Shown here: in pieces, positions 1 through 63,792 of the stretch | Numbering within the stretch: the stretch's first letter is position 1 | Layout: the number at the start of each line of letters is the position of its first letter | Source of the DNA: Deltaproteobacteria bacterium | GTDB taxonomy: Bacteria; Myxococcota; XYA12-FULL-58-9 | Assembly: GCA_041309305.1 (NCBI GenBank) | Contig: JBFYZW010000235.1 | Coordinates: forward strand, 1 to 63,792 | Length of the DNA: 63,792 nucleotides | Direction: 5' to 3' | Program-made: the position numbers and the translations under genes | Notes under the pieces: generated by a model | Told to the model about the DNA's origin: nothing | Seen by the model: only the letters and a program-made list of their open reading frames with translations | Databases searched by the model: none

Positions 1-240
1 CTATCGCGGAACCCGCAAGAACCTGTACGACATGCGGCGCGCGGCAGCCATCCAGAACCTCGAGACGGCGCAACGCAAGGCGGCGTGAATGCGCGCGATT
101 CAAACCGGTCGGCGTTCTAGACCGCGATGGAGGAAGCTCAGAAACGGTTCCGTCGCATACAAGGCTACAAGGACGTGCACCGACTCGTCCGTGCGCTCGA
201 GCAGCACGAACGAAAACTCGGGCTTGTTGACGACGCTGAG
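1..240 (+). pseudogene. Degenerate IS256-family (mutator-type) transposase 3' remnant, split over two frames
   Basis: The frame at 2..88 reads RKNLYDMRRAAAIQNLETAQRKAA*, which resembles the TTNxIExLNxxxRK motif. After stops, the frame starting at 127 reads EEAQKRFRRIQGYKDVHRLVRAL, which resembles the C-terminal AExxWRRLxGxxLLxxV motif. There is no intact ORF. Motif-level recognition only. Confidence 0.4.
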
Positions 241-382
241 AAGGTCGCGCAGGAGAACTCAGCCGCACCCGTGATTCTAAACACGGCACGGGACGTCGCC
301 CCAATGCGATGTCGAGGGATACGGCGAGCCACCCACGGAGATCTCGTTCCACTTCGTGGGCGCTCGAAAGGAGGCTCGACGA

Positions 383-1147
383 CTACTCCACCGTGGTGCG
401 TTTGAAGGAGAACCGGTACAGGTTGCCGTCGGCGCTGGAAACGAACATGTGGTCACCGACGATCACCGGGTCCGAGTCGATCTTGCCGCCGGTCTGGTGG
501 CGCCAGAAGGCAGTTCCGTCTGCTCGTTGAAACGCGTACACGCTGCCGTCACCGCTCGCGCCGGCAGCGACGACCAGGTTCTTGTAGACGCTCGGGATGG
601 CGATGGCTGGCCCACGGGTCGGCGCCTTCCACTTGAGTCGGCCGGTGGTGGCGTCGATGGCATAGACGTGCCGGTCGTTGCTGCCAATGTAGAGGACGCC
701 GTCGACCAGACATGGCGACGAGTTGACCCAGTCCTGGGTGCGGACGGTCCACAGAGCGTCGTCGTGGCTACGCAGCTTCTTGCTCTCGAAGCTGTCCGAG
801 ATGTCGAGCGCGTACACGTTGCTGTCGTTGGAGCCGACATAGAGCATCGCGCCGTGAATGAGCGGGGTCGAAGTGACCGGTCCGTCGGTCTGGAAGCGCC
901 CCACCAGGGAACCGTCGGTGGCCTTGAGTGCGTAGACGTTGTGGTCGAGGTTGCCGAGGAAGATGAGGCCGTCCGCGAATGTCGGTGAGGAGTAGGAGAA
1001 GTTGCCGACCACCAGCGGGGTGGTGGGCTTGGGCGGCGGTGGTGGTGGCTCGGGCGCTGGAGGCGGCTCAGCGCGGCGACGCCGGCGACCTTTGGCGGGT
1101 GGCGCTGGCTCGACGGCAGGTGGCGGCAAATCGAGAGTGGGCGCCAC
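383..1147 (-). CDS. PQQ-like (BamB/YVTN-type) beta-propeller repeat protein
   Basis: 254-aa ORF with repeated blade motifs (LYVGSNDSNVYALD, VLYIGSNDRHVYAIDATTGRLKW, GSVYAFQRADGTAFW) and a Pro/Arg-rich N-terminal linker. Blade-like sequence (GNLYKLDAKTGAELWKF) continues upstream to about 1225 with no ATG/GTG/TTG, so the 5' end is unresolved. Confidence 0.65.
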   Translation of the reverse strand: MAPTLDLPPPAVEPAPPAKGRRRRRAEPPPAPEPPPPPPKPTTPLVVGNFSYSSPTFADGLIFLGNLDHNVYALKATDGSLVGRFQTDGPVTSTPLIHGAMLYVGSNDSNVYALDISDSFESKKLRSHDDALWTVRTQDWVNSSPCLVDGVLYIGSNDRHVYAIDATTGRLKWKAPTRGPAIAIPSVYKNLVVAAGASGDGSVYAFQRADGTAFWRHQTGGKIDSDPVIVGDHMFVSSADGNLYRFSFKRTTVE

Positions 1148-1334
1148 GGCCGGCGGGAACTTCCACAGCTCCGCGCCGGTCTTGGCGTCGAGCTTGTAGA
1201 GGTTCCCTATCCACTCGACCTCGTCACCGCAAGCTCCACGGCCGACCCGTGCCCTGGCAGGGCTTCGGAACCTCGGGGGCCGACCGTGGGGGTTTTGTGC
1301 GCCCGCAGACCCGAGATCGTGCTACAAACCGGGC

Positions 1335-3164
1335 ATGCGTCGACCAACTCGCACCGGACGAGGGCCCACGGTGCTGACGGTCGGCCTCCTCTGCGCGCTC
1401 ATCGGCTGCAACCGACAGGTGGGCGGCAGCAACGTCGTGCTGACCGAGTGGGCCGGCAGCCCGCTGCTGTTGGTGGACGGGCAGCCCTTCTCGATCCGTG
1501 GAGTCACCTTCACGGTGCCGGCGGGTGGCCGCGCCGAGTTGCAAGCGGCCTTCCAAGATCTGGCCGCGTTGAACGTCAACGCGATCCGGATCTGGGCCGT
1601 GGACGACGACACCCCCGCCGTGCTCGACCTGGCCGCGCGCCACGGCATCCGCGTGATGGTCGGCTTGTGGCTGCGTCACGGTCAACCTGGCCCTCAGGGC
1701 AACGACCGTTTCGACTGGCTCGCGGATGTGGACGGGCGACGGGCGCAGTGGGACGCAGCGCTCGACGCGGTTCGTCGTTTTCGGCACCACCCCGCGGTCC
1801 TGATGTGGGCACTCGGCAACGAGGTCATCGACAATATCGCTGCGGAGGAAGAGAGGATCGCGTTCGCCGAGTTCCTCGGGCGATTGGCAACCGAGGTGAA
1901 GAAGCTGGATCCCCGGCACCCCGTGACCTCCGCCGGCTCGAGCTCGGTGCCCTGGCCATACTGGCGCGAGCATTGCGGCGCCTTGGACCTCTTCGGGGTC
2001 AACGTGTACGGCCCGGTCATCAACGACGTCGTCGAGCGGCATCGGGAGCTCGGCCTGCGCAGTCCACTCATCGTTACGGAGTTCGGCGCGACCGGGATCT
2101 GGGACGTCGCGCCGGACGCAAACGGCGCGCGGCTGCAGGTACCCGACGCGGTCAGGTATCGGACCATCGCCGACGGTTGGAACGATTGGGTCCTCCCGGC
2201 GACCAAGAACCTCGGTGGCTTCGTCTTCCACTACGCGGACACGCCGGTGTCCGAAGGCAACTGGTGGAGCACGCGCGTCGATGGCCACACGCGGCCGTCG
2301 TATTGGGCGATCCGGGAAGCGTTTGCGGGCAAACCCCCTGCAGACCACCTGCCCACCATCCTCCACTTCGCGACCCGCCGGCGCATGGTGAAGGCCGCTA
2401 CCTGGCTCCCCCTCGACCTGCAGGTCACCGACCCGGAAGGGGGTGCGGTCGACCTCGAGTTTCTCGCCCAGCCGGAGGGTACCGCCGTGGCGCCCTCTGC
2501 GCTCCAAAGCAGGGGCGCGCTGGACACGGGCGGCATCGAGGTGCGCGCGCCAACAACGCCGGGGGTGTGGATCTTCTCCGTTCTGGCCAGAGACCCATTC
2601 CGGAACCTGGCGCTCGCCCAGACGTCCGTCATCGTGGCGGACGAGATACCGGAGACCGGCGCGGGCGAGCCCCTACCTTTCTACGTCTTCCGCGACGATG
2701 CCAGCGACAGCAATCACTTCTCGCCCACCGGTCACATGGGTGACGCGAGGGCGAACGTCGATTTCGGACAGCAAGCCGATGGGCAGCAGGGGACCTCGAT
2801 CCGCGTTCGGCTCGACCCCGGCGGCGGTTGGTACGGGCTGGCCTGGTTGGACCCACCCTTCGACTGGGGTCGAGAGCGCGGCGGATTCGATCTCAGCGGC
2901 GCCACGACGCTGTCCTGGCTGGCGCGAGGTGAGGACGGAGACGAGACCGTGACCTTTGCCTTCGGCATCCTCGGCGCAGATGTCAAGTGGCCGGATACGG
3001 CGGGTGCCGAGTTGCGGGACGTGCGCCTGACCCGGGCGTGGAGACGGTACTCGATCCCGCTCGCTGGCCGCGACCTGACGCGCATCAAGACGGGGTTTGC
3101 GCTGTTTGCGCGCAACCGGGAGCGGGGCTTGACCATCTTCGTCGACGACATCGGGTACCACTGA
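1335..3164 (+). CDS. Lipoprotein glycoside hydrolase, clan GH-A TIM barrel (GH5/GH2-like), with a C-terminal non-catalytic domain
   Basis: 609 aa. Signal peptide with lipobox LLCALIGC. WALGNEV fits the acid/base NE motif and IVTEFG fits the nucleophile TExG motif. The roughly 200-aa beta-rich C-terminal region could bind carbohydrate. Confidence 0.7.
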   Translation: MRRPTRTGRGPTVLTVGLLCALIGCNRQVGGSNVVLTEWAGSPLLLVDGQPFSIRGVTFTVPAGGRAELQAAFQDLAALNVNAIRIWAVDDDTPAVLDLAARHGIRVMVGLWLRHGQPGPQGNDRFDWLADVDGRRAQWDAALDAVRRFRHHPAVLMWALGNEVIDNIAAEEERIAFAEFLGRLATEVKKLDPRHPVTSAGSSSVPWPYWREHCGALDLFGVNVYGPVINDVVERHRELGLRSPLIVTEFGATGIWDVAPDANGARLQVPDAVRYRTIADGWNDWVLPATKNLGGFVFHYADTPVSEGNWWSTRVDGHTRPSYWAIREAFAGKPPADHLPTILHFATRRRMVKAATWLPLDLQVTDPEGGAVDLEFLAQPEGTAVAPSALQSRGALDTGGIEVRAPTTPGVWIFSVLARDPFRNLALAQTSVIVADEIPETGAGEPLPFYVFRDDASDSNHFSPTGHMGDARANVDFGQQADGQQGTSIRVRLDPGGGWYGLAWLDPPFDWGRERGGFDLSGATTLSWLARGEDGDETVTFAFGILGADVKWPDTAGAELRDVRLTRAWRRYSIPLAGRDLTRIKTGFALFARNRERGLTIFVDDIGYH

Positions 3165-3241
3165 TCTGTCGCACACTTGCGCAGACAGATAGGCCACGGT
3201 ACCATCGATGATCGGCGGCTCCGCATCCTTCGCGGTCCCTC

Positions 3242-4594
3242 ATGGGAGAGGTCATCATGAGCGCAACCAGCAGGGTCTTCGTGAGCGCAGCTGTCGCTTG
3301 TTTCTTCCTTTCGTGCGTGAGCAGCAACTCGTCACAGACCTGCCGCAACGCCGACGAGTGTGACCCGGGCTACACCTGCCGCGATGGCTACTGTCTCGAG
3401 CTCTGCACGGCGGATCGTGACTGCGCCAAGGTCGAGCAGTGCGTGAACGGGCTGTGCGAACGGGTGGCGAACCCCGAATGTGCCGCGGACTCCGACTGCT
3501 CCGCGGGCGGCAATTGCGTCGCGCCCGAGGGCACCTGCCTCGCCGGCGCCTGCGGGTACACCGCAGTCACCAACGGCACGGCGTGCTCCGCGGGCAGCGT
3601 CGCCGGGTGGTGCTGGAGCGGCGTGTGCGTGCCGCGCGGTTGTGGTGACGGCGTGGTGGAAAACGGCGAGGCCTGCGACGACCGGAATACCGCCTCTGGC
3701 GACGGCTGCCTCTCCGACTGCACCGCGGTCGAGGCCGGCTACTCGTGCTTCGACGGCTTGCCGTGCCGGTTGACCTGCCGCTACGATGGCACCTGTCCGG
3801 GTCGCATCGTCACCATCCTGCTGGCCCTCGACGGGCTGACGAGCTCGCTCATCCGCGAGGCCCTGGTCGAGCAGGCCGTCGACTGGGTGACGCCCACTCC
3901 CGACCCGAACGTGTTGTACGTGCGTGACGATCACACCGCCGGCGAGTCGACCGGGGACCTGATCATGGTCAACGATATCCTCGCCGGCTTGACCGCCGTC
4001 GGTGTGCAGATCACCGCCATGGACGAGCCCCCCACCGGGCTGACGACCGCCAATGTCAGTGGCTTCGACGTGGTCTGGTTCGCCAATCCGGGGTACCCCA
4101 TCGACGACGCGCAGACCTTGGCGACCCTGCGCGAGTTCGCCCTCGCCGGCGGTGGGGTCGTGTTGCAGGGCGACGACATGGCCTGGACCGCTGCCAACGG
4201 CGAGCCGAGCTGGGGCACGGTCAACTGCGGCGGCCCCACCCACCCCTACCACGCCGATTTGACGGGCTTGAGCTGCGTGCACAACGGCCACGCCTACTGC
4301 AACAAGGAGACCGACAACATCTCCAACTCCTACGGTGGCGACGCCTATGTGGTCACCATCGAGACCGGCAGCACGCACCCGGTCATCGCCGGCATCGGGG
4401 GACAGTCCGGCAACTACGTCAACGACATCGACATCGCTGCAGTTCGGACCGGGTTGGATGCTTCCGTCCGCGTCCTGGCAACCGCCACCATCTCCGATGC
4501 CGACTTCTCCACACCGAGCGCTTCCTGCCCGACGGTCAACCGGGCCATCCCGGTCATCGTCGCGCAGGATCTGAACGCGAGCTGGTCTCCCTGA
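3242..4594 (+). CDS. Lipoprotein with an N-terminal Cys-rich region including one Myxococcus-type cysteine-rich repeat, plus a C-terminal alpha/beta domain of unknown function
   Basis: 450 aa. Lipobox FFLSC. Contains CGDGVVENGEACDDRNTASGDGCLSDC, which matches the CGDGxxxxGExCDDGNxxxGDGCSxxC repeat pattern (TIGR02232-like). An alternative start lies at 3257. Confidence 0.65.
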   Translation: MGEVIMSATSRVFVSAAVACFFLSCVSSNSSQTCRNADECDPGYTCRDGYCLELCTADRDCAKVEQCVNGLCERVANPECAADSDCSAGGNCVAPEGTCLAGACGYTAVTNGTACSAGSVAGWCWSGVCVPRGCGDGVVENGEACDDRNTASGDGCLSDCTAVEAGYSCFDGLPCRLTCRYDGTCPGRIVTILLALDGLTSSLIREALVEQAVDWVTPTPDPNVLYVRDDHTAGESTGDLIMVNDILAGLTAVGVQITAMDEPPTGLTTANVSGFDVVWFANPGYPIDDAQTLATLREFALAGGGVVLQGDDMAWTAANGEPSWGTVNCGGPTHPYHADLTGLSCVHNGHAYCNKETDNISNSYGGDAYVVTIETGSTHPVIAGIGGQSGNYVNDIDIAAVRTGLDASVRVLATATISDADFSTPSASCPTVNRAIPVIVAQDLNASWSP

Positions 4595-4643
4595 CCTCGA
4601 TCCTCCGCCGCCGAGGACCGAGCTCGAGCCTGGTGAGGTCGCG

Positions 4644-7100
4644 TTGACCGAGGGGCAGCTCCAGGCGGGTCGGACCACCGCCTCCGTCGTTCTCCCGTGC
4701 CTGAACGAGGCCGCGGGATTGAGACGGACCCTCGCCTCCGCCCGCGAGCTCTTCTCGGCCTGCGACCTCGCCGGCGAGATCATCGTCGCCGACAACGGCA
4801 GCGACGACGCCTCGGTCGAGATCGCCACCGCCGCCGGCGCCACGGTCGTCCACGTCCCCGAACGCGGCTACGGCTGTGCAACCCGGGCGGGACTCGCGGC
4901 GTGCCGCGGCGAGCTGCTGCTCATCGCCGACGCCGACGGTACCTACGATCTGAGAGAGGGCGAGCGGCTCATCGCGGCACTGCGCAATGGGGCAGATCTG
5001 GTGATCGGCAACCGGTTTCAGGGCGACATCGAGCCGTTCGCCATGCCGTTTTCGCATCGCTACCTCGGCAACCCGGCGCTCAGCGCCCTCGGCCGCCTCT
5101 TCTCCGGCGCGTCGGTAGGCGATTTCCACGCCGGCATGCGCGGCTTGACCCGCGCCGCGCACGACAAGCTGAAACTGCAGGGCACGGGGATGGAGCTCGC
5201 GAGCGAGATGATCCTGGTCGCCGCGCGCTGCGGCCTGCGCATCCGAGAGGTGCCGATCACGCTCGACAACCGCGCGCCCGGCAGCGCGTCCCATCTCCGT
5301 CCATGGTCCGACGCTTGGCGACACCTCCGCTGCATGTGGCGGCTTCGGCCCGCGTGGGCGGTGCCGTACCTCCTGCTCGCCTACACCCTCGGGCTCCTGG
5401 CGGCGTTTGTCCTGGGTACGGGCACCGAGGCGGCGCCAACGCCGCCCGACGCGATGCAGCGGCTGCGCCTCGAGCCCGGGGAGCTGATCCTCACCGCGCT
5501 GGCGGCGACGGTCGGCGCCCCGCTGCTCACTGCCATCCACTGGCGAGGTTGGTGGTTGGGCCGGCTCTGCAGGGTCGTCGCGCACAACCGAGGCTTGGCG
5601 GCATTGCTGATCGCGCTCTCCGCCGTCGGCGGGGCCTGGGGAGTGGCTCAGCTGAATGGCTGGCCCGTACCGCAGATCCACGACGAGTTCTGCTACCTGT
5701 TGACCGCGGATACCTTCGCCGCCGGACGTCTGACCAATCCTACCCCCGCGCTGTGGCGGTTCTTCGAGAGCCCGCACCTGTTCCTCGAGCCGACCTACGC
5801 GGCGAAATACCCCCCGGCGCAGGCCGTCTTCATGGCCGCCGGACAGCTCGCCACCGGTGAGCCAATCGTCGGGGTATGGCTCGCCGCCGGTCTGGCGTTG
5901 GCAGCCTTCTACTGGCTGCTCCTCGCCTGGACCCGCCGGCGATGGGCGCTCGCCGGGGCGCTGCTGGTGACGATCGGCCTGGGGGCCACGGGGTACTGGA
6001 ACCAGGGCTACTGGGGTGGATGGGTACCGTTCATTGGCGGCGCGCTCGTCTTCGGCGCCTCGCGCCGGCTCCGCGGTCCCGGCGCCGGGCCCCAGTGCCT
6101 GGTTTGGGCGGTTGGCGTGGTCGTCCTGATGACCAGCCGGCCCTTCGAGGGGTTGATCGTCACCGTGCCAACGGGTCTGTTCGTTCTCGCCCGCGTGTTG
6201 CGCGGACGGCACTGGGGGTACGCGGCGGGCGCCGCGGTCCTTCTCGCCGTCGCCGCGGCGGGGATGCTGCACTACAATCGCGCGGTCACCGGCGACGCCT
6301 GGACCCTGCCCTACACCCATCAGCGGTCCCTCTATGCCGCGACCGAGCCGTTTCTCGTCGGCACCCCGCCGGCGCCGCCGTACTACCGCCACGCCAACTT
6401 GGCGCGCTTCTACGAGTGGGAGCGGCAGGGGTTCGAGGCGCAGCAGACGGTTTCCGGTCTGCTGCGAACCAAGTGGGCTCAGCTGCGTGAGCTCTGGATC
6501 TTCTTTTTGGGCGTCGTGCTCACCCTGCCGCTGCTGACCTCCCTGATCCGCACACGCGACTTCTGGTCGCGAGCCGGCGCGCTCGTCTTGCTCCTCTTCT
6601 TCGCGGCTCTGAGGTTCGAGACGTGGATTCAGCCGCACTACGCAGCTCCCGCCGCCCCGTTGTTTTTGGCGCTCTCGATCCGGGGTCTCCGCCGGTGGAC
6701 GCTTCTGCACGACGGCGCCGGCAGATTGGCCGCATTCTGGCTCGCGCTGGTGGTTTGCGCGAGCACCGCGGTCGAAGTGGTCGGACGTCAAGGCCCGGGC
6801 CCGGAGCGGGCGCCGTGGGCGGCACGCAGGGCCGAGATTACGTCGGTCCTCTCCGAGCTCGACGGGCGGCACCTGATCTTCGTCACCTACGCAGAGGGCC
6901 ACGAACCATTCGCCGAGTGGGTCTACAACGCGGCCGACCTCGAGGGCGCCGCGGTCATATGGGCGCACGATCTGGGGCCCGACGAGAACGAGGCGCTCAT
7001 CGCGACCCTGCGTGGCCGTCGCGTTTGGCGCCTGCGCGCGAGCGAGCCTCCGTGGGAGCTCGAGATCTACGGCGCCGAGCCGAGCCGCTCCAGCCGCTGA
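4644..7100 (+). CDS. Fusion protein: GT2 polyprenyl-phosphate sugar synthase-like domain (DPM1/ArnC-like) plus a polytopic GT-C-like membrane glycosyltransferase domain
   Basis: 818 aa with a TTG start in the ORF track. N-terminal GT2 motifs are VVLPCLNEA, ADNGSDD and DADGTYD (DxD). After about aa 240 there are many hydrophobic segments, with IHDEFCYLLTADTFAAGRL after the first TM. This resembles the DE first-loop motif of GT39/GT83-type GT-C enzymes. Confidence 0.7.
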   Translation: MTEGQLQAGRTTASVVLPCLNEAAGLRRTLASARELFSACDLAGEIIVADNGSDDASVEIATAAGATVVHVPERGYGCATRAGLAACRGELLLIADADGTYDLREGERLIAALRNGADLVIGNRFQGDIEPFAMPFSHRYLGNPALSALGRLFSGASVGDFHAGMRGLTRAAHDKLKLQGTGMELASEMILVAARCGLRIREVPITLDNRAPGSASHLRPWSDAWRHLRCMWRLRPAWAVPYLLLAYTLGLLAAFVLGTGTEAAPTPPDAMQRLRLEPGELILTALAATVGAPLLTAIHWRGWWLGRLCRVVAHNRGLAALLIALSAVGGAWGVAQLNGWPVPQIHDEFCYLLTADTFAAGRLTNPTPALWRFFESPHLFLEPTYAAKYPPAQAVFMAAGQLATGEPIVGVWLAAGLALAAFYWLLLAWTRRRWALAGALLVTIGLGATGYWNQGYWGGWVPFIGGALVFGASRRLRGPGAGPQCLVWAVGVVVLMTSRPFEGLIVTVPTGLFVLARVLRGRHWGYAAGAAVLLAVAAAGMLHYNRAVTGDAWTLPYTHQRSLYAATEPFLVGTPPAPPYYRHANLARFYEWERQGFEAQQTVSGLLRTKWAQLRELWIFFLGVVLTLPLLTSLIRTRDFWSRAGALVLLLFFAALRFETWIQPHYAAPAAPLFLALSIRGLRRWTLLHDGAGRLAAFWLALVVCASTAVEVVGRQGPGPERAPWAARRAEITSVLSELDGRHLIFVTYAEGHEPFAEWVYNAADLEGAAVIWAHDLGPDENEALIATLRGRRVWRLRASEPPWELEIYGAEPSRSSR

Positions 7101-7108
7101 GCGGCCCG

Positions 7109-8587
7109 TCAGTCGTACGCGGTCGCGAAGGCAAAGGCCGGAACCCACATGGCGACCAGGAGGTCGATGTCGCCGGTGCTGGCCGAGAAGAGCCAGAAGA
7201 GCCCCCCGAACAAGAGCAGCGAGACGAAGTTCGCCGCCGTCATTCCCCAGTTGCGGCCCACCCGCACCTTGATGCGCTGTCGATTGGTCTTGGGCGTCAG
7301 ATACCAACCCTGCCGGACGCGGAAGAAGCCCCTCACGTTGGCGAGGAAATACGTGTGCAGCAGAGAGAGAGAGATGAGGGTGGCGATCGGTATGAAGAGG
7401 AAGTCCCTGACCCTGCCAATCCGAAATGCCGAGATGGTCAGCTGAAACCAGTGGCTGAAGAAACAGGCGACCGTCAGCGGGAGCTGGAGCTGCAACAACC
7501 GCGAGAAGACGCGATCGTGGGCCGCGTCGATCTCGTGAAAGGAGCCCGAGGCGACCAGGGCGATCAAGAGCAGCGTAGTGAAAGCGAAGAGCTCGAGGTA
7601 CACGAACGTCGCGAAGTAGGTGTTCTGGCGCAGCAGGCTCAACTTGACCTTGAGGCTGAGGCTCTTGCTCCTGATCAGCCGCCAAAGGAACAGCCGCGCG
7701 ACCTCGGCGGTGCCCATGGCCCACCGCGCCTGCTGCTTGGCGTAGGCTCTGTAGTTGGGCGCCACCTCGCCGGTGTTCACCACCGAGCCGAGATACACGC
7801 CCCGGAATCCGCGCAGGTAGATGCGGTTGGACAGCTCGACGTCCTCGGTCAGCGAACCGGCACGAAACCCGCCGACCTCGGCGAGGTAATCGAGGCGAAA
7901 GAGCGCGCAGCAGCCGGTGAAGAGGACCATGTCACCGGCGACCTGCCGGCCGGGGAGATCGACCAGGTAGCAGGCGTTCTCCGTCAGGCCAAAACACCGC
8001 ATCAGCCAGTCTTGCTCGAGGTGGGCGATGCGTTTGGTCTGCACGTAGGCGATCGAATCGTCCGCCTCGATCACCTCGCAACAACGCTCGAGCGCGTCCG
8101 GCTGCGGACGGAAATCCGCGTCGAGGACGTAGATGTAGGCGAAACCCTTGGCGACCAGGTAGGGCTCGAGGTCCTTGAGGTTCCCGGCTTTGAAGCCGAC
8201 GTTTCGCCGTCGGTGAAAGACGACGAGCTCGTCCGACTCCATGATCTCGACGTTGGGGTCGTCACTGGGCGCGGCGACGCCCCCTTTCTTGGCGCAGAGG
8301 TCGAGCAACAGCTCTTGCGTCACGCCGTCGTTGGAGTCGTCGGCGACGATGATGGTTTTTTGGGGATAGGTCAGACGTTCGCAATGGCTGATGGTGTCGG
8401 CGATGACCCGGCTCTCGTTGAAACAGCAGATGACGATCGCCGTCTTCTTGCCGGCGATCGTATCGTTTCGCGGGAGCCGGACGGGAAACAGGCTGGCGAG
8501 GCCGTAGAAGTAGTTGTAGGCGGCGAAGTTAACAAACAACAATAGCAACAGCCCCTGGGTGATGAGCAGGGTGATCAGGAGCGACAT
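7109..8587 (-). CDS. Processive family-2 glycosyltransferase (cellulose synthase / CslA-like beta-glycan synthase)
   Basis: 492 aa. Motifs: VICCFNES, VADDSND, VLDADF, LTEDVELS (TED) and QQARWAMG (QxxRW). N- and C-terminal TM segments. Sampled lines count about 55% GC, clearly lower than the flanks. Confidence 0.8.
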   Translation of the reverse strand: MSLLITLLITQGLLLLLFVNFAAYNYFYGLASLFPVRLPRNDTIAGKKTAIVICCFNESRVIADTISHCERLTYPQKTIIVADDSNDGVTQELLLDLCAKKGGVAAPSDDPNVEIMESDELVVFHRRRNVGFKAGNLKDLEPYLVAKGFAYIYVLDADFRPQPDALERCCEVIEADDSIAYVQTKRIAHLEQDWLMRCFGLTENACYLVDLPGRQVAGDMVLFTGCCALFRLDYLAEVGGFRAGSLTEDVELSNRIYLRGFRGVYLGSVVNTGEVAPNYRAYAKQQARWAMGTAEVARLFLWRLIRSKSLSLKVKLSLLRQNTYFATFVYLELFAFTTLLLIALVASGSFHEIDAAHDRVFSRLLQLQLPLTVACFFSHWFQLTISAFRIGRVRDFLFIPIATLISLSLLHTYFLANVRGFFRVRQGWYLTPKTNRQRIKVRVGRNWGMTAANFVSLLLFGGLFWLFSASTGDIDLLVAMWVPAFAFATAYD

Positions 8588-8786
8588 CGCAACGACCTGC
8601 AGTTGAGAATGCGAACGACCCTACCTCGCACGCGCCCCCGCCGGACGATCAACGAGCGTGCAGCCTATTGCTCCTCCGCGTTCGTATACAAGTCGCGCCG
8701 AGAAGACAACCACGTTCGAGCCTGACCATGAGTAGGACAAACCCGGAGACAGTACCGGGAGCCGAGTAGTTGCGGGATGCCGGGTC

Positions 8787-8870
8787 GTGCATCGTCTTGG
8801 CTGGCGAGAGCTGGCAAAGCGCACCTTTGAGATAGACGTGATGCCGTGTCCGTCGTTTGGTCACAGCCCG
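8787..8870 (+). pseudogene. IS91-family (Y2 transposase) C-terminal fragment
   Basis: RLGWRELAKRTFEIDVMPCPSFGH resembles the conserved SWAxLLxRVFxIDVLxCPxCGG motif near the C-terminus of IS91-like transposases. Only about 28 codons remain, and the zinc-ribbon Cys residues are degraded. It abuts R1 copy A. Confidence 0.35.
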
Positions 8871-8954
8871 GTGGTGGTGTTGGGCCAGGTTGCGAGCGGG
8901 GCGGGCACGCGATCTACCGCGGTGGTCGGGTCAGCTGAGCCTTCGATGGAGCGT

Positions 8955-9052
8955 CGTGCCTTGATGGGTGCAGTGACGGCGGGGGCAAGCGATGAGCGGC
9001 GAGGTCGGGCGGGGTTCGTCATTGGGGGAGGGGGTTTGTGCCGCTCATGCAC
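8955..9052 (+). repeat. R1 repeat, copy A (3' part only; left part divergent)
   Basis: cgtgccttgatgg..ggggcaagcgatgagcggcgaggtcgggcggggttcgtcattgggggagggggtttgtgccgctcatgcac. It aligns to copies B, C, D and E. Confidence 0.8.
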
Positions 9053-9273
9053 CCGGGCGCGGATAGCGATAGGTGTAGGGCATCCTCAGCCCTCGGGCGC
9101 GCCGACGGCGTCGCGCCGACACCCTGGCGGCTGGCCATCGCCCGCTCTTTGCGGGCCACGACCTTCTTCACGTCCGTCTGCGCGAAGCGCCCATCCGGTC
9201 CGGCGATGTCCTTCAGCAGGTCGGCGGTCACGGAAACGGCTCGAAATAGGTCTGTTTTGCTCAGTCTCGGCAT
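9019..9273 (-). CDS. Small hypothetical protein (84 aa) whose last codons and stop lie inside R1 copy A
   Basis: ATG at 9273 is preceded by GGGAGAG, an SD-like sequence with a 5-6 nt spacer. Third codon positions are strongly G/C. The ORF ends ...CMSGTNPLPQ* at the conserved R1 TGA (9019-9021). No recognisable domain. Confidence 0.35.
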   Translation of the reverse strand: MPRLSKTDLFRAVSVTADLLKDIAGPDGRFAQTDVKKVVARKERAMASRQGVGATPSARPRAEDALHLSLSAPGCMSGTNPLPQ

Positions 9274-9454
9274 CTGAGCTCTCCCGCGCGTCCGGTCATT
9301 ATAGTGATGGTGGTGCAACGCCGTCGCTCTCTGGCGTCGGCGTCTTCATCGGACCTCGGGGGCGGGTGTTGCGCGAAAGGGCGGGAGCAACCCACGCCCA
9401 GGCGGCGAGTCGCGACCGCGCGCCGCGGCTGGCGGCGGCCCGGCCGGCCGGCGT

Positions 9455-9772
9455 ATGGTCCTCGGCATGGAGCCGGTCAATCCGCCAAACGGCGAAGCGC
9501 TGGTGGCCCTGGCGAGCACGCGGATGCCATTTGGCCGCTACGAGGGCACGGCGATCCTGGACCTCCCCGAGCCCTACCTGCTCTGGTTTCAGCACAAGGG
9601 CATGCCAAAGGGGACGTTGGGGCGCCTGATGGCCTTGGCCCTCGAGATCAAGGCGAACGGCCTGGAGGGCCTGGTCGCCGAGGCGTTGCGGCGGCATGGG
9701 ATCGACGTGCGGGCTGCTGCGGGACATCCGCTCCACCCGGCCGCAACCCCGTCGAGGAGGAAGCCCCGGTGA
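9455..9772 (+). CDS. DUF3820-family protein (QSregVF_b-like)
   Basis: MPFGRYEGTAILDLPEPYLLWFQHKGMPKGTLGRLMALALEIKANGL matches the conserved MPFGKYKG..DLPxxYLxWFxxKGFPxGxLGxLL core of DUF3820. An alternative start lies at 9467. Confidence 0.7.
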   Translation: MVLGMEPVNPPNGEALVALASTRMPFGRYEGTAILDLPEPYLLWFQHKGMPKGTLGRLMALALEIKANGLEGLVAEALRRHGIDVRAAAGHPLHPAATPSRRKPR

Positions 9773-10416
9773 CCACGACCTGGACGATGATCGCCGCCGA
9801 GCGGTTGGCGCTGTGTGACACCCTCGACTCACTCACCGAGGCCCAGTGGCAGGCGCCCAGCGCGTTGCGGGGTTGGCCGGTCCGCCACGTCGTCGCCCAC
9901 CTGGTCTGGCCGCTCGAGACCTCGCTGCCGCGCCTGGCGCTGCAGCTCGCGCGGTATGGCTTCAGCGCGCTACGCGCCACCGACGGCATCGCCGACGCCG
10001 ACCGCCGCAGCGGGCCGGAGTTGGCCGCAGCGCTGCGCGCCAATGCCCATCAGCATCGGTTCCGTTTCCCAGGCCGTGGGTTGGAGTCGCCGCTGACCGA
10101 AACAGTCGTTCACGCGCTCGACATCCGCCTGCCCCTCGGTCTCATCTACGCGATCCCTGCGGGACCGGCGCGCATCGTGCTCGACACGCTGGTCGATCCG
10201 CGTGCCAGTCGCGGCTATGCGCCACCGCACCGCTTCGATGGCCTGCGCCTCGAGGCCACCGACCTGGATTGGCGCCACGGGGAGGGCCCGCAGCTCAGCG
10301 GCCCGACCGCCGAGCTGATCATCACGCTCGCCGGTCGCGGCCTGGCGCTGGATCGCCTGACCGGCGACGGCGTGGAGGTGGTGCGCAGCCGCCGCGGCAA
10401 ACGAAAGAATCCCTAG
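9769..10416 (+). CDS. DinB-like / maleylpyruvate isomerase N-terminal domain family protein (TIGR03083-like)
   Basis: GTG at 9769 overlaps the upstream stop (GTGA). GAGGAGG lies 8 nt upstream. AQWQAPSALRGWPVRHVVAHLV matches the family N-terminal motif (W..P....GW.VRDVVAHL). The long N-terminal extension in ORF 9304..10416 was rejected. Confidence 0.6.
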   Translation: MTTTWTMIAAERLALCDTLDSLTEAQWQAPSALRGWPVRHVVAHLVWPLETSLPRLALQLARYGFSALRATDGIADADRRSGPELAAALRANAHQHRFRFPGRGLESPLTETVVHALDIRLPLGLIYAIPAGPARIVLDTLVDPRASRGYAPPHRFDGLRLEATDLDWRHGEGPQLSGPTAELIITLAGRGLALDRLTGDGVEVVRSRRGKRKNP

Positions 10417-10577
10417 CCCGAGGAGAAGGCGGTCGATGAAGCGCGGCCTCTTTCGTGTCTCGAGCATCGCGTCGTGCCTCGGCTGGGCCGCGGTCGGCGG
10501 TACCGCCCGCGGTGTCACCGGTCGCGCCACCTGGAGACAGGTGTGGATGTGATGAGTTGGTTCGTGGAGCCGTGGGC

Positions 10578-10674
10578 CCTAAACGGACGGTCACGATTCC
10601 CGATCACCAAAGAGCGGCCTCGCCCGAGGAAGAAACGCAAACGGGGTTTGCGCGAATCGCGCCCCCCCGTTTAG
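10578..10674 (+). repeat. REP-like intergenic element, copy 1 (extended form), ending in a hairpin
   Basis: ccctaaacggacggtcacgattcccgatcaccaaagagcggcctcgcccgaggaagaaacgcAAACGGGGtttGCGCGaatCGCGCcCCCCCGTTTag. It is nearly identical to 31605..31702. Confidence 0.8.
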
Positions 10675-10684
10675 ACTCGGCGTC

Positions 10685-13600
10685 ATGCGACTATCGCCCG
10701 GCTTCGGTGTCGTCCTCGGCGGGCTGTGTCTCGTCGTCTGGCCCCTGGCCTGCCGCGTGCGCCTCACCGAGGCGCCTGGTCAGGACGTCGCCTGCGTCGT
10801 CAACGCCGACTGTCCAGGCACGCTGCGCTGCCTCGTGGACCTCGGCCGGTGTGCCGAGAGCGGCGCGGTCTGCACCGAGAAACGCGGTGAGCAGCTCGTC
10901 GCCGCGCCGGCCGGCGATGCCTGCCGGCTGGAGGACGGCAGCGAGGGCATCTGTCTGAGCGCACGCTGCACCGCCTCGCGCTGCGGCGACGCGTTCGTCG
11001 ATCTACGCACGGGCGAGGCCTGCGACGACGGCAACACCAACGACAATGACGCGTGCCTCTCCACGTGCACGGTCGCGCGCTGCGGCGACGGCGCCCTTCT
11101 GCTGTTCGGCGCCGAGCCCTCGGCGTACGAGAGCTGCGACGATGGCAACACCAGCGACCATGACGCGTGTCTGTCGACCTGCGTCATCGCGCGCTGTGGT
11201 GATGGGCACGTGCTCGACGACAGCGCTGACCCGACCCTCCTCGAGGAGTGCGACGATCAGAACGATCAGGACGGCGACGACTGCCTCACCAGCTGCATCC
11301 GCAACGTCTGCGGGGATCAGATCGTCAACCCGCTCGCCGAGGCCTGTGATGACGGGAACGACAACCCCAACGACGGCTGCGACGGTTGTGCACGCACGCG
11401 TTGGGCGGCGGCCATCGTCGCCGGCCGGGGTGAGAGCGGCGGCGACGCGCAGCAGCAACCCTTGCGCGCGCCTCGCGGTGTGGCCGTCGACCTCGGTGGT
11501 CGCGTCTTCGTCGCCTCCGGCGACGCACGCATCTTCCGCTTCGACCCACCCACCGCGGCCCTCCCCGGCGGCGCGGCCACGGTGATCGCCGGCACCGGCG
11601 ATCGCGAGCACACTGGAGACGGCGGTCCCGCCTACCGCGCCGGTCTCAACGATATCTGGAACGTCGCGGTCGACTCGCGCGGCGAGCTCTTCGTGACCGA
11701 GCGGGACTTCGATCACCCCGAGCGAGGCGCGGTCCGCCGCATCGACCTCGAAGGGCGGATCACCACCATCCTGGGCGGGGGCAGCGCCCCGCTCACCGAC
11801 GGGGCCCCGGGGACGAGCGTCGCGCTGTACGGGCTGACCGGGATCTGCACCGACAGCCTCGGACGGGTCTACGTCGCCGACCACTCGGCCGGAGGCACCT
11901 GGGGCAACGGTCGGGTGGTGCGCTACAGCCCTGAAACCGGCACGATCGAGGTCCTCGTGGGCGGCGGTACCACCCGCCCGCTGTTCTCGGACAGTCTCCC
12001 CGGAACCGACGTCCAGCTCCCCCTGCCCTACGGCCTCGCCGCCCATGACGACACCCTATACGTGGTCGACGGGAGCACCGATGGCGGGCAGCCCTTGCAT
12101 CGCGGTGCGCTGCTCGCGGTGGACCTCGTCACCCCGGGTTATCCGACGCACGTCGCGGTGGGTGGCACCCTGCACTGGCCGCCGGCGGTCGGGCAGTTGG
12201 CCAACCAGATGATCGTCCGTCAGGCACGCGGCGTCGCAGTGACAGAGGACGGCCGCCTGTGGCTCTCGCTCCAGTACTACTCCGTGAGCCTGCCCGCGGC
12301 GACGGGACAGCTTCTGGTGCGGGTCAACGGCGGCGTGGTCGACTTCGTGGCCGGGGATGATTTCGGCCTCGCCGGCGACGGCCTCGCGGTCACGACCTGG
12401 CGATTCAACTCGCCCGAGCAGCTCGCGCTCGACGCCGGGGGCCACCTCTTGATCGCTGACTCGGGCAACAACCGGGTGCGCGCGATCGACCTCGAGGAGG
12501 AGCTCTCCACCTTCGCCGGCGCGGCCGACAGCATTGTCCTCGCCAGCCCCGCCCTCGCGACCGCGCTGCGCCAACCCTACGTCTACGGCGCGAGCCTCGT
12601 CCGCGCGACGGATCTCGACGGGGATCTGGTCACGCCGGTGGAGAACGGCCTGGTCATCGCCCGGGTGCTGCCCGACGGCACGGCCGTGCGCCTCGCGGGC
12701 AACGGCCAGGTCGGCGACACTGGTGACGGCGGCCCCGCCCTCGATGCGACCTTCTTCGAAGCCCGCGCCGTGCTCGCTGGCGCCGACGGCAGCGTGCTGA
12801 TCGCCGATCCCTGGGCGCACCGGGTTCGCCGGGTGGAAGCGAACGGCTCGATCGGACCGGTCTTCGGCGAGGTCTACGACGGCTCCACGTGCCCGAGCGC
12901 GAGTTGCCCGAGCGGCACGGCGGCGCTGTGCCGGCTGTGCCAACCGGTCGACATGGCCTGGACCGACGACGGAGCGTTGCTGGTCGTCGACCGGGGGGCC
13001 CACTGCGTCTGGCGCGTGGCCGCGGAGGCCGGGCGGCCGGAGCCGAGCAGCGCGGCCGCCGTCGTGGCCGGTCAATGCGGCAGCGATGGCAATGCCGGTG
13101 ACGGCACCGCGGCCACGGCGGCGCTGCTCAACTCCCCCTCGGCGGTGGCGGTCTCGCCAACCGGAGAGGTGTACCTGGTCGATCAGCTGAGCACCCGCCT
13201 GCGCCGCTTCGAGCTCGACGGCACCATCCAGACCTTCGCCAACTACCCGAGTGGGCCCGGAATCGTCGATCTCGCCTTCACCGCCGACGGCAGCCTGGTG
13301 GTCGCCGCCAGCGACGGTCAGCTGCGCAGGTTCACCGCCGAGGGCGGGGTCATCACGGCGGGCCGCGACGAGACGCTGAGCGGGCCGCCGCAAGCCGACG
13401 CCACCGGCGACGGCGGGCCGTTGGAGCTCGCCAGCCTGGGCATCCCCCTCGGGCTACACCTCACGCCGGCCGGCGTCGCGTTCGTCCACGTCGACGACGA
13501 CGGCGAGACCTCGGTGCGGCGCATCTCGGCCGACGGTACGCTGGTGACCAGCGTGCTCGGCGGCATCGACCCACGCGGCGACGGGCCCCTCGGCACGAGC

Positions 13601-14593
13601 CACGTCGGCGAGGCCGTCGCCATCGCCGCCTGGGGGACCGATGCGTGGCTCGTCGCCGACGCCTGGGCTGGCCGTCTGCGCCTGGTGGACGAGCCCGCGG
13701 GGTGGGTGAGCAGCCTGTTCGGCTATCCCACCGGGCGGGGCGTACCCGGCACCGATATCGCCCGACTCGCCGACCGCGCCGACGCCCTCGCTGGCCTGGC
13801 CGTCGACCCTGCGGCGGGCCTGGTCTACCTCGCTGACGCTCAGAGCCACCGCCTGCTCGAGATCGACCTCGCGGCGGTTCCGGCGCGGGTGAGGCTCCTC
13901 GCAGGCGGCAGCGAAGGGCATGAGGACGGCGCGATCGCCGTGGCCGCCTTCCGCAAGCCGGCGGGGCTGGCCTATTCGGTGGCCAACGGAGTGCTACTGG
14001 TCGCCGACGCCGGCAACCACGTGGTCAGAGCGATCGATCTCGCGGCCGACACCGTGGCCACCGTCGCCGGCGCGCCGCGAACTCCGGGCTTCCACGGCGA
14101 TGGAGGTCCCGCGACCGGCGCGCTCTTCGACAGCCCAGGCGGGGTCGCCTTCGGCCCGGCTGGCAGCTGGTACGTGGCCGACACCGGCAACCACCGGGTG
14201 CGACGCATCGACGCCACCGGGACGATCACGACGGTCATCGGCGACGGCGAGCCCGGCGCCGGTGGTGGCGGAGGAGAGGCGCGGCTGTTCCAGATCGACA
14301 CGCCGCGGCAGCTGGCGCTGGACGGCGCCGGCAACCTGTTCGTCGCCGGGCGGCGAGAGTTGAAGGTTGTCTCCGCCGCAGCGGCCGGTGGCGCGGTGGG
14401 CACGGACCTACTGACCACGATCTACGGGCAGGCGCCGAGAACGACCTTCCCGGAGTCGGCGACCCGTTGCCTCGCCGGCGTGACGTTGCCGGCAGATCGA
14501 ACCGCGCCGGCGAACACGACCGCCACGGACGCCGTGCTGTTTAGCGACACCTGCCTCGGCCTGTTGGTGCGCCTGCATCGCGAGCACCTCTGA
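10685..14593 (+). CDS. Secreted protein with four Myxococcus-type Cys-rich repeats followed by multiple NHL-repeat beta-propellers
   Basis: 1302 aa with a signal peptide. Repeats of the type CGDG....CDDGN...DACLSTC occur. Many NHL-type blades are present (SGNNRVRAIDL, AGNHVVRAIDL, TGNHRVRRID, WAHRVRRVE). Confidence 0.8.
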   Translation: MRLSPGFGVVLGGLCLVVWPLACRVRLTEAPGQDVACVVNADCPGTLRCLVDLGRCAESGAVCTEKRGEQLVAAPAGDACRLEDGSEGICLSARCTASRCGDAFVDLRTGEACDDGNTNDNDACLSTCTVARCGDGALLLFGAEPSAYESCDDGNTSDHDACLSTCVIARCGDGHVLDDSADPTLLEECDDQNDQDGDDCLTSCIRNVCGDQIVNPLAEACDDGNDNPNDGCDGCARTRWAAAIVAGRGESGGDAQQQPLRAPRGVAVDLGGRVFVASGDARIFRFDPPTAALPGGAATVIAGTGDREHTGDGGPAYRAGLNDIWNVAVDSRGELFVTERDFDHPERGAVRRIDLEGRITTILGGGSAPLTDGAPGTSVALYGLTGICTDSLGRVYVADHSAGGTWGNGRVVRYSPETGTIEVLVGGGTTRPLFSDSLPGTDVQLPLPYGLAAHDDTLYVVDGSTDGGQPLHRGALLAVDLVTPGYPTHVAVGGTLHWPPAVGQLANQMIVRQARGVAVTEDGRLWLSLQYYSVSLPAATGQLLVRVNGGVVDFVAGDDFGLAGDGLAVTTWRFNSPEQLALDAGGHLLIADSGNNRVRAIDLEEELSTFAGAADSIVLASPALATALRQPYVYGASLVRATDLDGDLVTPVENGLVIARVLPDGTAVRLAGNGQVGDTGDGGPALDATFFEARAVLAGADGSVLIADPWAHRVRRVEANGSIGPVFGEVYDGSTCPSASCPSGTAALCRLCQPVDMAWTDDGALLVVDRGAHCVWRVAAEAGRPEPSSAAAVVAGQCGSDGNAGDGTAATAALLNSPSAVAVSPTGEVYLVDQLSTRLRRFELDGTIQTFANYPSGPGIVDLAFTADGSLVVAASDGQLRRFTAEGGVITAGRDETLSGPPQADATGDGGPLELASLGIPLGLHLTPAGVAFVHVDDDGETSVRRISADGTLVTSVLGGIDPRGDGPLGTSHVGEAVAIAAWGTDAWLVADAWAGRLRLVDEPAGWVSSLFGYPTGRGVPGTDIARLADRADALAGLAVDPAAGLVYLADAQSHRLLEIDLAAVPARVRLLAGGSEGHEDGAIAVAAFRKPAGLAYSVANGVLLVADAGNHVVRAIDLAADTVATVAGAPRTPGFHGDGGPATGALFDSPGGVAFGPAGSWYVADTGNHRVRRIDATGTITTVIGDGEPGAGGGGGEARLFQIDTPRQLALDGAGNLFVAGRRELKVVSAAAAGGAVGTDLLTTIYGQAPRTTFPESATRCLAGVTLPADRTAPANTTATDAVLFSDTCLGLLVRLHREHL

Positions 14594-14701
14594 CCGGAGC
14601 GCGTTGGCACCGGCGCCGGGTCGTTGCAGTCTCCTCAATCCGGAGGTCGAGCGTCAGCTCGTGGCGGTCGGTGTTGGCGAAGGGTTGTTGACCCCTTCTC
14701 C

Positions 14702-15232
14702 TCAGTCGACGACGAGTGCGTCGAAGGCGGAGGCGGCCCGGCCGCGAACCTGCTCGGCGAGCGGCCCGTCGATCCCCTGTGGCGCGAGACGGTCGAGAAG
14801 ATCCCGCTGCAGGTCAACCTCGACGCGGCAGCACGCGCGGTCCTCGGCAACCCACGTCTCCGCGCACGCGGTGAACGCCGCGCTGCCCTCGACCACGGCC
14901 GCCACCTTGCGCATCTCGGCTGCGAGCGTCTCGGTCTCATATCCATCCATGATGGCAGAAACCAACTGGTCGTCGAGGGCGGCAGCCTCGCCCTGGGCGC
15001 GGCTCTTGGCCAGGCTCGCGCGCAGGGTCGGGCTCTTGAGCGCCGGATCAGCGACGCAAGCGACGCCGACGAGCAGCCGCCGGTCATCGCGTCGTTCCAC
15101 GCTCTGCTTGCGGCCCGCCGTCCACGCGGGAGCAGCGGGCGTTGCGTCACCGTGAACCGCCTCGACCGAGGCGCACGCCGAAACGAACGAGAGTACCACA
15201 AACACCCGGCTGATAGTTGAGACCATGTTCAT
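14702..15232 (-). CDS. LPP20-like lipoprotein
   Basis: 176 aa. Lipobox FVSAC. The core LLVGVACVADP...SRAQGEAAALDDQLVSAIMDGYETE aligns by eye with the paralog at 27948..28592. Its ATG overlaps the upstream stop (ATGA at 15229-15232). Confidence 0.6.
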   Translation of the reverse strand: MNMVSTISRVFVVLSFVSACASVEAVHGDATPAAPAWTAGRKQSVERRDDRRLLVGVACVADPALKSPTLRASLAKSRAQGEAAALDDQLVSAIMDGYETETLAAEMRKVAAVVEGSAAFTACAETWVAEDRACCRVEVDLQRDLLDRLAPQGIDGPLAEQVRGRAASAFDALVVD

Positions 15233-16119
15233 CTCCTCAACGACGCGAAGGCGGCGCGTTCATCAGCACGATCTACCCTGCCCTCATTTCCCGACGCAAA
15301 CGCGACGAAGCGCTGCGCCACTGCCCAGGCCTGCCGCGACAGCGCGCCCGGCAGGTGTCTCGTGAACAGCCTCGACATGACCACGCACTCGACGTTCTCG
15401 GCGAGCAGCCGCGCGCGCTCGACCTCGCTCAACGACGGCTCCTCGCTCACGGCTCGCATGTTGCTCTGGAATTCTTCGCCGCTGTAGGTCCAGCTCGCTG
15501 CCTCGTTGGCGATCAGCGTACGAAGCTCCTCCTCGGTACCGACGAATCCGCCGCGTTCGCGGAGTGCCAGGTCGGGTGGCGTGCCATCGCCGAGAAACTG
15601 CGGCAAGGTCGGATCCACGATCAGCTCGTGCCCGGCGGTCTGCACACGGACGGTGACGTGCCCACCGGCGTCGTTGAGCCGGGCCTCGAGGCCGAGCTGT
15701 CGCAGCCGCCCCAACACCAGCCCCGCTGCGACGTCGCAGCTCGCCTGATTGGTGGTGAGCTTCCCGCCAGTGGCGATGCTGACCGCGCGCGAGATCTGCG
15801 GCAGCTCCGCCGCGATCGTGCTCCGCGCCGCGGCCTCGGCTGGCAAGCGTCGACCGATGGCGCCGCCGACCGAAACACCGGCACGCCGGTTGCTCGGCGC
15901 GAGCCCCTGCAGGGGAGGCAGAGTCTGGCCCGGTGCGCCACCAGGCAACGGCCGCGACCGCGAGACGTGCACCTGCGCAACGTCTGCGCGTGGCGCAGGC
16001 TGCGCGATAGAGCGGGTTGCGTGCTGCGGCGACGGGCCCGACGACGGGGGCGTGGCGGATGTGGCGGATGCTGAGTTTGCGATACGCATGACCGAACCAT
16101 GTGCATCGACCGTGCCCAT
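15229..16119 (-). CDS. Hypothetical protein with a disordered Pro/Ser-rich N-terminus and a possible Cys-His-Asp (papain/transglutaminase-like) core
   Basis: 296 aa. It is translationally coupled to the downstream lipoprotein. TTNQASCDVAAGLVLGRL ... GGHVTVRV ... LIVDPTLPQF gives an ordered C, H, D candidate triad. There is no signal peptide and the start is uncertain (alternative M at 16089). Confidence 0.5.
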   Translation of the reverse strand: MGTVDAHGSVMRIANSASATSATPPSSGPSPQHATRSIAQPAPRADVAQVHVSRSRPLPGGAPGQTLPPLQGLAPSNRRAGVSVGGAIGRRLPAEAAARSTIAAELPQISRAVSIATGGKLTTNQASCDVAAGLVLGRLRQLGLEARLNDAGGHVTVRVQTAGHELIVDPTLPQFLGDGTPPDLALRERGGFVGTEEELRTLIANEAASWTYSGEEFQSNMRAVSEEPSLSEVERARLLAENVECVVMSRLFTRHLPGALSRQAWAVAQRFVAFASGNEGRVDRADERAAFASLRR

Positions 16120-16338
16120 CGCGGGTGTGCTCGACTCGGTTGATGCGCGGGCGTTATGCGCCGACCGCGACGCGCACGGCCGAAGGTGTGTCTCACATTG
16201 CTACACGCTCGAGTCGCAATGTGAGACACGAGGCAATCGTCGTTCGTGGTCCAGCGTCCCGTCCTGGCGAACCAATTGGTGGTCGACCTCTTGGCCATCG
16301 TTTGTGCCGGAGATTGCCGCGGTGAGGAGGAGGTTGGT

Positions 16339-16592
16339 TCAACTGTCGTTGCCGTTTGGGGTCGGATAGTCGCCGTTGAGCGAGGCCGAGGCCGAACGAT
16401 TAGAGCCGGCGAAAGTCAGGCAGGCGAAGCTCTGTCCATCCGGCGAGAATCCGTGTTTCGGCCAGAGCAGCCGGTGTTGCCAAGAGGTTCCGGTCGTGCG
16501 TTGACGGTCGTCGCGCTGGAGGGGGCAAGCGATGAGCGGCGAGGTCGGGCGGGGCTCGTCATCGGGGGAGGGGGTTTGTGCCGCCTGTGCAC
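16339..16592 (+). repeat. R1 repeat, copy B (full length)
   Basis: It aligns with 28972..29189 over about 220 nt and with 44626..44780. The minus-strand tail ends at TGA (16339-16341). Confidence 0.85.
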
Positions 16593-16612
16593 GGCGAAGC
16601 GGAGCGCGTCGG

Positions 16613-16948
16613 TCAGTACAAGCGATCGTAGCCGTGGATTGACACCGGCCCGCTGCACATCCTAGGGGCTTTCGTCGGCGGCAACGGCATGTGACCGTCG
16701 TGAAGCACCGAGGTCACGGCAGGCTCTCGGATTTCGAGCTGACGCTGAAAGAAGACGACGTTTCCGGAGCTCTTCTCGAAATTGTAGTCCCAGATGTGGC
16801 CGTCGTTCGGCTTAGGCAAACGCTGGGCATGCTTCTTCGCTTCCGCCGCCGTCGTTCCCGGAAAACGCAGCTCAGTCCAGACGTTGACGTCGACGGACGC
16901 ATCACGCTGCAAAGAAAGCGCCGACCTCGAAGCTGGTGACGTATTCAT
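16613..16948 (-). CDS. Small hypothetical protein (111 aa), lower GC
   Basis: ATG at 16948 has GGAGG 7 nt upstream. A sampled line counts about 52% GC. Sequence: MNTSPASRSALSLQRDASVDVNVWTELRFPGTTAAEAKKHAQRLPKPNDGHIWDYNFEK... No recognised domain. It lies immediately upstream (minus sense) of R1 copy B. Confidence 0.5.
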   Translation of the reverse strand: MNTSPASRSALSLQRDASVDVNVWTELRFPGTTAAEAKKHAQRLPKPNDGHIWDYNFEKSSGNVVFFQRQLEIREPAVTSVLHDGHMPLPPTKAPRMCSGPVSIHGYDRLY

Positions 16949-17148
16949 GCCGCAGCCTCCACTACGATCCTTATCGGCCAGGGGAGAGGCTCGTTGCCGG
17001 TTTCCACAAGGCTCATCCGGCCCGAAAGGCCTCAAGGACTGCAGTCGTCGGCGGGAGAAGAGCCCCCTCGTGCACAAGATGATCGAGTACCACGATGCTG
17101 CGCCGCCAATGCTCGGTGAGGAAACTGTTGGCGACAGTCCTCGGACGG

Positions 17149-17196
17149 ACTGGAGACATCATAGAGGGGTGCCGGTCGGCGAGAAGATCCTGACAG
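17149..17196 (+). repeat. 48-nt repeat identical (1 mismatch) to the sequence upstream of the IS110 fragment at 27673; a solo copy
   Basis: actggagacatcatagaggggtgccggtcGgcgagaagatcctgacag compared with 27673..27720, which has A at the capitalised position. Confidence 0.8.
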
Positions 17197-17202
17197 TGAT
17201 CG

Positions 17203-18222
17203 TCAGCCGAGCTCGCCGCCGTCAGCCTGCGCCCGCGTGCGCCAGGCGGCGGCCAGCTTGTCCAGGCCCTGGGCGATCGTATGCGTGGGCGCGTAGCCGA
17301 GGTCGCGCCGGGCCGCGGTGATGTCGAAGTAGTGGGCGGTCGAGAGCTGCCGGGCCAAGAAGCGGGTCATCCGCGGCTCGTCCTCTCGTCGCGCGAGCGC
17401 GTGGGCGAGCTCGAAGACGGCGCCGGCGGTCCAGGCCAACGCCACCGGCACGCGGCGCTGCACCGGCGGCGCGCCGCAGGCGGCGAGGATACGGTTGATG
17501 AGCTGGCCGATCGGCAATGGCTCGCCCTGGGTGATGAAGTACGGTTTGCCGGCGCAGGCTGCCGTCGGTGACAGCCGGTCGGCGGCCAACAGGTGCGCTC
17601 GCGCGGCGTCTTCGATGAAGACCGAGTCGACCAGCGCCTCACCATCGCCGACCAGCCGCAGTTGTCCGGCGCGCGCCCGGGCGACGAGCTGCGGCACCAG
17701 GTGGGTGTCGCCCGGCCCCCAGATGAGATGGGGGCGCAACGCCACGGTGGCGAGGCGGTCGCTGTTCGCCGCCAGCACCGCCTGCTCCGCCAGCGCCTTC
17801 GAGCGCGGGTAGTGCGCCGCGAACCGCCTCGCGTAGGGCACCGACTCGTCGACGGCATGCAGGCTCCGGCCGCCGTGGACCACCGACGGGCTGCTGCTGA
17901 ACACCACCTTCGGCACGCCGTGCGCACGGCAGGCCTCGAGCACGTTCTGGGTCCCGAGGATGTTGGTGTGCAAGAACCGCGACCAGGGTCCAGCCATCGA
18001 GGCGAGCGCCGCCGTGTGGAACACCACATCGACACCCTGCACCGCCCGACGGACGGCCTCGGCATCACCGATGTCGACGGTCAGCTGCTCGATGCCGAGC
18101 TCGGTGAGCGTGTCGTGCCGGCTGCGGCTGGCGCTGCGCACCGCCCAGCCGGCGACGCGCAGCTGCCGGCAGATCTCCGTGCCCAAAAACCCCCCACCGC
18201 CGGTGACCAGGGCGCTCACCAT
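17203..18222 (-). CDS. oleD: OleD, NAD(P)H-dependent 2-alkyl-3-ketoalkanoate reductase (3beta-HSD/SDR family)
   Basis: 339 aa from the internal ATG at 18222. It has a VTGGGGFLG Rossmann motif and YPRSK (YxxxK). It is the last gene of an A-B-C-D order and overlaps oleC by 7 nt. Confidence 0.8.
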   Translation of the reverse strand: MVSALVTGGGGFLGTEICRQLRVAGWAVRSASRSRHDTLTELGIEQLTVDIGDAEAVRRAVQGVDVVFHTAALASMAGPWSRFLHTNILGTQNVLEACRAHGVPKVVFSSSPSVVHGGRSLHAVDESVPYARRFAAHYPRSKALAEQAVLAANSDRLATVALRPHLIWGPGDTHLVPQLVARARAGQLRLVGDGEALVDSVFIEDAARAHLLAADRLSPTAACAGKPYFITQGEPLPIGQLINRILAACGAPPVQRRVPVALAWTAGAVFELAHALARREDEPRMTRFLARQLSTAHYFDITAARRDLGYAPTHTIAQGLDKLAAAWRTRAQADGGELG

Positions 18223-19871
18223 CGTCCCTGAGCCCAACGTGACAACGCCGGACGGTCGATCTTGGCGTTGTGGCGGATATCGACCGGGAACCCCGGGTGG
18301 ACCAGGAAGCGTTCGATCGCCCGGGTGCGCTCTACCGCGCGGCCGAGCTCCCGCAGCTCGTCGAAGAGTCGCGCCTGATCCTGGACGCGCCCCCCGCTCT
18401 CGAGCTCGACGCAGACCAGCGGCTCGGTGCGGCCGGCGACCTGGACGCCGACCAACGCACTCCGCTTGACCGCCGGGTGGGCGTCGAAGACGCCTTCGCA
18501 CGGGACGGTGTACAGCTCCGCGGTCGGGGTGATCACCCGATGCGCCTTGCGACCGCAGAACCACAGGCGACCGCTGCCGTCCAGGTAGCCGAGGTCACCC
18601 ATGCGATGAAAGAAGGTGTTGCCGTCGACGATCTTGGCCAGCGTCGTGCTCTTGTCGCGGCGGAAGTAGGCACGGGTCACCACCGGACCACGCACGACAA
18701 TCTCACCGATCTGCTCGGGCGGCAGCGCGAGCGCCTCGCTCCAGACCGGGATCGGCTGCTCGTCGATGCCGATGATGCGCACGTCCAGGCCGGCGAGCGG
18801 GCGCCCGAGACAGATGCCGGCACCGCGCGCGGTGAGGGCCTGGGTCTCGGCGAGCACCTCGTGGTGCGTGATCGACGCCATCGGCATCGCCTCGGTCGCC
18901 CCATAGGAGGGATGGATCGCGGCGCCGGGCCCGAGGACCCCGACAAACGGGTGGAGCACCCCGGCGGTCACCGGTGCGCCGGAGGAGATGATCCGCTTGA
19001 CGGTGGGCAAGGTCACGCCCTGGGCGGCGGCGAAGCTGCCGAGGCGGCGCAACAGGGCGGGCGAACCGAACAGGTTGGTCACCCCGAAATCCTCGATCGC
19101 CTCGATGAGCAGTCGCGGATCGGCGTCGGCGGGTCGCGTGGCATCCATGTCCGGGATGATGGTGGTCATCCCCAACGCCGGGTCGAACAGCGCGAAGAGC
19201 GGAAAGGTCGGCAGGTCGATCTCGCCGGGCGCGATGCGGTAGTGGCGGCCAATGCTCTCGACCTGGGCGAGGAAATGTCGGTGCTCGTAGACGACGCCCT
19301 TGGGGACCCCGGTGCTGCCGCTGGTGAACAGGATCGCGGCGGTCTCCTCGGCCTTGGTGGCGGCGATCGCGAAGGTGCGCACCGCAGCGCCACGCGCGTG
19401 GACCCCACGCAGCGTCTCACCGCCCCAGAACCAACGCCGGCCGACGGTGACGCACGTGCGGATGGTGGCCCGACCCCAGCCGAAAAGCAGGCGCGCGGCG
19501 TGGGCCACGGGTAGGCCGATGAAGGCCTCGGGCTCGGCCTCCGCCAGGCAGAGCTTGATGTTCCTGCGCCCGATGCCCGGGTCGACCATCACCGGCACCG
19601 CGCCGGCCTTGAACAGACCAAAGGTCAGGGCGAAGAGCTCCAGGCTCGGCTTGACCATCAAGACGGTGCGCACGCCGCGACCGATACCGAGCTCGACCAG
19701 GCCCGCGGCGATGCGATCGCTCGCCGCATCGAGCTGAGCGTAGGTGTAGTGGCTGTAGAGGCGCCGCCCGGCGGCGTTGCGGCCCTCCGGGAAGAAGATG
19801 GCCGGCCGGTGCGGCTGTTGCGCCGCCATCTCGGGGAGCCGCGCCGCGATATTCGCCGGGGCACCGCTCAT
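18216..19871 (-). CDS. oleC: OleC, AMP-dependent synthetase family beta-lactone synthetase
   Basis: 551 aa from the ATG at 19871, which makes an ATGA overlap with the oleB stop. The AMP-binding motif is LFTSGSTGVPKGV. Confidence 0.85.
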   Translation of the reverse strand: MSGAPANIAARLPEMAAQQPHRPAIFFPEGRNAAGRRLYSHYTYAQLDAASDRIAAGLVELGIGRGVRTVLMVKPSLELFALTFGLFKAGAVPVMVDPGIGRRNIKLCLAEAEPEAFIGLPVAHAARLLFGWGRATIRTCVTVGRRWFWGGETLRGVHARGAAVRTFAIAATKAEETAAILFTSGSTGVPKGVVYEHRHFLAQVESIGRHYRIAPGEIDLPTFPLFALFDPALGMTTIIPDMDATRPADADPRLLIEAIEDFGVTNLFGSPALLRRLGSFAAAQGVTLPTVKRIISSGAPVTAGVLHPFVGVLGPGAAIHPSYGATEAMPMASITHHEVLAETQALTARGAGICLGRPLAGLDVRIIGIDEQPIPVWSEALALPPEQIGEIVVRGPVVTRAYFRRDKSTTLAKIVDGNTFFHRMGDLGYLDGSGRLWFCGRKAHRVITPTAELYTVPCEGVFDAHPAVKRSALVGVQVAGRTEPLVCVELESGGRVQDQARLFDELRELGRAVERTRAIERFLVHPGFPVDIRHNAKIDRPALSRWAQGRW

Positions 19872-20767
19872 CGCGTCGTTGGTGGCAAGGGGTTGGCGGC
19901 GAGGAAGCGTTCGATCTCGGCGAGGATCTCCTCCGGTGCGTCCTCGAGGACATAGTGCCCGCAGTCGGGGAACTGCCGCACCGTAGCCTCGGGCAGGTGC
20001 TCGCGCCACTTGGCCAGGAAATGCTGGTCGAAGACGAAGTCCTTTTCACCCCAGCAGATGAGCACCGGCGTGGCGCGAAACCGCGACAACCCGGCCTCGA
20101 CCTCGCTCAGCAGCGTCCAGCCGCGGTCGGTCGGCCGGAGCGGGATCTCCTGCACGAACCGTAGCGTGGCGATCCGATTGGCCCAGGAGTCATACGGCGC
20201 CGCGTAGGCGTCGCGGACCGCCTTGGGCATCGGTCGCCGGGTGACCGCCAGGCGCGTTGCGCCGCGGCTGAAGGCGTTGAGGCCGCGCACCAACAGGGCC
20301 CCGAGCGGCGTGCGGGTCAGCGCCAGCTGCCAGGGAAACGGCTTGGCCGCGGGCAACGGGAAGGCTGCCGTATTGAGCAGCACGATCCGCGCGACCGCCT
20401 CCGGGTGGCGGTGAGCCCAGGCCATGCCAATCATGCCGCCCCAATCGTGCACGATGAGGGTGACGTTGTCGCGGATCCCGAGGTGGGCCAGGAGCCGCTC
20501 GAGATCGGCGACGCGGTGCTCGGTCCGATAGTCGTAGGCCGCATCGCCCGGCTTGTCCGACAGGCCACAGCCGATGTGGTCGGGGACGATGCAGCGGTAC
20601 CGGTCGCGCAGCCCCTTGACCAGCTCGCGGTAGTAGAACGACCAGGAGGGGTTGCCGTGCAGGAGCACGAGCACCTCGCCACGACCCTCGTCGAGGTAGT
20701 GGTAGCGCAGGCCGTCGAGGTCCAGGTAGTGCCCCGCGAAGGGGTACAGCTCCTTGGCGATGTGCAC
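19868..20767 (-). CDS. oleB: OleB, alpha/beta-hydrolase (haloalkane dehalogenase-like) beta-lactone decarboxylase
   Basis: 299 aa. It has HGNPSWSFYY and the nucleophile-elbow-like VHDWGG motif, and sits between oleA and oleC. Confidence 0.85.
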   Translation of the reverse strand: MHIAKELYPFAGHYLDLDGLRYHYLDEGRGEVLVLLHGNPSWSFYYRELVKGLRDRYRCIVPDHIGCGLSDKPGDAAYDYRTEHRVADLERLLAHLGIRDNVTLIVHDWGGMIGMAWAHRHPEAVARIVLLNTAAFPLPAAKPFPWQLALTRTPLGALLVRGLNAFSRGATRLAVTRRPMPKAVRDAYAAPYDSWANRIATLRFVQEIPLRPTDRGWTLLSEVEAGLSRFRATPVLICWGEKDFVFDQHFLAKWREHLPEATVRQFPDCGHYVLEDAPEEILAEIERFLAANPLPPTTR

Positions 20768-20772
20768 GACGG

Positions 20773-21789
20773 TTACCAGACGACCTCGGCCATCGAGACG
20801 TTCAATCCACTGCCGATGCCCATCAGCGCAACGCGCTTGCCCGGGCCGAGGCGGCCGAGCTCTTCAGCCTGGGACAACACGATCGGCACGGACGCCGGCC
20901 CGATGTTGCCGTACTCGGGGTAGATGGTGTGGATCTTCGCCAGAGACAGGCCGAGCAGCGCCGCCAACTGCTCGGTGTGGACACGACTGACTTGATGCAA
21001 GACCAGCTCGTCGAGCACCGCGTCGCTCCAGTTGAGCTCCTCTTTCGCGACCATCCAGGTTTCGTTGGCGAGCTGCAGGCCGGCGAGGAGCAGCTCCTTG
21101 GTCTTGGTCTTCATCCAGTCGACCTGGCCGAGGCACAGGCGGTTGTGTTGGGTCGCGGCGCGATCGACCCCGCCGAGGAAGCGGTGACCTTCGGGCGCCA
21201 GGTCGGAGCGGGCGAGGATCATCGCCGCCGCGCCTGAGCCGAGCGTCAGGGAGGCGAAGCTGCCCCGGAAGGTCTTCTCGTCGACGTCGGGCGCGAGCAG
21301 CCGCTCGATCGTCTTCTCGATCACGAAACGGCTGCCTTCGCCGTCGACGACGATGCCGTAGTCGATCTGACCGCGCTCGATCATGTTGCCGACCACGGTC
21401 ATGCCGTTGATGAACCCGAGGCAGGCGTTGGCGATGTCGAAGTTGAGGCAGGTCGCCGGCAGGCCGAGGTTGCCGTGCACCAGGCACGCGGTCGACGGCT
21501 CGACGTAGTCACGGCAGACCGAGGTATTGATCAGGATGCCGAGCTTGTGCCGATCGAGGCCGGTCTTCGCCAACACCTTCTCCGCGGCGAGGGTGGCGGC
21601 GTCGCTCGGTTGCACGCCTTCGTCCCAGAAACGGCGGGCGTTGATCCCGGAGAGGCTGGCGAGCAATCCGGGCTGCACCCCCAGCCGTGCGAAAGCCGGC
21701 GCCAGGCGGTCGTCGATGGCGGCCGAGGAGATGCGATGCGGCGCATCGACGTGGGCGACGGCGAGGATCGAGACATTGGCAAAGCGCAT
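20773..21789 (-). CDS. oleA: OleA, FabH-like thiolase (non-decarboxylative Claisen condensation of acyl-CoAs)
   Basis: 338 aa with a FabH/KAS-III-like sequence and an active-site Cys context of DIANACLGF. It is the first gene of the operon, with a 5-nt gap to oleB. Confidence 0.85.
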   Translation of the reverse strand: MRFANVSILAVAHVDAPHRISSAAIDDRLAPAFARLGVQPGLLASLSGINARRFWDEGVQPSDAATLAAEKVLAKTGLDRHKLGILINTSVCRDYVEPSTACLVHGNLGLPATCLNFDIANACLGFINGMTVVGNMIERGQIDYGIVVDGEGSRFVIEKTIERLLAPDVDEKTFRGSFASLTLGSGAAAMILARSDLAPEGHRFLGGVDRAATQHNRLCLGQVDWMKTKTKELLLAGLQLANETWMVAKEELNWSDAVLDELVLHQVSRVHTEQLAALLGLSLAKIHTIYPEYGNIGPASVPIVLSQAEELGRLGPGKRVALMGIGSGLNVSMAEVVW

Positions 21790-22026
21790 GCGGTTCTCTC
21801 CTGCAAAACGGTGAAGCGGTGGGCGTGGTGTGCCGGCGCCATACCTGCCGGGCGTTCATACTCGACCGCCGGCACCACTCCAAGCACCGAATGGCGATTG
21901 GCTGACCGCCGGTTGATTTTCGATGGCCGCGGGTCGGCGCGGCCGCGGGGTTGGCCGCCCCCCGGTCGTTTCCGCTGTTGCCGGCCGCGTTGGTTTCCAC
22001 TACACCGTGCCACCGTGCTCGAGGCG

Positions 22027-22944
22027 ATGCTCAACAAACGCGTCCTTTTGGTCACCGGCAAAGGCGGGGTCGGGCGCACCACCGTGGCCGCCGGCCTGGC
22101 CCTGGCGACGGCGCGGTGCGGGCGCCGTACGCTGCTGGCCGAGATCGGCTCGCCGGAGGGCGGCTCGTCACCGCTCGCGCAACTGTTCGGGCGCGAGCAG
22201 TTCACCAGCGAGCTCAGCGAGCTGCGCGTGCGCCTGCGCGCCTGCCACCTGTGGGCCCCGACCGGCCAGGCGTTGTTCCTGCGCTCGGCGATGCCCGGCG
22301 GCGCCCTGCTCGGCGCCGCCGTACGCTCCCAGGCGTTGCAGACCTTCATGCGCGCCGCGCCGTCGCTGCTCGAGATGGGCTGGTTCTTTCACCTGCTCAC
22401 CTTGATCCGCGCCGAGCACGAGGAGGGTGGCCCCGAGCACGAGGTCATCGTGCTCGATCTGCCGGCCACCGGTCATACGCTGGCGCTCACCAGTTTGCCG
22501 AAGCTGCTGCACCGCTTGATCCGCCACGGTCCAATCGTCAAGGCGCTGGCCGAGGGCGAGGCCTACCTCAACGACCCGCGTTACACCGCCGCCTGGGTGG
22601 TGACCCTGCCCGAGACGATGCCGGTCTCTGAGACCTTCGATCTCATCGACGGGTTGGAGAGCACGGCGGTCCCGGTCGGTGGCATCATCGCCAACCGCAT
22701 CCCGGTCGACCCCTTCACCGCCCCAGAGCGCGCCGCGCTCGCTGCGCACCTGAACGGCGCCCCGGTGCTCGGCGCGGTCGCCTTGCAGCGCATCGAGCGT
22801 AGCCTGCAGGCGCAGGAACGGCTGCGCAACTCGGCGAGGCTGGTGCTGCACATCCCCGAGGTCGCCGAGACCGGACCGGAGCTGATGCGCACGGTCGCCA
22901 ATCGTCTGCAGATGCAGATGCAGATGCAGGGCGACGCCACGTGA
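22027..22944 (+). CDS. ArsA/GET3-family P-loop ATPase, paralog 1
   Basis: 305 aa from the ATG at 22027 (an in-frame GTG at 22015 is also possible). Deviant Walker A GKGGVGRTT; VLDLPATGH. The C-terminus is QMQMQMQGDAT. The N-terminal extension of ORF 21475.. is antisense to oleA and was rejected. Confidence 0.75.
   Translation: MLNKRVLLVTGKGGVGRTTVAAGLALATARCGRRTLLAEIGSPEGGSSPLAQLFGREQFTSELSELRVRLRACHLWAPTGQALFLRSAMPGGALLGAAVRSQALQTFMRAAPSLLEMGWFFHLLTLIRAEHEEGGPEHEVIVLDLPATGHTLALTSLPKLLHRLIRHGPIVKALAEGEAYLNDPRYTAAWVVTLPETMPVSETFDLIDGLESTAVPVGGIIANRIPVDPFTAPERAALAAHLNGAPVLGAVALQRIERSLQAQERLRNSARLVLHIPEVAETGPELMRTVANRLQMQMQMQGDAT
22909..22929 (+). repeat. (CAGATG)x3.5 hexanucleotide tandem repeat encoding QMQMQMQ
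   Basis: cagatgcagatgcagatgcag sits directly before the GTGA junction to the next gene. Confidence 0.9.
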
Positions 22945-24062
22945 GCCGCGGCCTGGCAGAGTTGATTGCCGAGCAGACCGTCATCGTCTGCGCCGGCGCC
23001 GGCGGGGTGGGCAAGACCAGCGTCGCCTGCGCCCTGGCGCTCGCCGCCGCTCGCCGCGGTCGGCGGGTGCTGGCGGTGACGATCGATCCCTCCCGGCGAC
23101 TCGCCGAGGCGCTCGGCGTCGCGCGCCACAGCCCCGAGCCCATCCGCCTGTCGGCGGCCACGCTCGCCGCCGTCGGCGTCGCGCCCCCCGGTACGCTCGA
23201 CGCCTGGATGCTCGATCCGCAACAGGTCTCCGACAATGTCGTCCACCGCTTCGCCAAGACGCCGGCCGACGCCGATCGCCTGCTCAACAACCGGATGTAC
23301 CGCAACATCACCGCGATGGTCGCCGGCATGCAGGAGTACACCGCGGTCGAGGCCTTGTACGAGTTCGTCACCGAGGGCCGCTATGACCTCGTCGTCCTCG
23401 ACACGCCCCCGTCGCGCAACGCGCTCCACTTCCTCGACGCGCCCTCCCGCATCACCGGTTTCCTCGATGGCCGAGTGTTTCGCTTCTTTCTGCCCTCGCT
23501 CGACGGCGATGGCGTCGCCAAACGCGTGGCCACCAAGATCACCGAGAAGGTCATGGACATCGCGTTCGGTCAGGAGACGCGCGTCGAGTTGATGAGCTTC
23601 TTCGCGCTCTTCTCGGCCATCCTGCATCGGCTCTCCCACAATGCCGCGGAGATGCAAGCGTTCTTCCGCCGCCCCGAGGTCTCGTTCCTGATCGTCACCT
23701 CACCGGCGCGCGAGGCCCTCGACGAGGCGGCCTTCTTCGAGCACCGGGCGCGGCAAGAGCTCCGCTTGCCCCTGAGCGGCTTCGTTCTCAATCGCAGCCT
23801 CGCCTTCGGCGAGCGCCTCTTTCCCGACGACGCCTACTTCGCCGACAGCCAGGTGCCAGAATCGGCACGCGCCAAGCTGCGGGCTCTGGCAGCACGCGAG
23901 GCCGAGCAGGTCGCCGACCACCAGCAGGTGCTCGCCAACCTCGCCGCCCGGGTCGACGGCGACTGTTTTGCGCAGGCCGCGCCGTACCTCGAGGAGGGCG
24001 TCTCCGACATCCCGAGCCTCGCCCGCCTGGCCGATGCCCTGTTCGCCGGCGACCGCCGGTGA
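22941..24062 (+). CDS. ArsA/GET3-family P-loop ATPase, paralog 2
   Basis: 373 aa. The GTG overlaps the upstream TGA. Motifs: GAGGVGKTS Walker A, TIDPSRRLAEALG and VVLDTPPSRNAL. Confidence 0.8.
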   Translation: MSRGLAELIAEQTVIVCAGAGGVGKTSVACALALAAARRGRRVLAVTIDPSRRLAEALGVARHSPEPIRLSAATLAAVGVAPPGTLDAWMLDPQQVSDNVVHRFAKTPADADRLLNNRMYRNITAMVAGMQEYTAVEALYEFVTEGRYDLVVLDTPPSRNALHFLDAPSRITGFLDGRVFRFFLPSLDGDGVAKRVATKITEKVMDIAFGQETRVELMSFFALFSAILHRLSHNAAEMQAFFRRPEVSFLIVTSPAREALDEAAFFEHRARQELRLPLSGFVLNRSLAFGERLFPDDAYFADSQVPESARAKLRALAAREAEQVADHQQVLANLAARVDGDCFAQAAPYLEEGVSDIPSLARLADALFAGDRR

Positions 24063-24168
24063 GGTGTGGGCGTCCTATCCATTGACCCGGCCGAGCTGGT
24101 TTGGAAGGTGGCGGACCAGGCGAGCGGTCGGATCTCAAGCGACAGTCACCTCGGCAACGGGCCACGTC

Positions 24169-25317
24169 TCAATGTAACGCGGCCTCGCTGTCGAAGTGGA
24201 TGTCGTGCTCAGCCGCCTGCCGCCGCACCGAATCGTAGACCTTCTGGCTGAACGAGCTCTTGGCCGCGACCGCGTCCTTCTCCAACTCGCGTTGGATATG
24301 GGCTTGGCGCTTGTCGACCAACGCCCGCGCCTTCTTTTGCAATGCCGCACGGGCCGCGAGCCGCTCGTCGACGAAGGCGCGCCGCTGGGCTGGGGTCATC
24401 GCCTGGAGCGGCTCGGGCAGCTGGGCGGGCGCGAGCGCCTCGAGCGTGATGCGGCCAATCTGCACGTCATGGAGCAGCTCGTTGCGGCCGAAGAAGTTGT
24501 CGGCACCCGCCGCCGAGGCGTTGAAGGCGGCGCGACGCGCCTGCGCCGCCACCGAGGCCTTCTCGACAATCGTCTCGCCGATCTTCTGCCGCGCGGCGGC
24601 CGCCTCCCGCCCCGCGTGAGTGCCATAGTACAGGCGGGTCGCGTCGAGCGCGGCTGAGACCCGCGCCAACTCCTCGTCAAACGGGGTCGCCGCGGCCACT
24701 TCACTGCCCGATTGACCGACCTGGAAGTAGTCACCGGCCGCCTTGGCGGCGATCTCCCGCCAGACCGGGGTCGTGGCCGCGGAGTCGCCGCATTGCACGG
24801 TGTTGACCACGATCGCCCGCTTGGCGGCGGCGGCGCAGGTCACCGGGTACGGGATGTCGTCCTGATAATCCATGTGCGGCGGTGCGTCGCCGACCAGGAA
24901 GACGACGCGGTAGACCTCGGGCGCTCGGCTCCAGCTCATCTGGGTGATCGCCTCGTGCAACGCCTGATTGACGCTCTCTGGCCCGTCGCCGCCGCCGTCG
25001 GCCGACAGACCCATCAGGGTTTCGTAGATGCGATCGAGGTCGGCGGTCAGGTCGTAACGCTGGGTGAGGTAGGTGTCACCGCGGTCGCGGTAGGCGACCA
25101 GGCCCAGCTTGATCCGCGGCGCCGGCTGGGTCTGGGCCATCGAGCTCGCGATCGACCAGATCTTTTCCTTTGCAGCGTTGATCAGGCCGCTCATGCTCCC
25201 GGTGGTGTCGAGGACGAACACCGCCTCGATTTCGGGCGCCGCTTTGGCGGCGGCCGCGGCTGGGCTCGAGAGGGTCAGGCAGGTCCAGGCAATCAGTGGA
25301 GCGCTCATCGTCGTCAC
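24169..25317 (-). CDS. Secreted von Willebrand factor A (VWA) domain protein with a helical C-terminal region
   Basis: 382 aa with a signal peptide. MIDAS-like VLDTTGSMSG, GGGDGPES and LVGDAPPH. The C-terminal region is Ala/Arg/Gln-rich and helical. Confidence 0.8.
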   Translation of the reverse strand: MTTMSAPLIAWTCLTLSSPAAAAAKAAPEIEAVFVLDTTGSMSGLINAAKEKIWSIASSMAQTQPAPRIKLGLVAYRDRGDTYLTQRYDLTADLDRIYETLMGLSADGGGDGPESVNQALHEAITQMSWSRAPEVYRVVFLVGDAPPHMDYQDDIPYPVTCAAAAKRAIVVNTVQCGDSAATTPVWREIAAKAAGDYFQVGQSGSEVAAATPFDEELARVSAALDATRLYYGTHAGREAAAARQKIGETIVEKASVAAQARRAAFNASAAGADNFFGRNELLHDVQIGRITLEALAPAQLPEPLQAMTPAQRRAFVDERLAARAALQKKARALVDKRQAHIQRELEKDAVAAKSSFSQKVYDSVRRQAAEHDIHFDSEAALH

Positions 25318-25606
25318 CTCCGGTTGGCTTCGTTGCCACCATCATCACCGAAGGCGGTTCGGCAGGGGTCAAGGCGGGGCAAAGGATATGCAAAAAGGCT
25401 GTCAACGCGCCGCGGAGCCTGGTGCGCCGATCGGCGACCGGATCGCCCGAGGCACGACCAGCTTGGCGTCAAGCCAGGCCGTCGTTCGACCAGACAGAAC
25501 GCTGGCGCTGTCACCAGGCGCGGGCCAGCTCCAGGCTCCACGGAGGAGTTTCGTCCTCCCGTTGGCCCTGCCCAACTCCGTGACCATTTGCGGCAGATGG
25601 GCTGGC

Positions 25607-25766
25607 GACCGGCACCAAAGGTCAGCGGCGCATCAAAGGCTCCCCCTCCATAGCCCAGAAGAAGCGAAACACTGCCGGACTCGCTGTTCGCGACCACCAG
25701 ATCGACCAGTCCGTCCCTGTCGAGGTCTGCGATGGCGACCGAAACGGGACCAACCCCAACCGAACC
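25607..25766 (-). pseudogene. Single FG-GAP/VCBS repeat remnant
   Basis: VSVAIADLDRDGLVDLVVANSESGSVSLLLGYGGGAFDAPLTFGAG is a canonical FG-GAP repeat. The flanking reading frame is nonsense-like, and it lies in a 525-bp gap. Confidence 0.4.
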
Positions 25767-25843
25767 CGGCGCGGCGGTTGATCGCTGGGCCGCAGCGGCC
25801 AACGTTGCTACACTCCTCGGCGGCGCCCGGCGCCGCCGACACC

Positions 25844-27649
25844 ATGCCCGCACCGATCCTCGTCAGCTGTCAGAGCATCACCAAGACCTTCGGTGCGCGG
25901 CCGTTGTTCGAGCGGCTCACCTTCGTTGTGCACGAGGGCGACCACGTGGCCCTCATCGGGCCCAACGGGACCGGCAAGTCGACGTTGATCAAGATCCTCG
26001 CTGGGGTCGAGGAGCCGGACGTGGGCAGTTGCACCCGCCGGCGGAATCTGCGCGTCGGCTACGTGCCGCAACACCCGGCGCTCCCGGGGGAGAAGACGCC
26101 CCGCGAGCTGGTCACCGAGGTGGTCGCTGACGGAGGGGGGCTCACCAGCGAGGAGTGCGAGCACCGGGCGGCTGTGGCGTTGGGCCGAGTAGGCTTCGCC
26201 GCCACTGGCGCCCCGGCTGGGACGCTGTCCGGCGGTTGGCGAACCCGCCTGGCGATCGCCAGCGCCATCGCTCTCGAGCCGGATCTCCTGTTGCTCGACG
26301 AGCCGACCAACCACCTCGATCTCGAATCGCGCCGCTGGCTGGAAGGGTGGCTCAACGCCGGGACCGAGGCCTTCGTCGTCGTCAGCCACGACCGCGTCTT
26401 TCTGCAAAACGTCGGCCAGCGAATGCTCGACCTCGATCCGCAATACGCCGGCGGACTGCTCACCGTCGATGGTGATTACGCCGACCTGTTGGAGGCCAAA
26501 GCCGCATTGCTTGCCGGTCAGGCCAGCCAGGAACAATCGCTGGCCAACCGGGTGCGCCGCGAGATCGAGTGGCTGCGACGGGGCCCGAAGGCCAGGAGCA
26601 GCAAGGCCAAGGCGCGTATCGACGCCGCCCACGATAGCATCGAGGAGCTGGCCGAGAGTCGGGCGCGTCTCGGTGGCGGCGCCATCGGTCTGGCGCTCAA
26701 CGCCACCGAGCGACAGACCAAACGGCTGTGGTGGTGTGGCGGGCTCTGCAAGAGCTTCGCCGGGCGGCCGATCGTCTCCGACCTCGAGCTGCTGCTCACT
26801 CCAGGCCTTCGCCTCGGCGTTGTTGGTGCCAACGGCTCGGGCAAGACGACGCTGCTGAGGCTGATCGTCGGTGAGCTCGCTCCCGAGGCCGGCGAGATCC
26901 GCCGCGCTGACGGCCTGCGGGTGGTCTACTTCGACCAGGATCGGGCCCAGCTCGACCCGACCGTTTCGTTGCGCCAGGCCCTCGCCCCTGATGCCGACGG
27001 CGTCGTCTACCGCGACGCCGCGGTCCACGTCGCCTCCTGGGCGCGGCGCTTCGGGTTCCGCTCCGAACAGCTGGATACACCGGTCGCGCGGCTCTCGGGC
27101 GGGGAACGGGCTCGGGTCGTTCTGGCCCGGTTGATGCTGCAGCCCGCTGATCTGTTCGTCCTCGACGAGCCGACCAACGACCTGGACATCCCGACCCTCG
27201 AGGTCCTCGAGGAGGCGCTGCTCGAGTTTCCGGGGGCGCTGGTTCTGGTCACGCACGACCGGCACCTGCTCGGTCGGATCTCGACGACTCTCCTGGCGCT
27301 GGACGGCAAAGGCGGGCTGCAGCGTTTCGCCGACTATGGCCAATGGGAGGAGGCTACTGCCGAGGTGGCGCCGGTCAGGCGCGACAAACCACGCGCCGCG
27401 GTCCCGGCGCCCGCGCTGCCGCGGGTCAAGCGTTTGACCTATCTCGAGCAGCGCGAGTGGGAGGGCATGGAGGCGGAGGTTCTGGCCGCCGAGGCTCGCC
27501 TGACGGCCGCGCAGGCGGCCGCCGAAGATCCCGCGATTGCCACCGACGCGGCGGCGCTCGAGGTCCGCCTGGTGGCGCTGTCCGCGGCACGGCTCGCCGT
27601 CGACCGCCTCTACGAGCGTTGGGCGGAGCTGGAGAGCAAACGGCAGTAG
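25844..27649 (+). CDS. ABC-F family ATPase (Uup-like, two ABC domains plus C-terminal coiled coil)
   Basis: 601 aa from the ATG at 25844. Walker A motifs GPNGTGKST and GANGSGKTT; signature motifs LSGGWRTR and LSGGERAR. There are no TM domains. The C-terminal helical tail is YLEQREWEGMEAEVLAAEARL. Confidence 0.9.
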   Translation: MPAPILVSCQSITKTFGARPLFERLTFVVHEGDHVALIGPNGTGKSTLIKILAGVEEPDVGSCTRRRNLRVGYVPQHPALPGEKTPRELVTEVVADGGGLTSEECEHRAAVALGRVGFAATGAPAGTLSGGWRTRLAIASAIALEPDLLLLDEPTNHLDLESRRWLEGWLNAGTEAFVVVSHDRVFLQNVGQRMLDLDPQYAGGLLTVDGDYADLLEAKAALLAGQASQEQSLANRVRREIEWLRRGPKARSSKAKARIDAAHDSIEELAESRARLGGGAIGLALNATERQTKRLWWCGGLCKSFAGRPIVSDLELLLTPGLRLGVVGANGSGKTTLLRLIVGELAPEAGEIRRADGLRVVYFDQDRAQLDPTVSLRQALAPDADGVVYRDAAVHVASWARRFGFRSEQLDTPVARLSGGERARVVLARLMLQPADLFVLDEPTNDLDIPTLEVLEEALLEFPGALVLVTHDRHLLGRISTTLLALDGKGGLQRFADYGQWEEATAEVAPVRRDKPRAAVPAPALPRVKRLTYLEQREWEGMEAEVLAAEARLTAAQAAAEDPAIATDAAALEVRLVALSAARLAVDRLYERWAELESKRQ

Positions 27650-27672
27650 GCGCACACGCGCTCACTTGCGCT

Positions 27673-27720
27673 ACTGGAGACATCATAGAGGGGTGCCGGT
27701 CAGCGAGAAGATCCTGACAG
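27673..27720 (+). repeat. 48-nt repeat at the 5' boundary of the IS110-type fragment
   Basis: Same sequence as 17149..17196, lying 67 nt upstream of the transposase-fragment ATG. Confidence 0.8.
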
Positions 27721-27786
27721 CCCGGCTCTCGGACAGAGGAGAGTGGTGCCCTGCCTTCGTGGTCGATCCCGTCAAGGAGGGCACCG

Positions 27787-27951
27787 ATGGAGCGCTCGAT
27801 CGGGATCGATGCAGACAAGGAAAGCTGCACGATGGCGGTCGTGGGGCCGACGTACCGCGCTGCCGTCGTGGCAGTAGGTCAGCCCTCGGGCTTCCCCTTC
27901 CCTCCGGTTCGTCCTACCATCTGCCGACACCCAGGTTGGGAGGGACCATGA
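27787..27951 (+). mobile_element. IS110-family transposase N-terminal fragment (54-codon ORF; only about the first 20 codons are family-like)
   Basis: MERSIGIDADKESCTMAVVG matches the IS110 N-terminal xIGIDVSKxxxxVAV signature. A strong SD (AAGGAGG, 6-nt spacer) is present. The frame then decays and stops, overlapping the next gene's start. Confidence 0.5.
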
Positions 27952-28592
27952 GATTCTTCGCTGTCGGCTTCGCCTCGCTCTTCGTGGGCTGCGCAACTGC
28001 TCAGAGCGACGTCACCTTTGCGAAGGGTCCGGAAGGCGCCACGCCCGCCGCGGGCGAGCTCTGCTCGGGAGCTCCCGTGCAGCACCCGAAACCGGATTGG
28101 GTCGGGAAGCTCGGTGGCGGGGCGCGGACGTATTACACCGAAGGGCGCGTCGTCTTTGGAGTCGCAGCAGTCAGTGGACTCGACAATTGTGCCCTTGCCG
28201 TGACCATGAGTGAGCAACGGGCGCGGGGCGAGCTCGCCCGAGCGAGTGACATCATCTCCAATCGTGTCATCGGTCGCTACTGGGAGGACACGGAGCGATT
28301 CGGAGCGTTGCAGGAAGAGACCTCACTCGGTTGTCTCATCAAGGGCAGCTCCGAGTTGATGAGCCGGGATGCAAAGGTCGTCGACCGATGGCAGGATCTC
28401 GAGAGCGGCACGCGATACGCGTTGGTCTCCGTCGACCTGGACACCTATCTGCAGGGCATTCGAGATGTAGCCAACTTTGCCGAGCCGTACCGCTCGTGTT
28501 TCGACACCGCCTTTCATCGGGAGCACCTGGTACCGGCGCTGACCGCCGGGATCGACGCAGCGATTGCTGAGTCCGCAGCAGAGCCAAACTGA
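27948..28592 (+). CDS. LPP20-like lipoprotein (paralog of 14702..15232)
   Basis: 214 aa. Lipobox LFVGC. VVFGVAAVSGLDNCALAVTMSEQRARGELARASDIISNRVIGRYWEDTE and YALVSVDLDTYL align by eye with the other lipoprotein. GGGAGGG lies upstream. Confidence 0.65.
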   Translation: MRFFAVGFASLFVGCATAQSDVTFAKGPEGATPAAGELCSGAPVQHPKPDWVGKLGGGARTYYTEGRVVFGVAAVSGLDNCALAVTMSEQRARGELARASDIISNRVIGRYWEDTERFGALQEETSLGCLIKGSSELMSRDAKVVDRWQDLESGTRYALVSVDLDTYLQGIRDVANFAEPYRSCFDTAFHREHLVPALTAGIDAAIAESAAEPN

Positions 28593-28647
28593 CGACACCG
28601 TGATCTCTGGACGGCAATTTGGAAATGCAAGGAGACCACTGGCGAGC

Positions 28648-28905
28648 ATGGTGCCCGCCATCATGGCCTCTCTGCACGGGCCAATGGCCGCCTCGTTGCT
28701 GGCTGGACCTGTCATGACAGGAGTAGGTGGTGTCTTGCTCGCTACGGGAGTGGCGCTGTTGGCCACCACGCGGAGTGGCAAAGATGACGCTGACGGGGGC
28801 GCCCGCGTGATGTCGCACGTGTATGGAGGTCTGTTGGCGGGCGGCATTGGATTCGGAGTGGCCTCGGTTGGCGCTGCCATTTGGAGCACGCAATGCTTCG
28901 ACTGA
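28648..28905 (+). CDS. Small membrane protein (two predicted TM helices, Gly-rich)
   Basis: 85 aa from the internal ATG: MVPAIMASLHGPMAASLLAGPVMTGVGGVLLATGVALLATT...GGLLAGGIGFGVASVGAAIW. Confidence 0.45.
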   Translation: MVPAIMASLHGPMAASLLAGPVMTGVGGVLLATGVALLATTRSGKDDADGGARVMSHVYGGLLAGGIGFGVASVGAAIWSTQCFD

Positions 28906-28971
28906 TCGGGCCGCCTGTTGCGGACCGGAGTCGATTCGCCATCGGTCGCGCAGTCCCCCGTCGGGGTGGGC

Positions 28972-29189
28972 TCAATTGCCGTTGCCGTTGAGCGAAACCG
29001 AGGCCGAATGATTGGAGCCGGCGAAGGTCAGGCCGGCGAAGCTCTGTCCGTCCGGTGAGAATCCGTGGTTCGGCCAGAGCAGCCGGTGTTGCAACCGGGG
29101 TTGCCAGTCGCGCGTTGATGGTCGTCGCGCTGGAGGGGGCAAGCGATGAGCGGGGAGGTCGGGCGGGATTCGTCATCGGGGGAGGGGGG
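28972..29189 (+). repeat. R1 repeat, copy C (3' extremity truncated)
   Basis: It aligns with copy B. The minus-strand tail ends at TGA (28972-28974). It lacks the final tttgtgccgctcatgcac. Confidence 0.85.
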
Positions 29190-29370
29190 AGCGCACCGCG
29201 TCGCGGCCGGCGTAGACCGCGCGCCCGCGATCGACGAGCACCAGCGGCTCGGCGGCGTGGACGGTCGGCGGCTGGTGGCGGGCGGCGAGGGAGAGGCGTT
29301 TGGCTGCGCCGTGGCCGAGACCGGGGACCACGACCATCAGGCCGGCGGTGACAACGAGGCAGAGCCGCAT
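29173..29370 (-). CDS. Small putative secreted protein (65 aa) ending at the conserved TGA inside R1 copy C
   Basis: MRLCLVVTAGLMVVVPGLGHGAAKR... is signal-peptide-like. G/C bias at third positions is very strong. The ORF ends ...RSPLPR*. The SD is weak. Confidence 0.35.
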   Translation of the reverse strand: MRLCLVVTAGLMVVVPGLGHGAAKRLSLAARHQPPTVHAAEPLVLVDRGRAVYAGRDAVRSPLPR

Positions 29371-29471
29371 GGTCCGCCAGGGTAGCGCAGCTCGCCCCGC
29401 GGTATGTCCGTTCTCATCGATCGTCTTCGATCCACGGGCCACGGGGAGCGCCAATGGCATGGGAGGCGCAG

Positions 29472-31610
29472 ATGACCGCTCGCTGGCTCGTCCTCATCTC
29501 ACTCGCGGGTTGTGCCCACGCGCCGGCGGCAGGTCCGCCGATCCTGCCGCTGCGCACCTTGCACTTGTACGAGACCGGGGTCGGCTACTTCGAGCGCCAC
29601 GGCCCGGTGGCGGGGGGCGAGACCACGCTGCCGGTGCCGGCCGGGCACCTCGACGACGCGCTGAAGACCCTGGTGGTCATCGACCGCCAGGGGGGCGTCA
29701 CGGTCAACGGCTTCGAGTTTGCGGCGAGCCTCTCCAACGGGCTGGCCCGGGCGCTGGCCGGGTTGCCCACCGGCGAGGAGCCGGTCACCCACCTCGAGTT
29801 GCTCGCCGGCCTGGTCGGCGCCGACCTGAGCGTTGTCACGCACCGCGAGAGCGTGCGCGGCCGGCTGATCGCCGTGCAGCCCGGTCGTCATACCGCGCGC
29901 GAGTGCGATCCGGAGAACGAAGACTGTACCGGGTCCGCTCCCGACTCGCCGACGGCGGTCGCCGAGGCGCAGCTGCTCCTGCTCGGTGACGACGGGACGA
30001 TCCGCACCCTGCCCCTTGCTGAGCTCGACAGCGTTCGGCCGCTCGATCCGACGCTGGTCAATCGCCTCGCCGCCGCGCTCGACGTCCTCTCGCCGCGCGA
30101 TGCGCAGACCCAGCGAGCGGTGCGTCTGCTCGCATCGCACCGCGGCGAGGTGACGCTGGGCTACATCGCCGAGACACCGGTGTGGCGGACCACCTACCGC
30201 CTGGTCGCCGAGCGGGCGCAGCCGCGCGGCGAGCTGCAGTCGTGGGCGCTGTTGCACAACGACACCGACGAGGACTGGCGGGCGGTGCAGGTGCGGCTGG
30301 TCAACGGCCAGCCCGACTCCTTCCTCTTTCCGCTCGCTGCGCCGCGCTACGCTCGCCGGCCGCTGGTGACGCCGGAGGTGGCGTTGTCCACCGTGCCGCA
30401 GCTGATCGACACCACGGCCGATCAGTTCTGGGGCGACCTCGACGAGGACGGCGGACTGATCGGCAGCGCCAGCGGCTCGAGCTACGGGATCGGCGGCCTG
30501 GGATTGCGCGGCTCCGGCGCCGGGGGCGCGGGCTACGGCTCGTTCACCAGCAGCGGTGGGGCCAGCGGCGGCGACGCCGCCAGCGGGTTGCTCCGCGTCG
30601 GCGATCTCGCTGCGGTCAACGAGGCGCGCGGTGAAGAGCAGGGCGTGCTGTTCAGCTTCACCCTGGCCGAGCCGGTCGACCTGCGCGCCCACGGCTCGGC
30701 CCTGGTTCCCTTCGTGCATCAGTCGATCGACGCCGAGTTGGTTACCCTGATGAGCGCCGACCAGAGCGAGGCCCGCTCGGCGGCGTTGTTCACCAACACC
30801 TCGGCCTACACGTTGCCCGCCGGGCCGATCGCCTGTTTCGCCGAGGGCGTCTTCGCCGGTGAGTCGACGCTCGAGCGCATGAAGCCGGGCGAGCGGGCCT
30901 TGATCACCTTCGGCGCCGATCTCGACGTGGCGGTGACGCTGACGACCCAGAGCGATCGCCGCGAGGTCAAACGCCTGACCCTGGGTCCGACCGGTATCGA
31001 GGAGCACGCCCTGCGTCACCGCGAGTTGGTGGTCGAGGTCAGCAATCGCAGCGCCCAACCTCGGCGGGTGTATCTGCCCCTGCCGGTGATCACCAACGCA
31101 CAGGTGGAGGGCGCCGACCGGCTCGACTATCACCCGAGCGAGGCCACGCCGTTCGCGGTGATCGCCGTCGGGCCGGCGACCACCGCTCGCCGGTCCTTGA
31201 TCGTGCGCGAGGGGCTGTCGCGCGCGATCTCGCTCACCCGGGTCACGGGCGCGGCGTTCGAGGCCTGGCTCGCCGAGGCGACGCTGCCGGAGAGCGACCG
31301 CCAGGTGCTGCGCGCGGCCTTACCGGCTCAGGCCCGCTGCGACGGCCTCACGAGCAAGGAGCGAGAGCGGCAGCACAAGGCCGCCGGGCTCGAGCAACAG
31401 CTGGAGCGCCTGCAGCGCTATCTGGAGAAGGCCGGCGGCGGTGAGGAGCCGGTGGCCGGCGCCGGCGAGCTGGTCAATCGCATCCTCGCGCTCGAGACGC
31501 AGCTCGCCGCCTCCGCCGAGGCGCAGACCGCCCTCGCCGAGCAGCAGGCGGCCTGCGTCGAGGCGGTGGCCGAGAAGCTGGCGCCGTTGAAGCCGGCCAG
31601 GCAGCCCTAA
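29472..31610 (+). CDS. DUF4140/DUF4139-like lipoprotein (TIGR02231-like) with a C-terminal coiled coil
   Basis: 712 aa from MTARWLVLISLAGC (lipobox). The N-terminal LHLYETGVGYFERHG...TLPVPAGHLDDALKTL resembles DUF4140. The C-terminus is helical (QQLERLQRYLEKAGG). Confidence 0.6.
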   Translation: MTARWLVLISLAGCAHAPAAGPPILPLRTLHLYETGVGYFERHGPVAGGETTLPVPAGHLDDALKTLVVIDRQGGVTVNGFEFAASLSNGLARALAGLPTGEEPVTHLELLAGLVGADLSVVTHRESVRGRLIAVQPGRHTARECDPENEDCTGSAPDSPTAVAEAQLLLLGDDGTIRTLPLAELDSVRPLDPTLVNRLAAALDVLSPRDAQTQRAVRLLASHRGEVTLGYIAETPVWRTTYRLVAERAQPRGELQSWALLHNDTDEDWRAVQVRLVNGQPDSFLFPLAAPRYARRPLVTPEVALSTVPQLIDTTADQFWGDLDEDGGLIGSASGSSYGIGGLGLRGSGAGGAGYGSFTSSGGASGGDAASGLLRVGDLAAVNEARGEEQGVLFSFTLAEPVDLRAHGSALVPFVHQSIDAELVTLMSADQSEARSAALFTNTSAYTLPAGPIACFAEGVFAGESTLERMKPGERALITFGADLDVAVTLTTQSDRREVKRLTLGPTGIEEHALRHRELVVEVSNRSAQPRRVYLPLPVITNAQVEGADRLDYHPSEATPFAVIAVGPATTARRSLIVREGLSRAISLTRVTGAAFEAWLAEATLPESDRQVLRAALPAQARCDGLTSKERERQHKAAGLEQQLERLQRYLEKAGGGEEPVAGAGELVNRILALETQLAASAEAQTALAEQQAACVEAVAEKLAPLKPARQP

Positions 31611-31702
31611 ACGGACGGTCACGATTCCCGATCACCAAAGAGCGGCCTCGCCCGAGGAAGAACCGCAAACGGGGCGTGGGCGAATCGCGCACCCCCGTTC
31701 AG
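31605..31702 (+). repeat. REP-like intergenic element, copy 2 (extended form)
   Basis: It begins at the last codons of the upstream gene (ccc taa) and ends in AAACGGGGcgtgGGCGaatCGCGCaCCCCCGTTc. Confidence 0.8.
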
Positions 31703-32370
31703 GTTGAGCGTGCGCGGGGTTGGCCTACCTCAAGAACAAGGAGTGCTACGAGCGCGACGCGCGCGATCCGGCGCGGCGGTTCTCCGTACGACGGCGCAGT
31801 CGCTCGCCGAGGTGTTCGTCGATCCCGACGGCACCGACGACGATTCGACGACGGTCGCGGATGACGATTCGACCACGACCGGCGATAACGACGTGCGGCT
31901 CCTCCTCGCAGCTCTTCCGGGTCGCCCATGTCTACGGTCCAGTCCTGGTACGCCGCGGGCTCGCTCGCGCGCTGGACGCGCAGGGGTTTACGGCGCTCCT
32001 CTGGCTCGAACCCGCGTACTACCGTGGCTGATGCCTGCACGGTACGAGCTCGCGTCGAGGGATGCGGGTGTCGATTCTCAGGTCGTCGACAGCCTCGACC
32101 CTGCGTTGGGGAGGGCCGTGCACCGATCTCTGGGCGGGCGAGGGTCTGCCGAACGACGACTCCCGCGGCGACATGACCTCGCCATCGATGAAGATCGGGT
32201 TGCTCATCGCGAACGGCCGTAGGTCGCGCGGCCGCCCAGGGCCGGCAGCCGATCGCCGAGCCGCGCGAGCCGGCCGGCCTCGTTCTCGCGGGTGACGCGC
32301 AGCATCCGGCGAGAGCCCGGGTGAAAACCCGGCACAAGTGCGCTATTCTGGTTCTTTGCCAGGAGCAACC

Positions 32371-35300
32371 ATGGTGCGACGCAATTGGCTGTGGGGGGCG
32401 GTCTCCGTCGCGGGGCTCGCTGTGGGGTGCGCTCCGCCCGCGGTGGTCGGTGTCGACCTGCCGGCCGGCAATACCTTGCTCGGCAGCGGCTCGGCGACCT
32501 TCGACGCGACGACCGGCACGGTGACCTGGACCGCGTTTGACCGCGCCGGGGAGTTGCTCGACAGCTCTGACGTCCTGCCCAGCGCGACGGCGCACAACTG
32601 CGAGGCGGCCGGTTGGAACCCCAGCTCGCGGGTGCTGTCGGTCAACGCCTTCATCGCCAACCAATCGGCGGCGGCGGTCTACCTGGCGCCGGTCGAGTTG
32701 CGTATCACCGGCATCGCGCAGGCGAACATCGTCGCCAGCGTCAACACCGACCTGGTCAACGCCGGCTGCGGCGCCCACGGCTTGACGCTGGCCAGTGCGG
32801 ACCTGGATCACAACGGCACCTTCGACTGCATCTGGCCCGACGACGCCAGCAACACGGCCGATGATCCGGGTTGGGATTTCAGTCAAACGTTGGGGAGCGA
32901 CAACGCGCTGGCGCCGGGGGAGTGGTCGGCCTGCCGGTTCGTGCACTTCAACCTGCTGGTCGAGGCCAACTTCACCTTCTATTGGCAGATCCTCGGCGTG
33001 GTCGACGACGGTTGGCCGCCGCCGCCGGCGATCGACGCTGTGGCCAGCCCCACGCAGAACAGCGCGCCGACGATCAGTGGTGCCTGCGTGACCACTCTGA
33101 CCGCGCCCGATCAGCTCAGCCCACCGCCAGCGCAGATCCCGACCACCAACGAGATCACCTTCCTCGGCGGCGCCGCGCCGGTGACGACGATCTGCGACGA
33201 CACGGTCTTCCCCTGCCAGACCGTGGGCGGGGTCACCTACTGCGGGCGGTTCAGCGCCAGTGTCCCGCTGGTTGCCAACACGCCCAATCGGCTCGAGGTC
33301 TTCCAGACCCTCGACGGCGCCGATCGCAGCAACTCGAGCTACGTCACCGTCGTGCACGACTCGCTGCCGCCACAGGTGGTGAGCACCAACCCGCCCGACG
33401 CGGCGGTCGGCATCTCCCCGGCCGCCAATCTCGTGGTGACCTTCTCTGAGGCGATGGACGGTGCGACCATCAACTCCGTCGACGCCGCCAGCGCGAATAT
33501 CTATGTCCGCCGGCAAGGTCAGACCGCGCGGTTGCCGGCGACGGTCACCCTCGCCTCGGCCGCCGAGGCGGTGATCGATCCGGCGGCCGAGTTGCCCAAC
33601 AGTAGGACCTACGAGTTGGTCATCACCACCGGCGTCCGCGACCTGGTGGGCCTGGCCCTCCCGGCGCAGGTGGTGGTGACGTTTGCGACCGCCAAGCGGG
33701 ACGACACCGTGGCGCCGGTGGTGCTCGGGGTGCAACCGCCCAGTGGCGCGGTGAACGTCGACCGGCGATCCACCGTGGCCATCACGTTCTCGGAGGCGAT
33801 GTTGGCCAGCGGTACCACCAACCCGGCGTCACCCACCTGTGTCGATTCCGGCACCGTGACCTGTACGGCGATCCGCGTCCTGGCTTTGTCGACCGGGCTG
33901 CGCGTGCCCGGAACCCGGATGATGTCGCCCGATGGAGCCACGGTGACTTTCCAGGTCAACGACGCGGCCTACGACTCGACCGGTCCTGACCTGTCGGGGG
34001 CGGGGTGCTTCGGCGGTCAACCGCCGACCGCCGCCCTCGACTTCGACTGCAACCGCAGCTATCGACTCGAGATCGCCACGACCTTGACGGACCTCGCCGG
34101 CAACCGTTTGGAGGCGGCTCACGTCAGCACCTTTGCGACCGGCATCGAGCCCGACCTGGTGCCGCCCTACGTCGTCGCCATCGCGCCGCCCCCCGGAGCC
34201 GCCGGTGTCGCGGTCGGCATCCAACCGGAGGTCCTGTTCAGCGAACCGGTCCAGGCGGGCACGGTCAACGGCACCTCGATCACGCTCAAGCAGGACGGTG
34301 TGATGTTGGTCGCCGCGTCGGTGTCGCTCTCCGCCGACGGCCTGTTGGCGCGGTTGACTCCGACGGCGTTGTTGGCGCTCGACACGCGGTATGTCCTCTT
34401 CGTCAACAACACGATTAGCGACGTCGCCGGCAATCCGCTGGCGGCGCCACAGAATGCCAGCTTCACCACCGTCGCGGTGCCGGATACGACGCCGCCGGTC
34501 GTCCTCTCGGTCAGCCCCGCCAACGAGGCGGGCAACGTCTCAGTCGCCACCAATGTGCAGGCCACCTTCTCCGAGGCGCTGGCGCCCGCCACGGTCAATA
34601 CGGCGACCTTTGTGCTCGAGCGCTACAAGAACAACGGCACGACGATCGAGTCGGCGGTGGTTGGCGTGGTCAGCCTCTCCGGCGATCGCATGGTCGCCAC
34701 CTTTGCGCCCGAGCAGGTCCTGGCCAAGGACCGGCGGCACCGGGTGACCGTGACCACCGGGGTCACCGACGCGGCGGGAAACCCGATGGCGGCGACCTTC
34801 GTCTCCACCTTCACCACCGTCAAGGACGACGCCATCCCGCCCTGCGTCACCGCGGTCGGGCCGGCGCCGGGCAGCACCACCGTGGCGCGTAACTCCCACT
34901 TCGCGGTCACCTTCAGCGAGCCGATGTCGCCGCCATCCGTCGTGCCGAGCTCGTTCGCGTTGCGCAACGCGGGGGGCACCTTGCTGACCACCATCGTCTC
35001 GCTCTCGGCCGATGGGATGCAGGCGAGCCTCGTTCCGGTGGCGCCGCTGCCGCTCGGGAGCGTGACCCTGCAGCCGCGCACCGCTTTGACCGACGCCAGC
35101 GCGCAACAAAACGCCCTCGATCAGCGCTCGCCGGTGGCCGGCTGCCTCGAGCCGAGCGGCCCCGCGTCGCCGACGTTTGGTTTCACCGTCGTCGACACGC
35201 TCGATACGACGCCCCCGACCGTGCTCTCGCTCACGCCGCTCAACGGCAGCACCAACGTGCCGGTGGACACCACCATCGTGGTGACCTTCTCCGAGTCGAT

Positions 35301-35937
35301 GGACCCGTTGAGCCTCAACGACGACAACATTGGCCTGCTCGTCGATGCCATCGGCAACCGCGTGCCGGCGGTACGGACCTTTTCGCCCGACGTGACCGGC
35401 GTGACCATCGCGCCGCTCGTCCTGCTCACCACGGCGACCGCCTATCGGGTGACCGTCGCCGCCGGCGGGCCACGCGATCTCGCCGGCAACGCCCTGGGCG
35501 TCGGGGCGCAGACCACCTTTGTGACCACCGCCCCGTCCGGCGACACGACGCGGCCGCAGGTCCTCAGCGTCTGCCCGCCGGACAACGCCACCAATGTCGA
35601 TCGCCTGCTGCGCCTCGGCTGTAACGCCGCCTTTCCCGGCACGGTGATCATCGTCTTCAGCGAGCCGCTCAACGGCAACACCGTGGTGGTCGGCAATATC
35701 CGTCTCCTGGAGGTGAGCAACAATCCGGTGGATCGGACCCAGGCGGTTGCGTTGCAGCCGGACGGCATCACGGTGGTGTTGACACCGGCGTTCCGCGACG
35801 CCAACGGGCTGAAGAACGGCACCACGCATCAGGTGCGGGTGTCGACCGCGGTCACCGATCTGGCCGGCAACCCGCTCTCGGGCGTCGAGGCGTGCAGCGC
35901 CCCGACCGGCGGCCAGTGCACCGACTTCGGCACCTGA
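32371..35937 (+). CDS. Large surface lipoprotein with about 10-12 SbsA/Big_5-type Ig-like repeats
   Basis: 1188 aa from the ATG at 32371, with AGGAG 5 nt upstream. Lipobox LAVGC. A recurring roughly 100-aa unit occurs: D.T.P.V....P..GA..V.......V.FSE.M....V. Confidence 0.8.
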   Translation: MVRRNWLWGAVSVAGLAVGCAPPAVVGVDLPAGNTLLGSGSATFDATTGTVTWTAFDRAGELLDSSDVLPSATAHNCEAAGWNPSSRVLSVNAFIANQSAAAVYLAPVELRITGIAQANIVASVNTDLVNAGCGAHGLTLASADLDHNGTFDCIWPDDASNTADDPGWDFSQTLGSDNALAPGEWSACRFVHFNLLVEANFTFYWQILGVVDDGWPPPPAIDAVASPTQNSAPTISGACVTTLTAPDQLSPPPAQIPTTNEITFLGGAAPVTTICDDTVFPCQTVGGVTYCGRFSASVPLVANTPNRLEVFQTLDGADRSNSSYVTVVHDSLPPQVVSTNPPDAAVGISPAANLVVTFSEAMDGATINSVDAASANIYVRRQGQTARLPATVTLASAAEAVIDPAAELPNSRTYELVITTGVRDLVGLALPAQVVVTFATAKRDDTVAPVVLGVQPPSGAVNVDRRSTVAITFSEAMLASGTTNPASPTCVDSGTVTCTAIRVLALSTGLRVPGTRMMSPDGATVTFQVNDAAYDSTGPDLSGAGCFGGQPPTAALDFDCNRSYRLEIATTLTDLAGNRLEAAHVSTFATGIEPDLVPPYVVAIAPPPGAAGVAVGIQPEVLFSEPVQAGTVNGTSITLKQDGVMLVAASVSLSADGLLARLTPTALLALDTRYVLFVNNTISDVAGNPLAAPQNASFTTVAVPDTTPPVVLSVSPANEAGNVSVATNVQATFSEALAPATVNTATFVLERYKNNGTTIESAVVGVVSLSGDRMVATFAPEQVLAKDRRHRVTVTTGVTDAAGNPMAATFVSTFTTVKDDAIPPCVTAVGPAPGSTTVARNSHFAVTFSEPMSPPSVVPSSFALRNAGGTLLTTIVSLSADGMQASLVPVAPLPLGSVTLQPRTALTDASAQQNALDQRSPVAGCLEPSGPASPTFGFTVVDTLDTTPPTVLSLTPLNGSTNVPVDTTIVVTFSESMDPLSLNDDNIGLLVDAIGNRVPAVRTFSPDVTGVTIAPLVLLTTATAYRVTVAAGGPRDLAGNALGVGAQTTFVTTAPSGDTTRPQVLSVCPPDNATNVDRLLRLGCNAAFPGTVIIVFSEPLNGNTVVVGNIRLLEVSNNPVDRTQAVALQPDGITVVLTPAFRDANGLKNGTTHQVRVSTAVTDLAGNPLSGVEACSAPTGGQCTDFGT

Positions 35938-36138
35938 GCCTGAACCGACGGACACCTCGTCGATGACCTCCTCCGCCTCGGTACGTCACCGCCGCCGCGC
36001 GGCGCGGGCCTGTTGTTGCTGTCAGTGCACGGTCTCGTTTTGTTGGACCTGCCGTTGCGGCTTTGCCATCTGCCAGGTCTGCATGGATGAGAACCGCTTC
36101 GCCGCCGCGCTGAGAGCGTGGTAAAATCGTACGTCGGC

Positions 36139-38565
36139 ATGTTGACCTTCGACATCTTGAAGCCGAACGCACCTGCACACCCGACGGTCGGCCGCCTGCG
36201 TGCCGGGCGTGCGGCGATCTGCTGCCTTGGCGCGGTGCTGGCAGCGGCGTGCAGCCCCGGGAAGGTCACCGACGGGGCCGCCGTCGGCGACGGCCCCGAC
36301 CTGCCGATCGCCGTAGACGACTTCGTCTCGCTGGCCGAGTCGAGTTGGGGCACGTCCGCGACCGGGCGAGACAACCTCCTGCGACGGGTGCCGCCCAACC
36401 ATGCCTTCGACACGCTGCCGTTCGATACCAGCGGCTGGGCCACCGACACCTCGCTGCAGACGATGCCGTGCTCAGCTGATGCGAGCACGCTCGAGGCGAT
36501 CCTCGCGCGCGAGCTCGCGGCGGCACCGGACACGCGGCTCATCTTGCCCGACTGCGACATCAAGATCCTGGTCAGCGACGGCACGTCACGCCTCATCGGT
36601 CGACGGGACCGCATCGAGCTCGTCGGGCAGGCTCACACCCGCTTCGTGATGGAGGAGATCGCACCGCTGTTCGACTGGCAGAGCACCGACTATACGGCCC
36701 GCGCGCCGCGCATCGACGCCTTCCGCGTGTCGACCACGCCTGCCGACACAGCGTTGCCCGCCATCGCCGCCTGCGACTGGATCGGTGGCTACGCGATGGG
36801 CACCCGCAAGCTCCTCCTCGATCCCGCGTGCGCGCTCGCGGCCACCGGCGACAACGCGTGGGGCGTCGGCGACCTGGTCTACATCGAAACCGACGCCTTC
36901 CCGGGCGCCGGCCCAGCCAACCCGATTCATCGGATGGCCTACCGCCTGACCTGTGTCGATGGCGCCGTCTTGGGCCTCGCCGATCGGGTCGGCAGCGAGG
37001 CCGGCTGTGCCGAGCTCGACGGCGATCACCAGGTTCAGATCGATCGCCCGCTGCTGATGGACTACGGCAACGGCGCCTACTACATGGGGGGTGCGAGTGT
37101 CACCACCAAGCCGACCGGACACGTCGTGCGGCAGATGGAGCGGGTCGGCGCCGGTCGCGGCGGCGCCGGCGTCGAGACCCACAACATCGCCGAGTATGTC
37201 GGCTTCCGGAACATCCGCTGGTACCGACCCAACGGCTACCTCTACAACTCCGGCTCGGGTGCGCTGCGGTTCGCCCGCATCGCCGACGCCTGGGTCGTCG
37301 GGAACGATTTCCAGACCTGGGGCAACGCCTGGCTGACCTTCCAGGCCGACGCGTCGCGGGTGCTGATGCAGAACAACCGCTACACAGCGCCGGTCAACCG
37401 CGCGATCTGCGTCGGCGAGCTGGTCTCGCTCGGCAGCAATCCGGCCGGCGATGTCCGGCTGACCTTGTATATGGACACCTCTGTCACCGACTGCGATGTC
37501 CAGGCCGATCAGTTCGATGGTCGCGTCTACCTCGGCCGCGACATCGCCGAGCCGAGCCTGCGTAACAAGATCCGGACCAAGGTGTTCGTATCCGAGACGC
37601 CCAGCACCGTGGTGATCGATCTGCCTGGCGTTCCGGCCGCGGGCCTGGTGACCACAGGCGGCGGGCTGGTTTCAGTGCTGAACAACTGGAACGTAGCCTC
37701 GGCCTACGTCAACGGCCCGGCCAACACCATCCACTTCGTTGGCGAGTATTACGACGGCTCGCGGATGGGGCCACTCCTGCAGAGCGGCGCTGCCGGCGTG
37801 GCCATGGTCTACGCTTGGATGGAGCACGACGCCAACGAGCACTGCTCGCGCGGGCTGTTCTTCCACGGCAACAGCTCTGCACCCGGAGCGCTCGTCGAGG
37901 GCAACCGCCTCGATTGCCCGATCGTGCCCTACGCCTCCAGCAACCGCACCGACGACGGTGAGGGCATCAACGTCACCTACTTCAAGAACCGTTTGGTCCG
38001 AAGCGGTCCCGAGACCTATCCCGACGGCCTCGCCAACTTCGGCGGCGGAGGCTTGACCCGTGGCACCTTCGACGTGGCCGAGCACACCGATCAGGCCGGC
38101 GCCGCCAACGAGAACTTCACCTGGCTGTCGAACGTCTTCTACGAGTTCTATCAGAGCACGAGCGCGATCGACGACGTGGCCAACGACGGCGACGGCGGTG
38201 CCGCGGTCGCGCCCTACCACCTGTACATGCCGACCCTGTTGCGCAACCGCTGCTATGCCGCCGGCTGCAACCTCGACGACAACCTCGATACGCAGCCCCA
38301 GGCCAACCCGACGACCTATGCCCCCGACATCGTCGATGGCGAGCTCGGCGAGAGTCCGACGGTGCCGGCGGCGTGGCACTCCGACGTCGTGCCGACGTCA
38401 CTGTACTATCGGGCCGATCAGCTCGTCCGGGGCGTGCCGGCCTGGTGGTGCCGCGAGGCTGCCCCGTTCGGGCAGATCGGCGCCCACTACGACGACTTCA
38501 CCACCGCCGAGACGATCACGGCCGCACGGCTCATCGGCACCGACCAGCCCTGCACGCCGCCCTGA
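36139..38565 (+). CDS. Large lipoprotein, possible right-handed parallel beta-helix (function unknown)
   Basis: About 808 aa. Lipobox VLAAAC. Asn/Gly-rich turns are present (VGNDFQTWGNAW, MQNNRYTAP, EGNRLDC, YFKNRLVRSG). The fold call is weak and the start is uncertain (36118 or 36139). Confidence 0.6.
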   Translation: MLTFDILKPNAPAHPTVGRLRAGRAAICCLGAVLAAACSPGKVTDGAAVGDGPDLPIAVDDFVSLAESSWGTSATGRDNLLRRVPPNHAFDTLPFDTSGWATDTSLQTMPCSADASTLEAILARELAAAPDTRLILPDCDIKILVSDGTSRLIGRRDRIELVGQAHTRFVMEEIAPLFDWQSTDYTARAPRIDAFRVSTTPADTALPAIAACDWIGGYAMGTRKLLLDPACALAATGDNAWGVGDLVYIETDAFPGAGPANPIHRMAYRLTCVDGAVLGLADRVGSEAGCAELDGDHQVQIDRPLLMDYGNGAYYMGGASVTTKPTGHVVRQMERVGAGRGGAGVETHNIAEYVGFRNIRWYRPNGYLYNSGSGALRFARIADAWVVGNDFQTWGNAWLTFQADASRVLMQNNRYTAPVNRAICVGELVSLGSNPAGDVRLTLYMDTSVTDCDVQADQFDGRVYLGRDIAEPSLRNKIRTKVFVSETPSTVVIDLPGVPAAGLVTTGGGLVSVLNNWNVASAYVNGPANTIHFVGEYYDGSRMGPLLQSGAAGVAMVYAWMEHDANEHCSRGLFFHGNSSAPGALVEGNRLDCPIVPYASSNRTDDGEGINVTYFKNRLVRSGPETYPDGLANFGGGGLTRGTFDVAEHTDQAGAANENFTWLSNVFYEFYQSTSAIDDVANDGDGGAAVAPYHLYMPTLLRNRCYAAGCNLDDNLDTQPQANPTTYAPDIVDGELGESPTVPAAWHSDVVPTSLYYRADQLVRGVPAWWCREAAPFGQIGAHYDDFTTAETITAARLIGTDQPCTPP

Positions 38566-38736
38566 CGCTGGCGTCGAGGTCAGCTCAAGGCGAGCCCTCG
38601 TTCACGGGATAGCCGTAGAGCTCGATGCCGTCCTGTCCAAATACCCGATCGACGGCAACAGGCTGGTGTTCAACGGGAATCGCGACGGTGGAAACCTGCA
38701 GTTTGATCGAGGTCCGGGCCTCGGTATCGCAGCGGG

Positions 38737-38880
38737 ATGGGCTTCGTCATCGACGCTTGGTTGGCGTTGGTGGTCGCAGTGGCCGGCTGGATGAACAAGG
38801 GGCCATTGGAGATCATCGAGTACCTCCGCGCAGAGAACCGGGTGCTGCGTGAGCAGGTGCGGCGCACCGGGTGGTGGTGG
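38737..38880 (+). pseudogene. N-terminal fragment of an rve/DDE-type transposase
   Basis: WMNKGPLEIIEYLRAENRVLREQV resembles the common N-terminal WLNRxQQxxIEYLxEENRVLxEQL helix of integrase-core transposases. It is truncated after about 45 codons, where a 39-nt R1 piece starts. Confidence 0.4.
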
Positions 38881-38883
38881 CAC

Positions 38884-38922
38884 AGCCGGCGAAGGTCAGG
38901 CCTGGGAAGCTCTGTCCATCCG
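38884..38922 (+). repeat. R1 repeat, copy D, internal 39-nt piece
   Basis: agccggcgaaggtcaggcctgggaagctctgtccatccg matches the DGQSF.GLTFAG part of copies B and C. Confidence 0.7.
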
Positions 38923-38925
38923 TCG

Positions 38926-39291
38926 TTACGGCCGATTCAATCCGGCGAAACCAGGCGGGACGCCTTGCGAATTCCGAGGAGTCCAGTCTCGCGGTGCATA
39001 GAGGCCGCCAACCCAGTAGCTGCCACACTTTCTGGCCGCTTCTTCAAAGGTACCGAATTGGTGGACAGTCCGTCCTCCCCGCTTGTGGTGCCCCGGTTGA
39101 GGAATCACGCTCCATTTGGTTGGGTCAAGACCAAGGTCAGAGGTTGTCGTGTTCAACGGAAAACTCGAGACCCTTCTCTCGAGAGCTGCCCAATCGCTGG
39201 TTCGGCGTTCGATACTGCAAACCAGACCTGGTTTGGCTACCGCGTCCTTTTCGAAGAGATATGCGGTACCGGCAATTCTTTCGAGAGGCAT
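38926..39291 (-). CDS. Small hypothetical protein (121 aa) on a low-GC cassette between the two R1-D pieces
   Basis: ATG at 39291 has AAAGGAGG 7 nt upstream. Sampled lines count about 52-62% GC. Sequence: MPLERIAGTAYLFEKDAVAKPGLVCSIERRTSDWAALERR...GTFEEAARKCGSYWVGGLYAPRDW. No recognised domain. Confidence 0.6.
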   Translation of the reverse strand: MPLERIAGTAYLFEKDAVAKPGLVCSIERRTSDWAALERRVSSFPLNTTTSDLGLDPTKWSVIPQPGHHKRGGRTVHQFGTFEEAARKCGSYWVGGLYAPRDWTPRNSQGVPPGFAGLNRP

Positions 39292-39427
39292 GGTGTGCCT
39301 CCTTTCATCCGCTGTAGACCATCAAATTGTCGACCGTCGTCACCTATGGTTGCGTGCCGATGGCGATTGTTCAATGGGCCGCGGTGTCGTGGCGAGGACG
39401 CTCGCTTTCATTCGGTGATACGCCACG

Positions 39428-39474
39428 AGGGCGGGGTTCGTCATCGGGGGAGGGGTTTTGCTCTCCCTGTGCAC
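39428..39474 (+). repeat. R1 repeat, copy D, 3' piece
   Basis: gagggcggggttcgtcatcgggggaggggttttgctctccctgtgcac. Confidence 0.7.
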
Positions 39475-39693
39475 TCGCCCCCCGCAACGTCGGCCGGGTG
39501 GGTCTTCCGGCCTCGACGAACGAATCCGACGCCCTCGGCTGCAGTTTGCATCTTGCCGCAGCCCGTCTATATTCCCCGGCGGCACCGGGTGACACTGGTA
39601 CGCACCCGTGCCGAGCCACACTCGGTAGTACCCTGCCCCGGCAGTGTCTCTGACGTGTAGCGAAAAACGAGTGGCCCCCCACGAGGAGAGACG

Positions 39694-42600
39694 ATGCGTA
39701 ACTGCATCCCTGCCCGCCTGACGTCGTTCTGTCTGCCTTTCCTCTTCTTCCATTGTGGCCCTGCGGATCCGTCGCTGGGGCTGATCGCAACCGCCACCGC
39801 AGAAGCCCTCGGCGTCGAGCACACCGTCTGCCCGGTCGGCTCTCCCCAGGGGCCGTGCGACTTCGCCACGCCCACCGCCTGCGCCATCGGCGCCGGGGTC
39901 ACCAACGGCGATATCTGCCTGGTTCGGGGCGGCACCTACCACGAGCCCATCACCTTCCAGGCAACGCCGTTCATCGGCCGCACCGAGCTCGTCTTCCGCT
40001 GCGCCCCTGGTTTCGCCTGTCTCATCGACGGCCGCGGCCTGCTCGCCAGCGGAGTCGACGGCTATGATCACTGGACCATCGAAGGGTTCGAGATCACCGG
40101 CACCACCGGCGACGCCGTCACCGGTTACCGGGGCGTGCGTGCGGTGCGCGACTGCTACATCCATGACGTGGGCGGCCGCGGCATCGCCAAGCTCACCGGC
40201 ACCAGCACCGCCACTGGCGTCGCCGAGCGCAACCGCATCGAGAGAACCTGGTCGTCGGGCATCCAGTGTCTCGCCCCGCCGTCCGGTCCGGTCGTGATTC
40301 GGAACAACCTGCTCGTCGCCACCGGCCTCAAGGGCGGCAACGCCGTCAACTGCACCTCGGCCAGCGCATCTCTGTCGGTGGTCCACAACACCCTCGACCT
40401 CGCCGACCGCACGCCCCCCTTCGCCGACCCGGCGGCTTACGGCATTCTCAGCGCGAGCGCGCGCGCCAATGTCGTCGTCGGCGGTAACACCTCGATCTCG
40501 GTGAGCGGCGATTATCGCGAGAACCTGGTCTCCGGCTGGGCCGCCGCTGCCTACGCCGGCGCGGGCGGCGACGGCGGGGGCAACACCACTGGTGCTCCCT
40601 CGTTCGTGGACACCGAGGACTACCATCTGCTCGCCAGCTCCCCGGCCGTCGACGCGGCCGTCACCTCGACCGAGACCGAGGACTTCGAGCGCTCGCCGCG
40701 CACGGGTACTCCCGACAAGGGCGCCTTCGAGTACGCCCCGGGCTACGACCCGGAGACGCCGGACTGGCCGATCCGCGAGACCGTCGACGAGCTTTCGCTC
40801 TATGCCTCGCCCGCGCTCACCCTGCTCCCGGGCGTGGGCGGCGGGCCGGCGGTCGCCTACCTCGACTCGAGCGCGAGTCGGCTCGTGTTCGCCCGGCGTC
40901 TGACGAACGGCACCTGGCGCGACGAGGCGGTGGCTGCGCCCGTAGGCACCGTGAGCTTCGCCGCCAACGGTCCCAACATGCGACACGTGGCGCTCGCCAT
41001 AGAGCCCACCACCGGCCTGCCCGCGGTCGCCTGGGTCGACCAGGCGGCCGGTCTCTTGCGGCTCCACTACGCCCGCCGCGTGGGCGAAGGCTGCGGCACG
41101 GGTTGCGCCTCGCCGCAGTGGAGCGGCTGCAACGCCACCCCGTTGAAGACCTTTGCCAACACCGATCGCGTCTCTTTCGACCTGGCCATGAGCCCGCTCA
41201 CCGGCCGGCCCGGCATCGTCCTCTGGCGCCAACGCACCAACGGCTGCGGCACCAACGTCCCTGCTTACCACGTGCTCTACCTGTCGCAGCAGCCGAACGG
41301 CACCTGGACCGAGACCGAGCTCGCCGCGACCTCTCCGGCCTGCACCAACATGATCCCGCCGGCCGTGGCGCTCTCCTTCTCGCCAGAAAACGACGCGGCG
41401 GAGCTCGCCTTCACCCGCACCACCGGCAACGCCAACAACTTCGATCCCCATTACTCCCTCGGCGAGCTCGTCTTCGCCACCAACGCGTCGGGGAGCTTCG
41501 TCACCACGGTGCTCGCGCTCGGCGACGGCAAGACCACCTACGGCGGCACCCGGGCTTACCTGGATCTCGCCCACCGCGCCAACGGCGACCTCGGCATCGC
41601 CTTCCACGGCAAGTTCGGCCCCGGGACCGGCAAGATCGGCGTCGGCTTCATCGAGCGTCTCGGCGGAGTCTGGGCGGCGGACGCCTCCGTGCCGGCCTGG
41701 TCGCTCGCCGGCGCCACCATCCTCACCGTGCACGGCGTCGCGCTCGCCTACGACGCGGCCAACCTGCCGACCCTCGGCTTCGCCTCCGAGTACACCCTGC
41801 GCCTGGCGCGCTTCGACGGCGACCGCTGGGACGTGCGCTACGTCGACGCGCAGCGCGCCAACGGTTTCTGGCCGACCCTGGCCCTCCTGCCCGGCGGCGG
41901 CGTCGTCCTCGCGCACCAGCAGGAGGCGCCGCATCACGACGTCAAGGTCCAGGCGACCCAGGATCCCGGCGGCGCAGATCCGGCCTCGGTCGAGCCCTCG
42001 AGCTGCGATCTCTGCCCCACCGATCCGGCCAAGACCGCACCGGGTGTCTGTGGCTGCGGCACCCCCGACACCGACAGCGACAACGACGGCACCCCCAACT
42101 GCAACGATGGCTGCCCCGGCGACCCCGCCAAAGTCGCGGCAGGGACCTGCGGCTGTGGCATCTCGGATGCGGACAGCGACGGCGACGCGGTCAAAGACTG
42201 CAACGAGGACTGCGACCTCGACCCCGCCAAGACCGATCCGGGTCTCTGCGGCTGCGGCGTCGCCGACACGGACAGCGACAGCGACGGCGCGCCCGACTGC
42301 AACGACGACTGCCCGCTCGACCCGCTCAAGGTCGCGCCCGGCTTGTGCGGCTGTGGCGTGCCCGAGGGGTCGAGCTGCGGCTGCACCGCCGGCTCACCCG
42401 ACGGTGACAGCGACGGCACGCCGGACTGCGCCGACGACTGCCCGGCGCACGCCATCAAGATCCTCCCCGGTATCTGTGGCTGCGCCGTGGCCGACACCGA
42501 CACGGACAACGACAGCACCCCGGACTGCAACGATCTCTGCCCGACCAACAACCCCAAGACCTCGCCCGGCGTCTGCGGCTGCGCCGAGCTCGACTGGGAT

Positions 42601-44463
42601 ACCGACTCCGACGGCACGCCGAACTGCGTCGACGAGTGCCCCAACGACCCGGGCAAGATCGCCTGGGGGATCTGCGGCTGCCAGGTCCCCGAGACCGACA
42701 GCGACGGCGACAGCATGCCGGATTGCCAGGATGGATGTCCGACGGACCCCGCCAAGATCTGGGGGGGCTACTGCGGCTGCGGCGTCTCCGACGTCAACAC
42801 CGATGGCGACCAGGTGCCGGACTGCGCCGATGGCTGCCCAACCGACTACAACAAGGAGACCGCGGGCGAATGCGGCTGCGGCGTCATCGACCTCGACAGC
42901 GACATCGACGGCGTTTCCGATTGCATCGACGGCTGCCCCAGCGACCGCGACAAGACCGCCCCAGGCAATTGCGGCTGCAACCAGGTCGAGCTCGACTCCG
43001 ACGGCGACGGCACCTGCGACGGGGTCGATTTCTGCTTCCTCGATCCGAACAAGACCGACCCGGGCTACTGCGGCTGCCACGTCTCCGACGGCGACACCGA
43101 CGGCGACGGCACCGTCGACTGCGACGACGCCTGCGACCTCGACCCCGGCAAGACCCAGCCGGGGCTGTGCGGCTGCGGGGTTGCCGACACCGACTCCGAC
43201 AACGACGCGTTCCCCGACTGCATGGACGTCTGCCCGACCGACCCGAACAAGGGAGCGAGCGCCGGCACCTGCGGCTGCGGCGTGAGCGAGACCGACACCG
43301 ACGTCGACGGCGTGAAGGACTGCATCGACGGCTGCCCGAACGACTTCACCAAGACCAGCCCCGGCGCCTGCGGCTGCGGCACTCCGGACTTCGATTCGGA
43401 CAACGATGGTCATGCGAACTGCGTCGACGCCTGCCCCAACGACCCGAACAAGTGGGCGGCGGTGGGGCTCTGCGGCTGCGACGTCCCGGACAACGACACG
43501 GACACCGACGGCACGCCCGATTGCCTCGACGGGTGCCCGGGCGATCCCAACAAGGTCGCCATCGGCATCTGCGGCTGCGGCGTCTCGGATGCGGACACGG
43601 ACGGCGACACCGTGCTCGACTGCCTCGAGGAGTGCGACCTCGACCCGGCCAAGAGCGCGGCCGGGGTCTGCGGCTGCGGCGTCCCCGACACCAACAGCGA
43701 CGGCGACGCCGCGCTCGATTGCCTCGAGGAATGCGATGACGATCCGGCGAAGCTCGCGCCGGGCGCGTGCGGCTGCGGCGTGGCCGACACCAACCGCGAC
43801 GGGGACGCGGTCCTCGACTGCTTCGATGGCTGCCCCGACGATTCGAGCAAGTCCTCCCCCGGCACCTGCGGCTGCGGCGAATCGGACTACGACGGCGACG
43901 GCGACCTCGTCCCGGACTGCAACGACGGCTGCATCGGAGACCCGGCCAAGACTGCACCGGGCGCCTGTGGCTGCGGCGTCCCGGACGTGGACGCCAACAG
44001 CAACGGCACGGCGGACTGCCTCGAGACCAACGCGCCGCCGGTCGCCGTGGACGACACGGCCTCGACCGAGGAGGAGACCGCGGTCACCATCCCCGTTCTC
44101 GCCAACGACTCCGACCCGGAGGGTCAGGTGCTGACCCTCATCGCCGTCAGCTCTCCGGCCAACGGCACCGCGGTCATCTCCGAGCCGAGCGTGGTCTATA
44201 CTCCGGCCGCGGGCTTCGTCGGCACCGACAGCTTCACCTACACCCTCCGCGACCCGGGCTCGCTCGAGGACACCGCCACCGTCGTGGTCACCGTGACCGA
44301 GAGCAGCGGGAATACCGAAGACCCGGATGGTCCGCCCCCCGGCGACGCCGACACCGGCGGTGGGCAACCGGCGAGCTGCGGCTGCTCCACGAGCGCGTCG
44401 AGCGCACTCCCCTGGCTGGCGTTGCTGGTCTTCTTCCCGCGGCTGCGCCGCCGCCGCGCCTGA
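39694..44463 (+). CDS. Giant surface protein: N-terminal right-handed beta-helix, a beta-propeller-like region, 20 tandem Cys-containing TSP3-like repeats, a cadherin/VCBS-like domain and a MYXO-CTERM tail
   Basis: 1589 aa with AGGAGAG upstream. PbH1-like turns are present (IEGFEITGTTGDAV, IRNNLLVATG). The repeat region spans 42004-44026. APPVAVDDTASTEEETAVTIPVLANDSDPEGQVLTL is cadherin/VCBS-like. The tail is SCGCSTSASSALPWLALLVFFPRLRRRRA. Confidence 0.85.
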   Translation: MRNCIPARLTSFCLPFLFFHCGPADPSLGLIATATAEALGVEHTVCPVGSPQGPCDFATPTACAIGAGVTNGDICLVRGGTYHEPITFQATPFIGRTELVFRCAPGFACLIDGRGLLASGVDGYDHWTIEGFEITGTTGDAVTGYRGVRAVRDCYIHDVGGRGIAKLTGTSTATGVAERNRIERTWSSGIQCLAPPSGPVVIRNNLLVATGLKGGNAVNCTSASASLSVVHNTLDLADRTPPFADPAAYGILSASARANVVVGGNTSISVSGDYRENLVSGWAAAAYAGAGGDGGGNTTGAPSFVDTEDYHLLASSPAVDAAVTSTETEDFERSPRTGTPDKGAFEYAPGYDPETPDWPIRETVDELSLYASPALTLLPGVGGGPAVAYLDSSASRLVFARRLTNGTWRDEAVAAPVGTVSFAANGPNMRHVALAIEPTTGLPAVAWVDQAAGLLRLHYARRVGEGCGTGCASPQWSGCNATPLKTFANTDRVSFDLAMSPLTGRPGIVLWRQRTNGCGTNVPAYHVLYLSQQPNGTWTETELAATSPACTNMIPPAVALSFSPENDAAELAFTRTTGNANNFDPHYSLGELVFATNASGSFVTTVLALGDGKTTYGGTRAYLDLAHRANGDLGIAFHGKFGPGTGKIGVGFIERLGGVWAADASVPAWSLAGATILTVHGVALAYDAANLPTLGFASEYTLRLARFDGDRWDVRYVDAQRANGFWPTLALLPGGGVVLAHQQEAPHHDVKVQATQDPGGADPASVEPSSCDLCPTDPAKTAPGVCGCGTPDTDSDNDGTPNCNDGCPGDPAKVAAGTCGCGISDADSDGDAVKDCNEDCDLDPAKTDPGLCGCGVADTDSDSDGAPDCNDDCPLDPLKVAPGLCGCGVPEGSSCGCTAGSPDGDSDGTPDCADDCPAHAIKILPGICGCAVADTDTDNDSTPDCNDLCPTNNPKTSPGVCGCAELDWDTDSDGTPNCVDECPNDPGKIAWGICGCQVPETDSDGDSMPDCQDGCPTDPAKIWGGYCGCGVSDVNTDGDQVPDCADGCPTDYNKETAGECGCGVIDLDSDIDGVSDCIDGCPSDRDKTAPGNCGCNQVELDSDGDGTCDGVDFCFLDPNKTDPGYCGCHVSDGDTDGDGTVDCDDACDLDPGKTQPGLCGCGVADTDSDNDAFPDCMDVCPTDPNKGASAGTCGCGVSETDTDVDGVKDCIDGCPNDFTKTSPGACGCGTPDFDSDNDGHANCVDACPNDPNKWAAVGLCGCDVPDNDTDTDGTPDCLDGCPGDPNKVAIGICGCGVSDADTDGDTVLDCLEECDLDPAKSAAGVCGCGVPDTNSDGDAALDCLEECDDDPAKLAPGACGCGVADTNRDGDAVLDCFDGCPDDSSKSSPGTCGCGESDYDGDGDLVPDCNDGCIGDPAKTAPGACGCGVPDVDANSNGTADCLETNAPPVAVDDTASTEEETAVTIPVLANDSDPEGQVLTLIAVSSPANGTAVISEPSVVYTPAAGFVGTDSFTYTLRDPGSLEDTATVVVTVTESSGNTEDPDGPPPGDADTGGGQPASCGCSTSASSALPWLALLVFFPRLRRRRA
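42004..44026 (+). repeat. 20 tandem coding repeats of about 96 nt (D.D.DG..DC.D.CP.DP.K..PG.CGCG)
   Basis: Twenty CGC[GAQNHD] units were counted in the translation. They are Asp-rich calcium-binding TSP type-3-like loops alternating with Cys pairs. Confidence 0.85.
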
Positions 44464-44625
44464 GGCACCTCGGGCGCAGACGCAAACGGGCCAGAGCTCG
44501 ACGGGTGGGTGTATGTAGCACCAGGCGACGGCGCACGCTGCCGCGTGGTCGGGTGATTCGATGTTGGTCTTGGGGGTGGTGCACCCGGCCGCCGAGGCGG
44601 CCGCACCTGTCGTGCTCGCGGTCCT

Positions 44626-44780
44626 CCGGTGAGAATCCGTGGTTCGGCCCAAGCAGCCGGTGTTGCAACCGGGGTTGCCGGTCGTGCGTTGATGGTCGTC
44701 GCGCTGGAGGGGGCAAGCGATGAGCGGCGCGGTCGGGCGGGGTTCGCCATCGGGGGAGGGGGTTTGTGCCGCTCATCTAC
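44626..44780 (+). repeat. R1 repeat, copy E (5' truncated; best-preserved stem GATGAGCGGC / GCCGCTCATC)
   Basis: ccggtgagaatccgtggttcggcccaagcagccggtgttgcaaccggggttgccggtcgtgcgttgatggtcgtcgcgctggagggggcaagcgatgagcggcgcggtcgggcggggttcgccatcgggggagggggtttgtgccgctcatctac. Confidence 0.85.
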
Positions 44781-44838
44781 CGGCACAACTCAAATCGCAG
44801 CCGGCCGATAATAGTGGCGCACCCCACGAGAGGCGCCC

Positions 44839-45165
44839 ATGCCCATCGGCTTCGACTTCAGCGGCAACTCGAGCGGAATCGGCCTCGACACCTCCGGCAA
44901 CCTTCGCCTGAACTCGGGCCCGGTCTCGTTCAACCTCTCGACCGGCACCGTCGGAACCCGCATCGGCAACATGATCATCGATCCGGACCCGCCGAGCTCC
45001 AACAGCACGAGCTGCAGCTCGAGCGACAGCTACGCGGCGACGTCGTCGCGGCCCACCCGGCGTCGCGCGTCGACCGGCCGCGCGAGCAACACCACCGACC
45101 CGACCCCGACCCGCGCCGCCTCACCCGGTTTCTGGGGCCGAGTCAAAGCCTTCTTCGGTGGCTGA
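44839..45165 (+). CDS. Small Gly/Ser/Thr-rich protein, N-terminus reminiscent of DUF4236
   Basis: 108 aa. GAGAGG lies 5 nt upstream and third-position G/C bias is strong. MPIGFDFSGNSSGIGLDTSGNLRLNSGPVSFNLSTGTVGTRIG resembles the DUF4236 pattern (G.r.nls.sG.s.S.G). The C-terminus is disordered and Ser/Thr/Arg-rich. Confidence 0.45.
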   Translation: MPIGFDFSGNSSGIGLDTSGNLRLNSGPVSFNLSTGTVGTRIGNMIIDPDPPSSNSTSCSSSDSYAATSSRPTRRRASTGRASNTTDPTPTRAASPGFWGRVKAFFGG

Positions 45166-45237
45166 TGGCTGGCGCTCGACGCACCACCGTGGGACAGTAT
45201 CTCTAGTCGGCGAGCCGGCTGAGCCATCGGAGATCAC

Positions 45238-46416
45238 GTGGCGATATCGAACGACAACGGAGGCAACAGGGTCGCGACCGCGGGCAACGCCAATGCGCCG
45301 CTCCCTGAGACCCCGGGCAGCGCGAGCGCCGCTCCGCGCCCGAGTCGCCCGCCGGCACGCGCAGAGGTCCACGACGCCGTCGACAAGGGACAGCCGAGGC
45401 CGGCCGCGCCCAGTGTGCCGAGCACACCCCTGCGCGCCGCGCCGCCCCAGCCGCGGACGGTCCGGGTCCAGTCGAGCGCGACAGATGCCACAAGTCGCAT
45501 CGTCCGGGGTCTGACGCCCGGCGCGCTGATCGTGCGCGATCCGCAGGAGATGGTGGCGCGACTGCTCGAGACCGTGCCCCCCGGCTCGCTGCGCAAGCTC
45601 GAGCTCACCGCCCACGCCCGCCCTGGCGAGCAGCACCTCGACGGCTCCAGTCTGATCCTCGCGTTCGACCGGACGACCGACCAGCACTACATCGCCGTCA
45701 GCTCGAACGACTCTCTCGCGCCCAACTTCGAAGCCGAGCTGGCCCGCTTGCGGCCGCTCTTCACCGCCGATGCGGTCGTCGAGCTGGGGGGCTGCGCCGT
45801 CGGCGCGACCGAGCGCGGCCGCGAGTTCGTCGCGCGGCTCTCCTCGGTTCTGGGAGTCACGGTCAAGGCGGCCGACTACTACCAGGCACCGCTCATTCCC
45901 GGGCGCGAGGGGCGCACGGTGACGGGCACCCCCAGCGAGAACGGCGCCACCTACACGGTCACCGGTCGAGCGGCCAACCCGCTCTTGCGGCTCTTGCACA
46001 TCCCCATGGCGCTGAAGGATTACGAGGGCCTGCAGGCCGCAGGCGACGGCGCCGCCAAGGTCGCCCAGCGGCTCAGCGGTCGAGAGGCCGCCAGGGCGTG
46101 GCAGGTCGCGGCCGAGGCCTACAACGGCGAGCTCAACCCGCGCGCCGCGGCCCGCGCTCACGCCCACGCCATCGCCGAGTTTTGTCGCGACATCGACCCG
46201 CGCGAGGCCTCACCCGCCGACGGCGACCGCGTGCGAGCGCTGCTCTCCTCCCTCGCCGCGCTCGACGCCGATCCGGTCGCCGCGCTCGCTGAGGCCTGGC
46301 CGAGTGGCCGGGAGCCCGACCGACGAGCCGCGGTCTTCCTGCAGTTGGGCTACGAGTGCGAGGGCAAGAGGCGAGAGACCGCTGCTGCCGCTGCACGTCG
46401 ACAGGCGGCGCCCTGA
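45238..46416 (+). CDS. Hypothetical protein with a disordered Pro-rich N-terminus and a DUF4347-like central domain
   Basis: 392 aa with a GTG start and GGAGA 5 nt upstream. LELTAHARPGEQHLDGSSLIL...ADAVVELGGCAVGATERGREFVARLSSVLGVTVKAADY resembles DUF4347 (..l.lyGCnvaag..G..fl..La..tGa.VaAs). The C-terminus is helical. Confidence 0.55.
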   Translation: MAISNDNGGNRVATAGNANAPLPETPGSASAAPRPSRPPARAEVHDAVDKGQPRPAAPSVPSTPLRAAPPQPRTVRVQSSATDATSRIVRGLTPGALIVRDPQEMVARLLETVPPGSLRKLELTAHARPGEQHLDGSSLILAFDRTTDQHYIAVSSNDSLAPNFEAELARLRPLFTADAVVELGGCAVGATERGREFVARLSSVLGVTVKAADYYQAPLIPGREGRTVTGTPSENGATYTVTGRAANPLLRLLHIPMALKDYEGLQAAGDGAAKVAQRLSGREAARAWQVAAEAYNGELNPRAAARAHAHAIAEFCRDIDPREASPADGDRVRALLSSLAALDADPVAALAEAWPSGREPDRRAAVFLQLGYECEGKRRETAAAAARRQAAP

Positions 46417-46450
46417 GCGGCGCTGCGCTGACCCGCCAGGCACCTTTCGC

Positions 46451-46618
46451 TCAGGCGGCCTCTTCGACAACCTCCTCGATGGTCGGTGTCTCCGGCGCGC
46501 GCTTGCGCAAGCGACTCGGGCCGTAGCTCGTTCCGTCGCGCAACACGTAGTAGGCGATTCTCAACAGGTGTCGCGCCCCCGCGACCGGTTCAGCGTCGAT
46601 AGCCCTCTGCCGCCAGAC
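46451..46618 (-). pseudogene. IS110-family transposase C-terminal remnant
   Basis: The minus frame reads AIDAEPVAGARHLLRIAYYVLRDGTSYGPSRL...EEAA*, which resembles the C-terminal A.VA.ARKLLRI.Y.ML.DG..Y motif. The upstream frame is broken. Confidence 0.4.
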
Positions 46619-46762
46619 GGGCCCGGGTCGGGGAACCGGGGCATGCGCGAGCTGCGTGATGGCAGCGAGGGGTGTGCCGGCGACAGATTGGGCCCAGTGT
46701 CCCGAACTTCAGCCGCGCGAGCCCGTGATCTCGGCGGCGGCCACCACCTCCAGGAAGTGACC

Positions 46763-47080
46763 ATGTCGCGGCCGGGCTATGCGACCGGCTCGATCAGGTT
46801 CGACATGAGCACCACCGCGGGCAGGGAGGCGTACCACGCCCATCTGCGCCGCACGTGGCCGGAGCACCTGCGGGCCGCGCAGTGCGATGCGCTGCGCCGC
46901 GAGGCCTGCACCTGGTACGGTGTCGACCGCCAGGGGGTGGTGCGCGCGCAGCCACTGCAGCCCGGTTGCCGCCCTCAGGGCGGGTACGGCGTCGTCTGGC
47001 CGGGGACGGGCCGAGAGGCCCGCGACGAGGCGTTCGCCCGCACGCGCGGCGACACCTACCTGCCGGCGAGCAGGCGCTGA
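46763..47080 (+). CDS. Small hypothetical protein (105 aa)
   Basis: ATG at 46763 with AGGAAG upstream and high third-position G/C. No recognisable domain. Confidence 0.4.
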   Translation: MSRPGYATGSIRFDMSTTAGREAYHAHLRRTWPEHLRAAQCDALRREACTWYGVDRQGVVRAQPLQPGCRPQGGYGVVWPGTGREARDEAFARTRGDTYLPASRR

Positions 47081-47314
47081 CCGGCGTAGTCGCCGTGCGG
47101 CATCACCGGCTGGGAGCTCCGAGCACGGGAGAAGGAGCGCGTCGCCGTGCGCGCGGAGAGAACCAGGCCGCCGACCCGCTGGCCGCGCTCGAATGGCTCG
47201 GCGTCGCGGTGCAGCTCGAGCCGGTGTCAGGCGCCCGTGGCGCGGGCGTGTTTGGTGGTTGGGGTCGATCGCAGGCTCATCACCACCCGACGGCGACGTC
47301 CTCGGCCTGCCGGT

Positions 47315-49693
47315 TCACCCTGGGACCCGGGAGGCACGAGGGGCGCGCCGTCGTTTGACGACGAGCAGGGTGAGCGCGAGCCAGGCGCCCGGGCCAGCGC
47401 TGCGGCAGTCGCAGCCACGCACCGTGACCTCGAGCTGCAAGACGTCGCCGCCTCCGGGCGAGCGGGGGTCGCCGCCCTGCGGGTCACCGGCCGGGCCGGC
47501 GCCGTCTGGCGCACCGCCGTCCGGATTGGCAGCGCCGTCCACGGTCCCGTCGGCGGCGAAGGTCGCGGTGCCGAACCCGGCGTGGTCGTTGGTGTCGCCG
47601 GTCAGTCGGCTCCAGGCTCCCTGCGTGCGCAACCCGCCGGCGCGATCGTTGAGGGCGAGCTCGAGCCCCCAGTGTGCGCCGGGTTGCGGCGCGGCCATGC
47701 TCCAACCGGTGAAGGCGATTCGCACCTCGACGACGTAGCCGGTGTCCACGTCGCCGCCGTCGTCGAGGGTCGTGCTCGGTGTGAGCACGACGGCGCTCGA
47801 GAAGCTGCCTGCAGCCGGATCCCAGGTCACGCCGGGAGAGAACGGGCCGCGCTGGTCGTGGGTGACGCCGCGGGCGCTGACGAAGAACTTGTAGTCGTCG
47901 TCGTTCCAGCCCTGGCGATCGGCGGCGGTGTCGAACAACACCTCGATGCTGTCGTTCTCCCACAGCTCACCGTCCTCGTCGGTGATCGGCGCTTCGACGG
48001 CCGGGTCGGTCACCCGAGCGGCGAGGTAGAGCGCGTCGTCGTCCCACCCGAGCCGGTAGGTCACGTGGGCGCCGCCCGCGTCGACCTCGATTGCCGGCAG
48101 CCCCTCGTACTCGTTCAGGTCGCCGTCGATGACCGGCGGTGTTGCGAGGCGGCCGATGACGTAGCTCGGGCGTTCGATTGTGAACTGCTCGAGGTAGCCA
48201 GGTGGGTGATGGAACATCGCCTTCGTGCCGCTCGGACCGAAGGTGTCGAACGCGCGCAGCCACTTGTTGATCGAAAGGTTCGTCGGGTTCCACGCCGGGC
48301 GATTGGCGGGGGCGTAGTTCGCCGCGGCCATCGAATAGAAGTTGGCCGGGACGACACCGCACGGGTCTTCGCCCGCTTGCCCGAGGCCGGAGTCGCGCGC
48401 CGCGGCGTCAGCGGCGCGCGGCGGCCCAGAGGTGTACCAGAGCCAGAAGCGGGTGCTCGGGAACTGATCGCCGTCATCGTTCGGCAGCGAGCCCGCCGGC
48501 TCCCAATCGGGCCAGGGATCGACGCCCCACGGGTTCGCGGCTCCGTTGCGGTGGTCGCTCGAGCTCTGCAGGTACCAGCCGTTGGCCTCGTCGCCGACGA
48601 AGACCGGTGCGGTTCGGCTGATCGCGTAGTGCTGAGCCAGGAGGTTGTTGAAATAGACGCCGCCGGTCGCGTCGAACGAACACGACGCGCCGCTGCCCTC
48701 GTTGCCGAAGAACTTCGGATCCTGGCGGTAGTGGCCCTGCACGCCCGGCAGATCATTGGCACCGAGGGTGCGCTCGCCGCCGCCCAGATCGAACCCCTGC
48801 TCCCAGGTCTCGATCACCGGCTCCTGCGCCGGGAACCAGTTGACGATCGCCCACAACATCCCCGGGTCGACGTCGAGGTAGGCGTTCATCACCTCCATCA
48901 GGCCGGCGTTCGCGGCTTGCGCCGGGTCGCTCAGGCCGTGCACGTGGCCGCAGAGGTCCTGCTGCTGCCAAAGCGACGGGTAGGTCTCGTCGAAGAGCAT
49001 CGCCGCGAGCCTTGGGTCGTTCTCGTACCGGCGGGCGAAGGCGGTCATGACATCCTGCCACATCCGCACGACCGCCCAGTCCTGCATCTGGGTGTAGCTC
49101 CAGCTGTCCGAGGCGCCCGGGCGGGCGTAGCCTTCGTCGTGCATCCACTGCGGCGTTCGCGAGCCGTAGGCATAGGTCTCCATCACCCGCACGACGAGCT
49201 TGCCGCGCCCCTCGGCGAGAAACGGCTGGCCGAGGAGAGCGTCCCAGAACGCCCAATCGTAGAGCGGCTCGCCCCCTGGCGCCGCCGCCGGATCCTGCGC
49301 CGCAGCGATGCGCGCGCACGTGCCCGCCCAGTCGTACGGCGGCGTCGTCGCGTCGCGCCAGGCGCTGGTGAAGAAGTACCCGGGGTCGATGTTCAGATCG
49401 ATGCCAAGGTGCGTCACCGGCACCGCGCCAACGAACTCGCGGTAGGTATCTTCGCGGCCCGCGAACCAGCGCTCCCACTCGTCCTGAATCCCGGTCGGAT
49501 CGAAGTCGCTCAAGCGGAAGCGCGGGTAGATGCCAGGGTAGTAGCGCGTCGACGTGCCGGGCCAGACCGGCTCGCCGGCCGCTTGCGCCTGCTGCCGGGA
49601 CGGCGGTCGCTGGGGTGTCAGCTCCCGACCTCGACTCTGGCACGCACCAAGAGCGCAGACCACCAATGGCAACACGCGAGCGGCAGTGGTCAT
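47315..49693 (-). CDS. Lipoprotein with a large N-terminal putative glycan-active domain, a CBM9-like carbohydrate-binding module and a MYXO-CTERM-like tail
   Basis: 792 aa. Lipobox VVCALGAC. VIDGDLNEYEGLPAIEV...YRLGWDDDALYLAARVTDP...LWENDSIEVLFD matches the CBM9 pattern. The tail is GCDCRSAGPGAWLALTLLVVKRRR followed by 9 extra residues. Confidence 0.75.
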   Translation of the reverse strand: MTTAARVLPLVVCALGACQSRGRELTPQRPPSRQQAQAAGEPVWPGTSTRYYPGIYPRFRLSDFDPTGIQDEWERWFAGREDTYREFVGAVPVTHLGIDLNIDPGYFFTSAWRDATTPPYDWAGTCARIAAAQDPAAAPGGEPLYDWAFWDALLGQPFLAEGRGKLVVRVMETYAYGSRTPQWMHDEGYARPGASDSWSYTQMQDWAVVRMWQDVMTAFARRYENDPRLAAMLFDETYPSLWQQQDLCGHVHGLSDPAQAANAGLMEVMNAYLDVDPGMLWAIVNWFPAQEPVIETWEQGFDLGGGERTLGANDLPGVQGHYRQDPKFFGNEGSGASCSFDATGGVYFNNLLAQHYAISRTAPVFVGDEANGWYLQSSSDHRNGAANPWGVDPWPDWEPAGSLPNDDGDQFPSTRFWLWYTSGPPRAADAAARDSGLGQAGEDPCGVVPANFYSMAAANYAPANRPAWNPTNLSINKWLRAFDTFGPSGTKAMFHHPPGYLEQFTIERPSYVIGRLATPPVIDGDLNEYEGLPAIEVDAGGAHVTYRLGWDDDALYLAARVTDPAVEAPITDEDGELWENDSIEVLFDTAADRQGWNDDDYKFFVSARGVTHDQRGPFSPGVTWDPAAGSFSSAVVLTPSTTLDDGGDVDTGYVVEVRIAFTGWSMAAPQPGAHWGLELALNDRAGGLRTQGAWSRLTGDTNDHAGFGTATFAADGTVDGAANPDGGAPDGAGPAGDPQGGDPRSPGGGDVLQLEVTVRGCDCRSAGPGAWLALTLLVVKRRRAPRASRVPG

Positions 49694-49971
49694 TGTCTTC
49701 CCTCGTTGTTCTACCCAGACAGACTACTCGACGCTGTCGGTGAAGGGGAGAGGAAGAGGCTGGAGACAACCGCGCCGTCGTCGCGCGCCGCAATGCGGGC
49801 CTTGACGGCGAGAAGCAGGCGCCGCTCTCAGTGAACCGCAGCCCTCCACTGCCGTGCAGGTGCTCCTTGACCACTCGGTTCTCGGCGAAGAGCGTGTGGA
49901 GGGCCTTCTCTGTCTTCAGACGGCAGGAGATCGGCCTGGTGCTGTCGGCGCGCAGTTGGTAGCCTCTGCCC

Positions 49972-51993
49972 ATGAGGTGGACCTCGTGTTGCGGGCACGC
50001 GGGTTCGGTGCGCCTCGTTGCCTTCGGCCTGGCGATTGCTGGCTGCACCGGGCGAACCGGATTGCGTGTCGACACCGGTGTCGGTCCGGCCGGCGACTCG
50101 GACGGCGCATCTTCTGCGGACGGGAGTGGGCTGATGCCGGCCACCGATCTGGTGTGGCTCGAGACGTCACCGCACACCGGTCCCAACGTCACCGCAGCGT
50201 GGACGCCGGCCCCCTCCGCGGCGCTCACCGGGCAGGTCTTTCAGCTCTACGCCGACGCCACCTGCACGACCGCTGTCCAGTCGCCCATCGCTCTGGGCGC
50301 CGGGGTCGGGTCGCGCGGGATCACGGTCACCGCCACCGGGTGGTACTCATACACCGTCGTGAGCCAGCTCGCCCCGAGCTTCGCGCTCGAGTCTGCCTGC
50401 TCCACCCCGATGCAGGTGATCGTGGGGCCACCCGCGCCGGGCGAGTTCGAGGCTACCCCCCTGACCATGACCGAGATCCGGTTGGACTGGCAGTCCGGGG
50501 GCGGCGCCACCGACACCTTCACGCTCGCCTATCAACCGCTGACCGAGCCGCCGGACTGCGCCACGGGCACCGTGGTCACAGGCCTGACCGGGACCACCGA
50601 TGTCCGCTCGGGCCTCGTGCCCGAGACCCTCTACGGCTTTCGCCTCTGCGCGGCCAACTCGGGGGGCAACCTCTCCGCCGGACTCACGGCCTCGGCGGCA
50701 ACGCTCGGCGACGGCGGCACCTGGACCTGGATCGACGGCCCCACGACCGACTTCTGGAGCGGCACGCCGCCATGCCCCTCGGGGCCGAACGAGCCGGCCG
50801 GGTACTACCCGTCGCCGCCTTCGGCGATCCCCCCCGCCGAGCCGCTTCGGCCCGGCGCGCGGCTCTACCACGTCTTCGTTCAGACCGACTCCGGACCGCT
50901 GCTCGTCGGCGGCGAGGGCTGCGGCGGCGGGTACTTCGACCCGGGGACGGGGCCCGTCCCGGTCGACTGGCGCTCGGTGCAGTCGGACGCCTGGCGTCGC
51001 AACACGACCACTGACACCTGGGAATTCGTCGGTGGTAGCCACGGCTTCGGGTTCACGCTGGGGTGGCCGGTGGCGAAGGGCAACGCAGCGCTGCTGCGGG
51101 GTCTGGATGGGAGCCTCTTCCTCTTCGGCGGGTTGACCGCGTCGTACCTCATGGATGCGCTGCACCGCTCCGACGACGACGGTGCGTCGTGGACCCTGAT
51201 CTGGGGCGCCGAGGACGGCAGCGGCTCCGCGGTCTGCGCCTCCTCCGGCTTCGATCCGGCCAATCGCATCAGCCGGCGCCGTGATCCGGCGCGGTGGGTC
51301 GACTCCGAGGGGACGTTCTGGTTCTACGGTGGCACGGGTGGTGGCGATCTCGCGGACCTGTGGCGCTTCGATCCGATCACGGCGCAGTGGGCCTGCATCG
51401 ACGGCGACGCGGTGCTCAACCAGCCGCAGACCGCGACGGATCCCGGCAGCTTCGCGGACGCCGCCTTTTGGACCGGCAAAGACGAGAACCTCTATCTCTT
51501 CGGCGGCGGGTCGGGGGCCGTCGGCGCGGGCTACAGCTCACTGTGGCGCTACTGCTTGACCGTGACCGAGCCCTGCTCGCCGGCCACCTGGCACACCTGG
51601 ACCCTCGTCAAAGGGAGCTGGGCGGGCAACCAACCCGGCACCTACGGCTCGCTCGGCGTGCCCGACGCGACCAACGTTCCGGGCTCCCGCGCCGAGTCGG
51701 TGTTCTGGATGGACGACGCCGGCCACTTCTGGCTGTTCGGGGGCGCGGGCTTCGACGAGGCGGGCGACAACGGCGGCCTGAACGACCTGTGGCGGTTCGA
51801 CGGCACGAATTGGACCTGGCTCGGTGGCAGCAAGGTGATCAACGACGCTGGCTCGCGCGGCGCCTTGAACGTGCCCGCCCCGACCAATCTCCCCGACAGC
51901 CGCATCGCTGCGGCTGCGGTGCGCCTCGAGGACGGCTCGGTCCTCATGTACGGCGGTGACGGCCACGGCGATCTGTGGCGCTGGACCCCTTGA
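49972..51993 (+). CDS. Lipoprotein with fibronectin type III domains and Kelch-type beta-propeller repeats
   Basis: 673 aa. Lipobox LAIAGC. FN3-like PGEFEATPLTMTEIRLDWQ. Kelch-like DLWRFDPITAQW, SLWRYCL and DLWRFDGTNWTWLGG. Confidence 0.8.
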   Translation: MRWTSCCGHAGSVRLVAFGLAIAGCTGRTGLRVDTGVGPAGDSDGASSADGSGLMPATDLVWLETSPHTGPNVTAAWTPAPSAALTGQVFQLYADATCTTAVQSPIALGAGVGSRGITVTATGWYSYTVVSQLAPSFALESACSTPMQVIVGPPAPGEFEATPLTMTEIRLDWQSGGGATDTFTLAYQPLTEPPDCATGTVVTGLTGTTDVRSGLVPETLYGFRLCAANSGGNLSAGLTASAATLGDGGTWTWIDGPTTDFWSGTPPCPSGPNEPAGYYPSPPSAIPPAEPLRPGARLYHVFVQTDSGPLLVGGEGCGGGYFDPGTGPVPVDWRSVQSDAWRRNTTTDTWEFVGGSHGFGFTLGWPVAKGNAALLRGLDGSLFLFGGLTASYLMDALHRSDDDGASWTLIWGAEDGSGSAVCASSGFDPANRISRRRDPARWVDSEGTFWFYGGTGGGDLADLWRFDPITAQWACIDGDAVLNQPQTATDPGSFADAAFWTGKDENLYLFGGGSGAVGAGYSSLWRYCLTVTEPCSPATWHTWTLVKGSWAGNQPGTYGSLGVPDATNVPGSRAESVFWMDDAGHFWLFGGAGFDEAGDNGGLNDLWRFDGTNWTWLGGSKVINDAGSRGALNVPAPTNLPDSRIAAAAVRLEDGSVLMYGGDGHGDLWRWTP

Positions 51994-52409
51994 GGCCGGT
52001 GCACCGACCGCACCAGCGCGCGACATTCACCTTCCCTCCGGTCCAGACGCGCGCGCTGCTGTTGTGGGGCACGCGCGATCCGGCGCTCAATGCACGACCA
52101 CCTACGGGCAGGTGCGCTTTCCGGACGACTCGCCGTTCCGTTTTCTCGTCTCCGCTCTGCCGCGCGAGACGATCGAGGTCATCCTCTTCTTCGTCACCGA
52201 GTCCGACGCCGGCCTCGACACCCGCATCCTCTGGTACGAGCCCGGCTGCTCGGACGTCTACACCTACTCGAGTGACGGCGAGAACCTGTTCGAGTTGGCG
52301 ATGGGACCGGCTGGGTCAGCTTCCGCCCCAGTAACGCGTCGCGTCAGCCCGGCGGTTGTCAGCGCACGTCGCGCCCCACATAATGGACGTTCCTTCGGGG
52401 GAGGGAGCC

Positions 52410-53033
52410 ATGGAACGTCGGCGACTCAAACGTCAGCCGCGCCGATTGTCTGTCAGCTTCGGCGAGGCTGAGCTCACCGGCAACGGCATCACCCGGGACG
52501 TCTCGGCCGACGGCGCCTTCATCATGGCCCAACGACCGCCGCCCATCGGCACCCGACTGCACCTGGCGGTCAACTACAACAAGAACCGCAAGCTCTTCTT
52601 CGAGGCGGTGGTTCGCCGGCATTGCTACGCCCCGCCCGAGCTGCGGCAGGTGCAGCAGAGCGGCTTCGCCGTGACCTTCCTCGGTCCGCGCGAGCTCGTC
52701 GAGGAGCTGACCCCGGCGGCGGCCGCCGCGCCGGTGTTGCGCCGCGAGCTCGGCGACCGGGCGGCGTTGGCCAGCTGCATGACACAGGAGATCGCGATGG
52801 GCGGAGTCTTCGTGCACACCGACACGGAGTACGCCGCCGGCACCCCGTTGCGGATCGAGCTCCGGCTCACCTTCCTCGAGCGGACCCTCTCCTTCCCCGC
52901 CCGCGTGGTGCAGGTCGTGCGCACGCCGGTGCGCGGCATCGCCGTCGTCTTCGACGACCCGGCGGCGGTCAGCGAGCGTCTGTCGGCCGCGCACGACACG
53001 TCGCCATTGCCCGAAGAGAAACTCCGCGCATAG
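52410..53033 (+). CDS. PilZ domain protein (two PilZ-like halves)
   Basis: 207 aa from the ATG at 52410, with GGGGAGGGAG upstream. RRRLKRQPRR...GITRDVSADGAFI fits RxxxR...D.S..G. The second half, QEIAMGGVFVHTD, is degenerate. Confidence 0.7.
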   Translation: MERRRLKRQPRRLSVSFGEAELTGNGITRDVSADGAFIMAQRPPPIGTRLHLAVNYNKNRKLFFEAVVRRHCYAPPELRQVQQSGFAVTFLGPRELVEELTPAAAAAPVLRRELGDRAALASCMTQEIAMGGVFVHTDTEYAAGTPLRIELRLTFLERTLSFPARVVQVVRTPVRGIAVVFDDPAAVSERLSAAHDTSPLPEEKLRA

Positions 53034-53193
53034 GGGCGGGTGATGCGCGCCCCGCGCCCGCTCCTCCGCACGGCTCGCCGGCCGCTGAGCTGGGCCGCCG
53101 CCGCCGCCGCCGCGACGGCCTTCGCCCTCGCGGTGGTCGAACCCGGCTCGTCGGGCCTGGGCGGCGGCGTGGCCACGGGCGGCTTCGCGCGCG

Positions 53194-53239
53194 GGAAAAC
53201 CGAAAACGGGGTGTACGCGAATCGCGCACCCCCGTTTAG
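53194..53239 (+). repeat. REP-like hairpin, copy 3 (short form)
   Basis: gggaaaaccgaAAACGGGGtgtaCGCGaatCGCGcaCCCCCGTTTag. Confidence 0.75.
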
Positions 53240-53283
53240 CTGGCGCTGGTGCCTGCCCGGCGGTGGCGGTGTATGGTGCGCGC

Positions 53284-54315
53284 ATGGCTGAGGCGGTCGC
53301 CCGGGCGAAAAAGCAGCCGCTAGAGCTGACGCTCGGCGATGAGGCGGAGTCAGCCTACCTGGCGCGCGCCAGCGCCGCGCTCGATGCCGCGCGCCTGAAC
53401 AACTTCTTTCCCGACCCGCGGCCTCTCGCCAGTCACCTCCGCTGCCTGGCGCCGGCCGTCCACGGCGGACTCTATCCCGGCCTGCCGCTGGACGTTCGCT
53501 CCGGGCTGCCCGCCTACCGCGCCTGGGCCCGCCTGCAGGCCGACCGCGAGGTGGCGGGGTCTTCGCTCGCGGGTCTTCCCCCGCGCGAGGTGCTGGTGGC
53601 GCGGGCGCGGCGCAGCGGAGCGACGATCCACGGCAAGCGTCTGCTCAAGTACGACTACTTCTCTGCACTGGCTGGCCAGCCGCCGGTGACGCTCAGCGCG
53701 CTGCGCATCGCCTTGCGCCGGGTCGTGCCGGAGAAGTCGACCGCCGAGTTCAGCATCGTCTTCGACAAGCTGGACCTGTGCGGCCTCTGGCTGCGCACGA
53801 CGATCGAGTTGGCTCAGCGCGACTCGTTCTGGAACCGACGCATGGTCGCCCTCACCGACGACAGCGCTGGACAGACCGAGGCCCTGCGGGCTCTGGTCTA
53901 CGCCGCCGCCGGCAACGAGGCGGAGTTGATCTTCGCTCAGTTGGCCGCCACCGAGGGGTTGCAGGTCGAGCGCGTGATCAAGGGGACGATCGGCCCGTTC
54001 TTCTGCGCCGGAGTGCGTGTCCCCGCGCCGTTGCAGCCGCTGGTCGAGGACAGTGCGGCGCTGATCGCCACCTTCGCGCTCGAACGGGTGGCCGTCGACC
54101 AGGCCACCGACGGCAACAACGACCCGCTCGCCGGCTCCTGGAGCGAGAGCCTCTCGCCGGAGGCGCGCCAGACCTACCTCGCCGCGCGGGCGCGTTGGGG
54201 TTACCGCGTCTTCAAGGATCGCAAGCTGGTGGCGCCACCGCAGTTGGCCGCGGCGCTGACTGCCTTCTGCCGGGCCAGCGGCACGCGCAATCTGATCTAC
54301 CCCCTGGCAGGGTAG
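53284..54315 (+). CDS. Hypothetical protein, first gene of the GHKL operon
   Basis: 343 aa from the ATG at 53284. No motif was recognised. It ends 6 nt before the next start. Confidence 0.6.
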   Translation: MAEAVARAKKQPLELTLGDEAESAYLARASAALDAARLNNFFPDPRPLASHLRCLAPAVHGGLYPGLPLDVRSGLPAYRAWARLQADREVAGSSLAGLPPREVLVARARRSGATIHGKRLLKYDYFSALAGQPPVTLSALRIALRRVVPEKSTAEFSIVFDKLDLCGLWLRTTIELAQRDSFWNRRMVALTDDSAGQTEALRALVYAAAGNEAELIFAQLAATEGLQVERVIKGTIGPFFCAGVRVPAPLQPLVEDSAALIATFALERVAVDQATDGNNDPLAGSWSESLSPEARQTYLAARARWGYRVFKDRKLVAPPQLAAALTAFCRASGTRNLIYPLAG

Positions 54316-54321
54316 GGACCG

Positions 54322-56067
54322 ATGAACGACGTGACCACGCCTGGCGCCGCCGACGCGCTCGATGCCCTGATCAGTCAGTTCAGCTCCCCGCTCGATTGTC
54401 TTCGCGAGCTGGTGCAGAACAGCATCGACGCCGGCAGTCCGCGCATCGACGTCTGGCTGAGCTACGAGCCGGCGGCCGATGGCGGTGGCACGATGCTCGT
54501 CCACGTCGACGATATCGGTGAGGGCATGGATGAGGCGATCATCGACCAACAGCTGACCACGCTGTATGCCTCGAGCAAGGCCGGTGACCTGACCAAGATC
54601 GGCAAGTTCGGCATCGGCTTCGTCTCGGTCTTCGCCCTGGCGCCGCGCGCCGTGCTGGTACAGACCGGCCGGGGCGGCGAGTACTGGGAGGTGTTCTTCG
54701 GCGAGGACCGCAGCTTCACGAAGTCCCGCCTGGAGGAGCCGGTGGAGGGCACCCGGGTGACCCTCTTCCTCGCCGGCGACGCCGCTCGCTACGCGACCCT
54801 GGTCGCTTCGTCGCGGGCGACCTTGCATCGCTGGTGTCGCCACTCGGACACCGAGATCACCTTCGCCGATCGCAGTGACCCGCGCGCCAGGACGCCGGCG
54901 CTGATCAACGAACCGTTCACCCTCGAGGCGGCGCTGGGCGTGCGCGTCGAGCTCGACGGAACCGAGATCCTGCTCGGCTACCGCCGAGCGCCCGAGTACG
55001 CCTTCTTCAACAAAGGGCTGACCCTGTTCGCCACCCGCGAGGCGGAGCTGGCCCTCGGCGCCCACGCCGAGCGCTTCGCGCACATCGGCTTCAAGCTCAA
55101 GTCGCGCTACCTCGAGCACACCCTCAGCCGAGAGACCATCCTCAAGGACCAGAACTACGACAAGGCCATCGCCCTGCTGCGCAGCGCCGCCGATCAGCGG
55201 CTGGCCACGGCCCTGGTCGAGGAGCTGGTGACTTTGGCGGCCCGGCCGGCGGTGGACCTGCCGGCGCAGCAACGTTGGGCCGAGCTGTGCGCCTACCTCG
55301 CCGACGAGCCGGACGCGGTCCTGCTCGCCGCCCGATCGCGGCCGGTGGTGCGCACCACCAACGGCCCGGCAATCTCGCTCGCCGAGCTGGAACGGTGCGG
55401 CCGGGGGGCGGGGCGGCTGTTCATCGCTGGCGAGCGCTCGCCGATGACCGACCGTCTCGCCGCAGACGGGGTCGCCGTCGTCTACGACCTGCGCGCGGCC
55501 GGCGCGATCGACTCCAGCCCGGTGCGCAAGCTGTTGATCCGCTACCTGGTGGCACAGCACCAGCGCTCCTTCGCCGGCCGGCTCGAGCAGGTGGTGCCGC
55601 TAAACCTGCGGGCACGGGTCGGTCGGCCGGGGGAATGGCGCAACCGGGATCGTCGGGCCTTCTACGCCGCCCAGCTGGTCGAGGTCGAGCAGGATTGGCT
55701 GACCATCGAGCCGCTCACCGAGGCCGGCCCGGCGACGCGGCTGGTGGCCGCTGCGGCTGGCCTGCTCGCCCGCGTCCAGGCGCCGGTGCGCGAGCTGCGG
55801 GCTTGCCGCCTCGTCGAGGCGACCGGCAGCGCGCCGCTGTTCTTGGTCGGGGACGGGCGGACGGCGCGACCGCTCGTCGCCGGCGGGGCCGTGAGCCGCG
55901 GGCCGGTGGTCGTCAACTGCACCCACCCGCACGTCGCGGCGCTCTCGCGCCTGCATCAGCAGCGGCCGGCGCTGGCGACCTATGTCCTGGCCAAGAACGT
56001 CTTGCTCCACGTCGATCGTGGCCTCGAGCTCGACCTCGCGTTGATTCGCGCCGCGGTGGAGGCCTAG
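54322..56067 (+). CDS. Hsp90-like GHKL ATPase domain protein (HATPase_c_3 / sacsin-type N-terminus)
   Basis: 581 aa. LRELVQNSIDAG is motif I (ExxxNxxDA). VDDIGEGMD is motif II (DxGxG). LTKIGKFGIGFVSVF is motif III (GxxGxG). The order and spacing match the Hsp90 N-domain. Confidence 0.8.
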   Translation: MNDVTTPGAADALDALISQFSSPLDCLRELVQNSIDAGSPRIDVWLSYEPAADGGGTMLVHVDDIGEGMDEAIIDQQLTTLYASSKAGDLTKIGKFGIGFVSVFALAPRAVLVQTGRGGEYWEVFFGEDRSFTKSRLEEPVEGTRVTLFLAGDAARYATLVASSRATLHRWCRHSDTEITFADRSDPRARTPALINEPFTLEAALGVRVELDGTEILLGYRRAPEYAFFNKGLTLFATREAELALGAHAERFAHIGFKLKSRYLEHTLSRETILKDQNYDKAIALLRSAADQRLATALVEELVTLAARPAVDLPAQQRWAELCAYLADEPDAVLLAARSRPVVRTTNGPAISLAELERCGRGAGRLFIAGERSPMTDRLAADGVAVVYDLRAAGAIDSSPVRKLLIRYLVAQHQRSFAGRLEQVVPLNLRARVGRPGEWRNRDRRAFYAAQLVEVEQDWLTIEPLTEAGPATRLVAAAAGLLARVQAPVRELRACRLVEATGSAPLFLVGDGRTARPLVAGGAVSRGPVVVNCTHPHVAALSRLHQQRPALATYVLAKNVLLHVDRGLELDLALIRAAVEA

Positions 56068-59000
56068 GTGTCGCACATCGACGAGGTCATCGCCCGCAGC
56101 CGGCGGGGCGCCGGCGGCGGTGGACGTCACACCTTTCAGCTGGCCCGCGCCCAGGCGATCACCAAGCTGCGCCAGTTCGCCCTCGCCGATCCCTCCTTCT
56201 ACGTCCTCGAGCTCATTCAAGCGGCCGCCGCCTGCCAGGCGGCCAACGTCAACATCGACTTCGATCGGCGGACCGCGCTGGTCGCCTGGTCCGGTCGAGC
56301 GCTGCGTCGCGAAGAGCTGGCTCACCTGTTCGACTACCTGTTCACGGCCAGGGATCGGCTGGAGGTCGCGCATCTGCGCGCTCTGGCGCTCGGCGTCAAC
56401 GCCCTGTTCGTCTTCGCGCCCGAGCAGGTGGTGATCGAATCGGGGGACGGCACGCGCGCCAACACCCACCGGGTGGTGATCGACGGCGACGCCGAGGTGG
56501 CGACCCTCGGCCCCGGCGCCGAGCCGTTGTCCGGCAGCTACGTCCTGGCCACCGGCCTGCGCCGCCGGCGCGCCGCCAACCTCGGCCTGGCGCCGGTCGG
56601 CGAGCAGGTGGCGATCGAGGACCGCTGTCTGTGCGCCACCGTGCCGATCCTGGTCAACGGCGAGGCGCCGTTCGGCTACAGCCGCCAGCGCGTGCCGCGC
56701 CTCTGGGGCTTCTCTCCTCAGGTGGAGATCGACGAAGGCGACCTGTACGGCAGCATCGGGGTGTGCCCGTGGGCCGAGCCGCTGCACTTCCGGCTGCTCA
56801 CTCACGGGGTGTGGATCGAGTCGGTGGAGTATCCGTTGATCCCGGGCGCCAAGCTCGGTGGCGTGGTCAGCTTCGACCGGCTGCGCAAAACCGCCGATCA
56901 CGGCGGCATCGTGCGCGACGACGTCTACGAGGAGCTGTGGATCCGTTTGCGACCGTACGCACAACAACTCGTCGGCGGCTTCGCCGTGCCGACCATCCGC
57001 GACGTCCGCCTGGCCTCGGGGGAGGCGATCCCGCCGCCGGCGCTGCGCGGTTGGCTTCAGGGGCAGCGTCGCGTGGTGCTCGCTGACCCCGACGCCGAGG
57101 AGGCGTCGCGGCAGGCGGCGGGGGCGGTGGCCGCAGCCCTGGCCGCGCCGTTGGTCACGGTGCCGGCCGCCGAGCGTCGGTCGCTGCACCTGTTGGCCGG
57201 GCCGCAGGTCGATCTGGTCGAGCCGACTGGCACCGCGGCCGAGGTGGCCTTCTATCGCCAGGCCGAGCTCGGCCCGCCCGCCGAGCCCTACCTCGCGCCG
57301 CCGCTGGCGCTGCCGCCGGTCCTGCTCGGTGATGCCGGTCCCAGCGCCGCGACCCTCGCTGCCGAGCTCGGGGCAGCGGTCAGGATCGAGGCCATGCTCT
57401 ATGTCCCGGCGGCGCCGCCGACGCCGTTCGACGGCGTCCTCGCGGAGGTGCTCGTCGCCGATCGGCTCGTCTGGGAGGGGGAGCTCCCCAGCGCCTTCGT
57501 CGGTCAACGGCTGCAGGTGCGGTTGACCAACGTCGCGGTGGCGCGGCTGCTGGACAGCGCTCCGCCTAGCACCGGTCGGGACCGGCGAGCCCGGGAGTTG
57601 GCCGAGTGGGTGCTGACGCGAGCCCGCGAGCAACAGGTCGCGCTGCACACCCGCACGGTCGAGACCTTGGCGGCGCCAGGGGCCGGCCTAGGCGAGGCCG
57701 CCCGCCGGCTGGCGTTGCGCCTGTTGTCCCGCAACGCCGTGGTGCGATTGCGCGGCGGAGAGGTCGGCGGCCCACCGCGGGTCAGCATCGCCTGGTTGAA
57801 TGCCGGCCCCGATCTGCTCGACGCGCCGTTGTTCGTCACCCTCGCCGGTGAGCGGTTGACCCCGCGCCAGCTGGTGGCGCAGATGGCGCGCACCCACGGG
57901 CTGGTCTACGGCGTCATCCCCGAGGTGCCGGCCGATCTCGTCGGCCTCGACCGACGGCTCATCCTCGCTCTCGACCAGCACAGCGAACGGAGCCTGACGA
58001 ACCTCGTCGGTGAGGCCGCCTATGTGCGCGTCGACGGGCGCGACCGGTTGGCCGAGCAGGCCGGGGTGCAGGTCCGCGATCTGGCCGTCGGCCTGCGCCG
58101 ATACCCGGCGTTCCCGCTATGGGTCGAAGGGGCGAACCCGAGTCGTTGGCCCGCCGCGCAACGTCGCGCTTGCCTGACAGCGTTGGTGCAGCAGCTCACC
58201 GACCGCTTCTTGGGCCGAGCACCGGCCCAGCCGAGCTCGCCCACCGCCTTCGTCACCTGGGAGGAGAACCGCCGCCAAGCCTGCCGGCACCTGCAGGCGT
58301 TCGCCGCCGCCGCGATGGCCTGTCCCGAGTTGGACGGCGTCGCCACGGTTCTCGACCTGCCGCTCTTCTTTGCCGACGACGGTGGGACCCTCACGCCCCG
58401 GCAGCTGGCGACCGCGTTCACCGTCGGGGCCCTTACCCTCGTCTACAGCGGGGCGTTGGCCGCGCGCGAGCTCGGCACGCTCGCCGCCGCCGCCGCGAGC
58501 GGCGCCGCACCGGCGCCGACGACGTCGACGCGGCTGGCCGCCAGCCCGTTCGTGGCCCACCTGCTCAGCCGCGTTGGGCGCGTGCGGGTCGCGTTCGACT
58601 TCGACGTCGACGACCGCGAAGGCGCGCCGGTGCCCGACGCCTCCGCGACCCCGTTGCTGGTCCAGGCCGACCTGTGTGACGAATGGGTCACAGGCAGCCT
58701 CGGGATCCCTCACCTCGTTCCCGCCGATCCCGCGATCGTCCTCGTCGACCCCGACGGCCACACGCGGCGCGTCCTGCCGGAGCCGGTCGGCCCCGGGGCC
58801 CTGGTCGGCTGCCTGCGCCTGCGCCGCGCGGAGAGCGGTGGCCCGTCCGTCGACCAGCTCGCGGCGGCGATCGACCGCACGCGTGAGCACCTGGTCGCCA
58901 AGGCCTTCGGCGCTCTCACTGAAGGCGCTGCGAGCGATCGCCGCCGGCTCGAGGAGCTCCTGCTCGCCTATGCGGGCGATCAGCTGCTGCTCAGCGCCGA

Positions 59001-59715
59001 TCCCTTCGGAGTGGTCACCGCATCGGTGCGCCGGCCGTTGGCCCTCGACATCCTCAACCTGCCGCTCTTCCCCGCCGGCGAGGCGCAGGCCGCCACCGGC
59101 TGGCGACTGGTGCGCGAGTTCGCCGCCTTAGGCAGCGCCGCCGCCGGCGGGCCCACCGCGTTGCGCCGTGTGCTTGCTCACACCACCGCCGCTCATCTCC
59201 GCAGCTGGCTGACCGCGACGTTGTCCGAGCGGCGGGTCAGCCGGCTGCCGAGCACCCGGTTTGGCGTCCCCGCCGACGAGCGGCGTGCCGTCGCCAACGC
59301 CGCGGCCTACCTCGAGCGGCTGAACACCTGGTGGACGCGCCTGTGCCGGCAGACAACCGCCGGTGGGCAGGGCCCGATCGTCGTCCTCGAGCTCAGTCCC
59401 GGGCCGCTCTCGGCAGTGGCGACGGAGTCGGGCAGCGACCCGGCGGCCCCTCTCGGGCGGCTCGACCTCGACCGCGGCGCACTGCTGCTCGATCGGTACC
59501 ATTGGTTGGTGCGCGAGGCCTTTGCCCACACCGACGACCTGGAGCGGCTCGGTTGGCTCCTGCTGGCCGCCTTCGCGCTGGTCAACGCGCGCCTGACCGC
59601 GGTGACCAACGACCAGGAGCTGCTCTTCCAACTGGCCGTGGCCCGGGCCATCGCTGATCCGCCCGGCTCGGTCACCAACGTCACCCTGCTGGGCAGTCCA
59701 CTCAACGGCGGTTGA
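56068..59715 (+). CDS. Large (1215 aa) protein with a degenerate GHKL/Hsp90-like N-terminal domain and a long Ala/Leu-rich helical remainder
   Basis: The GTG lies directly after the upstream TAG. YVLELIQAAAACQAANVNIDFD, WSGRALRREELAHLFDYLF and ALALGVNALFVFAPEQVVIES align by eye to motifs I-III of the preceding protein. The catalytic Asn, the DxGxG motif and the Gly loop are all replaced. Confidence 0.65.
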   Translation: MSHIDEVIARSRRGAGGGGRHTFQLARAQAITKLRQFALADPSFYVLELIQAAAACQAANVNIDFDRRTALVAWSGRALRREELAHLFDYLFTARDRLEVAHLRALALGVNALFVFAPEQVVIESGDGTRANTHRVVIDGDAEVATLGPGAEPLSGSYVLATGLRRRRAANLGLAPVGEQVAIEDRCLCATVPILVNGEAPFGYSRQRVPRLWGFSPQVEIDEGDLYGSIGVCPWAEPLHFRLLTHGVWIESVEYPLIPGAKLGGVVSFDRLRKTADHGGIVRDDVYEELWIRLRPYAQQLVGGFAVPTIRDVRLASGEAIPPPALRGWLQGQRRVVLADPDAEEASRQAAGAVAAALAAPLVTVPAAERRSLHLLAGPQVDLVEPTGTAAEVAFYRQAELGPPAEPYLAPPLALPPVLLGDAGPSAATLAAELGAAVRIEAMLYVPAAPPTPFDGVLAEVLVADRLVWEGELPSAFVGQRLQVRLTNVAVARLLDSAPPSTGRDRRARELAEWVLTRAREQQVALHTRTVETLAAPGAGLGEAARRLALRLLSRNAVVRLRGGEVGGPPRVSIAWLNAGPDLLDAPLFVTLAGERLTPRQLVAQMARTHGLVYGVIPEVPADLVGLDRRLILALDQHSERSLTNLVGEAAYVRVDGRDRLAEQAGVQVRDLAVGLRRYPAFPLWVEGANPSRWPAAQRRACLTALVQQLTDRFLGRAPAQPSSPTAFVTWEENRRQACRHLQAFAAAAMACPELDGVATVLDLPLFFADDGGTLTPRQLATAFTVGALTLVYSGALAARELGTLAAAAASGAAPAPTTSTRLAASPFVAHLLSRVGRVRVAFDFDVDDREGAPVPDASATPLLVQADLCDEWVTGSLGIPHLVPADPAIVLVDPDGHTRRVLPEPVGPGALVGCLRLRRAESGGPSVDQLAAAIDRTREHLVAKAFGALTEGAASDRRRLEELLLAYAGDQLLLSADPFGVVTASVRRPLALDILNLPLFPAGEAQAATGWRLVREFAALGSAAAGGPTALRRVLAHTTAAHLRSWLTATLSERRVSRLPSTRFGVPADERRAVANAAAYLERLNTWWTRLCRQTTAGGQGPIVVLELSPGPLSAVATESGSDPAAPLGRLDLDRGALLLDRYHWLVREAFAHTDDLERLGWLLLAAFALVNARLTAVTNDQELLFQLAVARAIADPPGSVTNVTLLGSPLNGG

Positions 59716-59733
59716 GGTAGCGAGAGACGCGAC

Positions 59734-59751
59734 GCCGGCGCGCGCGCCGGC
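59734..59751. terminator. Perfect GC palindrome between convergent genes (putative bidirectional stem-loop)
   Basis: GCCGGCG-CGCG-CGCCGGC forms a 7-bp stem. It lies in the 36-nt gap between the stops at 59715 (+) and 59752 (-). There is no U-tract. Confidence 0.35.
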
Positions 59752-61866
59752 TCAGGTGCCGATACGCGCCTGGATTGCGGTGATCGCCACGGTATTGACG
59801 ATGTCCTCGACCGTGCAGCCGCGGCTGAGGTCGTTGACCGGTTTGTTCAGGCCCTGGAGCACCGGACCGATGGCGACGGCGCGAGCCGAGCGCTGCACCG
59901 CCTTGTAGGTGTTGTTGCCCGTGTTGAGGTCCGGGAAGATGAAGACCGTCGCCCGCCCGGCGACCTTCGAGCCGGGCAGCTTGGTCTTGGCGACGCTGGC
60001 ATCGACCGCAGCGTCGTATTGCAGCGGTCCTTCGAGGACGAGCTCCGGGTAATTCCTGCGCGCAATGGCCACCGCCTCGCGGACCTTGTCGACGTCGGCG
60101 CCCTGCCCCGATTCGCCGGTCGAGTAGGAGAGCATTGCCACCACCGGTTCGATGCCGAAGGCGCGGGCCGTCTCGGCGCTGGCGGCGGCGATCTCCGCCA
60201 ACTCGGCGGCGGTCGGGTCGGGGTTGACGGCGCAATCGCCGTAGACCAGCACCCGGTCCTCGAGACACATGAAGAAGACCGATGAGACGAGGCTGAAGCC
60301 GCGGCGGGTCTTGATCAGCTGCAGGGCCGGCCGGATGGTGGCCGCCGTCGAGGTTGTCGCCCCGGAGACCATCCCGTCCGCGCGCCCCGTGTGGACCATC
60401 AACGTGCCGAAGACCGGTGGTTCGAGCACCGCCTCGCGCGCCCGCTCGATGGTCATGCCCTTGTGAGCGCGCGCCTGCTGGTAGACCGACGCGAGCTCTT
60501 CGAGCCAGGGGCACTTGGGCGGATCGACGATCTCGGCGCCATCGAGATCGAGGCGGAGCTGACCTGCCTGAGCGCGCAGGTCGTCCGGGTTGCCGAGCAG
60601 CGTCAGGCGCACCGCCTTGAGGCGCAGCAGCGCGTCTGCCGCCTTCAGGATCCGATCGACGTTGCCCTCCGGCAGGACGATGTGGCGATCGGCGGCGCGA
60701 GCCCGACGCACCAGCTCGTACTTGAAGGCTTTGGGCGACATCTGCTTGGGCGCGGCGAGGCGCACGCTCTGCGCCAACACCTCGGTGTCGACGTTCGACT
60801 CGAACAACTGGCGTGCGATCGCCACGTCGCGATGGTGCTCCGGCTCGATGTGGATGCGCAGGCCGGCGAGGCTCATGATCGTCTCGTAGGTGTTGACCGG
60901 CGAGCGCACGATCGGGAAGCGCGGCCCCGGCAGGCCCTCGAGCAACTGGGCCACCGGCGGGGCGAGCTCGCGTTCTCCCGAGAGGACCATGCCGCCGATG
61001 TTGGGCGCGGCACGCGACATCAGGGCCACCAGCGCCATGAAGATGGCATCGTGGCGGTCGAGGTGGGTGACCAGCAGGACGTTGTTGTCGAGCAACGGGA
61101 TCATCGTCTCCACCGAACCGGAGGCGACGATCGTCTTGCCGACCTTGTTGTGCAGGTGCTGTTTGCCGAACAGGACCCGGCCACCGAGGTGCGCGGCGAT
61201 CTGATCCATGCGGGGCATGGCGAGGTTGGCGTCGAAGGGGATGGCAGCGACGAGCTTGACCCCGGTCTTGGCGAGCGGCGCCCCCGTCTGCTCCCGCACC
61301 CGTTCGAGCGCGGCCGGGCTGACCTTGTTGATGAAGACCGCCAAGACCTCGCAGCCCTTGCGCGCGAAGTTATCGATGCCGATGCGCGCGTCCGAGACGA
61401 TCGCGTCGACGTCCCCCGCAGAGCCGTCCACTGCCAGGGCCACCGGGATATTGAGATCCCGCGCCAGGTCGCTGTTGAAGTCCGACTCGAGCGCCGAGGT
61501 CAGCGGCAAGAAGTCCGTCCCCTCGCAAAGGATGAAGTCGACCTTCTCCTCGAGGCGCTTGAACTTGGCCAGGATCTCCTCACGCACTGCACCGACCTGC
61601 CCGGCGGCCAGGCGCGCCTCGACCTCTTCAGCGGTGGCGCCGACCATCTCGTCGAGCTCCACCTCGAGGTGAAAGGTCTCGCGCACCAGATGCGCCTCGC
61701 GGTCGGCGATGCGCTCACCGTTCTGCGCCGCGCGGTAGGGCACGCCAATCGGGCGGAAGAAGCCGATGCGCCCGATCGTCCGCTCGAGCACGTCCATCAG
61801 CCCCAAGGAAACCAGCACCTTGCCACTGTTGGGGTTGGTGCCCGAGATGTACAGGCTGTTGGCCAT
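59752..61866 (-). CDS. pta: Phosphate acetyltransferase, long form (BioD-like/DRTGG N-terminal domains plus PTA_PTB catalytic domain)
   Basis: 704 aa from the internal ATG at 61866 (MANSLYISGTNPNSGK...). The C-terminal PTA motifs are typical (GMVSGATTSTAATIRPALQ, VFIFPDLNTGNNTYKAVQR). The ORF-track N-terminal extension was rejected. Confidence 0.9.
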   Translation of the reverse strand: MANSLYISGTNPNSGKVLVSLGLMDVLERTIGRIGFFRPIGVPYRAAQNGERIADREAHLVRETFHLEVELDEMVGATAEEVEARLAAGQVGAVREEILAKFKRLEEKVDFILCEGTDFLPLTSALESDFNSDLARDLNIPVALAVDGSAGDVDAIVSDARIGIDNFARKGCEVLAVFINKVSPAALERVREQTGAPLAKTGVKLVAAIPFDANLAMPRMDQIAAHLGGRVLFGKQHLHNKVGKTIVASGSVETMIPLLDNNVLLVTHLDRHDAIFMALVALMSRAAPNIGGMVLSGERELAPPVAQLLEGLPGPRFPIVRSPVNTYETIMSLAGLRIHIEPEHHRDVAIARQLFESNVDTEVLAQSVRLAAPKQMSPKAFKYELVRRARAADRHIVLPEGNVDRILKAADALLRLKAVRLTLLGNPDDLRAQAGQLRLDLDGAEIVDPPKCPWLEELASVYQQARAHKGMTIERAREAVLEPPVFGTLMVHTGRADGMVSGATTSTAATIRPALQLIKTRRGFSLVSSVFFMCLEDRVLVYGDCAVNPDPTAAELAEIAAASAETARAFGIEPVVAMLSYSTGESGQGADVDKVREAVAIARRNYPELVLEGPLQYDAAVDASVAKTKLPGSKVAGRATVFIFPDLNTGNNTYKAVQRSARAVAIGPVLQGLNKPVNDLSRGCTVEDIVNTVAITAIQARIGT

Positions 61867-62033
61867 GTGACTCTCCCTCAGAGCGCCTGAGCATAGGCGG
61901 GTCGGGCAGAGGGCACAACGCCCGCCGAGGCCATCTGCTCCACCGAGATCAACCTCGCGGCCTTGCCAAGGCGCATCGCTCGGGGAGCGCGGTGACCGGG
62001 GCGGTTGGTGGTGGAGAGGGCGCCGCGTTTCGC

Positions 62034-62918
62034 TCAGGGGAAGCGCAAGCGCAGGACCCAACCTTCCCACATCCGCTGAAACGCCTTCATGTCGTTGGTG
62101 CCGAGGACGCTGATGAGCGTGGCGTAGCCGGTGGGGTCGCGGCCGCGCGCCGCGCGGAAGGCGTGGTAGAAGCGCGAGAGCGCGCCCTGCTCCTGCAGGT
62201 AGTAGAGCAGGTAGCGCGCCTGGGCGTAGTTGGTTCCGGGGTCCTCGCTGTAGAAGCCGTCATCGGTGGTGGCGCAGAGGTTGCGGAAGCTCGGCAGCTT
62301 CTGGGCGCGGATGGCTTGCTGCAGGCCGCTCAACCGCCAGTTGGTGAAGCCGACGATGTGGCCCTCGCGCTCGCCCGATTGCTCGTAGAGCGAACCCAGG
62401 CCTTCGTTCAGCCACGAGGGACAGCCGGGGAAGTTGGCCGCGATGAAGGGGTGGACGATTTCGTGCACCAGGGTACCGCCGCCAGTCGCGATGTTCATGA
62501 TCAGCGCCCCGTGGCGGCTCGAGTAGTAGCCGTACGGCGTGTCCGGGTGGTCGCCGAAGAGCTTCGCGGTCAGGCGCCGGTAGCTGTCGGCGTCGCCGAA
62601 TAGCCAGATGACCAGGATCTCCCCCGGATCGTCGGGGAAGTAGTCGGCCCGCAACAGCCGCACCGCCCAGCGCACTGTGCTCTCGGCGTGTCGCCGAACG
62701 GTCGCTTCGTCCTCGTTGCCGACCACCACGAACGGCGGCTCGACGACGAGGTGAAACTCCTCGTCTGGCAACTCGGCGAGCAGGATGCGGATCTCGGCGA
62801 GCTTGGCGTCGTACTCCGCCTCGGTGAAGCCCACGACGCACAGAGCCAGGACAGACAGGTGAGTCAACATGGTGGAGGTCCAGAGCATGAATCGGGCCGA
62901 GCCGCCGATGTCGGACAC
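62034..62918 (-). CDS. Putative secreted zinc metallopeptidase-like protein (HExxH, DUF1570-like)
   Basis: 294 aa. VHEIVH, plus a Glu about 20 residues downstream (NEGLGSLYE), gives a gluzincin-like arrangement. The N-terminal hydrophobic segment is MLTHLSVLALCVVG. The start may be at 62888 or 62870. Confidence 0.65.
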   Translation of the reverse strand: MSDIGGSARFMLWTSTMLTHLSVLALCVVGFTEAEYDAKLAEIRILLAELPDEEFHLVVEPPFVVVGNEDEATVRRHAESTVRWAVRLLRADYFPDDPGEILVIWLFGDADSYRRLTAKLFGDHPDTPYGYYSSRHGALIMNIATGGGTLVHEIVHPFIAANFPGCPSWLNEGLGSLYEQSGEREGHIVGFTNWRLSGLQQAIRAQKLPSFRNLCATTDDGFYSEDPGTNYAQARYLLYYLQEQGALSRFYHAFRAARGRDPTGYATLISVLGTNDMKAFQRMWEGWVLRLRFP

Positions 62919-63321
62919 TGATCCATGGTTGCTGGAGAATCAGATGATTGGCTGGAGGGCCAGCGGAGCTGCCCGCAGGCAGCGTCAACCGCCTTTGCCG
63001 GATGTCAGGATCCCTACGGCCGCCCGAAGCAGGCCTGCGCATGTCGCGTATTGCCACGCGCCCATGTACGCGCCAACCACACGGCGGCCGCGCCTCGTCT
63101 GACGATGGTTGCCCGTTGTCCCATTCGCCGTCCCAGGCTGCATGGTGGATGCCAGCGAAGCCTGGCGGATGAGGTGAAGAATACTGTCTGATTGCAACCA
63201 GTTGGCTCCACGGGGACTGGGCGGCCGAGGCTCTTTGGGGGAATCGGGTCCCCGCCGGCCGGACGCCCGGTGGGATGGTGCGCTGATTGACGGGCCAACC
63301 TCGGCCGCATACGGTGCGCCG

Positions 63322-63792
63322 ATGACCGACGCCAAGCGCACGCGCATGTTCGACAGTGAAGAGCCCCAGAACCCGTCGCCGCGGACGACGATCGTCGGTG
63401 GCCGGCCACCGGACCAGCGCACCGACCTGCCGCCGGTGCCAATCGGCCTGCAGCAGCTGCTGCGCCTGGCCTCGGTCGATGATGGCTTCGCCGCCGAGTT
63501 GGTGACGCGCCGCAGTGCTCTCGCCGAGCAGGCCGGGGTGGCGTTGACCGCCAACGAGCGGGCAATCCTCGACGCCGTACCGGCCGCGCAGCTCACTGCT
63601 ATGGCTCACAACCTGCCACCACCGGCCCCCGACCGGCGCGACTTCCTGCGCGAGACCGCGCGGACCGCCGTGGTGGCGCTCGGCGGCGTGGTGTTGGCCA
63701 GCGCCTCGGCCGCCTGCCCGGTGACGCGCGGCATCACCCCCGACGAGCCGCCGCCGCCGACCCGGGGCATCTCTCCGGACGTGCCACCGCCG
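63322..63792 (+). CDS. Partial ORF (runs off the window) containing an internal Tat-type signal plus lipobox and Pro-rich repeats
   Basis: The frame is open from the ATG at 63322 to the window end. DRRDFLRETARTAVVALGGVVLASASAAC carries a twin-arginine motif and a lipobox. The in-frame ATG at 63601 (MAHNLPPPAPDRRDFL) is an alternative start. Then comes TRGITPDEPPPPTRGISPDVPPP. Confidence 0.5.
   Translation, partial: MTDAKRTRMFDSEEPQNPSPRTTIVGGRPPDQRTDLPPVPIGLQQLLRLASVDDGFAAELVTRRSALAEQAGVALTANERAILDAVPAAQLTAMAHNLPPPAPDRRDFLRETARTAVVALGGVVLASASAACPVTRGITPDEPPPPTRGISPDVPPP

Follow-up and report, generated by a model that had tools for sequence, protein, structure and literature searches.

An interspersed repeat of about 254 nt, which we call R1, is present in five copies in the 63,792-nucleotide stretch of myxococcal DNA analyzed here (the window), and all copies have the same orientation. 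The reading that we favor, at a probability of roughly 40%, is that a small non-autonomous element, having spread strand-specifically without inverted repeats or target duplication, left these copies as relics, which now retain only direct-repeat homology. A dispersed family with five copies had been proposed in a preliminary description of this DNA. A repeat finder together with self-BLASTN recovered all five where they had been placed, each on the plus strand. Pairwise identity among the window copies, previously estimated by eye at ~85-90%, was measured at 84-97%, with E-values ranging from 1e-6 for the short pieces of copy D down to 1e-73. The 71-nt core noted before matched copy A with one mismatch and had no match in 100 shuffles.

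Copy B (16339-16592) spans 254 nt from TCAACTG to GTGCAC. It is the sole copy with both ends, and hence the only complete one of the five. Copy C (28972-29189), 90% identical to B over 208 nt, starts at the same left end, TCAATTG, and carries a 21-nt deletion close to it; its similarity ends after GGGGGAGGGGG, the last ~20 nt being absent. The 5' part is missing from copy E (44621-44780), which matches B at 91% over 153 nt and C at 94% over 143 nt. Copy E is located 59 nt upstream of a plus strand gene (44839-45165), and its sequence is also found in NCBI contig JBFYZV010000175.1 (L083). Copy A (8953-9052) is likewise without the 5' part, only the last ~100 nt being left. Over this length, which includes a 13-nt diverged patch at 8968-8980, it is 84-87.5% identical to the other copies, rising to 95-97% over a core of 54-68 nt (8981-9048, compared with B, C and E). 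Copy D is split into a left piece (38884-38925, corresponding to 16404-16445 of B; 88-92% identity) and a right piece (39429-39474, corresponding to 16547-16592 of B; 87-94% identity, ending in GTGCAC), the main self-BLASTN giving 87-94% for the pieces together. Between them, a foreign low-GC segment of 503 nt (38926-39428) stands in place of the middle ~100 nt of R1.

The left end TCAAYTG is common to B and C, and A, B, D and E have the same right end, with GTGCAC in A, B and D and TCTAC in E, in line with the two endings described earlier. Because of these shared left and right ends, R1 behaves as a discrete unit. No mutual similarity was found among the flanks of the copies, and since the flanks are dissimilar the ends of R1 are discrete. 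Segmental duplication of larger units was rejected, as the flanks are unrelated; five same-orientation copies within 36 kb could also stem from local duplication. The absence of an inverted partner and of a target-site duplication was confirmed by the repeat finder and by flank comparison. No inverted-repeat pair involves the ends of R1, inspection by eye revealed no convincing complementarity between the two ends of copy B, and the flanks of copy B, the only complete copy, have no direct repeat in common (GGAGGTTGGT and GGCGAAGCGG).

The copies had been described as intergenic, which is mostly the case, apart from short minus-strand ORFs that reach ~17-34 nt into A and C. Their common setting is short low-GC stretches (0.60-0.63 compared to 0.69) with orphan ORFs. 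The further claim that they flank exactly the accessory blocks goes too far, because the interval between B and C carries ordinary metabolic genes, namely a 3-beta-HSD/epimerase, an AMP-binding enzyme, a hydrolase, a KAS-III-like protein, two ArsA-like ATPases, a VWA protein and an ABC-F-like ATPase. A small orphan ORF on the minus strand precedes or lies within each copy, and those of B, C and D have gene-like features. The ORF at copy A (9273 to 9019) was also called independently on a Logan contig; the one at copy B (16948 to 16613) has a GGAGG, and the one at copy C (29372 to 29173) a predicted signal peptide. The ORFs at A and C end at the same TGA within R1. The ORF in the interior of copy D comprises 121 codons (39291 to 38927, minus strand) with AGGAGG upstream; its GC content is not biased by codon position, and searches for homologs found none. 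Searches with the orphan ORFs beside R1 returned nothing from Pfam, NCBIfam, PADLOC or PHROGs. In the scanned region 8500-17500, which covers copies A and B, neither Sigma-70 promoters nor intrinsic terminators were detected in these copies. The nearest relative of the flanking DUF4139 protein lies in an unrelated locus without synteny, and since it is only 50% identical a synteny comparison was impossible.

Three copies had been reported to abut transposase fragments of IS91-like, rve-type and IS110-like families. This could not be confirmed, as none of the three gave a significant match in Pfam, in NCBIfam or by tblastn against plasmids. We regard them as apparent resemblances only, in the ORF fragment at 8787-~8890 to the C-terminus of an IS91 transposase. 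That R1 has no transposase of its own was supported.

R1 was initially said to fit no Rfam family, attC, REP or recognizable IS end, and indeed none of these matched. Scanning the GTDB species-representative genomes with the exact pattern of the R1 core revealed no homolog, a single match in Pleomorphomonas being to the pattern only. The same core had no match in JGI metagenome contigs, nor was the R1 pattern found in viral contigs. A looser two-block pattern yielded 79 loci, none of which resembles R1 by BLASTN, and copy B had no BLASTN match among plasmids and phages. At the protein level, the six frames of R1, concatenated, gave no match in 5.8 billion clustered proteins. The minus frame of copy C retrieved P0121 from 1.84 billion representatives as the only related match, next to two low-complexity matches. 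Judged by these exact-pattern scans, BLASTN and protein searches, R1 appears private to one uncultured Myxococcota lineage.

P0121 is a 69-aa protein predicted by a gene caller from a sixth copy of R1, which is located outside the window on a 7,787-nt NCBI contig. Back-translation of P0121 indicates an apparent ~16-nt deletion in the core of this copy, with the loss of one G-tract. As only one of the five window copies is complete and the sixth has this deletion, R1 looks like unselected DNA. The short-read Logan contig L002, 100% identical to the window, starts inside copy A at 8993, the break falling directly after 33 nt that are exactly common to copies A and B. R1 thus acts as a repeat in the Logan assembly too.

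A selected reading frame was not found in R1; a 2-nt indel and an in-frame stop interrupt the frames. The differences between B and C show a weak three-periodicity, with 6/10 at one codon position; of the codon changes, 4 are synonymous and 5 non-synonymous. R1 might stem from a small gene that was duplicated and decayed into pseudogenes, a minus-strand ORF whose 3' end (...LLWPNHGFSPDGQSFAGLTFAGSN... and the stop codon) is the left ~120 nt and whose upstream region is the right ~130 nt. We judge this to be unlikely. It would fit the start of R1 in B and C exactly at the minus-strand stop codon, the in-frame length of the 21-nt indel between them, the location of the six differences at the third codon position of that frame, a GC3 of 0.73-0.79, the highest of the three codon positions there, and the call of P0121 from the sixth copy. 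However, copy B has no in-frame start, the 2-nt indel shifts the frame upstream, and synonymous changes make up just ~45%. Between P0121 and copy C, ~12/54 residues differ, with many radical replacements (including F to G, L to P and P to L), and apart from P0121 no parent or homologous protein was found in the 5.8 billion (six frames) or 1.84 billion (minus frame) sequences; neither purifying selection nor an intact ORF with homologs other than P0121 was seen. A plain gene duplicate, moreover, would not yield equal 254-nt boundaries in unrelated contexts. The length of ~250 nt, the intergenic location and the better conserved core would also suit a structured small RNA or a cis-regulatory leader, as would a 9-10-bp inverted repeat (GATGAGCGGC...GCCGCTCATC) in A and E. 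Yet this inverted repeat is interrupted in B and missing from C, and most copies are truncated. No Rfam family matched anywhere in the window at gathering thresholds, as expected from the preliminary description, and in E-value mode nothing credible emerged, with no match for copy B and only chance-level eukaryotic or archaeal families for copy E (E >= 3). Folding of either strand was not clearly better than that of shuffles (z +0.1 to -2.2), and RNAalifold, at low power with 3-4 sequences, returned no compensatory pairs, several broken ones and a positive covariation term. We consider an RNA function extremely improbable. A retron or group II intron fragment was rejected for want of an Rfam match, and a tRNA/tmRNA att-site array because ARAGORN gives one doubtful tRNA only, within a gene. 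A template/variable repeat of a DGR was rejected since the B-C differences (C/T, G/A, A/G, A/C, T/G) are not adenine-specific; there is also no reverse transcriptase among the scanned ORFs of the window. For a Sigma-54 promoter on the minus strand, the spacing of TGGCAAC...TTGCA is, by eye, one base too long.

Site-specific insertion could have left R1 copies as recombination sites (att, attC or cassette boundaries), the cassette being the minus-strand small ORF with the downstream R1. Like integron attC/VCR-type repeats, R1 copies share one orientation, are ~85-95% identical and each lie downstream of a small orphan ORF, gene-like in B, C and D. The common TGA of the ORFs at A and C within R1 and the seemingly swapped interior of copy D would also agree with such cassettes, and the left end of copy B, GTTCAAC...GTTGAGC, fits the patterns of attC core sites. 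On the other hand, ORFs of these sizes are expected by chance at 69% GC, and neither an integrase nor a recombinase was found among the scanned ORFs within or adjoining any interval between copies. An attC site would have the core sites R'' (RYYYAAC) and R' (GTTRRRY) on either side of an imperfect palindrome, 55-140 nt in length, and an intI gene in the vicinity. For R1, intI is lacking and no such palindrome extends across copies; the attC-like heptamers are confined to the left end of B, only 45 nt from each other, with an incomplete set in C and none in A or E. The copies are, in addition, 5-12 kb apart, with large opposite-strand and housekeeping-type genes in between. Recombination sites therefore seem to us very unlikely.

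The G-quadruplex-type core is the one feature of R1 that deserves follow-up. The motif GGGCGGGG-N9-GGGGGAGGGGG, at 16547-16574 on the plus strand of copy B, marks the sole segment retained in all five window copies, with counterparts at 9007-9034 (A), 29161-29188 (C), 39429-39455 (D) and 44735-44762 (E). The regular expression GGGCGGGR-N9-GGGGGAGGGG, a 27-nt core, matches all five as a sequence pattern. The window has few such motifs, 5 of the 17 (loops <=12 nt, both strands) being in R1, and each of the five variable positions of the motif is either in the loop or on a surplus G bordering a G-tract, sparing every G that is needed. Copies C, D and E are found 59-265 nt upstream of plus strand genes whose products are secreted or adhesin-like. 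The conserved 3' core may accordingly act as a plus-strand G-quadruplex cis element upstream of surface-protein genes, influencing transcription or starting recombination, while the remainder of R1 hitch-hikes. This we regard as distinctly unlikely, given that the G-quadruplex is known here as a sequence pattern only, the spacing to downstream genes varies, and copy B has no plus strand gene downstream. The apparent 16-nt deletion in the sixth copy takes out one G-tract, and the avoidance of G-tracts by substitutions is barely significant for five sequences of 95% identity. Upstream of a variable surface protein gene of Neisseria, the pilE-associated G-quadruplex is a G-rich motif with four tracts. 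The likeness of R1 to it would be a functional analogy, four G-rich tracts upstream of genes for variable surface proteins. In contrast to pilE, R1 has no silent-copy donor system or sRNA, and its motif, in this case a pattern, sits in a dispersed repeat. Still, one may picture the 27-nt core as a functional module, kept in one orientation among giant-adhesin and secreted-protein genes, that nucleates strand breaks or transcription-coupled recombination and, with the direct-repeat homology of R1, drives gain, loss and exchange of surface-protein blocks. We give this picture a very slim chance; if true, it would be a myxobacterial analogue of G-quadruplex-initiated antigenic variation.

The reading of R1 as relics of a small non-autonomous element is favored by the five window copies and the sixth on another contig, each in a different sequence context, and by the same orientation of all five with neither inverted repeats nor target duplication found. 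R1 resembles MITEs and non-autonomous IS derivatives (Correia elements, RUP, ERIC) in being a ~250 bp, non-coding, intergenic and multicopy repeat whose copies have discrete ends amid unrelated sequence, carry no transposase and are decaying. It differs from them by the lack of terminal inverted repeats and target-site duplication, by its single orientation and by having no known parent IS. IS91/ISCR elements and PATEs of IS200/IS605 likewise lack inverted repeats and target duplications, and their insertion is strand-specific. The right end common to four copies, combined with a variable left extent, is reminiscent of one-ended products of these elements. Unlike them, R1 has no verified HUH transposase nearby and no conserved subterminal hairpins were seen. 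A GAAC/CAAG target of the IS91 type is not conserved beside R1, where the flanking tetranucleotides are inconsistent and the right flanks read CCGG, GGCG, TCGC and CGGC; GAAC occurs only at the left flank of copy B, on the minus strand, and copy C has GAGC there. Nor were the tight hairpins at both ends and the fixed target of PATEs conserved, and the two left flanks, of B and C, both stand before TCAA. Against the reading as a mobile relic, no transposase or parent element was identified in the window, and neither a conserved target sequence nor a subterminal hairpin was found. A shared orientation in 5 of 5 copies also has a chance probability of only 1/16.

R1 is a non-coding interspersed repeat of ~254 bp. 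Its copies would most likely go back to a non-autonomous element of small size, or to a larger element of which R1 was the terminal piece and of which the window has no intact parent. HUH-type (IS91, IS200/IS605) and IS110-type elements leave no inverted repeats and no target duplication. By a strand-specific mechanism of this kind, R1 may once have spread as a discrete unit, its mobilizing enzyme presumably being provided in trans. The copies are now decaying as they undergo deletion, replacement and point mutation, and the one effect that they are likely to have at present is direct-repeat homology, able to delete or duplicate the intervening 5-16-kb blocks.

In practice, R1 breaks up short-read assemblies of its host, and its direct repeats may rearrange the region. 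A brief literature search revealed no interspersed repeat family in Polyangia-like Myxococcota, and we know of none. If active or recently active, R1 would add such a family for this group and could delimit surface-protein blocks that vary between strains. If the G-quadruplex-type core alone matters, R1 would be an example, open to testing, of a dispersed signal for recombination or regulation.

All five copies of R1, a dispersed non-coding repeat with a unit of ~254 nt, were recovered at the sites where the preliminary description had placed them, and all on the + strand, by a repeat finder (families D3, D6, D9 and D10) and by self-BLASTN of the window. They occupy positions 8953-9052 (copy A), 16339-16592 (copy B), 28972-29188/9 (copy C), 38884-38925 plus 39429-39474 (copy D) and 44621-44780 (copy E). 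The 71-nt core quoted earlier matches copy A with one mismatch, and 0 of 100 shuffles match. Pairwise identity amounts to 90% for B and C (208 nt), 91% for B and E (153 nt) and 94% for C and E (143 nt). Copy A is 84-87.5% identical to the others over its whole length (~100 nt) and 94-97% in the core (54-68 nt), and the two D pieces reach 87-94% over 32-46 nt. In a sensitive comparison of 650-1,100-nt regions per copy, no similarity was detected between the copy surroundings outside R1. Since these surroundings share nothing beyond R1, the unit has discrete ends. The left end lies at the identical point in B and C (TCAACTG and TCAATTG, respectively), and the endings reported before, GTGCAC or TCTAC, were found in A, B and D and in E, respectively. 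As had been noted, neither an inverted partner nor a target duplication was found for R1 by the repeat finder and the flank comparison.

Both ends are present only in copy B, where they span 254 nt. Copy C has lost 21 nt close to the left end, and its similarity breaks off directly after GGGGGAGGGGG. Copy E begins at approximately position 96 of the unit and copy A at approximately position 155, while in copy D ~100 nt of the interior are replaced by a 503-nt low-GC segment (38926-39428). The only sequence common to all five copies is GGGCGGGRYTCGYCATYGGGGGAGGGG (repeat-finder family D6). GC content shows short dips of 0.60-0.63 at the copies, compared to a window mean of 0.69. The R1 copies are decaying as they are truncated, suffer deletions and have interior sequence replaced.

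In minus-strand reading, a stop codon marks the exact end of B and C, the 21-nt indel between them is in frame, and 6 of the 10 substitutions that separate B from C in the left ~112 nt share one codon position. The frame, ...LLWP[KN]HGFSPDGQSFA[CG]LTFAGSN...*, hints at a coding ancestry of the left half of R1. Differing codons between B and C are synonymous in only 4 of 9 cases; copy B is without an in-frame start codon and has a 2-nt indel that shifts the frame further upstream, copy C contains an in-frame TGA, and the right-hand ~130 nt hold no coding frame whatever. The six frames of R1, concatenated, had no match among 5.8 billion proteins. An exhaustive phmmer search of the copy C minus frame against 1.84 billion representatives returned one related sequence, P0121, together with two long proteins that are apparently low-complexity matches. 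P0121 is a 69-aa predicted protein from an NCBI genome, located on a 7,787-nt contig outside the window, and clearly represents a sixth copy of R1 in translated form. The protein begins at the ATG of R1 and has a B-type tail, SLNGDYPTRNGNGS*; its back-translation implies a ~16-nt core deletion. About 12 of 54 residues differ from copy C, among them replacements F->G, L->P and P->L. Few synonymous changes, broken frames, missing homologs and the radical replacements in P0121 argue against a living gene in R1, and we conclude that no R1 frame is under purifying selection.

Nothing supports R1 as a structured RNA, at a power that is low for such few and similar sequences. Across the window 0 Rfam matches were obtained at gathering thresholds, in line with the earlier statement that R1 could not be assigned to a known RNA family, and E-value mode added no match for copy B and only chance-level ones for copy E. 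The folding energy of the core on either strand is not clearly better than that of shuffled sequences (z +0.1 to -2.2). In RNAalifold runs on three to four copies, several pairs were broken, none was compensatory and the covariation term was positive, and the inverted repeat GATGAGCGGC...GCCGCTCATC is intact in A and E only.

What all copies share is a motif of the G-quadruplex type with four G-tracts, represented by the 28-mer GGGCGGGGTTCGTCATCGGGGGAGGGGG. Such motifs are rare: counting both strands and loops of <=12 nt, the window contains 17, 5 of them in R1. Variation within the motif is confined to five positions, which belong to the 9-nt loop or are surplus Gs bordering the tracts. That substitutions spare the needed Gs is suggestive, if statistically weak for five near-identical sequences, and the sixth copy apparently is without one G-tract. 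A functional G-quadruplex in the core would be improbable, and one that initiates recombination more improbable still.

On the minus strand, a small orphan ORF precedes, or sits within, each R1 copy. These include an 84-aa ORF at copy A, also called on the Logan contig, a 111-aa ORF (16613-16948) 20 nt upstream of R1-B, a signal-peptide ORF at copy C and a 121-aa ORF inside the 503-nt segment of copy D. The 111-aa and 121-aa ORFs are low in GC and have good Shine-Dalgarno sequences (GGAGG and AGGAGG upstream, respectively), and those at A and C stop at one shared TGA within R1. This arrangement of R1 plus a small ORF could be read as cassette-like, but chance alone yields many ORFs of such length in DNA with 69% GC. 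Neither the 111-aa nor the 121-aa ORF had a match in Pfam, NCBIfam, PADLOC or PHROGs, and the latter also lacks homologs among 5.8 billion proteins and any codon-position GC bias.

The intervals between the copies were annotated with Pfam. Between A and B lie a QSregVF_b protein, a 1,302-aa NHL/DUF4215 protein and unknown proteins. The B-C interval encodes a 3-beta-HSD/epimerase, an AMP-binding enzyme, an alpha/beta hydrolase and a KAS-III-like protein, as well as two ArsA-like ATPases, a VWA protein and an ABC-F-like ATPase; next comes a low-GC stretch of ~1.3 kb that contains a lipoprotein-like ORF. The C-D interval encodes a DUF4139 protein, a Big_5 protein and an 815-aa unknown protein, and D-E a 1,589-aa beta-helix/cadherin-like adhesin (gene 39694-44463). 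The preliminary description had the copies flanking exactly the accessory blocks, which does not hold for B-C with its ordinary metabolic genes, not accessory in character. Because Pfam detected no integrase, recombinase or transposase among the scanned interval ORFs, the copies bracket no recognisable mobile islands. The transposase fragments proposed near copies A, D and C (IS91-like at 8787-8890, rve-type at 38737-38862 and IS110-like at 27787-27900) likewise had no significant match in Pfam or NCBIfam, nor by tblastn in a set of 72,556 plasmids; the motif RLGWRELAKRTFEIDVMPCP may plausibly be IS91-like, and the N-terminus IGIDADK IS110-like.

Several further features were observed in the window. 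A 48-nt direct repeat (17149-17196 and 27673-27720, 47/48 identical) brackets a 10.5-kb metabolic block (17203-27649). A short ORF (27787-27951) begins ~70 nt downstream of the second copy of this repeat; its N-terminus, MERSIGIDADKESC, looks IS110-like, a likeness supported by no HMM or tblastn match. A 42-nt near-perfect palindrome (16188-16229), GTGTCTCACATTGC ... GCAATGTGAGACAC, separates R1-B, 110 nt to its right, from the start of the minus-strand gene 15229-16119 and has no second occurrence within the window. The adhesin gene contains ~17-20 tandem 99-nt (33-aa) repeats at 41943-44060, which are 61-76% identical, and the Cys-rich, hydrophobic, Arg-rich C-terminal tail of the protein resembles MYXO-CTERM. 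ARAGORN called a 94-nt tRNA-Ala(GGC) at 8258-8351, inside the minus-strand glycosyltransferase gene 7109-8587, which is probably a false positive.

A second repeat family, R2, is present at 10576-10674, 31604-31702 and 53179-53239, in the same orientation, intergenic and 84-94% identical. Its end is a strong hairpin, AAACGGGG-tgt-GCGCGAATCGCGC-ac-CCCCGTTT. Two copies immediately precede + strand genes (at 10685 and 53263), and the remaining one directly follows a gene that ends at 31610. R2 looks REP-like or terminator-like.

Stretches 100% identical to the window, which is itself a complete contig, are present in two other assemblies. A Logan contig from SRR28346268 equals positions 8993-10266 and starts within copy A, right after the 33 nt exactly common to A and B, a break that reflects the treatment of repeats in de Bruijn assembly. 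Contig JBFYZV010000175.1 (GCA_041309345.1) equals positions 43308-47866 and includes copy E. No homologous sequence came up when GTDB species-representative genomes, JGI metagenome contigs and viral contigs were scanned for exact patterns of the core, and BLASTN of R1 against plasmids and phages gave no match. Among 5.8 billion proteins, relatives of the DUF4139 protein do not exceed 50% identity, and the locus of the best one shows no synteny with the window. To judge by how the relatives are named and by the MYXO-CTERM-like tail of the adhesin, the lineage is Myxococcota/Polyangia-like. With six or more unrelated sites, R1 is a real interspersed repeat that is lineage-restricted.

Fixed ends, dispersal over these sites, the non-coding character, the lack of RNA structure and the decay together point to a dispersed repeat that would once have spread as one fixed-end unit of ~254 bp and would now be unmaintained. 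Most likely, R1 is decaying mobile or duplicative DNA. The reading we favour, at a probability of roughly 40%, is that the copies are relics of a non-autonomous element. A classical DDE-type MITE is ruled out by the missing inverted repeats and target duplications and by the uniform orientation, which leave three mechanism classes: a strand-specific one (HUH-type IS91 or IS200/IS605, or IS110-type), site-specific recombination and serial local duplication. R1 had been called unassignable to a known family, and of the defining features tested none is clearly present. There are no conserved subterminal hairpins in R1 and no consistent target tetranucleotide, as GAAC adjoins copy B only, on the minus strand; core sites of attC type occur at the left end of B only.

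Whatever the origin of R1, perfect direct-repeat matches between its copies measure ~30-40 nt (33 nt for A and B, about 42 nt by eye for C and E) and could plausibly allow the blocks between them to be deleted or duplicated by homologous recombination. R1 would be of modest interest unless an active parent element or a function of the G-rich core emerges genome-wide.

Follow-up and report, generated by a model that had tools for sequence, protein, structure and literature searches.

Copy D of the R1 repeat is best explained as a decayed relic of an IS91-type transposon end with foreign DNA nested inside it, and not as a cassette system; we give this reading a probability of roughly 0.62. The copy was found in a 5.9-Mb MAG (773 contigs, 71.0% GC, 82% complete, 3% contamination). 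The window, that is, the whole stretch of 63,792 nt that was analysed, is contig C235 of this genome. Five copies of R1 occur in the window, all in one orientation and at the edges of accessory blocks: copies B (16336-16592) and C (28942-29187) are intact, copies A (8953-9039) and E (44585-44767) are partial, and copy D is interrupted. An earlier reading, made from the sequence alone, had proposed that the centre of copy D was replaced by a low-GC cassette and that R1 may be a site or vehicle for cassette insertion. The replacement itself was confirmed: both R1 pieces were recovered by BLAST, are collinear, and enclose a compositionally foreign centre. The proposed cassette exchange was not upheld, as the inserted DNA (hereafter the filler) is unique, no integrase lies nearby, its open reading frame (ORF121) has no homologues, and the locus is eroded.

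Identity and spread of the R1 repeat

The suspicion that R1 belongs to a mobile element proved correct. A Pfam transposase sweep of the genome located ORFs with an IS91-type Y2_Tnp domain on two contigs, C663 and C332. The first (C663:1477-3222, at least 582 aa) and the second (C332 2198-3850) each encode PF14319 (Zn_Tnp_IS91) and PF04986 (Y2_Tnp) and are 67% identical to one another. Both genes are cut by contig ends, and the C663 ORF leaves its contig exactly inside an R1 match. About 180 relatives with both domains were found, of about 500 aa each; no database protein is more than 56% identical to the C663 and C332 transposases.

The C663 protein, used as a tblastn query, matched R1 on C611, C155, C15, C238, C159, C734, C713, C361, and C279. 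Its residues 498-582 are 69-84% identical in the full-span R1 copies (C611, C155, C15) and up to 100% identical in shorter pieces. The long form of R1 at C15:2975-3580, reverse-complemented, reads ...VSWRDLAKRVFEVDVLCCPRCGQSPMLVLGVVH...LPFWFG*; its translation in that direction gives ...VSWRDLAKRVFEVDVLCCPRCGQSPMLVLGVVHNPTERQRLASEGVLNSSKAGRLGGRSFRARSPPSGPVQLRLPFWFG*, and a three-way alignment puts this at 71% identity with the C-terminus of the C663 protein. Within the window, relics of the transposase C-terminus were found on the + strand in or beside copy A (8781-8894), copy B (16301-16368, reading ...LVQLSLPFGVG*), copy C (28901-29010, reading ESIRHRSRSPPSGWAQLPLPL...), and copy E (44540-44630). 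The + strand order of R1 is as follows: the last ~100 transposase codons, the stop (reference position ~240), ~225 nt of untranslated sequence, and the right terminus, ...GGGGGAGGGGGTTTGTGCCGCCTATGCAC. Judged by this organization, R1 is the right (oriIS) end of a rolling-circle insertion sequence in the IS91 family.

The ends of the element were compared with this assignment in mind. Described IS91 elements have terIS and oriIS ends without inverted repeats, produce no target duplication, insert with a target tetranucleotide beside oriIS, and contain subterminal palindromes (PMC13181058). The R1 terminus (...CCTATGCAC) is sharp, the left boundary of R1 begins CTGGAGTGGAG..., and the full-length left end of the element reads ...CCCCGGCCC..GTGTCGCAATTCGCGACAC; no inverted repeat common to these three was found. 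Among the few R1 copies with both boundaries no consistent target duplication was seen, and one copy (C329:17408-17727) has TCGGCC on both sides. In 8 of 17 cases CGG lies within the first four flank bases beside the terminus, which is weak evidence in a genome of 71% GC. A 7-bp palindrome (GTGTCGC-AATTC-GCGACAC) is present at the C663 left end and degraded in C332. At the ori end of R1, an imperfect CGATGA..TCATCG pairing was seen by eye only, and the RNAalifold consensus is weak.

Across the genome, R1 comprises ~60 BLAST pieces at ~45 loci on ~20 contigs. A core of ~290 nt is followed by an optional module of ~180 nt and then a distal module of ~75 nt; on the minus strand the 5' boundary is sharp, and copies have a distal boundary in common. 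Individual pieces end at many different points, with short forms, long forms, and internal deletions all represented, such that the survivors are mainly end fragments of ~300-540 nt plus smaller relics. That so many copies are partial would be accounted for by transposition ending prematurely, together with deletions and other insertions. More than 12 copies, both long and short and with different flanks, agree in their left boundary to within ±4 nt, and a distal boundary common to differing flanks suggests that a truncated unit was mobilised repeatedly. IS91 transposes by way of a single-stranded circular intermediate (PMC13181058), and the single orientation of the window copies would fit strand-biased integration of such an intermediate, if the mechanism of the family applies here.

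R1 is lineage-specific: it was not found in 40 relatives, and its 20-nt core is absent from a one-genome-per-species collection of ~185,000 species. Copies are often located at contig ends, and the R1-bearing contigs (267 kb in total) average 68.3% GC as compared with 71.0% for the genome. No flank duplicated together with R1 was found within the genome. Three other identities for R1 were considered and rejected. An RNA gene or riboswitch was discarded because R1 matched no Rfam family, the RNAalifold consensus is weak, and a transposase relic was found. That R1 might serve a gene family as its 5' leader or promoter was discarded because the adjoining genes are not related to one another and show no consistent orientation. 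A small minus-strand gene in the R1 tail was discarded because changes occur at all codon positions, one copy has a 5-nt indel, and the + strand encodes the transposase end.

Other repeats and mobile-element pieces were observed alongside R1. A second repeat family, a ~97-nt unit (CTAAACGGACGG...CCCCCGTTTAG) with inverted termini, occurs in the window at 10576-10674, 31604-31702, and 53179-53239, and returned well over 100 BLAST matches on more than 100 contigs, mostly at 75-97% identity, with some copies in tandem. This family resembles a MITE, and one of its copies adjoins a scrap of the R1 distal boundary at 10541-10581. A 48-nt direct repeat (98% identity) is present at 17149-17196 and 27673-27720, with a third copy at C750:9266-9312. 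Among the R1-rich contigs, pieces of an IS110-type DEDD transposase were located at C238:42-275 and C687:8218-9162, and a PemK/MazF-like toxin ORF was recognized by eye at C238:6019-6387.

Anatomy and reconstructed history of copy D

The element's own orientation at copy D is the window + strand. Two R1 pieces were identified there by BLAST and local alignment. The left piece (38884-38925, +) corresponds to reference positions 204->163, in the untranslated stretch directly 3' of the expected position of the IS91-type stop; the right piece (39429-39474, +) corresponds to positions 61->16 and is the extreme right terminus on the oriIS side (...GGGGGAGGGGTTTTGCTCTCCCTGTGCAC), after which the flank begins at 39475 with TCGC.... 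Between them lies the 503-nt filler (38926-39428), in place of reference positions 62-162. Searched with the intact R1 copies against the 5.9-Mb genome, the left piece (38884-38922/25) was recovered at E values of 4.6e-9 or 1.3e-4 and the right piece (39429-39455/74) at 2.9e-5 or 4e-11. These matches are significant, and the two pieces are not chance similarities. Local alignment to copy B gave 41/46 identical positions for 39474-39429 and 37/42 for 38925-38884; the head of copy D is identical to the C15 copy at 44/46. The pieces are collinear on one strand and spaced by 503 nt as compared with 101 nt in the reference copy. The enlarged gap reported earlier is therefore real, but its length by alignment is 503 nt and not 507 bp. 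Weak similarity to R1 was seen by eye to extend into the filler at both edges; local alignment did not support it.

Only 88 nt of R1 are left in copy D. All IS91-like coding parts, the distal boundary, and ~100 nt near the terminus have been lost, the last including one arm of the imperfect subterminal palindrome. To the left of the remaining R1 sequence lies the N-terminal stump of an rve-type DDE transposase (HTH_32/HTH_21/rve_3; 38737-38871, +), identified by protein homology as 82% identical to a 103-aa JGI protein and 56-63% identical to proteins of ~359 aa with PF13565/PF13276/PF13683. The stump, 45 codons long, was correctly recognized in the sequence-only reading, but its homology ends (at ...REQVRRTG) 12 nt short of the R1 piece (gap 38872-38883), not ~3 nt. 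Its IS family is not that of R1. The sole rve_3 match in the genome is at C238:8337-8516, and further rve-type N-terminus stumps were observed on the R1-rich contigs C324 and C153.

No continuation of the rve gene was found in any frame past 39474, so the locus is not explained by R1 having simply inserted there. Copy D needs at least two separate rearrangements: the replacement of its centre, and the joining of reference position 204 to rve codon 45. No counterpart of the flanking 815-aa gene was found at E ≤ 1e-10 in 20 relatives, and thus no empty version of the site. Beyond the right piece, a gene for a 1589-aa adhesin starts at 39694. The spacer contains a single sigma-70-like match (TTTGCA-17-TATATT at 39545-39573, +), which lies ~120 nt upstream of this gene and is plausible as its candidate promoter.

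The history that we favour can be reconstructed as follows. An IS91-family element would have multiplied in this myxobacterial lineage, with R1 ends persisting as fragments. Copy D would be one such relic, reduced to its 46-nt terminus plus 42 nt of untranslated sequence, after the ~100 nt between them, with one palindrome arm, had been swapped for ~0.5 kb of foreign DNA. The likeliest route would be a nested insertion of mobile DNA followed by deletions, or else illegitimate recombination; we infer both the order and the type of these events. A further deletion would have brought the surviving R1 piece up against codon 45 of the unrelated rve-type transposase. The outcome would be inert debris lying between two genes for accessory surface proteins, with ORF121 standing outside any cassette-exchange mechanism.

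Alternatively, the two pieces may never have belonged to one copy: a 46-nt solo ori end and a 42-nt internal scrap, unrelated to each other, would flank older foreign DNA. The solo end could stem from an aborted rolling-circle transfer, for example. Solo ori ends of 64-101 nt, and internal scraps starting at reference positions 145-181, do occur elsewhere in the genome, and the closest relative of the head of copy D (the C15 copy) is not that of the tail (copy B). However, pieces this short cannot make a subfamily difference count, and with both on the same strand, in the right order, and 503 nt apart, a single ancestral copy is the simplest account. We consider independent origins unlikely.

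The filler and its reading frame

At 56.9% GC, the filler (38923-39428) stands well below the genome as a whole (71.0%), in agreement with the low GC content described earlier. Such a composition is rare: of 22,469 genome windows of 500 nt, only 25 (0.11%) do not exceed 57% GC, and of those that do not exceed 58.5% many are grouped on a few contigs. The filler is compositionally foreign DNA. Its ratio of observed to expected TA is 0.48, the genome's 0.43. The genome contains no second copy of the filler, including at the other R1 loci, and no match was found in plasmids or phages. The earlier reading had suggested searching other R1 copies and other genomes for the same cassette; no other R1 locus carries the filler, and ORF121 was not found in the other genomes scanned. 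The filler as a structured RNA was ruled out, with no Rfam match at E ≤ 1 and unremarkable folding (z-scores of +0.47 and -1.14). An 8-bp inverted repeat, TCGTGGCG (39387-39394) and CGCCACGA (39421-39428) with a 26-nt loop, is present as described at the filler edge beside the terminus piece, and the same site scores as a terminator-like match on the + strand.

Could the filler have been brought to its present position by the assembler? A chimeric path through short R1 repeats, joining sequence from another organism or locus, might be suspected in so fragmented and incomplete a MAG, given that R1 often ends contigs and that the GC content of the filler is atypical; it is nevertheless very improbable, considering that TA depletion in the filler is near that of the genome, that both junctions fall in R1 sequence that differs from all other copies (~88-90% identical to copy B; head to C15, up to 44/46) and not in shared exact repeats, and that R1 is lineage-specific.

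ORF121 (39291->38926, minus strand, 121 aa) occupies most of the filler, and its TAA stop adjoins the left R1 piece. Both the 121-codon frame and the Shine-Dalgarno-like AAAGGAGG ahead of its ATG are present as first reported; the motif lies at 39298-39305 (-), as read from the sequence, with a 6-nt spacer (CACACC). No relative of the encoded protein was found. Sequence and profile searches of Pfam, NCBIfam, PADLOC, PHROGs, and PDB gave nothing below E 0.05. A word-indexed search of 5.8 billion clustered proteins gave no match, and an exhaustive HMMER search of 1.84 billion (1.84e9) protein representatives gave zero. Scans of genome and metagenome contig collections, confirmed by tblastn, yielded none, and an exact 23-mer from the ORF start was absent from metagenome contigs. 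Tblastn against phages and plasmids, and a six-frame search of 21 other genomes of its class, were likewise negative. ORF121 is not a conserved core gene.

Several properties bear on whether ORF121 is a gene. Its GC content at the three codon positions (0.59/0.56/0.55) carries no codon-position signal, as compared with GC3 values of 0.88-0.91 in neighbouring genes. In simulated 506-nt sequences carrying the filler's own dinucleotide bias (TA 0.48), an ORF of at least 121 aa arose in 13%, or in 5.6% if only ATG starts were counted; the length of ORF121 by itself is not significant. Because TA is depleted, two frames on the + strand remain open over its length as well. The ORF contains a 7-bp hairpin followed by TTTT, and its single-sequence AF2 model has no confident fold (pLDDT 37). 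The source gene caller skipped ORF121 and annotated instead a 307-aa ORF on the + strand (38737-39660). This chimeric frame joins the transposase stump to an R1 piece and to ORF121 read in antisense, and is almost certainly not a gene. On the other side of the balance, the composition of the predicted protein is natural-looking, and AAAGGAGG with an ATG at canonical spacing has a chance of ~2e-3 per ATG by a rough estimate. This start signal, being unlikely by chance, is a point against reading copy D as debris, since ORF121 may be a real gene. That it is, or recently was, one is possible, though we hold it only tentatively; in the favoured reading, ORF121 would be open by chance, or else be a fragment or an orphan gene left stranded from a donor, and is presumably non-functional.

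Cassette exchange and comparison with known systems

A systematic search of the genome for R1 pieces that are collinear but separated by additional DNA returned only copy D and one locus on C734. There, segments 120-333 and 3255-3456 correspond to reference positions 553-341 and 232-31, collinear and with 2.9 kb between them; the three ORFs in this interval have no Pfam matches. These collinear parts could hint at recurrent loading, which would count against the debris reading of copy D. The two C734 pieces are large, however, and on contigs of this kind R1 relics recur every ~2-7 kb in one orientation; the locus is therefore equally likely to represent two separate relics as one filled R1 copy.

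No tyrosine recombinase is linked to R1: PF00589 was found only on C60, C24, and C653, all without R1. Because no IntI-type recombinase is nearby and R1 is a transposon end, the integron cassette/attC model does not apply. One-ended transposition captures DNA beyond terIS, and not between the transposase stop and the ori terminus. Given that the filler lies between stop and terminus, with no linked recombinase and no duplicated flank, R1-based cassette exchange is not supported.

A different kind of carriage would make copy D the decayed carrier of an orphan gene, ORF121, on an R1 fragment mobilised in trans as a cargo-bearing mini-IS91. The recurrence of one left boundary to within ±4 nt implies repeated mobilisation of a truncated unit, ORF121 has a canonical start on compositionally foreign DNA, and the C734 locus may be a second loaded copy. 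In IS91, short ends are enough for mobilisation with TnpA in trans, and termination failure (1-14%) carries adjacent DNA by one-ended transposition (PMC13181058). Against this, copy D has lost most of the element along with the left boundary of R1 (reference ~555) and is now immobile; the filler is single-copy, its ORF lacks relatives, and it removes part of the ori-proximal region including one subterminal palindrome arm; and the C734 pieces may equally be separate relics. We regard this carriage as improbable. The stronger proposal, in which R1 mini-elements form an active cargo system that is moved by the full-length transposase, built the surface-protein blocks (by such moves or through one-ended transposition), and delivered ORF121, is more doubtful still. 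It would place the cargo between an internal pseudo-terIS and oriIS, with each block ending in an R1 copy of the same orientation.

Under the preferred reading, copy D itself is ordinary, a decayed transposon relic that points to no new cassette mechanism. The identity of R1 reveals more, namely an uncharacterised IS91-family element whose ~45 end fragments are scattered among genes for accessory surface proteins in an uncultured myxobacterium. This element may have shuffled accessory blocks. If one-ended transposition built them, they would provide an environmental, non-resistance case of ISCR-like gene shuffling.

Of the known systems, integron cassettes and their attC sites offer a superficial likeness only, in that a repeat flanks an ORF at copy D. 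No integrase is near, no attC-like structure or array of small cassettes is present, and the R1 repeats are 5-12 kb apart around large genes. MITE-like or truncated insertion sequences are a closer match, as R1 is short, gene-less, and multi-copy, has a common boundary, and has been eroded by deletions and insertions. It differs from them in having come from a rolling-circle element, and for that reason lacks inverted termini, and in containing an antisense relic of a transposase C-terminus. The closest comparison is with IS91, IS801, IS1294, and the ISCR elements. The known GTTC/CTTG flank of IS91 is absent, and roughly half of the R1 copies have a CGG/CCGG-rich flank instead; database proteins reach at most 56% identity to the transposase, the DNA is lineage-specific, no assembled copy of the element is complete, and copy D is a non-functional scrap of it. 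The likeness to this family is as follows: the transposase combines Zn_Tnp_IS91 with the HUH domain Y2_Tnp, the dissimilar ends lack terminal inverted repeats, with no consistent target duplication seen, untranslated DNA extends from the gene to a sharp ori-side terminus, a subterminal palindrome lies at the left end of the C663 copy, and many ori-end fragments lie in one orientation.

Follow-up and report, generated by a model that had tools for sequence, protein, structure and literature searches.

Coupled Hsp90-type paralogs, one with a dismantled nucleotide site, as a candidate asymmetric clamp in a branch of the Myxococcota

Hsp90 chaperones have been studied as symmetric homodimers, and two long-running questions about them, the need for both ATP sites and the purpose of conformational asymmetry, are usually tackled with engineered heterodimers. 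Asymmetric dimers of GHKL proteins (i.e., the closed state of TRAP1, engineered Hsp90/TRAP1, and MutL-alpha) combine a live head with an altered one; the difference between the subunits is one of conformation or was engineered, or ATP binding is retained by both. In TRAP1, the ATP sites of the two protomers can differ in role (PMC5550277). HtpG proteins have been assigned to groups A to C, none of which has been described with a partner of the kind reported here (PMC1525184). Sacsin is a eukaryotic protein in which the whole ATPase unit occurs three times within a single chain, together with UBL, DnaJ, and HEPN domains. Its ATP domain has a short lid and is immediately followed by beta-strands, the catalytic arginine comes from the next domain, and the Hsp90 C-terminal region is missing (PMC9880540). 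A sacsin-like GHKL motif region is also present in TmtA (Tiamat), a single protein of 1,300 to 1,650 aa.

We analyzed three adjacent genes, here called A, B, and C, in a 63,792-nucleotide stretch of DNA from a Myxococcota bacterium (contig JBFYZW010000235.1; the whole stretch is referred to as the window). The comparisons establish the homology of B and C, their domain architecture, the active or dead status of their nucleotide sites, and their genomic coupling. A literature search found no described bacterial system of this kind, and the conserved B-C pair has not been described before.

The three-gene operon and its first gene

The three ORFs are present as the earlier note described and form a tight co-directional operon (Table 1), with GC3 values (0.89 to 0.91) that match the expectation for real genes in this genome. 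The junction between A and B reads TAG-ggaccg-ATG (i.e., a gap of 6 nt), while the TAG of B is followed directly by the GTG of C (0 nt). Two candidate starts exist for the reading frame of A (53263 or 53284; end, 54315), and the ATG at 53284 is backed by the lengths of full-length A homologs (330 to 347 aa). Between A and the upstream PilZ gene (52356 to 53033) lies a hairpin with a folding energy of -25.5 kcal/mol. Its designation as REP-type was not borne out: the z score is only -1.56, and an exact-arm search of the window turned up no second copy, although it missed this hairpin too because of an extra C in the right arm. The flanks of the window (Kelch, PilZ, Pta, and others) showed no synteny with the 88 related loci.

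Table 1. Features of the A-B-C locus (window coordinates)
Feature	Position	Strand	Description
Stem-loop between PilZ gene and A	53204-53237	+	Possible terminator setting the operon apart; weak evidence
Gene A	53284-54315	+	ORF; 343 aa; uncharacterized family; optional accessory of B and C
Gene B	54322-56067	+	ORF, ATG start; 581 aa; predicted divergent Hsp90/sacsin-like ATPase
B N-terminal Bergerat (GHKL) ATP-binding domain, aa 1-175	54322-54846	+	Three motifs; PDB matches
B catalytic-loop segment KSRYLEHTLSRETIL, aa 259-273	55096-55140	+	Invariant R270; hhalign vs HtpG
GGAGG, putative RBS for C	56058-56062	+	In the 3'-terminal part of B; 5 nt upstream of the GTG at 56068
Gene C	56068-59715	+	ORF, GTG start; 1,215 aa; predicted pseudo-Hsp90 paralog of B
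C pseudo-ATPase head, aa 1-190	56068-56637	+	Bergerat-fold order kept; ATP-binding residues replaced
C first middle subdomain, aa 187-305	56626-56982	+	Beta-rich; KTADH replaces the catalytic-loop Arg
C four tandem B-type modules, aa 305-1100	56980-59367	+	hhalign vs B 276-440
C C-terminal helical domain, aa 1100-1215	59365-59712	+	Related to the B C-terminal domain

Gene A had been regarded as a dedicated partner of the other two, and its distribution contradicts this. Of 72 loci, 11 have A immediately upstream of B and 20 have it within 8 kb; A also occurs without B-C (L006 and L008). Elsewhere, its companion is usually a coiled-coil gene (A0) and sometimes an AAA ATPase gene (X), neither of which was detected in the window by tblastn. 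The position of the A0-A module relative to B-C varies (i.e., upstream, downstream, inverted, or on its own). At nine loci, a classic AAA ATPase (PF00004) adjoins B, as would suit a role in protein remodeling. The A protein and its family, for which 12 homologs were found (27 to 62% identical), matched nothing in Pfam, NCBIfam, PADLOC, or PDB and were unrelated to B, C, and HtpG in hhalign comparisons; BLASTP and hhalign ruled out A as a paralog of B, of C, or of the upstream genes at two other loci (L001 and L005). A weak HSDR_N match of A0 (E = 0.0016, below the cut-off) was distrusted, and its other weak matches were to coiled-coil segments. A is a facultative add-on to the B-C pair, perhaps as a cofactor or a client.

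Hsp90 kinship of B and C

The motifs quoted in the earlier note occur in the translations of B and C. Those of B are ELVQNSIDAG, DDIGEGMD, and GKFGIGFVS, and its Bergerat motifs (ExxxN, DxGxG, and GxxGxG) are all intact. Among 36 homologs, E29, N33, D64, G66/G68, G94/G97/G99, and R270 are invariant. B matched HATPase_c_3 of Pfam (5.7e-9) and fell far below the cut-offs of the HtpG (NF003555) and HSP90-family (NF010683) models (30.0 and 35.2 bits; cut-offs, 371 and 455), while the Pfam HSP90 family (PF00183) gave no match at E <= 1. The view that B is not an ordinary htpG ortholog was thereby upheld. The head of B scored best against sacsin-type models, with near misses for SACS (PF25794; 29.0 bits; cut-off, 32.8) and for the sacsin N-terminal model (NF047352; 47.0 bits; cut-off, 50).

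At the level of family profiles, B aligned with Escherichia coli HtpG over almost its entire length (97%; E = 8.6e-11; B 1-576 with HtpG 1-615; hhalign), giving collinear N-terminal, middle, and C-terminal domains in the Hsp90 order and a protein of the same length class (581 versus 624 aa). The alignment sets KSRYLEHTLSRE of B opposite DSSDLPLNVSRE of HtpG and, within these segments, HTLSRE opposite LNVSRE, with the catalytic-loop arginine intact; the module at B aa 276-440 aligned with "LLRF...SLEDYV...IYYI" of HtpG. In Hsp90, the equivalent arginine (R380 of yeast) is supplied by the middle domain and has a catalytic role in the ATPase (PMC9880540). A phmmer search of the PDB with the catalytic-loop segment found nothing, while sequence and profile searches of the PDB with B gave Hsp90 N-domains as the best matches. 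The AlphaFold2 (AF2) model of B (pLDDT 87.6; pTM 0.82) matched full-length Hsc82, HSP90B, TRAP1, and HtpG (E = 1e-17; TM 0.45 to 0.50) in Foldseek alignments spanning about 670 to 700 alignment columns, and every one of the best 50 matches belonged to the Hsp90 family. The lack of HtpG middle and C-terminal signatures that was noted earlier thus applies to curated models, but not to the profile alignment or the model superposition.

B differs from Hsp90 and HtpG in having a short lid (aa 85-95, pLDDT < 50, between helices 71-83 and 97-106) and no charged linker. The short lid, the beta-strands that follow the ATP domain, and a catalytic arginine from the next domain are shared with sacsin; the C-terminal region of Hsp90, which sacsin lacks, is covered by the alignment of B. 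On the basis of profile alignments and the predicted structure, we interpret B as a compact, very divergent Hsp90-type ATPase with a full N-M-C layout and intact active-site residues.

C had no match in Pfam, NCBIfam, PADLOC, or PDB by sequence, nor did its family profile in the PDB, and neither SACS (PF25794) nor NF047352 recognized it. Searches recovered 694 representative relatives at E <= 1e-3; a Pfam scan of all members of the A and C alignments returned no recurrent family. When the protein was compared with B domain by domain, its head (C 40-160) aligned with B 21-147 (P = 4.7e-5; hhalign), and the two AF2 models have the same order of secondary structures in this region, in agreement with the by-eye pseudo-GHKL alignment of the earlier note. 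E48 is kept, while the Asn is replaced by Ala52, the Asp by Trp74, and GxxGxG by RALALG with one Gly left. At the Mg-binding Asn position, all 159 relatives with a recognizable motif carry A, S, or G and never N. Residues peculiar to the head are nonetheless strongly conserved (i.e., ESGDGT, LFDFLFA, and KTADH in 76 aligned copies, above the level of the tail), a sign that the head may have gained a function of its own beyond that of a plain partner. K274, D277, and H278 are invariant, and low-stringency hhalign places RLRKTADH of C opposite YLEHTLSR of B, with His278 at the position of the catalytic arginine; C 187-305 against B 175-276 alone was not significant (P = 0.068).

The remainder of C was described earlier as an Ala/Leu/Arg-rich helical tail. 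Its composition is instead mixed alpha/beta, with four copies of the B middle module and a B-like C-terminal domain. Segments 305-505, 505-695, 695-925, and 925-1100 each aligned with B 276-440 (P = 6.4e-4, 6e-5, 1e-5, and 5e-3, respectively). The module, present once in B, comprises helices and a small alpha-beta-alpha unit with an "LP(L)F/LRT..G..SL" motif, and beta-rich inserts occur in C near aa 410-490 and 860-920. Self-comparison of the tail gave probabilities of 79% and 76% in a shifted register. C 1100-1215 aligned with B 440-581 (P = 6.8e-4); the invariant residues here in a 35-sequence alignment are W1163 and E1184, with L1166, Y1169, N1173, and H1183 close to invariance. The P values of the individual segments are modest (1e-5 to 5e-3), and the matrix of C against B domains is collinear, with P >= 0.038 in all 22 other cells and P >= 0.03 for the control families A, A0, and X. 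Domain slicing was required, as whole-length hhalign of C against B returned one middle-module match and missed the head-to-head one.

The AF2 model of C (pLDDT 87.0; pTM 0.69) also found only Hsp90-family proteins among its best 50 Foldseek matches (TRAP1, GRP94, and Hsc82; E = 5.6e-12 for TRAP1). These alignments cover 450 to 690 alignment columns at low TM scores (0.3 to 0.5 on the target), and the output omits which C residues were aligned. The Hsp90 family (TRAP1, GRP94, and Hsp82) is thus the best structural match for both predicted folds. By sequence profile, C alone gave nothing significant against HtpG (P >= 0.024); its link to Hsp90 runs through its similarity to B, that of B to HtpG, and the predicted structure. 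Together, the domain alignments and the model indicate that C is a paralog of B with a dismantled nucleotide site, in which the Hsp90 domain order is retained but with four middle modules. As in sacsin, great length appears to have been reached by internal repetition of Hsp90-derived parts; in C, however, only the middle module is repeated, the single head is inactivated, and the active ATPase is encoded apart, by B.

These results make it very improbable that B is a DNA-acting GHKL enzyme (MutL, MORC, or topoisomerase VI-B type) with C as its DNA-binding or clamp partner. No MutL, MORC, Topo, or GyrB occurs among the best 50 structural matches of B or of C, Pfam and NCBIfam searches found no endonuclease, Toprim, S5-fold, or DNA-binding domain, and the best PDB profile matches and the full-length HtpG alignment of B both point to Hsp90. 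The SRE arginine of B is of the Hsp90 type, whereas MutL and GyrB have a transducer lysine instead of a catalytic-loop arginine. What speaks for such an enzyme is that active/inactive heterodimers are known among MutL homologs, that the head of B has subthreshold NCBIfam matches to the MutL equivalog (33 bits; cut-off, 180) and to the Topo VI-B model (19.9 bits; cut-off, 274), and that MutL N-terminal domains are among its PDB sequence matches (E about 2e-4).

Coupling and genomic setting of the pair

Among the 67 loci with enough DNA for a judgment (Nannocystaceae, Bradymonadales, and other Myxococcota), 64 (96%) have C directly downstream of B in a fixed order, and the stop of B and the start of C abut or overlap across the loci examined. 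The co-occurrence that the earlier note proposed to check for the trio exists for B and C far beyond this genome, and extends to A in a minority of loci. Divergent subfamilies form matched pairs, with a divergent B' beside a divergent C' in two tandem arrays (L017 and L026). The HMM scores of B and C correlate moderately across loci (Pearson, 0.59; Spearman, 0.37), a correlation confounded by phylogeny. An apparent B-C fusion ORF at one locus (L056) was rejected, because B ends out of frame and a masked run is present in the contig; it looks like a frameshift or masked-sequence artifact.

The constancy of this arrangement, together with the B-like C-terminal domain kept by C and the matched B'-C' pairs, argues against a separation of labor in which the cotranscribed genes act apart, i.e., B as a homodimeric chaperone and C as a nonenzymatic scaffold, client, or regulator. 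Several observations nevertheless favor separate action, which we consider unlikely. A word-indexed search gave 1,139 matches for the B family and 53 for C, and three of the 67 loci (L011, L048, and L071) have B without an adjacent C, from which we infer that B can probably act without one. Two loci (L005 and L009) have B-C-C arrays with two C genes per B, Hsp90s are normally homodimers, and the conservation peculiar to the C head points in the same direction.

The setting of the pair is chromosomal, in marine and predatory myxobacteria. Neighbors differ by lineage (i.e., an ion channel, a DAO oxidoreductase, Ser/Thr kinases, hybrid histidine kinases, and an M23 peptidase), while cultured Plesiocystis, Enhygromyxa, Paraliomyxa, Pseudenhygromyxa, and Bradymonas hold the pair or B in a lineage-conserved context among housekeeping and signaling genes. 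This setting speaks against an anti-phage or conflict system (MORC-, Tiamat-, or Paris-like) in which B would sense or license an effector, the part of the effector would fall to A together with A0 and the AAA ATPase, and C would serve as sensor or scaffold. Around the trio, the window contains genes for surface proteins and pta and no defense or mobile-element genes. No B relatives were found in the 2.9 million viral contigs of IMG/VR and no C relatives in a plasmid collection, both of which are sparse in Myxococcota elements; phage records, in which such elements are poorly represented, showed only GHKL-motif similarity (e.g., rIIA). A, C, A0, and X matched no PADLOC-DB v2 model at meaningful E values, and Pfam, NCBIfam, and PADLOC searches of A and C revealed no effector domain of the nuclease, TIR, protease, or membrane type. 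B has a weak PADLOC match to TmtA (best E = 1.4e-7, ranging to 0.04), confined to the sacsin-like motif region (aa 21-108, about 85 residues); the rest of B, A, and C are unmatched, and a defense-island context is lacking. The mobile placement of the A0-A module, a TIR_2 gene near it in L006, tandem duplications of the B-C pair, and the functionally uncharacterized state of A and C would suit a conflict system, which we judge improbable. The earlier note had offered a novel ATP-driven clamp or chaperone and a conflict system as options; the evidence favors the former and gives no support to the latter.

Proposed working of the pair and its implications

The B-C pair is most likely an ATP-driven, chaperone-like heteromer of one live and one dead protomer, and it probably works as a lopsided two-protein clamp. 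C derives from a B-like ancestor with its domain order retained; its nucleotide site appears dismantled in every known member, and amplification of one middle-domain module to four copies has doubled the length of the protein. The two products, presumably translationally coupled, would assemble via their related C-terminal domains, like Hsp90 protomers, into an asymmetric clamp. ATP binding and hydrolysis would be confined to B, and the long arm of C would offer an extended client-binding surface or a scaffold. Such a machine would be of a chaperone or remodeling type rather than one for DNA or defense, and it appears to be restricted to a branch of the Myxococcota (Nannocystaceae, Bradymonadales, and relatives). 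For this reading as a whole (i.e., coupled, branch-specific Hsp90-type paralogs forming an asymmetric ATP-driven clamp), in which the interaction of B with C is one that we infer, we estimate a probability of roughly 55%. More tentatively, and with less confidence than in the clamp itself, the pair could be an obligate, hard-wired Hsp90-type heterodimer in which the fourfold-extended middle region of a permanently nucleotide-free protomer serves as a long client-binding arm, and a prokaryotic counterpart of sacsin.

Where Hsp90s consist of identical active protomers, an active gene is here coupled to a dead paralog twice as long, and in comparison with the known asymmetric GHKL dimers, the asymmetry would be genetically hard-wired. 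If the proposal is true, the pair is a natural system in which a live and a dead Hsp90 protomer are encoded by different genes and the middle region is stretched, and the 64 genomes and about 700 representative C sequences amount to an evolutionary experiment on Hsp90 asymmetry. If the heterodimer is obligate, it would provide a natural test of the number of ATP sites that an Hsp90 clamp needs. The pair also ties bacterial proteins to the sacsin-style Hsp90-like domain, the mechanism of which is disputed. In Nannocystaceae and Bradymonadales, where B is currently labeled "ATP-binding protein" and C "hypothetical protein," both families can now be annotated, and cultured strains that carry B or the pair (i.e., Enhygromyxa salina, Plesiocystis pacifica, Paraliomyxa miuraensis, and Bradymonas sediminis, in which B was found) can be used to look for a phenotype.

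The three genes and their surroundings

The junctions between the co-directional genes A, B, and C (343, 581, and 1215 aa) were read directly from the sequence as TAG-ggaccg-ATG (A/B) and as TAG followed without a gap by GTG (B/C), just as the earlier note had described them; the peptide motifs quoted there were all found in the translations. A GGAGG lies inside the 3' end of B, 5 nt ahead of the GTG of C. The third-position GC of the three genes is 0.89 to 0.91, like that of other real genes in this sequence of ~70% GC, and the 53284 start of A (343 aa) agrees with the lengths of its homologs. Upstream of the trio are genes encoding Kelch/fn3 and PilZ proteins, and pta lies downstream on the opposite strand; no flanking gene of the window recurs at related loci. 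The stem-loop that separates A from the PilZ gene (AAACGGGGTG...CACCCCCGTTT; -25.5 kcal/mol; followed by TTTAG) is real and unremarkable, and possibly is the PilZ terminator. Its former designation as a REP-type hairpin is unsupported (z = -1.56; no second copy in the window by an exact-arm search).

Elsewhere in the window, large secreted or surface-type proteins are abundant (domains: NHL/DUF4215, seven Big_5 repeats, cadherin/Big_9/beta-helix, CBM9, and Kelch/fn3). An abundance of such very large proteins is typical of Myxococcota. The window has a sole tRNA gene, and no Rfam family reached its gathering score anywhere in it.

Coordinates of features in the window, of aligned C and B segments (residues), and of related loci
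Feature	Sequence	Position	Strand	Remarks
A	window	53263/53284-54315	+	ORF
B	window	54322-56067	+	ORF
C	window	56068-59715	+	ORF; start GTG
Stem-loop	window	53204-53237
Surface-type protein	window	10685-14593
Surface-type protein	window	32338-35937
Surface-type protein	window	39694-44463
Surface-type protein	window	47315-49693	-
Surface-type protein	window	49972-51993
tRNA-Ala(GGC)	window	8258-8351
Segment	C	1-190		B 1-175; P = 4.7e-5
Segment	C	305-505		B 276-440; P = 6.4e-4
Segment	C	505-695		B 276-440; P = 6e-5
Segment	C	695-925		B 276-440; P = 1e-5
Segment	C	925-1100		B 276-440; P = 5e-3
Segment	C	1100-1215		B 440-581; P = 6.8e-4
B-C-C array	L005	7068-16527
B-C-C array	L009	173-9557
B-C-B'-C' array	L017	1029-11102
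B-C-B'-C' array	L026	7920-17715
A0-A module	L025	5795-7905
A0-A module	L052	5799-7961
A0-A module	L062	5674-7922
A0-A module	L006	8947-11023
A0-A module	L008	3910-6080
X	L013	3035-4789
X	L044	3903-5708
X	L007	6254-7978
X	L010, L011, L023, L037, L047, L058

B and C as relatives of Hsp90

Curated models detect the ATP-binding head of B alone (HATPase_c_3, 5.7e-9), and this head resembles the sacsin type (SACS, 29 bits against a cutoff of 32.8; sacsin N-terminal model, 47 bits against 50). Since the scores of B against the HtpG and HSP90-family equivalogs (30 to 35 bits) are far under the cutoffs of 371 to 455, B is no htpG ortholog; the MutL model gave 33 bits (cutoff, 180). The rest of the protein, in which the earlier note had seen no canonical HtpG signatures, is nevertheless HtpG-like. 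The B family profile aligned with Escherichia coli HtpG at 97% probability (E = 8.6e-11), with B residues 1 to 576 opposite HtpG residues 1 to 615. Within this alignment, the Hsp90 catalytic loop with its arginine (HtpG 'DSSDLPLNVSRE') is matched by B 'KSRYLEHTLSRE', and B 'RPvvRTtnGpAiSL' stands opposite HtpG 'LLRFASTH...TVSLEDYV'. The function of the catalytic-loop arginine in Hsp90, along with its sacsin equivalent, has been described (PMC9880540). The AlphaFold model of B (pLDDT, 87.6; pTM, 0.82; lid at residues 85 to 95, short and of low confidence) matches full-length Hsc82, HSP90-beta, TRAP1, and HtpG (E, ~1e-17; TM, 0.45 to 0.50; ~670 to 700 alignment columns). On the basis of the HtpG-wide alignment and these fold matches, we conclude that B is a complete Hsp90-type ATPase, although a very divergent one.

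More than 1,100 full-length relatives of B (570 to 630 aa) were found, mostly annotated as "ATP-binding protein." An alignment of 36 of them revealed invariant residues E29, N33, D64, G66, G68, G94, G97, and G99 and an equally invariant segment, S261-R262...E265-H266-T267-L268...R270. Judged from its sequence, B possesses every feature required for Hsp90-type ATP binding and hydrolysis. The whole-length alignment with HtpG, the SRE arginine loop, and fold matches exclusively to Hsp90 make it very improbable that the pair acts on DNA in the manner of MutL, MORC, or Topo VI-B.

Neither C nor its family had a match in Pfam, NCBIfam, PADLOC, or the PDB sequences. A word-indexed search recovered 53 relatives, all "hypothetical," and an exhaustive search recovered 694 representatives at E <= 1e-3, many of them alike over the first ~300 residues only. 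The head is the best-conserved region; members of the family share this dead head, while their tails are free to diverge. Many of the listed relatives P0277 to P0321 are ~1070 to 1160 aa long and match over the first ~300 residues only, with ~40% identity.

A full matrix of profile-profile comparisons between domain slices of C and B was collinear (see the table), with the remaining 22 cells all at P >= 0.038; thus, C is collinear with B and retains a B-like C-terminal domain. Three unrelated control families (A, A0, and the AAA ATPase) gave P >= 0.03 against B, C, and HtpG. The comparison reproduced the head alignment previously made by eye, in which C ELIQAA, S/W-G-G, LFD(F/Y)LF, and RxLALGVNA correspond to B ELVQNS, DDxGEG, LTxLF/Y, and GKFGIGFVS. 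The C head retains the catalytic-base Glu. Every one of the 159 family members with a recognizable motif has Ala, Ser, or Gly, and never Asn, at the position of the Mg-binding Asn. The adenine-binding Asp and two of the three glycines are lost, and the invariant His of 'KTADH' occupies the position of the catalytic-loop arginine. These residues indicate that canonical ATP binding is impossible for C, though the protein is under strong constraint.

The AlphaFold model of C (residues 1 to 1198) is confident (pLDDT, 87.0; pTM, 0.69). Its helix and strand order is that of B through the head and the first middle subdomain; the rest is built from recurring units, each combining helix with a small alpha-beta-alpha element, and contains two beta-rich inserts; it is not the plain helical tail proposed earlier. 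The best 50 PDB matches are all Hsp90-family chains (450 to 690 alignment columns), headed by TRAP1 (E = 5.6e-12) and followed by GRP94 and Hsc82. As the C profile alone was below significance against HtpG, the link to Hsp90 runs through the likeness of C to B, that of B to HtpG, and the predicted fold.

Gene neighborhoods across genomes

In GTDB, scanned at one genome per species, 433 places were found to encode a relative of B, and the best loci were scanned with HMMs. The best 80 of the 433 all come from Myxococcota-type records (Nannocystaceae, Bradymonadales, Polyangia, and unclassified MAGs; a few are mislabeled), including cultured strains such as Plesiocystis pacifica, Enhygromyxa salina, and Paraliomyxa miuraensis. 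Downstream DNA of 1 kb or more was available at 67 loci, of which 64 have C immediately 3' of B (all but L011, L048, and L071), and abutting or overlapping B stops and C starts recur at other loci. Across the genomes examined, coupling of the two genes is nearly universal. That they act independently is unlikely, albeit less so than the other alternatives; the few B genes without an adjoining C and the smaller number of detected C relatives than B relatives would fit such independence. An apparent B-C fusion in a single open frame (MAG contig L056, 1872-5432) was rejected as probably an assembly artifact (B end out of frame; masked run).

Some loci carry tandem arrays: the second C of the B-C-C arrays is a distinct 'LLARG' subtype, and the second pair of the B-C-B'-C' arrays is much more divergent, with B' adjoining C'. 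The B-C family has diversified into matched subtypes. Other neighbors differ by lineage (ion channel, DAO-type oxidoreductase, Ser/Thr kinases, hybrid histidine kinases, and M23 peptidase).

We consider a defense or conflict system, an option raised in the earlier note, improbable. A weak TmtA match to the ATP motifs of B is all that points to it, whereas effector domains were not detected, full-length relatives are absent from viral contigs, phages, and plasmids, the contexts are chromosomal and kept within lineages, and the window ORFs scanned include no defense or mobile-element genes.

The family of A is small (12 proteins found, with no known domain). Among the 72 loci with enough upstream DNA, mostly Bradymonadales where A is present, A lies immediately upstream of B in 11 and anywhere in the locus in 20. 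In those genomes, another gene, A0, almost invariably precedes A, so that A is normally the second member of a two-gene A0-A module; A0 encodes a protein of 350 to 380 aa with no Pfam family and weak matches limited to coiled-coil segments of unrelated proteins. Besides its positions upstream of B-C, A0-A also occurs without B-C nearby (L006 and L008) or inverted downstream of C (L037, L084, and L086). Given this sparse and separable distribution, A is a recurrent, facultative associate of B-C and not the dedicated partner originally envisaged. X, a classic AAA ATPase (PF00004; ~550 to 600 aa), lies between A and B in three loci, resulting in A0-A-AAA-B-C clusters, and upstream of B in six others, directly in five (a kinase gene intervenes in L023). 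A0 and X are absent from the window, though A is present. In L006, convergent genes for ArsR-type HTH_20 and AHSA1 (Aha1-like START-fold) proteins (11026-11803) directly follow an A0-A without B-C. Aha1 is an Hsp90 cochaperone; since ArsR-AHSA1 pairs are common, this placement is probably a coincidence.

A possible heteromeric clamp

Hsp90 protomers dimerize via their C-terminal domains, and their N-domains close upon ATP binding. By analogy, the simplest model is that B and C would form a heteromer, in which the single ATP site of B may drive closure against the pseudo-head of C and the four-module arm of C could serve as a long surface for clients or as a scaffold. The two protomers of TRAP1 are asymmetric (PMC5550277). 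The occasional AAA ATPase neighbor is consistent with a protein-remodeling role. We assign a probability of about 0.55 to this explanation overall; its homology and architecture part is highly probable, while the heteromeric clamp itself stands at about even odds.

Among known proteins, HtpG/Hsp90 and the sacsin Hsp90-like repeat are the nearest relatives of the pair, and B falls below the curated thresholds of both. B shares the structural and catalytic hallmarks of Hsp90, whereas C shares its fold and architecture and no others. No operon partner in the form of a dead, elongated paralog is described for the known HtpG lineages (groups A to C; PMC1525184), and our literature searches found no description of the B-C pair. 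The pair is not a new class of machine; it is a conserved variation on a much-studied chaperone, previously unreported and suggestive as to mechanism.
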